Notes under the pieces: generated by a model
What the model saw: the letters and a program-made list of their open reading frames with translations, nothing else
Databases searched by the model: none
What the model was told of the DNA's origin: nothing
Translations under genes and position numbers: made by a program
Assembly: GCF_000219355.1 (NCBI RefSeq)
Contig: NC_015722.1
Coordinates: 1,050,001 to 1,082,000, forward strand
Reading direction: 5' to 3'
From: Candidatus Midichloria mitochondrii IricVA
GTDB taxonomy: Bacteria > Pseudomonadota > Alphaproteobacteria > Rickettsiales > Midichloriaceae
Length of the DNA: 32,000 nucleotides
Shown here: positions 1 through 32,000 of the stretch, piece by piece
Layout: each line of letters begins with the position of its first letter
Numbering within the stretch: position 1 is the stretch's first letter

Positions 1-22
1 GTAAAAGGATTAATAAAAAATT

Positions 23-934
23 ATGTTGAAGCTACCCATTATTTTGATCAAACAAAATACCAAAATAAACTTCCTAAAACAGCGACATATAGCCTATTTG
101 ATTAGCACAGTTATTACTATAGTCACTTTGATTTGTATTTTCACTAAAGGATTTAACTTGGGCATAGACTTCACAGGAGGGGTAATTATGGAAATCAGTT
201 CTTCTTCTCTAATCACTGCCACTAATATGCGATCTTTCTTGGATCAAGCTGGCTATCACGGAGCTGCAATACAATATGACGAGAAAGATAATCTAATTGT
301 CAGACTGCAAACGAAAAATGATAATCTATACGCTAGTGAAATAGAGGCCCTCAAAAATAGTATTGCTACAGAATTTACCAATGTAGAATTTAGGAAGATT
401 GACTATGTAGGACCTAAAATTGGAGATGAGCTCATCAATAAAGGGATTATTGCTGTGGTACTTGCTCTCATTGCAATGATGATATACGTTGCAATAAGAT
501 TTAATTGGGTTTTTGGTATAGGAGTTGTTATTGCCTTAGTTCATGATATAATTGCTGCTCTCGGTTTTTATATTTTTTCTAGATTTGAATTTAATTTAAC
601 TTCTATTGCTGCGATACTGACCATTATAGGATATTCAGTTAATGATAGTGTAGTAATATATGACAGAATTAGAGAAAATTTAAAAAAACATTCTAAAAAG
701 AGCATTTCTGAGTTAATTAATTTAAGCATTAATGAAACCCTATCAAGAACTATAATGACTGCTGCCACCACTCTAGTAGTCTGCATAGCACTGGTCTTAT
801 TTGGAGGGCCAGCCTTAAAAGGATTTGGAGCTACGTTATTTTTCGGGACAGCTTTTGGTACGTATTCTTCTATATATATCTCTGCACCGTTGTTGACGCT
901 ATTTTATAAATCTAAAGAAGTAAAGGGTTTATAA
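23..934 (+). CDS. secF: protein-export membrane protein SecF
   Basis: 303-aa ORF for a polytopic membrane protein. It carries SecF-type conserved blocks (GIDFTGG near the N-terminus; IGYSVNDSVVIYDRIREN; TLSRTIMT). Its length is typical of a stand-alone SecF. Confidence 0.9.
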   Translation: MLKLPIILIKQNTKINFLKQRHIAYLISTVITIVTLICIFTKGFNLGIDFTGGVIMEISSSSLITATNMRSFLDQAGYHGAAIQYDEKDNLIVRLQTKNDNLYASEIEALKNSIATEFTNVEFRKIDYVGPKIGDELINKGIIAVVLALIAMMIYVAIRFNWVFGIGVVIALVHDIIAALGFYIFSRFEFNLTSIAAILTIIGYSVNDSVVIYDRIRENLKKHSKKSISELINLSINETLSRTIMTAATTLVVCIALVLFGGPALKGFGATLFFGTAFGTYSSIYISAPLLTLFYKSKEVKGL

Positions 935-992
935 TTTTGCAATTTTACCTACATTAGCGTATAAGGTTTTAAGTTACAGGGATAATAAAAAG

Positions 993-2316
993 ATGCAGAA
1001 TATAGCTTATAAAATAACAGGCGGAGAAAAAGTTAGCGGTAAAGTGACTTGCATGGGAGCAAAAAAATTTTGCAACCAAAGCCATGATAGCCTGTTTGCT
1101 ATCAAGAGAAATATCTACCTTGAATAATGTCCCAAGAATTGGAGATGTCGAAATTACGCAGAAACTTTTGGAATCAGCTGGAGCTCGTATCAGTTGGAAT
1201 GCACATAATTCCATAACTATAGACCCTGCGCCTCTACAAGAATCAAAAGTTGCGCTTCCAGATTCAAGAACAAATAGGATGCCAATTCTATTGCTTAGTG
1301 TGCTTTTACACCGATTCGGAACTGCAACTGTTCCAACAGTTGGAGGTGATGATATCGGTAAAAGAAATGTCGACTTTCATATAGACGCTATTCAAAAATT
1401 CGGAGCAGACGTAAAAAAAGAAGGTAATGTATATACTGCGGAAGTGAGGAATAAGCTCAAGGGTTGTCACATAACTTTACCTTACCCATCAGTTGGAGCC
1501 ACAGAAACCTGTTTATTTTTAGCCACACTCGCTGAAGGAACTAGCGTTATTAAGAATATTGCAATTGAGCCAGAGATTATCGCACTAATAACTATGTTAA
1601 GAGCGATGGGCGCTATTATATTTTTAGACTCAGGGAGGTGTATAACTGTACACGGTGTGCAGGAATTAGATGGCACTAATATTTATGTAATTGGAGATAG
1701 AATAGAGGCCGCCTCTTGGGCCTCACTCGCTTGCGCTTCAGGCGGGGAAATAGAGGTGTCTGGGGTAAAACCTGATCAACTTGGTAATTTTCTTTCATAC
1801 TACAACCAAGTTGGCGGCGGTTATAAATTGATTGATGCCGATACAATTAAATTCTATCGTCGGCATGAGTTAAAGCATGTCATTATTGAAACAGATGTTT
1901 ATCCAGGATTTTCAACAGATTGGCAGCAGCCTTTTTCAGTATTATTGACACAGGCTAACGGTATGTCTGTAATTCATGAAACTGTATATGAGCAACGATT
2001 CGGTTATTTAGAAGTATTAAATAAGTTAGGAGCAAAAACTCAAGTAGTAAAAGCTTGCTTAGGCTCTCTTCCTTGTCGCTATAAAGGCTTTGACTATGAG
2101 CATGGCGCTCTAATATATGGCCCTACAACCCTCAAAGCAATTCCAGAACCAATTGCAGTACCAGATATAAGAGGTGGACTTGCTTACCTCATTGCTGCTG
2201 CCCTTGCAGAAGGCACGACTATACTAACAGTCGCAGAACAAATAGAAAGAGGCTACGGCGATTTAATCGAAAAGTTAAAAGACGTCAACCTAAAGATAGA
2301 AAAAATAAGAGTATGA
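993..2316 (+). CDS. murA: UDP-N-acetylglucosamine 1-carboxyvinyltransferase MurA; reading frame interrupted by one extra A in an A7 run (1061-1067)
   Basis: The ATG at 993 gives MQNIAYKITGGEKVSGKVTCMGAK, then the frame dies. The 410-aa ORF 1084..2316 in the next frame is a full-length MurA/EPSP-synthase-fold protein (RIGDVEITQKLLESAGA, VGGDDIGKRNVDFHI, GDRIEAASW, RGGLAYLIAAALAEG). Deleting one A from the run fuses the parts as GAKNFATKAMIACLLS, the canonical MurA N-terminus. Confidence 0.85.
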
Positions 2317-3445
2317 GTACCATCGAAACATTTAAAAAAAGTATAGAGAATACCTTAGAGCTTCTCAGGAGGTATCTTTGACTGGGATAATTCTCTAACA
2401 AGATTACAGCAACTTAACTATGAGTGTGAGCAGCTATCTTTATGGTCTGATCAACAAAAGACTAAGAAACTGCTAAAGGAGAGAGACTACCTGGAAAAAT
2501 CTATTAATGGAATCGTCAAGATTAGAAAAAAAACTTAAGGAAAATTTAGAGTTATACAATCTAGCAAGTGAAGCTAGTGATCAAAGCTTAATCTTGGAAA
2601 TTGACCACGAATTAGAAAAACTATCTCAGGAAACGAAAAAACAAGAAATAGAATGTTTATTTTCAGGCGAGGCTGACAATAATGGCTGCTTTGCTGAAAT
2701 CCATTCTGGAGCTGGAGGAACTGAGAGTAACGATTGGGCTGCTATGTTACTTAGAATGTACTTACGTTGGATTGAACAGCATAAATTTAAGTCTGAAATA
2801 ATAGATCAACTAAGTGGTGAAGAGGCTGGTATAAAATCATGTACAATAAAAATTTCGAGCCCTGGGTCATATGGTTGGCTCAAGAATGAGACCGGTATAC
2901 ATAGATTAGTTAGAATTTCACCATTTAATAGTGCCGGGAAAAGACACACCAGCTTTGCAAGCATTTTTGTGTATCCAGTTGTTGATGAAGACATACAAAT
3001 TAAAATAAAGGAGTCAGAGCTAAGAATTGATACTTATAGAGCATCAGGAGCGGGGGGACAGCATGTTAACACTACAGATAGTGCGGTTAGAATCATACAC
3101 CTGCCAACAGGAATAGTAGTGCAATCACAAAGCAACCGTTCCCAACACCGCAATCGAGATGAATGTTTTTCTATGCTAAAGGCGAGGCTCTATGATCTAG
3201 AACTAAAGAAAAAAGAGGCAGCAGCTAGCCAGCTGAATGCCTCCAAAACCGGTATTAGTTGGGGCCACCAGATTAGATCCTATGTTCTACATCCTTATCG
3301 TGTGGTTAAAGATTTAAGAACTGGTCACCAAGAAACAGACACCACCGCAGTTTTAGACGGAGATCTTGACAAATTCATGTATAAGATGTTAGTAAGCAAA
3401 GCGACCGGTAAGGGCCTAGATAACTTTATTGAAGATTTGGATTAG
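2313..3445 (+). CDS. prfB: peptide chain release factor 2, with the programmed +1 frameshift at codon 23 and a second frame break in an A8 run (2526-2533)
   Basis: The ATG at 2313 overlaps the murA stop (ATGA). It encodes MSTIETFKKSIENTLELLRRYL followed by an in-frame TGA at 2379-2381. The +1 frame continues DWDNSLTRLQQLN...SINGIVKIRKK and stops at 2536. ORF 2507..3445 carries the RF2 body (SGAGGTESNDWA, SPF motif in RISPFNSAGKRHTSF, GGQ motif in RASGAGGQHVNTTDSAVRI). Removing one A from the run joins KIRKK to LKENLELYNLA. Confidence 0.9.
2367..2382 (+). promoter_or_regulatory. RF2 autoregulatory +1 frameshift signal: AGGAGG TAT CTT TGA C
   Basis: An internal Shine-Dalgarno-like AGGAGG (2367-2372) lies 3 nt upstream of the slippery CTT (2376-2378), followed by TGA-C. 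This is almost identical to the E. coli prfB site AGGGGGUAUCUUUGAC. Confidence 0.9.
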
Positions 3446-3448
3446 TTT

Positions 3449-3652
3449 ATGCGTTGGACAGATATTTACGATATAGCAATTTCTTTAGAAGAAAAGTACC
3501 CTGATATTGATATAATTAATATCAGCTTTCCAAAACTAAAAGAGATGGTGGTTTCTCTAAATTATCTCGATGATTTGCCTAACAGATCAAACGAAAAGAT
3601 ATTAGAAGCAGTCCAAGCTGCATGGCTTGAAGAAAGGGATAGCAACCATTAG
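3449..3652 (+). CDS. iscX: Fe-S cluster assembly protein IscX (YfhJ)-like
   Basis: 67-aa ORF with the IscX signature layout: WTD near the N-terminus, YPDID, and C-terminal SNEKILEAVQAAWLEE. Compare E. coli IscX: [20 protein letters not shown]...SNEKILEAI..W..E. Confidence 0.75.
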   Translation: MRWTDIYDIAISLEEKYPDIDIINISFPKLKEMVVSLNYLDDLPNRSNEKILEAVQAAWLEERDSNH

Positions 3653-3709
3653 AAAATTTTCTCCCAAATATAGAGAGCCAAAACAACTTCCGTATTATAA
3701 AGAGCCAAA

Positions 3710-5483
3710 TTACTGAGCCATATGCTCATCTAGCAAGTCCCAACGTAGCTCTTCGTAAACCCAGGAAGTTGCATTATCCGCACCAACTACTAAAAATATG
3801 TCCAGTTCTGGATCAAACCTGGTGAACATTTTGAGCGTAGCTAGTACTGCTGCCACTGTAACCCCAGGATCTCATCGTCTGGGTCTAAGCCTGGATAACG
3901 GACTTGGAGAACCAGCGAACCATGAATTACTCTCGCCCAATTTCTCATGCAATCCTTGCAAGAACGTTATTTCTAAATTATTTGCTTCCTCACTATTTTC
4001 ATCATAACCTAATGCGGTTCTTAAATCTCTAAACCAGCTTGCTACCCTATCAAACACCTCGTTATCCCGCTCTATAATGGCAGAATCTGAGTCAATTAAT
4101 TCATTAGTGCCAGCAATCGCCTTAAACAATGAAGTCACTAGCTTCTCCATATCACTTTTAAAGCCTTTTGATCTTAAACTCCTCTTTGTGCTGCTCAAGT
4201 TTGATTAAAATATCACGCAAAGCTTCCTCTCCGCCCTCATCGAAAGCTTGGATAAGAAAGCTTAGCAGCTTCATTTTCTTTTCCATCTTGATCTATTGCC
4301 AACTTAATTACTCTATTTAAAAGGTCCGCTCCATCATTGCTATTAGTAGCTAGTTTTAACATGGCCGTATTTCTTAAAAGCACACTATCGTATTGTGTTT
4401 CTGCCCTTACTTAATGTTGGATAAGCTCCACTACTACCGTAAACTTCTTGCTCTTCAGGAGACACCAAGTTTGATTCCTCACCGGCCGCGTTTCTCTTCC
4501 CCTCAAGCGGTCTATCTTCAATTACATTTAATTCTCTTCTAGCAAAGTGGGGTCCCCTATGGACCAAACATTGGATTTATATTAGCCTGCATTTCGTCTT
4601 CTCCATAACTCTGGATATTAAATATAAACTTTAGGTCAGTACGCATCCTGGTTGGTTCTCTGATCATCTTCTCTAAAGAAGATTTATATATAGAGAGCTC
4701 TTTGTAATAGAGCACAGGCTTCAGTATGGTTATGCTGTCTATCATACAGTAACGCTATTTCTCGATAAACTTGTGCCACCTCAGCATTAGTTTCCCCATA
4801 CAGTTCCTTATATATAGCAAGCTTTGCATACAGCAATCGCGTCTTCATGATTTTGTAAATTTTTATACACTAAACCTATGCGGTCACACACCTGTGCTAC
4901 CTCCTTGCTGTTTTCTCCAAGGATCTCACGGCTAATATCTAAAGATAAGTGATAGAAAATTTTAGCTTTATCATACTAGGTTCCGCCAGGCGCAATGATC
5001 CCCTGCCACGCTAGCTAGCAACTTCAAGCCGTTGTTCTTTTTTTAAATCTTCAAGAATTTTTAAATCGCTGATAATTTTGCTAGTATGCGCCAAAGCATT
5101 ATCGTGGAGTGGAGTTACAAAGCCGGATTCATTACATAACTGAGTCAAAACTTTCATCCACAACATTTGCAATTCCGCTTTATTAGAAGCGGACGAAGTA
5201 TCCACTCCTACAGCTAATTCAAATATTCGATAGGTAGACGGCTCTTTAAAGCGTATTAAAAAACCGTGTTCTTCGCAAAGCCTTAATGCTACGCTATAAT
5301 ACTCGTCATTTCCTGCAATTCTTTCTAATAAATACGCAAAAATGGGCTCCTTCGCAACTAATGATACTGCTTCACTAATTTGATTGCCAAAAGTGCTGCT
5401 GGATCTTCTAATTTTCTCCATTCCTTGAATATCTCCTGAAGCTGAGTCTCACTAAAATTTTCTTCTTTGGTGCTGTCACGCAT
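3710..5483 (-). pseudogene. degraded gene for a TPR-repeat (kinesin-light-chain-type TPR_10/12) protein, fragmented into at least 6 frame pieces
   Basis: The minus-strand reading starts at ATG 5483 (MRDSTKEENFSETQLQEIFKEW) and hops frames through ORFs 5011..5421, 4557..4745, 4385..4567 and 3872..4198. The last piece ends at the stop at 3710-3712. Region 4560-4990 translates to 42-aa TPR units (DKAKIFYHLSLDISREILGENSKEVAQVCDRIGLVYKNLQNHEDAI / AIYKELYGETNAEVAQVYREIALLYDRQHNHTEACALLQRAL) interrupted by stops and frameshifts. Confidence 0.55.
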
Positions 5484-5796
5484 ACCTACCTCTATCTATA
5501 ACAACAAAAACAACACCGTAGCGTATTGTATATACACCTCAAAACAGTGGTCAAGATTTTTTTACAGCAATAGCGAGGTAGGAGAAAGTTGCGTAAACAC
5601 AGCAGAGTAACTCTTATTCATCGAAAAAGGCAGCATAAATAATTGGCGGGCAACGCATTTACCCTCGAACCGCGACAAACAAAAGTCCTCACAGGCTTAT
5701 CATCCATACTACTGCAACAGAAGCTATACTCCACTATCAAAATATTTTATAGTCTCCCCTGCTTGTACGCTGTATACCAATATCTCTTTATCAAAC

Positions 5797-6039
5797 CTAA
5801 GATAAAAGTATATTGCATCTATCTTTGGTAATACGAGCAAAACCCCATTCAATATCATAAATCGTTATGGTGTTCTCTAAATAAGCCTTGATTTGCCCCT
5901 TCTTTAATGTAACAACCATAGGTATATGTCCATTTAAAATTCCTAATTCTCCTTCCTTTCCTGGAATTACTATCATATCTAAATCCTCGTCTAGAATCTT
6001 GGAATCAAGTGCTAACAACTTACAGTTTATTTTTGACAC
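5797..6039 (-). CDS. atpC: F1 ATP synthase epsilon subunit, short form (beta-sandwich domain only)
   Basis: 80-aa ORF immediately downstream of atpD. It has the epsilon N-domain pattern (LDMIVIPGKEGELGILNGHIPMVVTLKKGQIK...GFARITKDRCNILL). No C-terminal helical hairpin is encoded before the stop. Confidence 0.8.
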   Translation of the reverse strand: MSKINCKLLALDSKILDEDLDMIVIPGKEGELGILNGHIPMVVTLKKGQIKAYLENTITIYDIEWGFARITKDRCNILLS

Positions 6040-6049
6040 TATCTACCTA

Positions 6050-7489
<1,440 letters not shown>

Positions 7490-8353
7490 TTATATTGCTT
7501 GTGCTCCTGAAATGATTTCAATAAGCTCTTTTGTAATTAAAGCCTGTCTTGTCCTACTATATTTATTGCTTAAATTATGTAGCATTTCTTTAGCATTTCT
7601 TGTCGCATTATCCATAGCAGTCATTCGCGCACTGTGTTCGCTGGCCGCATTTTCAAGTAGTACATTATAAATAACAGCTATTAAATATTTTTCTGTTAGT
7701 TCCTCAATCATTTCTGGTAAAACCGGCTCAAACTCAAAATTTGCACCTTGATTGGTTATTCCAACCTCACAAGGAATAATCTGTTTATTAACTGTTTCAT
7801 ACTGCATTGCTGATACAAAATTATTAAATATGATATTTGCAGTATTAAACTTATCTAAGCTTAAATCCTTAATAATATTTTCTACTATTGAGCTTGCTAA
7901 TTTAGTGTCTATTTGCTTTGTGCTCGACACTTTTGTGACTAATTCCGTCCCAAAATGATTACTTAAGCTCTCATCACCGCGCTTTCCAATGCACCTTATA
8001 TAAAAACTTTCACCTAAAGTTTGTAGTGTAGTACAATACTCTTTTGCTTTTTTGATTACAGCAGCATTAAAGGAGCTACACAGTCCTCTATCAGAGGTGA
8101 CTACAACAATCAAATGTTTCTGCCTTTCAGAAAATTTTTTAAACATCGGTATATTTAATTCGGCACTCCCAGCAACAGATATGATCATTTCCTGCATTGC
8201 AGTTGTGTATGGAATAGATAACTCCAAAGCCTCCCTCGCCTTATTTAGTCTTGCGGCAGAGATAAGTTGCATTGCTCTAGTAATTTTCTGCGTGGATTTT
8301 ACACTCTTTATCCGTCCCTTTAAAAATTTTAATGAAGACATAGCGTTTCCCAA
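7490..8353 (-). CDS. atpG: F1 ATP synthase gamma subunit
   Basis: 287-aa ORF. The N-terminus SLKFLKGRIKSVKSTQKITRAMQLISAARL and C-terminus ALITKELIEIISGAQAI are canonical gamma helices. It sits between atpA and atpD. Confidence 0.93.
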   Translation of the reverse strand: MGNAMSSLKFLKGRIKSVKSTQKITRAMQLISAARLNKAREALELSIPYTTAMQEMIISVAGSAELNIPMFKKFSERQKHLIVVVTSDRGLCSSFNAAVIKKAKEYCTTLQTLGESFYIRCIGKRGDESLSNHFGTELVTKVSSTKQIDTKLASSIVENIIKDLSLDKFNTANIIFNNFVSAMQYETVNKQIIPCEVGITNQGANFEFEPVLPEMIEELTEKYLIAVIYNVLLENAASEHSARMTAMDNATRNAKEMLHNLSNKYSRTRQALITKELIEIISGAQAI

Positions 8354-8356
8354 ATA

Positions 8357-9881
8357 TCACACAAAAGACTTGGCAAAATCAGATAAAACTTTATGCAACT
8401 CCTTTGCAATATCATCACTAATCTCCTGTTCCGTTTTTATTCGCTCAAGCAATACAGAATTATTAAATTTGGTATACTCGCGTAATGTTTCTTCAAATCT
8501 CTTAACGTCTTTTGTTGCTAAAGCGTCCAAATACCCATTAATACCCGCAAAAAGGCCTAAAATCTGCTCCTCAACGGCACTGGGGCTATATCGAGCTTGT
8601 TTTAAGAGCTCCGTTAATCTTTCGCCCCGAGCCAATAATTTTTGCGTTGCTAAATCTAAATCCGCAGAAAATTGAGAAAAAAGCTTCCATTTCTCTATAT
8701 TGTGCAAGCTCTAATTTAATACTACCTGCAACTTGTTTCATAGCTTTAATTTGTGCTGCCGATCCAACCCGGCTAACTGATAACCCAACGCTAACTGCAG
8801 GTCTAACACCTTTATAAAAGAGTTCTGTTTCTAAGAAAATTTGTCCATCAGTAATTGAAATCACATTTGTTGGAATATATGCTGAGACGTCCCCTCCTTG
8901 CGTTTCAATAATGGGTAAGGCAGTTAAAGAACCACCGCCATCTTTATCTGACATTTTAGCAGCTCTTTCTAGAAGCCTGGAATGCACGTAAAAAACATCC
9001 CCAGGATAAGCTTCACGTCCCGGAGGTCTACGTAATAATAACGACATCTGCCTATAGGCTACAGCATGCTTACTTAAGTCATCATATATGATTAAGGCAT
9101 GCATTGCGTTATCACGGAAAAACTCGCCAATACTGCAACCTGTATAGGGAGCAATAAACTGCATTGGAGCTGGTTCTGAAGCTGATGCTAAAACAACCGT
9201 CGTATAGCTCATCGCTCCTTCTTCCTCAAGTTTTTTAATTATTTTGGCAACAGAGGAGGTTTTCTGACCAATTGCGACATATATGCAGTGTATCTTATCT
9301 TTATCATCGCCTGATATATGAGCCTCTTTTTGGTTTAATATAGTATCAATTGCTATAGCTGTCTTACCTGTTTGCCTATCTCCTATGATTAATTCCCGCT
9401 GCCCTCTACCTATTGGGATAAGCGCATCTATTACTTTAATACCAGTCTGCATAGGCTCGCTAACCGACTGTCTAGCTATGATCCCAGGTGCCTTTACTTC
9501 TACTCGCCTATATTCAACACTTTCTAAGGGTCCCTTACCGTCTATAGGGTTACCTAATCCATCTACGACCCGACCCAGTAGGCCTTTGCCAGTTGGGACT
9601 TCAAGAATTTCTCCGATCCTTTTAACTGCTTCTCCCTCAACAACGTCTCGGTCGCTACCAAATATAACTACTCCAACGCTCTCTGCTTCCAAATTCAGCA
9701 CCAGGCCCTTTACGCCACTACTAAATTCAACAACCTCACCAGCCTGCGCAGCGTCAAGGCCGAACACTATAGCAACTCCATCCGACACTTTAACAACTTG
9801 CCCTATTTCATCAAGAGATGCAACCTCCTGAAAACCTGAGATTTTTTGTTTTAATACATTAGATATCTCTGAAGCCTTCAT
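8357..9881 (-). CDS. atpA: F1 ATP synthase alpha subunit; frame interrupted by one extra T in a T6 run on the coding strand (A6 at 8677-8682 on +)
   Basis: ORF 8586..9881 (431 aa) has Walker [16 protein letters not shown] and runs to ...[12 protein letters not shown] before going out of frame. ORF 8357..8707 supplies the missing C-terminus ([33 protein letters not shown]...). Removing one T gives [13 protein letters not shown], the conserved alpha-subunit junction. Confidence 0.92.
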
Positions 9882-10426
9882 TCCTTACCCTCATTCAAGT
9901 ACTTTTTTAGCTTATTTAGCCTATTTCTTAATGAGTAGTCCAGCACTTTATTACCGACTCTGATAATAAAACCACCTAATATCTCTTTATTTTCTTCAGA
10001 CTCTAGTAGTATTTCCTTGCCCGATGCACTCTTTAACTGCTCCTTAATGAATTGACCCATATCTTCTTGACGAGAACAAATCGTCAGACTCGCCCTTATA
10101 ATGCCAGACTCAAAAAGAATGATCTCATTAAAGAATTTAATCATATCATATAGCATACTAATTCTATTATTAACCAGCAAAACTTCTATAAAGTTTCTAG
10201 TAACATCCCTAATATTAAGTCCATCTAACGCAGTATTGATAAACATTTTTTTCATCTTATATGGAGAAAATTGAGAGAACATTAGCTTTTCATAATGTTT
10301 GTTATTGCTTAATTTCTCTGAAATAGCATTTAGATCCTTTTTAACACCCTCTATAGAGCTTTGTTCTTTTGCTATCTCATATAGAGTTTTTGCATACTTT
10401 TTAATAATACTTTTTTGTCGAATCAT
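9878..10426 (-). CDS. atpH: F1 ATP synthase delta (OSCP) subunit
   Basis: 182-aa ORF directly upstream of atpA, with a 4-nt ATGA overlap. It shows OSCP-like features (YAKTLYEIA near the N-terminus; [23 protein letters not shown] at the C-terminus). Confidence 0.85.
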
Positions 10427-10528
10427 TTAACAAAATTAGCCCGCAGAACTAGACCCCCAGGAGTAACACACATTACAATTATTGACAATACATTGTAACT
10501 CGATTTAATAAATTTTTTCAAAAGTGTC

Positions 10529-15125
<4,597 letters not shown>

Positions 15126-15768
15126 AGGTTTTCCTCAATTAAAAGTGCCTTATTTTTCTACGATATTTTTGCTTTTCAAGCAATTTAAATATGTTCCGTA
15201 TACATAACTTAACTTCAAGAGATTAACCTAAAGCATAACTCCCCTATTAGCCAAGGACCACCTAGTCTTTAAAAATTTTGGGCTATTTATTGATAAGAAA
15301 TCATAGGTAGCGCCATTTAAGCGCACCCAATAATGAGTACAACTACTATTAATTTATGTTAACAACTATTGATAATATCTTAACATTACCTCGTCGTTTG
15401 CGTGATAAGATTCTGATCTATCTAGAAAAATACATCTATAACATAGGTTATATACTTCTTTAGCCTGAAAAGTTGATAACCATAGCTGAGGCAAGCTTGC
15501 AATGACAAGACATGGCCCGTCTCCACCTTTTTTGCAAGCTTCGCTTTACACAAGGCAAGCCATAAAAAAAGCAAAAGAGCCTCTCAAACAGAGCATCTCT
15601 TATATCTTGTTGGAGGCTTTTCAACTCTTCTAGAGTTATATGTACGTACTAGAGACTACAGCACCATTCTTCATAATCCCTCCAAATATTATTCGAATTA
15701 TAAATTGACAATGTTTCTGATTTATCCTTACATTTGTGGGAAGCTACAAATTACTATTTTGAACAATA

Positions 15769-17106
15769 ATGCAGAGGAAACTGCAAAATTTGATTGGAGA
15801 GGTACGGGCTATACCAGACTTCATGGTGAGCGGTGTTGTCACGGCTGTTAAGGGTCTATTAGTAGAAGCTAAAGGAATAGAAAAAATGGCCTATATTGGC
15901 TCACGTTGCCAAATTGAAGCACGTGATGATCATCATATTTTAGCCGAAGTAATAGGTTTTGAAGAGAATACTACTCTCTTAATGCCCTTCGATAATATCA
16001 ATGGAATAGGTGTTGGAGCGGTTATTAGAGTAATAGCTAATGATCAATTAATTTATCCGACTAAACAATGGGTAGGCCGAGTACTCAATGCGTTTGGAGA
16101 GCCAATTGATGGAAAAGGCCCTCTGCCCCTTGGCAACAAAGCATATTCTCTGCACTCCACTCCACCCGCTCCTCAGGCACGCAAGAGGGTTGGTGAAAAG
16201 CTAAATGTTGGTATTAGAGCAATAAACACCTTCTTATCCTGCTGCAAGGGCCAAAGAATGGGTATCTTCTCCGGCTCAGGAGTTGGCAAGTCTATGATGA
16301 TGGCAATGATGACGAAATTTGCTTCTGCAGATATCAAAATAATAGGTCTAATAGGCGAAAGAGGAAGAGAGGTCCAGGAGTTTATAGAAGACTATCTTGG
16401 TGAAGAGGGATTGAGAAAAGCAGTAGTTGTTGTTGCAACTTCTGATGAATCAGCCTTAAAGCGCAGACGAGCTGCTTACCTTACTTTAACACTCAGCGAA
16501 TACTTTAGAGATTCTAACTTGGAAGTGTTATGTATGCTTGATAATATAACCAGGTTTGCTATGGCCCAAAGAGAAATAGGATTAGCCGTTGGCGAGCCTC
16601 CAACAACGAAAGGCTATCCACCAAGTGTTTTTAGTGGGCTACCTTCTCTATTAGAAAGAGCAGGCCCTGGAACTCACGACCAGGCTTCTATTACTGCTTT
16701 TTTCAGTGTTTTAGTGGAAGGAGATGATACTAATGAACCAATTGCTGATGCAGTTAGGGGAATTTTAGATGGTCATATCGTGCTAGACAGAGATATAGCT
16801 GGTAGAGGAATATTTCCAGCTATTGATGTCGCCAAAAGCATATCGAGAACAATGCCTCGATGTAATAACGATAAGGAAAATGAGTTAATACAGAAAGCTA
16901 AAAAACTTATTGCTACTTATAACGATATGGCTGATATGGTGAGAATAGGTGCTTATAAGAAAGGTACTGATAAAGAAGTAGACGAAGCAATTCAATATTA
17001 TGATAAAATTTGCTCATTCATTTCTCAAAAATATAATGAAAGCGAAGATATAAAGGGGTCATATGAAAAGCTTGCTAAAGCTATTAATTTTAAGTTTAAT
17101 AACTAG
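15769..17106 (+). CDS. fliI: flagellum-specific (type III export) ATPase FliI
   Basis: 445-aa ORF with Walker A GSGVGKSMMMAMM, Walker B VLCMLDNITRFAMAQREI and the overall FliI/YscN architecture. No fliH or fliJ lies adjacent. Confidence 0.88.
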   Translation: MQRKLQNLIGEVRAIPDFMVSGVVTAVKGLLVEAKGIEKMAYIGSRCQIEARDDHHILAEVIGFEENTTLLMPFDNINGIGVGAVIRVIANDQLIYPTKQWVGRVLNAFGEPIDGKGPLPLGNKAYSLHSTPPAPQARKRVGEKLNVGIRAINTFLSCCKGQRMGIFSGSGVGKSMMMAMMTKFASADIKIIGLIGERGREVQEFIEDYLGEEGLRKAVVVVATSDESALKRRRAAYLTLTLSEYFRDSNLEVLCMLDNITRFAMAQREIGLAVGEPPTTKGYPPSVFSGLPSLLERAGPGTHDQASITAFFSVLVEGDDTNEPIADAVRGILDGHIVLDRDIAGRGIFPAIDVAKSISRTMPRCNNDKENELIQKAKKLIATYNDMADMVRIGAYKKGTDKEVDEAIQYYDKICSFISQKYNESEDIKGSYEKLAKAINFKFNN

Positions 17107-17461
17107 CTTGTATATAACAATGGGTGCTATAGCGAATGATAAAGTTGTAGAGCGCGATAAGACAATGCACAAAATTACAAAAAGCCTTAAGTGCTTAGTT
17201 TGTAATGGAGAATCTGTATATGATTCAAACTCTAATTTTGCAATAGCTATGAGAGAATTTATTAGAAGCGAATTAGAACAAGGCCGAGATGAAGAACAAA
17301 TTATTAATGACGTCGTGAGCGCCTACGGAGAAGAAATATTATTAAATCCATTTTTTTCACTAAAAACTACTTGGCTGTGGCTATTACCAGGTTTGTTGTT
17401 GATTTTAGGCTTTTACAAACTTTTTACCAATAAGAACTTATCAAGAATGGGAATATCTTAA
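17063..17461 (+). CDS. ccmH: cytochrome c-type biogenesis protein CcmH (CycL)
   Basis: 132-aa ORF with an N-terminal signal-like segment, the CcmH redox motif LKCLVCNGESVYDSNSNFAIAMREFI (LRCxxC..S..DS), and a C-terminal TM helix. It overlaps the fliI 3' end by 44 nt; an internal Met at about 17120 is an alternative start. Confidence 0.75.
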   Translation: MKSLLKLLILSLITSLYITMGAIANDKVVERDKTMHKITKSLKCLVCNGESVYDSNSNFAIAMREFIRSELEQGRDEEQIINDVVSAYGEEILLNPFFSLKTTWLWLLPGLLLILGFYKLFTNKNLSRMGIS

Positions 17462-17586
17462 TTGTCACAATTTTCTAGCAAAAACAGACTAAAATTCAAT
17501 CGCATAAGTTGAAACTCGGTGTCGTTTAAGCCCGTTGCAAAAAAGCAACTATTAGGTCTTTTTTACAGATTTATAGTATTATCAAT

Positions 17587-17614
17587 TTGACCACGTTGAC
17601 AGAAATATTATAGT
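17587..17614 (+). promoter_or_regulatory. candidate sigma70-type promoter for the OMP gene (TTGACC - 16 nt - TATAGT)
   Basis: The -35-like TTGACC is at 17587-17592 and the -10-like TATAGT at 17609-17614, about 100 nt upstream of the ATG at 17712. This is a motif match only. Confidence 0.25.
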
Positions 17615-17711
17615 TGTTTTAGCTATAAATTGTACTCTTGGGATCCCGCGCTCATTAGGTCGCAATTTATTGATTAATAAACAACAATAATAAACAAAAA
17701 ATAGGATAATT

Positions 17712-18480
17712 ATGAAAAAAACTTCTTTAATTGCTTTTGCAGCTGCTGCAATTTCTGCATCTTCTGCATTGGCTGCTCCTGGCGGTGTGTATGTCGGTTT
17801 AAATGGCGGCTATCAAATGATTCCTGGTAAAGTTAAAGCTGACTTATTTAAATACTCAACTAAGTCAACACCTGATGCAGCTATTGAACCAAGCGTTGAC
17901 TTAGAAGGAGCTCCAAGAGGTCCATTTGTTAATGCGGCTTTTGGTTATGTAGTTTCTGACGAATTCAGAACAGCTTTATCTTTCCAATACAACTTTGATC
18001 AAAAAAACACCTATAACAAAGAACGTGTAGAAACTAATAAAGTTAATGCAGCTCCAAAATTAAAACTTTCTCAATCTTGGAATGTTTTAGCTAGCTTTTA
18101 CTATGACTTCTTAAACACTTCTGCTTTCACTCCATTCATCGGCGTTGGCTTAGGTTACGGTGCTAGAACTTATGCAGTAGAAGGTATCCAAGCTAAAGCT
18201 GCTACTACAGTGATCGGTACTATCGGAAGTATAGATGACGTTGCATTAAAAGCAGGCAGCAAAGCAACCAAGAAAGCTTTTGTTTTCGGCGGAACCCTTG
18301 GCGTTGCTTACAAAATTAGCAACCAAGTCAGCTTAGAATTAGCTTATGCTGTTCAAACCTTACCTAAAGCTGAAACAAAATTGCCAGCTGAAGTATCTAC
18401 AAACAACGAGCATGCTGCTAAATTTAAAGCAAAAAAATCTTGCTCATAACGTAAGCGCAGGCGTTAGGTTTGCTTTCTAA
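17712..18480 (+). CDS. outer-membrane beta-barrel protein (OMP_b-brl / surface-antigen-like); C-terminal strand displaced by one extra A in an A7 run (18431-18437)
   Basis: It has a signal peptide (MKKTSLIAFAAAAISASSALA/AP) and alternating amphipathic strands (FTPFIGVGLGYG, FVFGGTLGVAYKIS, VSLELAYAV). The annotated frame ends ...KSCS*. The adjacent frame encodes AHNVSAGVRFAF* (stop at 18478-18480), a textbook OMP C-terminal strand ending in Phe. Removing one A gives AKNLAHNVSAGVRFAF. Confidence 0.75.
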
Positions 18481-18501
18481 TGAGCATTTGCTAAATATGT
18501 G

Positions 18502-18538
18502 AAAAGCCACGAATTCTTCTCGTGGCTTTTTCCTTTTC
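18502..18538 (+). terminator. rho-independent terminator after the OMP gene
   Basis: A perfect 10-bp stem pairs AAAGCCACGA (18503-18512) with TCGTGGCTTT (18520-18529). The loop is 7 nt and the stem is followed by a T-rich tail (TTCCTTTT). Confidence 0.7.
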
Positions 18539-18756
18539 TAAATAATGTCGCCAAACTAGCAAAGCCTAACAGAAGAGCAAGTAATATTAAGCTTTTAAAG
18601 GGAATGTTACGTCAAGTCAAACTGAGAAAAAGTAAGGCATTTCGGTCTATGGTTAAAGCGTTTATAATTCGCTCACACTTAGCTTTAATTTTCGTGTAAC
18701 CTTTTTGACTGCGCCGGCCTATTCGCCTTTGCTGTATCAAAATTACCAGCTCTAGA

Positions 18757-19557
18757 TTAACCAGCTCCAGCTGTAGAATTCGGTAAATTATTTAAATTGC
18801 CTTGCAGAAGCTTATTAACATCGGCCTCAAGTAGCGTATTTAGGATTGCAGATTGGGTACTTTGATCATATCTCAAAGCCTGCACCTTGTCCATTTCAAC
18901 CTTTCTTCCGCATTTAGTCAGCAAATATCTTATTCTTTTTGAATCCTCGCCTTCTTGAATAATTTCATCAACATAGGTATAGTAGGCCTTCATATTTGCT
19001 ACATCTTTTTTTTCAACATCGAACTCATCTATAATTCTAAATTTTAGCCCCTTATAAAAATCTTCACTCTTACCTGGTATTCCGCTCCAAGTAAATTTTG
19101 TGTCCGAATTTCTAATTGATTCAGTAAATACAACGTCCCCGACGGCATCAATTATTTCTAATACCGGGTTTTTAGCTTCCTCTTTAATCTCAAAATTTAA
19201 TAAAGCCTTACCACCCTGCATGACTACCTTATCGCCTCCTATTAGTACACCCTTACCAAATAAGTGCGAATAATTACCAATATTATCAGCAGATTGCATG
19301 ACTTTTTCTAACCGCTCCATTGTCATAACTTGAGCTTCCCCTTGTTCAAGCGCGATAATAGTACTCACCATATTCATTGAAGTCGTTGGGTCGGTTTGTT
19401 GCAGTGGGTTAACATTCCTAAACGAAGCTATAAGTAACCTCATCATATCACTTTTCAGTTCCTGTACAGAACGCTTCTTGGACGATGCTGAAGCTATTTT
19501 AGGTTTTTCGTTCTGAACTTTAGATTTTATATCCATTTCCACAAGGCAGTACCTCAA
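18757..19557 (-). CDS. flgD: flagellar hook assembly/capping protein FlgD
   Basis: The N-terminal region ELKSDMMRLLIASFRNVNPLQQTDPTTSMNMVSTIIALEQ matches the FlgD motif (F..LL..QL.NQDPL.P.D......Q.A.FS.LEQ). It sits directly downstream of fliK. The likely true start is the Met at 19536 (MDIKSK). Confidence 0.75.
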   Translation of the reverse strand: MRYCLVEMDIKSKVQNEKPKIASASSKKRSVQELKSDMMRLLIASFRNVNPLQQTDPTTSMNMVSTIIALEQGEAQVMTMERLEKVMQSADNIGNYSHLFGKGVLIGGDKVVMQGGKALLNFEIKEEAKNPVLEIIDAVGDVVFTESIRNSDTKFTWSGIPGKSEDFYKGLKFRIIDEFDVEKKDVANMKAYYTYVDEIIQEGEDSKRIRYLLTKCGRKVEMDKVQALRYDQSTQSAILNTLLEADVNKLLQGNLNNLPNSTAGAG

Positions 19558-19569
19558 AAATGATTTTAT

Positions 19570-20643
19570 TTAAATTAATAAATTCACACCACTAACTATG
19601 CCATTAACCAAAATGCTAGCAGTTTTTATTTTTTTATCAAGGCCATTTCCTAAGCATTCATTTGTTGTAGTCTGCAACAAAGTACCGGAGCTATTTCTAC
19701 TAGTTCCTGTCTTTCTTTCAAAGCTTTGCATGGCAAAATTAATATTAGCTTGGTTTATACCAATACCCGCAAGCATTGACACTAGTCTTTCACTATTTTG
19801 TTTTAACATAAAATAGGTGGATTCCCTTCCAACATTAATTTGGATGCTATGCTTTTCACGATTTTCTTGATCCGGAACAAATACTATTTCGACAGAACCA
19901 AGATGAGCAGGCTCCAGTTGGACAACAATTTTGTCAGACCTACCATTCTTAGTAGCTGATATGTGGGTTAATATTTGATTATTAATATCCTCAAGATTAT
20001 TTTGTTCAACTGTTTCATATTTATAGCAAATTTCAGCTGGATCAATTCTTATCTCGATAGGATTTAAAAATTGGTAAATTAACTCTTCTTCCACTGTTTT
20101 TGTTTGAGAACTTTGCTGATTTGTTCCTTCATCTACCTTTCCTATAGCACCGTCATTAAGTTGCATTTCAAACGGTAGGGCTGTAGAGTTGGTAGGCTGC
20201 TTAAGCACATTTTGTATAATACTTTCATCATTTACATCTTGAATCGGCAACTCAGCAACTTGCTTTACTACCTGTTTTTTATCTTCATAAGATAACTGAG
20301 GCTTAGGCCATAATTGCTCTTTAATTGTGAAGACTTTAGAAGATTCATTTAGTAATTCTTGTTTCACTTCTGCTTTGATATTAACCAGCTCAAAGGTACT
20401 AAAATTCACATCAAAAAATTGATTCTCGTTATCAGCCGGTGCAACTTCCGCAACAAACTCATTATTAGGCTCTATATACTCTTTTAAGTTCCCGATCACA
20501 AAGTTTTTACCACCTAAATTTACTAACAAATCTAAAAAATTTAGGTTTGCCCCTATAAATAGCTGCTTGATAGTCGGAGCAGTCTGCCCCTGGGAATTAT
20601 CCTTATTGACAGGTAAAAAAATTTTTGGAATGTTTTGTGTCAT
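19570..20643 (-). CDS. fliK: flagellar hook-length control protein FliK (divergent)
   Basis: 357-aa ORF. Its N-terminal two thirds are low-complexity and Q/N/E-rich. The C-terminal block KIVVQLEPAHLGSVEIVFV...IQINVGRESTYFMLKQNSERL resembles the Flg_hook domain (L.L.P..LG.V.V.L). The gene is syntenic with flgD. Confidence 0.65.
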   Translation of the reverse strand: MTQNIPKIFLPVNKDNSQGQTAPTIKQLFIGANLNFLDLLVNLGGKNFVIGNLKEYIEPNNEFVAEVAPADNENQFFDVNFSTFELVNIKAEVKQELLNESSKVFTIKEQLWPKPQLSYEDKKQVVKQVAELPIQDVNDESIIQNVLKQPTNSTALPFEMQLNDGAIGKVDEGTNQQSSQTKTVEEELIYQFLNPIEIRIDPAEICYKYETVEQNNLEDINNQILTHISATKNGRSDKIVVQLEPAHLGSVEIVFVPDQENREKHSIQINVGRESTYFMLKQNSERLVSMLAGIGINQANINFAMQSFERKTGTSRNSSGTLLQTTTNECLGNGLDKKIKTASILVNGIVSGVNLLI

Positions 20644-20683
20644 AGTAAACTTTTTAATATTCTAATAATTAACAGCAAATATC

Positions 20684-21326
20684 ATGCCAAAAATTTCTGC
20701 ATCAATATTATCCGCTAATTTTTCTATCCTCAAAGAAGAAATAATGAAACTCAAAAAGGCGGGCGCTGATTACATACACGTTGATGTTATGGATGGCATA
20801 TGTTCGTACCCAATATCACCTTAGGCCCTAAAGTTATTGCAGATATTGCCAAGCACTCCCAAATTCCTTTGGATGCGCACCTCATGATAGAAAGGCCATA
20901 ACGCTATGTGTAAAAAGAGTTCATAACAGCTGGCGGTTCAATTCTAACCATCCACTTAGAAGCAACACAAAATCCTAAGGCAATCCCTTCAAGAAATTAA
21001 GAGTTATGGAGTTGCTGCCGGTATTTCTGTATCTCCCGATACTGGATAATTTATATGATTCTATAGATTTAATATTAGTAATGACAGTACACCCTGGCCT
21101 TGCTGGACAGAAGTTTTTACCTTCGCAGCTAAAAAAATTGCTAATATTCGCAGTAAAATCAACACCACAAACCGCGATATATTGTTGTCCGTAGACGGAG
21201 GCATTAAATGAGACAACAGCTAAACAATGTATAGAGTAAGAGGCGGGCGCTAACATCCTAGTCGCGGGCAGCTTCATATTTAATAACACCAACTATAGGA
21301 ATAATATAAGGGCCTTGAAAATATAG
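20684..21326 (+). pseudogene. rpe: ribulose-phosphate 3-epimerase pseudogene
   Basis: It starts [38 protein letters not shown] (a canonical Rpe N-terminus) and then breaks. Later Rpe blocks are scattered over all three frames (IPLDAHLMIE, ILTIHLEAT, GVAAGISVSPDT, LILVMTVHPGLAGQKF, SVDGGI, AGANILVAGS-like) with several in-frame stops. Confidence 0.85.
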
Positions 21327-21412
21327 TTTATAAAAAATTGAAAGTCCCTAGATGCTAGCTTCCATTATGCGAGTTCTATAATATACTAAACAAAAAATAG
21401 ATTCCTAAGACT

Positions 21413-22117
21413 ATGGTAAACATCGACCACATCAGAGCAGTGACAGCCTCCCATGCTACGCCTCCCTCTTTCCGAGCTAAGGCATTTTTCAAAATTGGCA
21501 GCGGTCACTATGCTGAAGGCGGTGAATTCATAGGAGTGACCGTACCAAATTTGCGCACAAGATCGCTAAAAATTTCTCTAATATTAGCCTAAGCTCCTTA
21601 CTTGGAGTCACTTCTATCTTCAAAAATTAACGAAGAGAGGTTGTGTTGGCGTTACTAATACTCGTCCATCAGTATAAAAAAGCAGAAGTTAATCTGAAGG
21701 AAGAGCTATATCAATTTTATCTGAAAAATTTGCAATACGTGAATAATTGGAATCTTGTGGATAGTTCAGCTCATTTAATTATGGGGAGCGCACTCTCATG
21801 GGATAAAGATCGATCCATTTTGCTTCAGCTGGGGAACTCGGAAGACTTATGGGAGCGCCGAATAGCTATCATTGCTACTTGGTATTTTATTCGTAAAGAG
21901 GACTTAGACTGGACATTTAATATTGCATACCTACTTATTAATGATAAACATGACCTAATTCATAAAGCAGTTGGTTGGATGTTACGTGAAGCAGGGAAAC
22001 GTAATGAACGAGCTCTAATAGAATTCTTAGAGAAGAATGTACTTAAAATGCCAAGAACAATGCTTACGCTATGCAATTGAAAATTTGAAACCACAGCAGC
22101 GAAAAAAATATCATTAG
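21413..22117 (+). pseudogene. DNA alkylation repair protein (AlkD-like HEAT-repeat glycosylase family) pseudogene
   Basis: Three frame pieces. The N-terminal piece reads FFKIGSGHYAEGGEFIGVTVPNLR. The core ORF 21643..22080 reads LALLILVHQYKKA...NNWNLVDSSA...LWERRIAIIATWYF...IHKAVGWMLREAGK...MPRTML. The tail LRYAIENLKPQQRKKYH* in a third frame ends at 22117. Confidence 0.7.
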
Positions 22118-22173
22118 TACGAGCTATATCTTAAAAGAACTATTGCTATCCCTCAGAGCTGCCTCAATAAAAC

Positions 22174-22990
22174 GGCAATGCCTGGTAATTATAGACGGCA
22201 TAAGAGGGTGTGATATCTTCGTAGTAAAACGGGGGGGGCAGAAATTACAATTAAGTGTAAATATATTGCGGCTCCAGCGAGCAGGTGAAGAATGGTGTGG
22301 TATATGGACGGCAGAGGTATAGATTGCAAGAATTGCAAAAAGAATTACCGAGAAGGTGATAAGCGGCAGAAATACACGATGAATGATAGACTTAAAACTT
22401 AACCTTGAAGACTGTGGGATTAGGACGATAGAGAGACTGACTGGGAAATCCATAACAGCCAAAAATCTTCATGGATCGAAAGACGGGGGGGGGGACGCTA
22501 TGTGCAAGAAAAGTTAGATAAGAGCTGGCAACCAGCACAAAAAGTCACTTAAGGATATCGAGGTCCTAGAGATTGACGAGCTGTGCACATATATAAAAAA
22601 GACCAAAGAATGTAGGGGAACACCTTTATATGGATTGCTGTTGATAGAGGAGCGGGTGAAATTATTGATTTTGAAGGGTAGGTGACGGGAGTAAGGCAAC
22701 CTATCTGAACCTGGCATTTTAGGCTTGAAGAACGTTATAAAATTGAGCATGTACAGGTGATCACAGCGTTTATGAATACTATAAAATCTCCACGCACCAT
22801 CACGAAACAAAGGCTGGGACATCATTGTGGTAGAATCAAAGAATTCTTTAAAGGCATTATCTAGCTCGTTTTAATCGAAGAACGAAGCGCTACAGCAAAT
22901 TCCTGAGGATGCTTTGCACTATTCTTAACCTCTTCTTCCATAGGCATTTGCTGGATTTGAAACTTCTATCTATAAATGTTAGGCAATGCC
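22174..22990 (+). mobile_element. IS1-family insertion sequence relic, copy A (transposase frames destroyed)
   Basis: Imperfect terminal inverted repeats: GGCAATGCCTGGTAATTATAGACGG (left) versus the reverse complement of the right end, GGCATTGCCTAACATTTATAGATAG (18/25 match). The interior encodes InsA-like zinc-ribbon/HTH fragments (CKNCKKNYREGDKRQKY; GIRTIERLTGKS) and InsB-like DDE fragments (LEIDELCTYIKK; IWIAVDR..GEIIDFE; LARFNRRTKRYSK), broken by stops. Homology to copy B stops exactly at these ends. Confidence 0.75.
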
Positions 22991-23132
22991 ATCAATACTT
23001 AATCAAAACAATTGACTAAAACCACAATCATTGATATAAGGCTATCTAAAATTTCTTTGCTATGAAGTCTTTTGCTGTATCCGTTTCTTCAGAAATCTAT
23101 TCCCTTCAATCCCCAATGTATGGAGCGTTGTT

Positions 23133-24104
23133 ATGAAACAGCAGCGTTCTCTCTATGGCATTTTATTCATGTTAGTTAATACTCTGGCCTTGGCAGGGCT
23201 AGATATCGCAGTAAAAACCCTAAGACAAGATTTGCATGCTGGCATAATAGTTTTTTTATATAAGTTCAGCCTGCTTATTATAATATTGCCATGGGTCTTG
23301 AAAGATGGACTGAAACGACTTAAGACTCAAAGAATAATGTCGCACATGCTGCGCAGTTTGTTTAGTGTTGCTGGCGCATTATGCTTTTATCATGGCCTGT
23401 ATTTTGTTAATATGGCGGATGCTGCAGCTCTTGAAAATCTTCAATATTTAATTGTTGCCATCTTTGGAATTATGTTTTTTTCAGAAGAAATTTCTGTTTC
23501 AAAAATAGCGGCAATAATTTTAGCCTTTATTGGGGCGCTTATTGTGGTAAATTTCGAAACCATTTCAGGATTTGGTACAATACAAAGTACGAGTTATAAT
23601 AAGGGACATATTTTAATTTTGCTCGCAATCTCTTTTTGGGCTTGCAATACTATAACGGTAAAACTATTAAGCAGCACCGAACATAACAAAACTCAAATGT
23701 TCTATTTATTGCTAACCGCCTCAATTTTATCTATCCCTTCTGCCTTCATTAAATGGAGTGAAGTAACTCTTTGGAATATTAATTTACCACTTATCCCAGA
23801 ATTCATTGATTTATCAACTACTCATTTGAAATTAGATCATATACTTCTAATAGGCTTTATTGCAGCCTGTTATTTTATTCATGGCGTCATGTATTTTAAT
23901 GCATTAAAATCAGAATTATCTGTGGTAATACCTTTTAGATATACCAAATTGATGTTTAGCGCATTTTTAGGCTGGCTCTTCTTCGCCGAGCAGCATAGTA
24001 AGTTTTCTTATATTGGATATACTTTAATCATAATAGCCGGCTTACTGCTGGTTAGATCACAGATGCAAAAGATTCCTAAAAAGAAAAAAGAAATGGCTGC
24101 CTAG
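23133..24104 (+). CDS. DMT-superfamily (EamA-like) transporter, about 10 TM segments
   Basis: 323-aa ORF, hydrophobic throughout, with two EamA-like halves (LFMLVNTLALAGLDIAVK...; ILILLAISFWACNTITVK...) and a basic C-terminal tail. The substrate is not inferable. Confidence 0.8.
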   Translation: MKQQRSLYGILFMLVNTLALAGLDIAVKTLRQDLHAGIIVFLYKFSLLIIILPWVLKDGLKRLKTQRIMSHMLRSLFSVAGALCFYHGLYFVNMADAAALENLQYLIVAIFGIMFFSEEISVSKIAAIILAFIGALIVVNFETISGFGTIQSTSYNKGHILILLAISFWACNTITVKLLSSTEHNKTQMFYLLLTASILSIPSAFIKWSEVTLWNINLPLIPEFIDLSTTHLKLDHILLIGFIAACYFIHGVMYFNALKSELSVVIPFRYTKLMFSAFLGWLFFAEQHSKFSYIGYTLIIIAGLLLVRSQMQKIPKKKKEMAA

Positions 24105-24175
24105 GCCATTATTGCACGAAGTCTGGAATTATTATATACTTTATTAGCAGAGTATTTTAATCGTATATTTTCTGA

Positions 24176-24829
24176 ATGAAACGCTTTTTTATATTTTTAT
24201 TAACTGCTTTTTTAAGCGCCGAAGCTGCTTTTTGTGAAACTGAACAAAAGGCAATCATGCAGGAACTGGTTTTTTCTAAGGCGGTAAGAAAAATACCCAA
24301 AATTAATTTTGTAGACGAAGTAGAAAATAACTATGACATTAAAGATTTTGAAGGTCAAATAGTTATCCTTTATTCCTGGGCGAGTTGGTGTGTTGAGTGT
24401 ATCAATGAATTAAAAAGATTAGATACCTTAAAATCAAAATTACTGTATGAAAATGTTGCAGATATTGAAATTATTCCAATCTCAATAGATTTTAAGCAGC
24501 CTGAATTTTTACACTCTGTATACAAAAATACTGGTATTGCTAATCTCGGGTTATTTATTGATCAAAATAAAAAAGTTATGAAAACCTTAGAAATTAGCGG
24601 AGCACCCTACACTATAATTTTAGACAAAAATCTCATGGAAATTATGAGAACAAATCAGCACATAAAATGGGACAAAGCAAACATTATCGATCAATTAATT
24701 AAACTGCGTGGTGGACCAGTAAAAAAATATCAAAGCGACGCTCTACAACTAGAGCATTCTGAAGATTTGCAAAAAGAAGGTGACAATGTTGACAATTCTG
24801 ATATACAGAGGATGTTGAATTCAAAATAG
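24176..24829 (+). CDS. secreted/periplasmic thioredoxin-fold thiol:disulfide oxidoreductase (TlpA/redoxin-like)
   Basis: It has a signal peptide ([17 protein letters not shown]) and a CxxC active site in the context [19 protein letters not shown], typical of the TlpA/ResA/CcmG family. An acidic C-terminal extension follows. Confidence 0.75.
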
Positions 24830-24834
24830 ATGAT

Positions 24835-25290
24835 ATGAGCAGCGTCTTAGTCCCCATTAAAGAGCTTGAACATTATAAAGAATTACCTTTACCGTCTTAT
24901 GCCACAATTGATAGCGCTGGTATGGACCTGGTGGCTGCGATTTCAGAAAATGAGTCAGTTGAATTATTACCAAGACAAAGGAAATTAATTCCAACTGGAA
25001 TAGCCATAGCTTTGCCTAAGGGTTTTGAAGCGCAAATTAGGCCTCGATCTGGGCTCGCTATAAAAAGCGGTATAACGGTTACTAATGCTCCAGGTACCAT
25101 TGATGCTGATTATAGAGGCGAAATCTTTGTATCCTTAATCAACCTAAGCGAGGAAGCTTTCCGAATTACAAGAGGCATGAGAATCGCCCAAATGGTCATT
25201 GCTAGATACGAAAGAATTAATTGGAACTTGACAGAATCTTTAGATGAAACTGCACGGGGTGCAGGTGGATTCGGGTCTACTGGATTATAA
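24835..25290 (+). CDS. dut: dUTP diphosphatase
   Basis: 151-aa ORF with all five dUTPase motifs ([38 protein letters not shown]). Confidence 0.95.
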
Positions 25291-25292
25291 AT

Positions 25293-25956
25293 ATGCTTGG
25301 AAATAACACCATACTCAGACCTGAAAAAGGTGATGGGTCTTGTCTTAAGGTAAATTCAATATTCGATACTTTACAAGGTGAAGGCCTATACGTTGGTGCT
25401 CCTGCTATTTTCATAAGGCTTGCTGGCTGTAACTTAGCCTGCACTTTTTGTGATACCGAGTTCGATGAATATCAGGAAATATCTGTTGAAGAAATCATCA
25501 AAAGGGTTAAGGCATTCTCTCACACTTACAAAAAAATTAGTGGTTTTGACTGGAGGAGAACCTTTTAGGCAGCCGATCTCTCTATTATGTGAAAAATTGG
25601 TAAACGAGGGATTTAAAATTCAAATAGAGACTAATGGTTTGCTATACCGAAATATTCCTAAAGAAGTTGAGGTAATATGTTCTCCCAAAAACACTGGAAA
25701 TGGCTATCAGCAGATACGAAAAGATTTATTAGGACATGTTAAAGCTATAAAATTTCTCATCTCAGCCTCGAACAACCTTTACCAAGATATAGGGACAATT
25801 GGCCAATTAAATGCTGATATTAAAGTATATGTTCAACCAATGGATGAGTTCGATGAAAAATTAAATGCAGCCAACGCTATATTAGCAATGCAAGTAGCCC
25901 GCAAACACAATGCAATTTTATCTATGCAGCTGCATAAAATATTAAGAATAGAATAA
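25293..25956 (+). CDS. queE: 7-carboxy-7-deazaguanine synthase QueE (radical SAM); frame interrupted by one extra A in an A7 run (25530-25536)
   Basis: ORF 25293..25568 has FDTLQGEGLYVGAPAIFIRLAGCNLACTFCDTEF (QueE CxxxCxxC cluster motif). ORF 25450..25956 continues KKLVVLTGGEPFRQP...IQIETNG. Removing one A joins ...AFSHTYKK to LVVLTGGEP. Confidence 0.85.
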
Positions 25957-26319
25957 ATCTAACTTTCCATAGAACTATTCTCTTTGTCAGTATTAATACC
26001 ACTGAAGAATCGTGTAGTAAATTAAGCAAACAGATCCGTCGATATCGCCTTAACACTTAAGCGGTAAATCCTCAACAAGAAACGGACTACAGAACAAGAA
26101 ATCTCTTCAATTAGTTTAAGAATCAACTGCATAATCCAAAGAATTTGCTTTTTTTAAATCAACAGTTGTATTTAATATGTATTATAGATGTGTATGCCAA
26201 AAATTAATGTATAATATACATACCGTTGTTGGTATAGTCGTTATTATTCTTTGCTTTCTAACCTCTAGTTCGACGTGAGGAGTAGGCCTGCGAGCCTATC
26301 TTTCCATGAGGTAGAGGGT

Positions 26320-26566
26320 TTATTGGGTTTGAAGACATAAGCCGGGAGCCCTGGGGGAAGGTTTGCCAGGAAATTGTTTGGCGAGCGGTGCCGTGTGTGC
26401 TGGATTTGGCAAATCTCTTTCGATTACCCGATGGGCTGTTTCAATCGGTCCGCGCCCTGCAAGGAGCAGTTGTTTAAAAGCTGCAAGCGTGGGGTTTTGT
26501 TTTTCATGTTTTTCTTAAGCCGTGGTGATGAGCTCAATACCTTGATTGCTCAGTGTTTTTGTTAAC
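26320..26566 (-). pseudogene. C-terminal fragment of a second, unrelated DDE transposase (IS982/IS4-like pattern), GC-richer than its surroundings
   Basis: The minus-strand translation gives LSNQGIELITT / RLKKNMKNK (frame hop) / [25 protein letters not shown]. This resembles the GI.LIT..RKNMK ... R..IET....LK C-terminal pattern of IS982/IS4-type transposases. Its upstream part is cut off by IS1 copy B. The family assignment is tentative. Confidence 0.4.
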
Positions 26567-26640
26567 CCCAAGTTCGAGGTAAGTTTTAAAGAAATTATCT
26601 AATATGGTTTTAAAAAAGCTGTATAACCATTAAATTTTTC

Positions 26641-27431
26641 GGCATTGCCTAATATTTATAGATAGGAGTTTCAAATCCAGCAAATGCCTATGGAAGAAGA
26701 GGGTAAGAGTAGCGCAAAAGCATCCTCAGGAATTTGCTATAGCGCTTCGTTCTTCGATTAAAACTAGCTAGATAATGCCTCTTAAAGAATTCTTTGATTC
26801 TACCACAATGATGTCCCAGCCTTTGTTTCGTGATGGTGCGTGGAGATTTTATAGTATTCGTAAACGCTGTAATCATCTGTACATGCTCATTTATAACGTT
26901 CCTCAAAGCCTAAATGCCAGGTTCAGGTGGGTTGCCTTGCTCCCGTCACCTACTTCAAAATCAATAATTTCACCCGCTCCTCTATCGGCAGCAATCCATA
27001 TAAAGGTGTACTCCCACTTCCATTCTATATGTGCACAGCTCGTCAATCTCCAGGACCTCGATATCCTTAAGTGACTTTGTGCTGTTGCAGCTCTTATCTA
27101 ACTTTTCTTGCACATAGCGTCCCCCCGTCCTTCGATCCATGAAGATATTTGGCTGTTATGGATTCCAGTCAGTCTCTCTATCGTCCTAATCCCACAGTCC
27201 TCAAGGTTAGGTTTTAAGTCTATCATTCATAGTGTATTCTGCCGCTTATCACCTTCTCGGTAATTCTTTTTGCAATTCTTGCACCTATTTACCTCTTGAT
27301 GTCCCTATACCACGCCATTCTTCACCTGCTCGCTAGAGCCGCAATATTTACACTTAATTGTCATTTCTACTCCCGTTTTACTACGAAGATATCGTATCAT
27401 CTTATTGCCGTTATAATTACCAGGCATTGCC
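26641..27431 (-). mobile_element. IS1-family insertion sequence relic, copy B (inverted relative to copy A)
   Basis: It has the same termini as copy A (GGCATTGCCTAATATTTATAGATAGG at 26641; ...CCAGGCATTGCC ending at 27431). By eye it is roughly 90% identical to copy A, with indels. The minus strand encodes MTIKCKYCGSSEQVKNGVV*GHQ..CKNCKKNYREGDKRQ (InsA-like zinc ribbon) and InsB-like fragments with stops. Confidence 0.75.
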
Positions 27432-27487
27432 GAGATATGCATTATTAATTCTTGCAAATTATTTTGCTATCTGTTAAAACGAGCGGC

Positions 27488-27577
27488 GGATGGATGGCCG
27501 AGCGGTTTAAGGCACCGGTCTTGAAAACCGACGTACGTGCAAACGTACCGTGGGTTCGAATCCCACTCCATCCGCCA
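27488..27577 (+). tRNA. tRNA-Ser (anticodon UGA), long variable arm, CCA encoded
   Basis: The acceptor stem pairs GGATGGA with TCCATCC. The D-arm is GCCGAGCGGTTTAAGGC and the anticodon loop is CTTGAAA (UGA). A long extra arm (CGTACGTGCAAACGTACG) is followed by the T-arm GGGTTCGAATCCC, discriminator G and CCA. Confidence 0.93.
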
Positions 27578-27677
27578 GTTTTTTCTTAGTTATACATACA
27601 GCCTTCTATTATTGCACCCTTAATTCACTACTAAGGAACCCTCATTGCTTTAAAAGCGCCACTACGTAACTAAATAA

Positions 27678-28778
27678 TTATGCCTTCAGCTTAAGAATCA
27701 AATCTGCAAGTACTTGGACGGAATTCTGACATTTAACTTTCTTCATCGCTGCTTGTAATTTAGAAAATTCTTCTGTATTGGTGATAAGTTCTGAAATTAT
27801 TTTTGCCAATAAGTCAGGAGTTAGTTCCTTCTCTTCTATTAAGACAGAAGCCTGTTGATCAGACAAAAATTTGGCATTAAAAAGTTGGTGATTGTTTTGA
27901 GCCGCTGCAAAAGGAATTAATATAGATGGCTTTCTTGAAGCAATAATTTCCGTAACTGTGGCAGCACCAGCCCTTGCAATTACTAAATCGCATTTATAAA
28001 GTAAATTTTCTATGTCCTCAAAAAAGCTTTTCATCTCAACTTTACTTTTAGTGGAGTGATATTCATCTATAGTTTTTTGCAATAAATCTTGTTGAGCTTG
28101 TTGATAGACATATAAATTCTCCTGGATCTTAGGATCCAACAATTTAATTGCTTGAGGTATAGTATGACTGAAAATCGCCGCTCCCTGACTACCACCTATT
28201 ACTAGTATTTTAAAAATGTTTTTATCTAATTTTTTATAAGGCCTATCTGACAGTGCAAAAATCTGCTGCCTCACTGGGTTGCCTGTATAAACTATCTTAT
28301 AATTAGCAATACCATCTACATTGAGAGTGTTTTTGAAGGATAACGCGATTACATTAACAAACTTTGCCAAGAATTTATTTGCCTTACCCATAACAGCGTT
28401 TTGTTCATGGATTATGGTTGGAATTTGATGAAAAAATGCAGCCATTATTGCAGGCACTGAAGGATATCCACCAAATCCAATCACTATAGAGGGTTTTTTA
28501 AAGAAAAACTTAAAAAATAATTTTAAAAAACTGAAAATCAAGCCCGTGAGAGCATGAGCTTTATCATTTATTGAACCAGTGAACCCTTTTACTGGCAGTA
28601 CCTCTTTTTCTGCTTTCAAAAGAGCTCCTTTTAGAAATTTCGTACCACGCTGGTCAGTGACTAAGAATAATTTGTGGTTATTAATTAACAACTCCGCTAC
28701 GGCTTGGGCAGGAAAAATATGACCACCCGTACCTCCGGCTGCAAGGGCAATAGACTGAAATTTATTGTTTTTTTTCAT
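27678..28778 (-). CDS. murG: undecaprenyldiphospho-muramoylpentapeptide beta-N-acetylglucosaminyltransferase MurG
   Basis: 366-aa ORF with the N-terminal G-loop ALAAGGTGGHIFPAQAVA and GT28 C-terminal domain blocks (VIGGSQGA, ARAGAATVTEI). Confidence 0.92.
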   Translation of the reverse strand: MKKNNKFQSIALAAGGTGGHIFPAQAVAELLINNHKLFLVTDQRGTKFLKGALLKAEKEVLPVKGFTGSINDKAHALTGLIFSFLKLFFKFFFKKPSIVIGFGGYPSVPAIMAAFFHQIPTIIHEQNAVMGKANKFLAKFVNVIALSFKNTLNVDGIANYKIVYTGNPVRQQIFALSDRPYKKLDKNIFKILVIGGSQGAAIFSHTIPQAIKLLDPKIQENLYVYQQAQQDLLQKTIDEYHSTKSKVEMKSFFEDIENLLYKCDLVIARAGAATVTEIIASRKPSILIPFAAAQNNHQLFNAKFLSDQQASVLIEEKELTPDLLAKIISELITNTEEFSKLQAAMKKVKCQNSVQVLADLILKLKA

Positions 28779-29229
28779 TTTGCTTGGTTATGCGTTGTAT
28801 AAATTCACTAAAATCATCAACCGCATTAAAGTACTGATATACAGAGGCATACCTAACATATGCAACCTGGTCAATTTTGGCTAATTCATTCATGATTAGT
28901 TGCCCTATAAAAGTTGAAGAGATCTCTGTTTCACCAGATTTTTCAATTTTTTTCAAGATATGAGAAACAATTTTTTCAAGCAGTTCATTACTAACCGGTC
29001 TTTTCCTAGTAGCAATTCTAAGAGATTGCAATACCTTCTGCGCATCGAAAGGTTTTTTAGCTCCTGATCGTTTGACTACTTTTATTTCAGGAATTTCCCT
29101 TCTCTCTATAGTTACAAATCTTGCCCCACAATTCTGACAACACCGCCTTCTTTTTATAGAGTCAGCATCTTCAGAAGGCCTAGAATCCTTAACTTGAGTA
29201 TCAATAAAGTTGCAAAAGGGACACTTCAT
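28762..29229 (-). CDS. nrdR: transcriptional repressor NrdR
   Basis: 155-aa ORF with the N-terminal zinc ribbon MKCPFCN...CQNCGARFVTIE followed by an ATP-cone domain. It overlaps the murG start by 17 nt. Confidence 0.93.
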   Translation of the reverse strand: MKCPFCNFIDTQVKDSRPSEDADSIKRRRCCQNCGARFVTIERREIPEIKVVKRSGAKKPFDAQKVLQSLRIATRKRPVSNELLEKIVSHILKKIEKSGETEISSTFIGQLIMNELAKIDQVAYVRYASVYQYFNAVDDFSEFIQRITKQNEKKQ

Positions 29230-29329
29230 ATTTTAATTTTTTATGACAAACATCACTTGTTTTCTTAATATATAACATTTTCATTTAACAAAAAACCATT
29301 ATAATAAGCTAGCGCTCTTTTTTAAATAG

Positions 29330-30301
29330 TTGATGAATAATATTAAACTGATTTTTCATAGTAATGAAAGGATAAGAATAGATAAGTTCTTATCTATTCA
29401 ACTGGCTGATATTTCAAGAGTTAAAATTCAACAATTGATAAAGATGGGTCTAATCTCAGTCAATGGATTAAAAATATATACCTGCGATTATTCTTTAAGA
29501 GCCGGAGATCAGATCGAGTTTATTCAAAATATAGAACCAAAGGATAATACTAAGATTAAGAGCAAGGGGTTACCATTTACTATTATTTTTGAGGACGAAG
29601 ATTTATTAGTTATAGATAAAAATCCAGGGTTGGTAGTCCATCCCGGAGCCGGAAACCAGGCTGGAACTTTAGTAGATATTTTGCTTTTTGAGTATAAGCT
29701 CTCCAATGTTAAGGGCTTTTATCCAGGAGTTGTTCATAGGCTTGATAAAGATACCAGCGGTTTAATGATTATTGCAAAGAGCAACGAAGCACACTTCAAG
29801 TTGGCTGCACAAATCGCCAATAAACAAGTTAAAAGATCTTATACTGCATTAGTCTTTGGAGCATTAAATCCGCTTTCTGGCAAGATAGAAACAAATATTG
29901 GTCGCAGTACTTCTGATAAAACAAAAATGATGGTGACGAAAAGTGGAGGAAAGCTTGCTATTACTCACTACAACACTTTAAATATCTTTGCAGATAATGC
30001 TTTAAGCCTAGTGCATATCGAATTAGAAACCGGCAGGACGCACCAAATAAGGGCGCACATGAGTTATAAGAAGAATCACATAGTGGGCGATAAGCAATAT
30101 ATCGCAGGGCATAATCATGCCCTGAAAGGTATAAATTCAAAAATAAAGGAACTAATTAAAAATTTTCCAAGGCAGTCTTTACATTCTAAGTCTTTAAAAT
30201 TTTTGCATCCGATTACAAATAGTGAAATGTATTTTGAATGTGCATTGCCGCCTGATATGGCAGAATTAATATACTTAGCTTCAGAAAAAGAGCTAATGTA
30301 A
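29330..30301 (+). CDS. rluD: 23S rRNA pseudouridine synthase, RluD/RluA family
   Basis: It has an S4-like N-terminal domain (RIDKFLSIQLADISRVKIQQLI), the catalytic motif HRLDKDTSGLMIIAK and GRTHQIRAHM. The ATG at 29333 is the more likely start than the TTG at 29330. Confidence 0.88.
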   Translation: MMNNIKLIFHSNERIRIDKFLSIQLADISRVKIQQLIKMGLISVNGLKIYTCDYSLRAGDQIEFIQNIEPKDNTKIKSKGLPFTIIFEDEDLLVIDKNPGLVVHPGAGNQAGTLVDILLFEYKLSNVKGFYPGVVHRLDKDTSGLMIIAKSNEAHFKLAAQIANKQVKRSYTALVFGALNPLSGKIETNIGRSTSDKTKMMVTKSGGKLAITHYNTLNIFADNALSLVHIELETGRTHQIRAHMSYKKNHIVGDKQYIAGHNHALKGINSKIKELIKNFPRQSLHSKSLKFLHPITNSEMYFECALPPDMAELIYLASEKELM

Positions 30302-30518
30302 AAGAAGAGCTATCTAATACTTTAGTTTGCAAGTTTGTCACTTTAGATAGGACAACACCTCTCCATTGTCATCGGCATCTGATGGGAAAATGCTTTAAAT
30401 TAGTATTGACGCGGATTAAAATGGGCAGTACACTTGCCATTTTGTAGGTACCGCTAAAAGGCGGGTGCATTGCTCTTTAGTTGACCTCTTGAAATTATTT
30501 TTCAAATAAACACCTTCA

Positions 30519-32000
30519 TTGCGAGGTTGGATTGTGACTAATATGTTTGCACCAGCAGTAGATTATGTAGTGGGTGGCAGTCCTAATACGCTTACTGAAG
30601 CAGATTTCAATCGAGACGGAAAGCTAGACGTGGTAAGCCCCAGCTGCAATACAAGTTCAGTTTCTATACTACTAGGAAAAGGGGATGGGACATTTCAGGC
30701 AGCCACTCTTTATGGCATTGGTAAAGGGAATCCTTGGCAGGTAGCAGTGGGTGATTTTAGTATAGGGATGGTAAGACAGATATGGTGAGCGGTAGTGTTA
30801 ACAGGGTTGCTATATTACTTGGTGATGGCGATGTAACCCCTTTTTTTAAGCCGGCAGTTCATTATGATGCAGGTGGAGCTTCTGAAGGAATAAGTAGTAG
30901 GTGATCCTAATAATGACGGAACACAAGATACAGCAGGAACTGATTCTACCACAGGTTCTGTTCTCGTACTTATGGGGATGGTGCCTTTAAATCTGCTGTT
31001 TCTTATAATGTTAATGTTGGTGCAGCAGGAATAGCAGTAGGCGATTTTTAATAATTACGGAAAACAAGACATAGCCGATGTCAACCGTAATACAAATACA
31101 GTTTCCATATTAACAGGAAATGGTAATGGCACTTTTAAGCCTGCTGTTTTTTATAACATTGGAACTTACCCATGGTTTTTAGCAGTGGCAGGTCTTGATA
31201 GAGATGGCAAAATGGACATAGTTAATACTAATTCAGATGGAAATTCAGTAGCCTTACTTTTAGGAAGAGGCGATAGAACATTTCACTCGGCGGTTACTAT
31301 ACAGTATTGGAGATAACAGCCCTTGGGGGGGAGTTTATAGTAGACGACTTTAATCGTGATGGTAAGTGATATAGCTACTACTAATCGTCTTTTAGACAAT
31401 GTTGCTATACTACTTGGAAACGGTAATGGAACTTTTTAAGCCGGCTGTTCCTTATAATGTTGGTAACTATCCTACAGGAATAGTGGTAGGAGATTTTAAC
31501 CAGGATGGCAAACTAGACATGGCTAATATTAATATGGGTACGCTATACAACAGTATTAGTGCTAATAGGAAATGGGGATGGAACTTTTTAATTAGCAACA
31601 TCTTATAGTGTTGGCAAACACCCTATAGCGGCCGCAACCTCAGACTTTAATGGGGAGATGATACTCCTGATATAGCTACAATTAATGCTGGCTCTGGCAC
31701 AGTCTCTGTATTGCTTAACCTTCCTATAAGCTCAACAACTGCCACTACTACTTCACCTACTACAATCACTAAACCTACCACCACGACCACAGCCACCACA
31801 ACTGCCCCTACTACAGTACCGCCAACTATGAGTACTACAACAACCAGCACTTTATCTTCTGCGACTGCTTCTACAATTCCAACAAGTGCAAGCATTACAA
31901 CAAGCAGTACCGCACCCTCCACAACACTCGCAGACACAACAGTTGGAGCAGATTTAGGAGAAGGCGCAGTGTCCTCTTCAAATATAGCAATGGTCGGAGG
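30519..32000 (+). pseudogene. eroded gene for a large FG-GAP/VCBS-repeat protein with a Thr/Pro-rich low-complexity tail (continues past the window end)
   Basis: About seven units of roughly 50 aa of the type ..Y.VG..P..VAVGDFN.DGK.D....N....VS.LLG.GDGTF... are spread over all three frames. Examples: DFNRDGKLDVV..VSILLGKGDGTFQAATLY; GNGNGTFKPAVFYNIGTYPWFLAVAGLDRDGKMDIVNTN. Lesions include an in-frame TAA at 31589-31591 (GNGDGTF*LATSY) and extra-T frameshifts at 31045-31049 and 31433-31437. From about 31733 the text is TTATTTSPTTITKPTTTTTATTTAPTTVPPT... Confidence 0.7.

Follow-up and report, generated by a model that had tools for sequence, protein, structure and literature searches.

The five single-base frameshifts in murA, prfB, atpA, an outer membrane protein (OMP) gene and queE that interrupt a 32,000-nucleotide stretch (the window) of CP002130 (NC_015722), the 2011 reference assembly for Candidatus Midichloria mitochondrii IricVA, are in all probability (about 95%) base-calling or consensus errors of that assembly and not features of the organism, judging from the same genes in other individuals of the species. 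Read directly, the window does have a frame break at each of the five genes. An earlier note on this DNA offered two explanations, systematic homopolymer over-calling or genuine indels whose products are rescued, and held that sequence alone cannot decide between them; comparison with other assemblies does decide, and it strongly favors over-calling. Each surplus base is private to one 454-only assembly and is absent from approximately 15 conspecific assemblies and, at the three sites covered, from sister species.

Repaired genes and comparison assemblies

In four of the genes the surplus lies within a homopolymer, as follows.

993..2316, + strand: murA, 440 aa once one A of 1061-1067 is removed (TIGR01072 at 1e-125)
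1061..1067, + strand: murA run, A7 in the window and A6 in other assemblies, a probable over-called homopolymer
8357..9881, - strand: atpA (F1 alpha), 507 aa once one base of 8677-8682 is removed (TIGR00962 at 1.7e-242)
8677..8682, - strand: atpA run, six bases in the window (+ strand A6, coding-strand T6) and A5 elsewhere, a probable over-called homopolymer
17712..18480, + strand: OMP beta-barrel gene (Adr-like), 255 aa once one A of 18431-18437 is removed
18431..18437, + strand: OMP run, A7 in the window and A6 elsewhere, a probable over-called homopolymer
25293..25956, + strand: queE (radical-SAM 7-carboxy-7-deazaguanine synthase), 220 aa once one A of 25530-25536 is removed
25530..25536, + strand: queE run, A7 in the window and A6 elsewhere, a probable over-called homopolymer

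The earlier note had described all five genes as broken by one surplus base within an A/T run, which is exactly the case for these four, while the surplus in prfB lies outside its run. Its further claim that removal of one base from the run restores a conserved protein is borne out at murA, atpA, the OMP gene and queE, where the repaired products match the expected families and are 100% identical to conspecific proteins. Repaired MurA is identical to a protein present on 15 contigs (P0008), repaired AtpA to the product of the 507-aa gene in loci L001-L005, repaired QueE to that of a 220-aa Radical_SAM gene in L006-L011, and the repaired OMP to the product (P0003) of a 255-aa PF13505 gene in L012-L018. 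The OMP matches a Rickettsia Adr-like/OMP_b-brl protein, and repaired QueE matches QueE, yet under the curated cut-off of each model.

The comparison set consisted of approximately 15 other M. mitochondrii assemblies with an identity to the window of at least 99.9%, ten of which were read base by base over the whole window, at 99.89-99.97% identity, and five further conspecific assemblies were grouped as having mostly the same neighboring proteins. They represent two independent technologies and include the JALDT* metagenome-assembled genomes (MAGs), built de novo with SPAdes from Illumina reads (bioRxiv 10.1101/2022.05.16.490919), and the OY97* complete genomes, which are Illumina and nanopore hybrids from one tick each (PMC12282096). 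None of the assemblies read has the extra base at any of the five sites, and all encode full-length proteins: murA has A6 in five of the five loci read (L001-L005), the extra base is likewise missing from 5/5 loci at both prfB and atpA, and the runs of the OMP gene and queE are one base shorter in 7/7 and 6/6 loci. We considered whether the comparison assemblies were biased toward intact genes and rejected this, as the MAGs were assembled de novo and the hybrids used the reference only for read recruitment. IricVA comes from Italy and many of the genomes compared with it are Dutch or of other origin, a difference that counts against the artefact reading.

For polarity we used two sister species, the Midichloria of Ixodes holocyclus and of H. 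scupense, which were found by scanning genome contigs with the repaired MurA and show 84-93% DNA identity to the window. The murA and prfB sites are covered in both and the atpA site in one, and none of these carries the extra base: the murA run is one base shorter in both (L019 and L090), and the atpA site of L019 reads CAAAA, likewise one base fewer.

The situation in prfB is different, and involves three features.

2313..3445, + strand: prfB (RF2), 376 aa when A2524 is deleted and the native programmed +1 shift is applied (TIGR00020 at 3e-147)
2367..2382, + strand: RF2 programmed +1 frameshift cassette, with SD-like AGGAGG at 2367-2372 and CTT TGA C at 2376-2382
2524, + strand: isolated A flanked by T2523 and G2525, probably spurious, one base ahead of the genuine A8 run at 2526-2533

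Here the window has GATT-A-G-A8-C, as opposed to GATT-G-A8/A7-C in the other assemblies and both sister species; over a longer span it reads GATTAGAAAAAAAAC against GATTGAAAAAAAAC in five of the five assemblies read, and both sister species side with the five. Because the other assemblies and the sister species are without that A, the surplus base is A2524 and not, as the earlier note had it, one of the eight bases at 2526-2533, and the genuine length of the run is A8. The RF2 junction proposed there, KIRKKLKENLE, is consequently wrong at one residue (R71 for E71), the real junction being VKIEKKLKEN, and the description of prfB as broken only by one base overlooks the canonical programmed +1 site that is also present. 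The joined product aligns to TIGR00020 over 351 of 353 positions and corresponds to the RF2 form of the other assemblies (P0018, 376 aa). The elements of a +1 frameshift site occur at 2367-2382 only, not at 2524; the CTTTGAC heptamer is kept in L019 and L090, and the AGGAGG is identical in L090 and ATGAGG in L019.

Private indels and pseudogenes across the window

Single-base indels private to this assembly number eight in the window, and all eight are surpluses with no deletions (two-sided binomial p = 0.008), in keeping with the earlier observation that the changes are surpluses and never deficits. Seven lie inside runs of 4-8 bases and the eighth, at 2524, is one base from the A8 run, so that every one is in or beside a homopolymer. 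Five of the eight strike otherwise perfect, essential or conserved genes, and the remaining three are the following.

21783..21786, + strand: private surplus G, G4 in the window and G3 in 7/7 covering assemblies, inside the alkD-like relic
22231..22238, + strand: private surplus G, G8 in the window and G7 in 9/9 covering loci (one G6), in a repeat element of ~820 bp
26149..26155, + strand: private surplus T, T7 in the window and T6 in 6/6 covering assemblies, downstream of queE

With these surpluses in G4, G8 and T7 runs the pattern is not one of A-runs on the + strand, as had been supposed, and we rejected that regularity as a clue, the further private surpluses in T and G runs rendering it uninformative. 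The contrast drawn earlier with multi-lesion pseudogenes does hold, in that rpe, the alkD-like gene, FG-GAP and the transposase relics are fragmented in other assemblies too. Between assemblies, only the poly-G tracts of the non-coding repeat vary within the window. Private SNPs of IricVA are restricted to four derived positions (7439, 7557, 8582 and 20523), which mark a slightly distinct lineage. The window also contains a 357-aa flagellar hook-length-like open reading frame. Rfam and tRNA scans of the window returned only a tRNA-Ser at 27488-27577, and nothing relevant to the frameshift sites.

Origin of the surplus bases

Pyrosequencing on the 454 platform infers homopolymer length from light intensity, and DNA amplified by multiple displacement amplification (MDA) yields very uneven coverage, such that in thinly covered runs of approximately 5-8 bases an over-call in a few reads can win the consensus. 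A base inserted beside a run is a recognized 454 flow-phasing artefact.

Judging by its listed data sets, the IricVA assembly was made from Roche 454 reads alone, generated on MDA-amplified DNA with very uneven coverage. At murA, atpA, the OMP gene and queE, over-calls in a few reads of thinly covered runs may have won the consensus and left a surplus base. At prfB, templates lagging on the opposite-strand T8 would complete the run only when T was flowed again, once C had been added, giving T8-C-T, or A-G-A8 in + strand terms. The flow-level details at the individual sites are inferred and likely to be of this kind; at 2524 the error is more than a miscounted run, which we counted against the artefact reading. 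The real murA, prfB, atpA, OMP gene and queE would thus be intact, with no recoding needed beyond the normal programmed +1 shift of RF2.

The published record is consistent with this origin. The three M. mitochondrii project data sets re-analyzed in PMC3842359 are 454 GS-FLX, 454 paired-end and 454 Titanium reads of MDA products with strong amplification bias, and no Illumina set is listed there for M. mitochondrii, unlike for Wolbachia; together with PMC12282096 these descriptions indicate a flow-based platform without short-read polishing. The authors of PMC12282096 have already raised "(454) sequencing artifacts" for the IricVA reference, in which alone fabD (COG0331) is "missing". Their 11 new genomes each show 170-191 "deletions" relative to the reference, a near-constant number, as would fit one unchanging set of surplus bases private to the reference, whereas their SNPs number anywhere from 317 to 625. 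Moreover, the sole groEL of IricVA is frameshifted too (PMC6403173). A literature search on pyrosequencing and pseudogenes in Midichloria found nothing.

An alternative is that the indels are genuine in IricVA and that RNA-polymerase slippage or +1 ribosomal frameshifting on A/U runs restores full-length proteins, as in Buchnera and Blochmannia. Four of the five breaks do fall within A/T runs, none of the affected genes has any other flaw, three of them are normally essential, the few private SNPs mark IricVA as a distinct lineage, and the phenomenon exists in reduced endosymbionts, where 12-50% of transcripts are corrected at long poly(A) tracts (PMC5009743). Nevertheless, we regard this explanation as very unlikely. 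Where slippage is at work, a frameshift should be common to related strains, and here the approximately 15 other M. mitochondrii lack it at every one of the five sites and the sister species at three (murA and prfB, and in one species atpA), so that the indels are neither conserved nor kept by selection. Efficient bacterial slippage is described on A/T runs of approximately 9 or more bases (PMC5009743), whereas the runs at issue here are 6-8 bases long (A7, A6, A7 and A7, with the prfB insertion outside its A8). Rescue would further mean that essential or conserved genes had acquired five or more independent frameshifts within 32 kb, in a lineage that differs from its relatives there by only four substitutions; every indel is +1, non-coding DNA included, and the assembly is, as far as its listed data sets go, 454-only and from MDA-amplified DNA. 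The second option of the earlier note is therefore not supported on three counts, as the species does not conserve the indels, the runs are short, and one of the five is outside any run. Rescue by slippage is unnecessary and unsupported. Were IricVA truly to carry the five surplus bases, with RF2, F1-alpha, MurA, QueE and the OMP kept by very efficient slippage or +1 frameshifting on 6-8 nt A/U runs, which strikes us as extremely improbable, recoding would be acting on tracts below the shortest length described in bacteria, in a lineage <0.1% diverged from strains with intact genes.

Slimmer still is the chance that the indels are genuine and unrescued, in a degenerating lineage or a minority tick sub-population, or that they were introduced by polymerase slippage during MDA. 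Midichloria genomes contain many real pseudogenes, every published genome is a mixture of cells, and the DNA was MDA-amplified from few cells (PMC3842359). However, the joint loss of RF2, F1-alpha and MurA, with groEL frameshifted too (PMC6403173), is not viable where the rest of the pathways are intact, and both halves of each gene are without further lesion and 100% identical to the intact alleles. Slippage of phi29 polymerase during MDA would yield both + and - changes, without enrichment of the 454 signature, and would in practical terms still be an artefact rather than biology. Phase variation of the OMP gene is rejected, since its run is A6 in 7/7 loci read and its 255-aa product is on 15 contigs, with only the reference deviating.

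Database entries and known systems

Truncated products of four of the genes live on in the databases: CP002130/NC_015722 still serves as the M. mitochondrii reference and the following proteins are carried as real in GenBank, RefSeq and UniProt.

AEI89387.1 / F7XU28: truncated MurA
AEI89388.1 / F7XU29: truncated RF2
AEI89396.1 / WP_013951589.1 / F7XU37: truncated AtpA, 431 aa
AEI89402.1 / WP_013951595.1 / F7XU43: truncated OMP, 245 aa

These are exactly the truncated products of the window, and by protein cluster membership each is found on a single contig of 1,183,732 bp, with the full-length forms on approximately 15 other contigs. Extrapolation suggests approximately 170-300 spurious surplus bases genome-wide in the reference, and analyses that draw on it, including pseudogene counts, pathway reconstructions, indel statistics and inferences of "genome decay", are inflated; such distortion is exemplified by the split groEL and by fabD, which only seems to be absent. 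There is no new biology in the five frameshifts, and their worth is curatorial, as database entries to correct. When an older assembly shows a clean one-base homopolymer frameshift in an essential gene, sister assemblies should be checked before recoding is invoked.

Among known systems, phase-variable contingency loci, which change by slipped-strand mispairing in homopolymers of surface-protein genes, resemble the OMP gene with its A-run near the 3' end, but run length varies at such loci and the OMP run is invariant (A6) in the 15 other assemblies. The programmed +1 frameshift of RF2 autoregulation is matched by the prfB of the window, with 3 nt separating AGGAGG from CUU UGA C; this cassette is a real recoding site in its own right, lies 145 nt upstream of the spurious break and does not account for the second frame change, at 2524. 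Poly(A) slippage in endosymbionts is similar in that an AT-rich, reduced intracellular bacterium has A-run frameshifts in seemingly functional genes, including a cell-wall gene. Those cases, as summarized in PMC5009743, involve long tracts and real frameshifts that were confirmed in DNA and recur across strains, whereas the Midichloria runs span 6-8 bases and the surplus is in no other conspecific assembly read, nor in the sister species where they cover the sites. The closest counterpart is provided by 454 homopolymer errors in finished bacterial assemblies, which are likewise single-base changes confined to a single flow-sequenced assembly, within or beside homopolymers of 4-8 bases, splitting otherwise perfect genes and gone in Illumina and hybrid assemblies; nothing substantive differs, and the sole oddity is the prfB base beside its run.

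Frame breaks and frame-restored products

Site reading and all-frame translation of the window recover a frame break at each of the five genes in which the earlier note had reported a single surplus base, namely murA, prfB, atpA, the Adr-like beta-barrel outer membrane protein (OMP) gene and queE. At four of these, removal of one base from an A-run restores an uninterrupted product, and the repaired proteins are 100% identical to those of conspecific assemblies. The features concerned, including those in prfB, are as follows.

1061-1067: A7 run in murA; minus one base, uninterrupted MurA (TIGR01072, 1e-125)
8677-8682: A6 run in atpA; minus one base, uninterrupted F1-ATPase alpha (TIGR00962, 1.7e-242)
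18431-18437: A7 run in the OMP gene; minus one base, uninterrupted Rickettsia Adr-like beta-barrel OMP
25530-25536: A7 run in queE; minus one base, uninterrupted QueE match
2367-2372 and 2376-2382: canonical RF2 programmed +1 cassette in prfB (AGGAGG, a 3-nt spacer and CTT TGA C)
2524: isolated surplus A in prfB

Junction peptides of the frame-restored products include GAKNFATK, KIEKKLKENLE and HTYKKLVVLTGGEP.

The prfB gene, which starts at 2313 and overlaps the murA stop, carries a programmed frameshift cassette that the earlier note overlooked; the CTTTGAC heptamer is kept in both sister species described below, with AGGAGG identical in the symbiont of Hyalomma scupense and ATGAGG in that of Ixodes holocyclus. 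A second frame correction is required near 2524-2533, and with both corrections the product matches TIGR00020 at 3e-147. The context here is GATT-A-G-AAAAAAAA-C in the window vs GATT-G-AAAAAAAA-C in other assemblies; since these share the A8 run and lack only the preceding A, the run has its true length, and it is the lone A at 2524 that is in excess. Removing a base from the A8 run, as had been suggested, mends the frame but yields R71 for E71, the true junction being VKIEKKLKEN. The original observation is thus essentially correct in its five frame breaks, and mistaken in the prfB base assignment.

The OMP gene (17712-18480) also has two true alleles among assemblies, S128 and N128 (G/A at 18094 and at the equivalent position of loci L013, L014, L015 and L017), divided 5 vs 10 among contigs encoding the 255-aa product; this is ordinary variation that has nothing to do with the A-run.

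Conspecific assemblies and sister species

Look-ups with the intact neighbours AtpD, Dut and CcmH yielded 18 loci, which belong to ten different M. mitochondrii assemblies (five more were merged as near-identical) and jointly span the entire window at 99.89-99.97% identity. None of the assemblies carries the additional base at any of the five sites, and all five genes are intact (atpA 507, murA 440, prfB 376, OMP 255 and queE 220 aa), with gene callers either joining prfB or beginning it past the programmed shift (283 aa). The rpe, alkD-like, FG-GAP and transposase relics are fragmented in other assemblies too, which bears out the contrast drawn earlier between multi-lesion pseudogenes and clean single-base breaks: real decay is the part held in common.

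Two sister Midichloria, of I. holocyclus (CP094379, ~84% DNA identity) and of H. scupense (~93%), share neither the murA nor the prfB insertion, and the former lacks that in atpA as well, so the window state is derived and unique. The sole indels between the window and the sister species in these coding regions are the window-private insertions. Exact look-up of the window products shows the same confinement, with four truncated proteins, all from Candidatus Midichloria mitochondrii IricVA, each found on one contig of 1,183,732 bp (CP002130).

MurA: AEI89387.1, 410 aa
RF2: AEI89388.1, 312 aa
AtpA: AEI89396.1, 431 aa
OMP: AEI89402.1, 245 aa

Full-length MurA, RF2 (in either called length) and OMP, by comparison, occur on ~15 other conspecific contigs. 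Several GenBank, RefSeq and UniProt entries derived from the IricVA reference are erroneously truncated.

Private differences across the window

Over all 32 kb, eight indels are private to the window relative to every assembly covering each site, and all are surpluses in the window (8/8; binomial p = 0.008), seven of them within homopolymers. Beyond the five genes these are G4 vs G3 (21783), G8 vs G7 (22231) and T7 vs T6 (26149). The window has 87 A/T runs that are 6 bases or longer, five of which are over-called. Private substitutions number only four (7439, 7557, 8582 and 20523). Three of them are derived relative to the I. holocyclus symbiont: synonymous ones in atpD and atpA, and S vs N in atpG. 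The fourth, at 20523 (V vs L in a hook-length-like gene), lies outside outgroup coverage. The change at 8582, AGGG to GGGG, extends a G run, hinting that some private substitutions may likewise be errors of the 454 platform and not markers of the lineage.

By contrast, the indels polymorphic within the set of other assemblies include both gains and losses. They fall in non-coding relics, and most are in poly-G/C tracts (22485, 27121, 31324, 31652); the remaining one is a single-base A deletion at 27324, outside any run. Tracts differing by 1-2 bases among assemblies are 22231-22238 (G8), 22485-22494 (G10), 27121 (C), 31324 (G) and 31652-31653; these are either truly hypervariable or reflect Illumina/nanopore run-length uncertainty, whereas A/T runs in genes are invariant.

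An ~820-bp repeat with transposase-relic fragments occurs twice in inverted orientation (22173-22990 and 26641-27432, 90% identity), and none of the other assemblies shows the junction that the window has across the first copy. In OY973614.1 the left flank of this copy maps to ~880 kb but the right one to ~1,035 kb, and the new genomes show at least three distinct left-hand contexts. The junction may be real recombination at the repeat or a 454/MDA mis-join in the reference, which has also been reported to differ in structure (PMC12282096).

Flagellar genes at 15769-17106 and 18757-20643 (fliI, a T3SS-type ATPase; a 357-aa Flg_hook-domain protein; a neighbouring 266-aa ORF) are intact and common to all assemblies of this non-motile tick symbiont. 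Such genes are already known for Midichloria.

Origin of the surplus bases

The surplus bases are confined to one 454-only assembly and are found nowhere in independent data, and homopolymer over-calling, the first of two explanations offered earlier, is almost certainly the right one. In 454 chemistry, run length is read from flow intensity and is over-called at ~5 or more bases under thin coverage. The A at 2524 may stem from incomplete extension on opposite-strand reads, in which templates lagging on the T8 run would finish it in the next T flow, past the C flow, giving T8-C-T, or A-G-A8 on the + strand. That such flow-level steps acted at these sites is inferred from the general behaviour of pyrosequencing.

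The IricVA project data, as re-analysed, are 454 throughout (GS-FLX single-end, paired-end and Titanium single-end), from MDA-amplified, micro-dissected ovaries with strong amplification bias and 33% chimeric read pairs (PMC3842359); such data are where homopolymer miscalls can persist into a consensus. The comparison genomes comprise the JALDT* MAGs, which are de novo SPAdes assemblies of Illumina reads (bioRxiv 10.1101/2022.05.16.490919), and the OY97* Illumina+nanopore hybrids from one tick each, for which CP002130 served only in read recruitment (PMC12282096).

The second explanation, genuine indels rescued by slippage, describes a real process in Buchnera and Blochmannia, where 12-50% of transcripts are corrected at long poly(A), and bacterial slippage is known on runs of ~9 A/T (PMC5009743). 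Its defining features fail here, however: the tracts are just 6-8 bases, the prfB lesion lies off the tract, and the frameshifts are absent from other strains and, at the sites they cover, from the sister species. Genuine indels would also need at least five same-direction essential-gene frameshifts in a lineage four substitutions per 32 kb from intact relatives, and we consider this explanation unsupported and very improbable. True unrescued gene loss, or a change introduced by MDA, is slightly less probable still.

Over-calling also agrees with genome-wide comparisons, in which 11 new genomes each show 170-191 "deletions" and 317 to 625 SNPs relative to the reference, with a possible 454 artefact contribution acknowledged (PMC12282096); eight private surpluses per 32 kb would scale to the same order as these deletions. 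fabD (COG0331) is missing from the reference alone (PMC12282096), the sole IricVA groEL was independently noticed to be frameshifted (PMC6403173), and both are likely further cases of the same class elsewhere in CP002130. The five breaks are almost certainly an assembly artefact of a known kind, in a reference already under suspicion.
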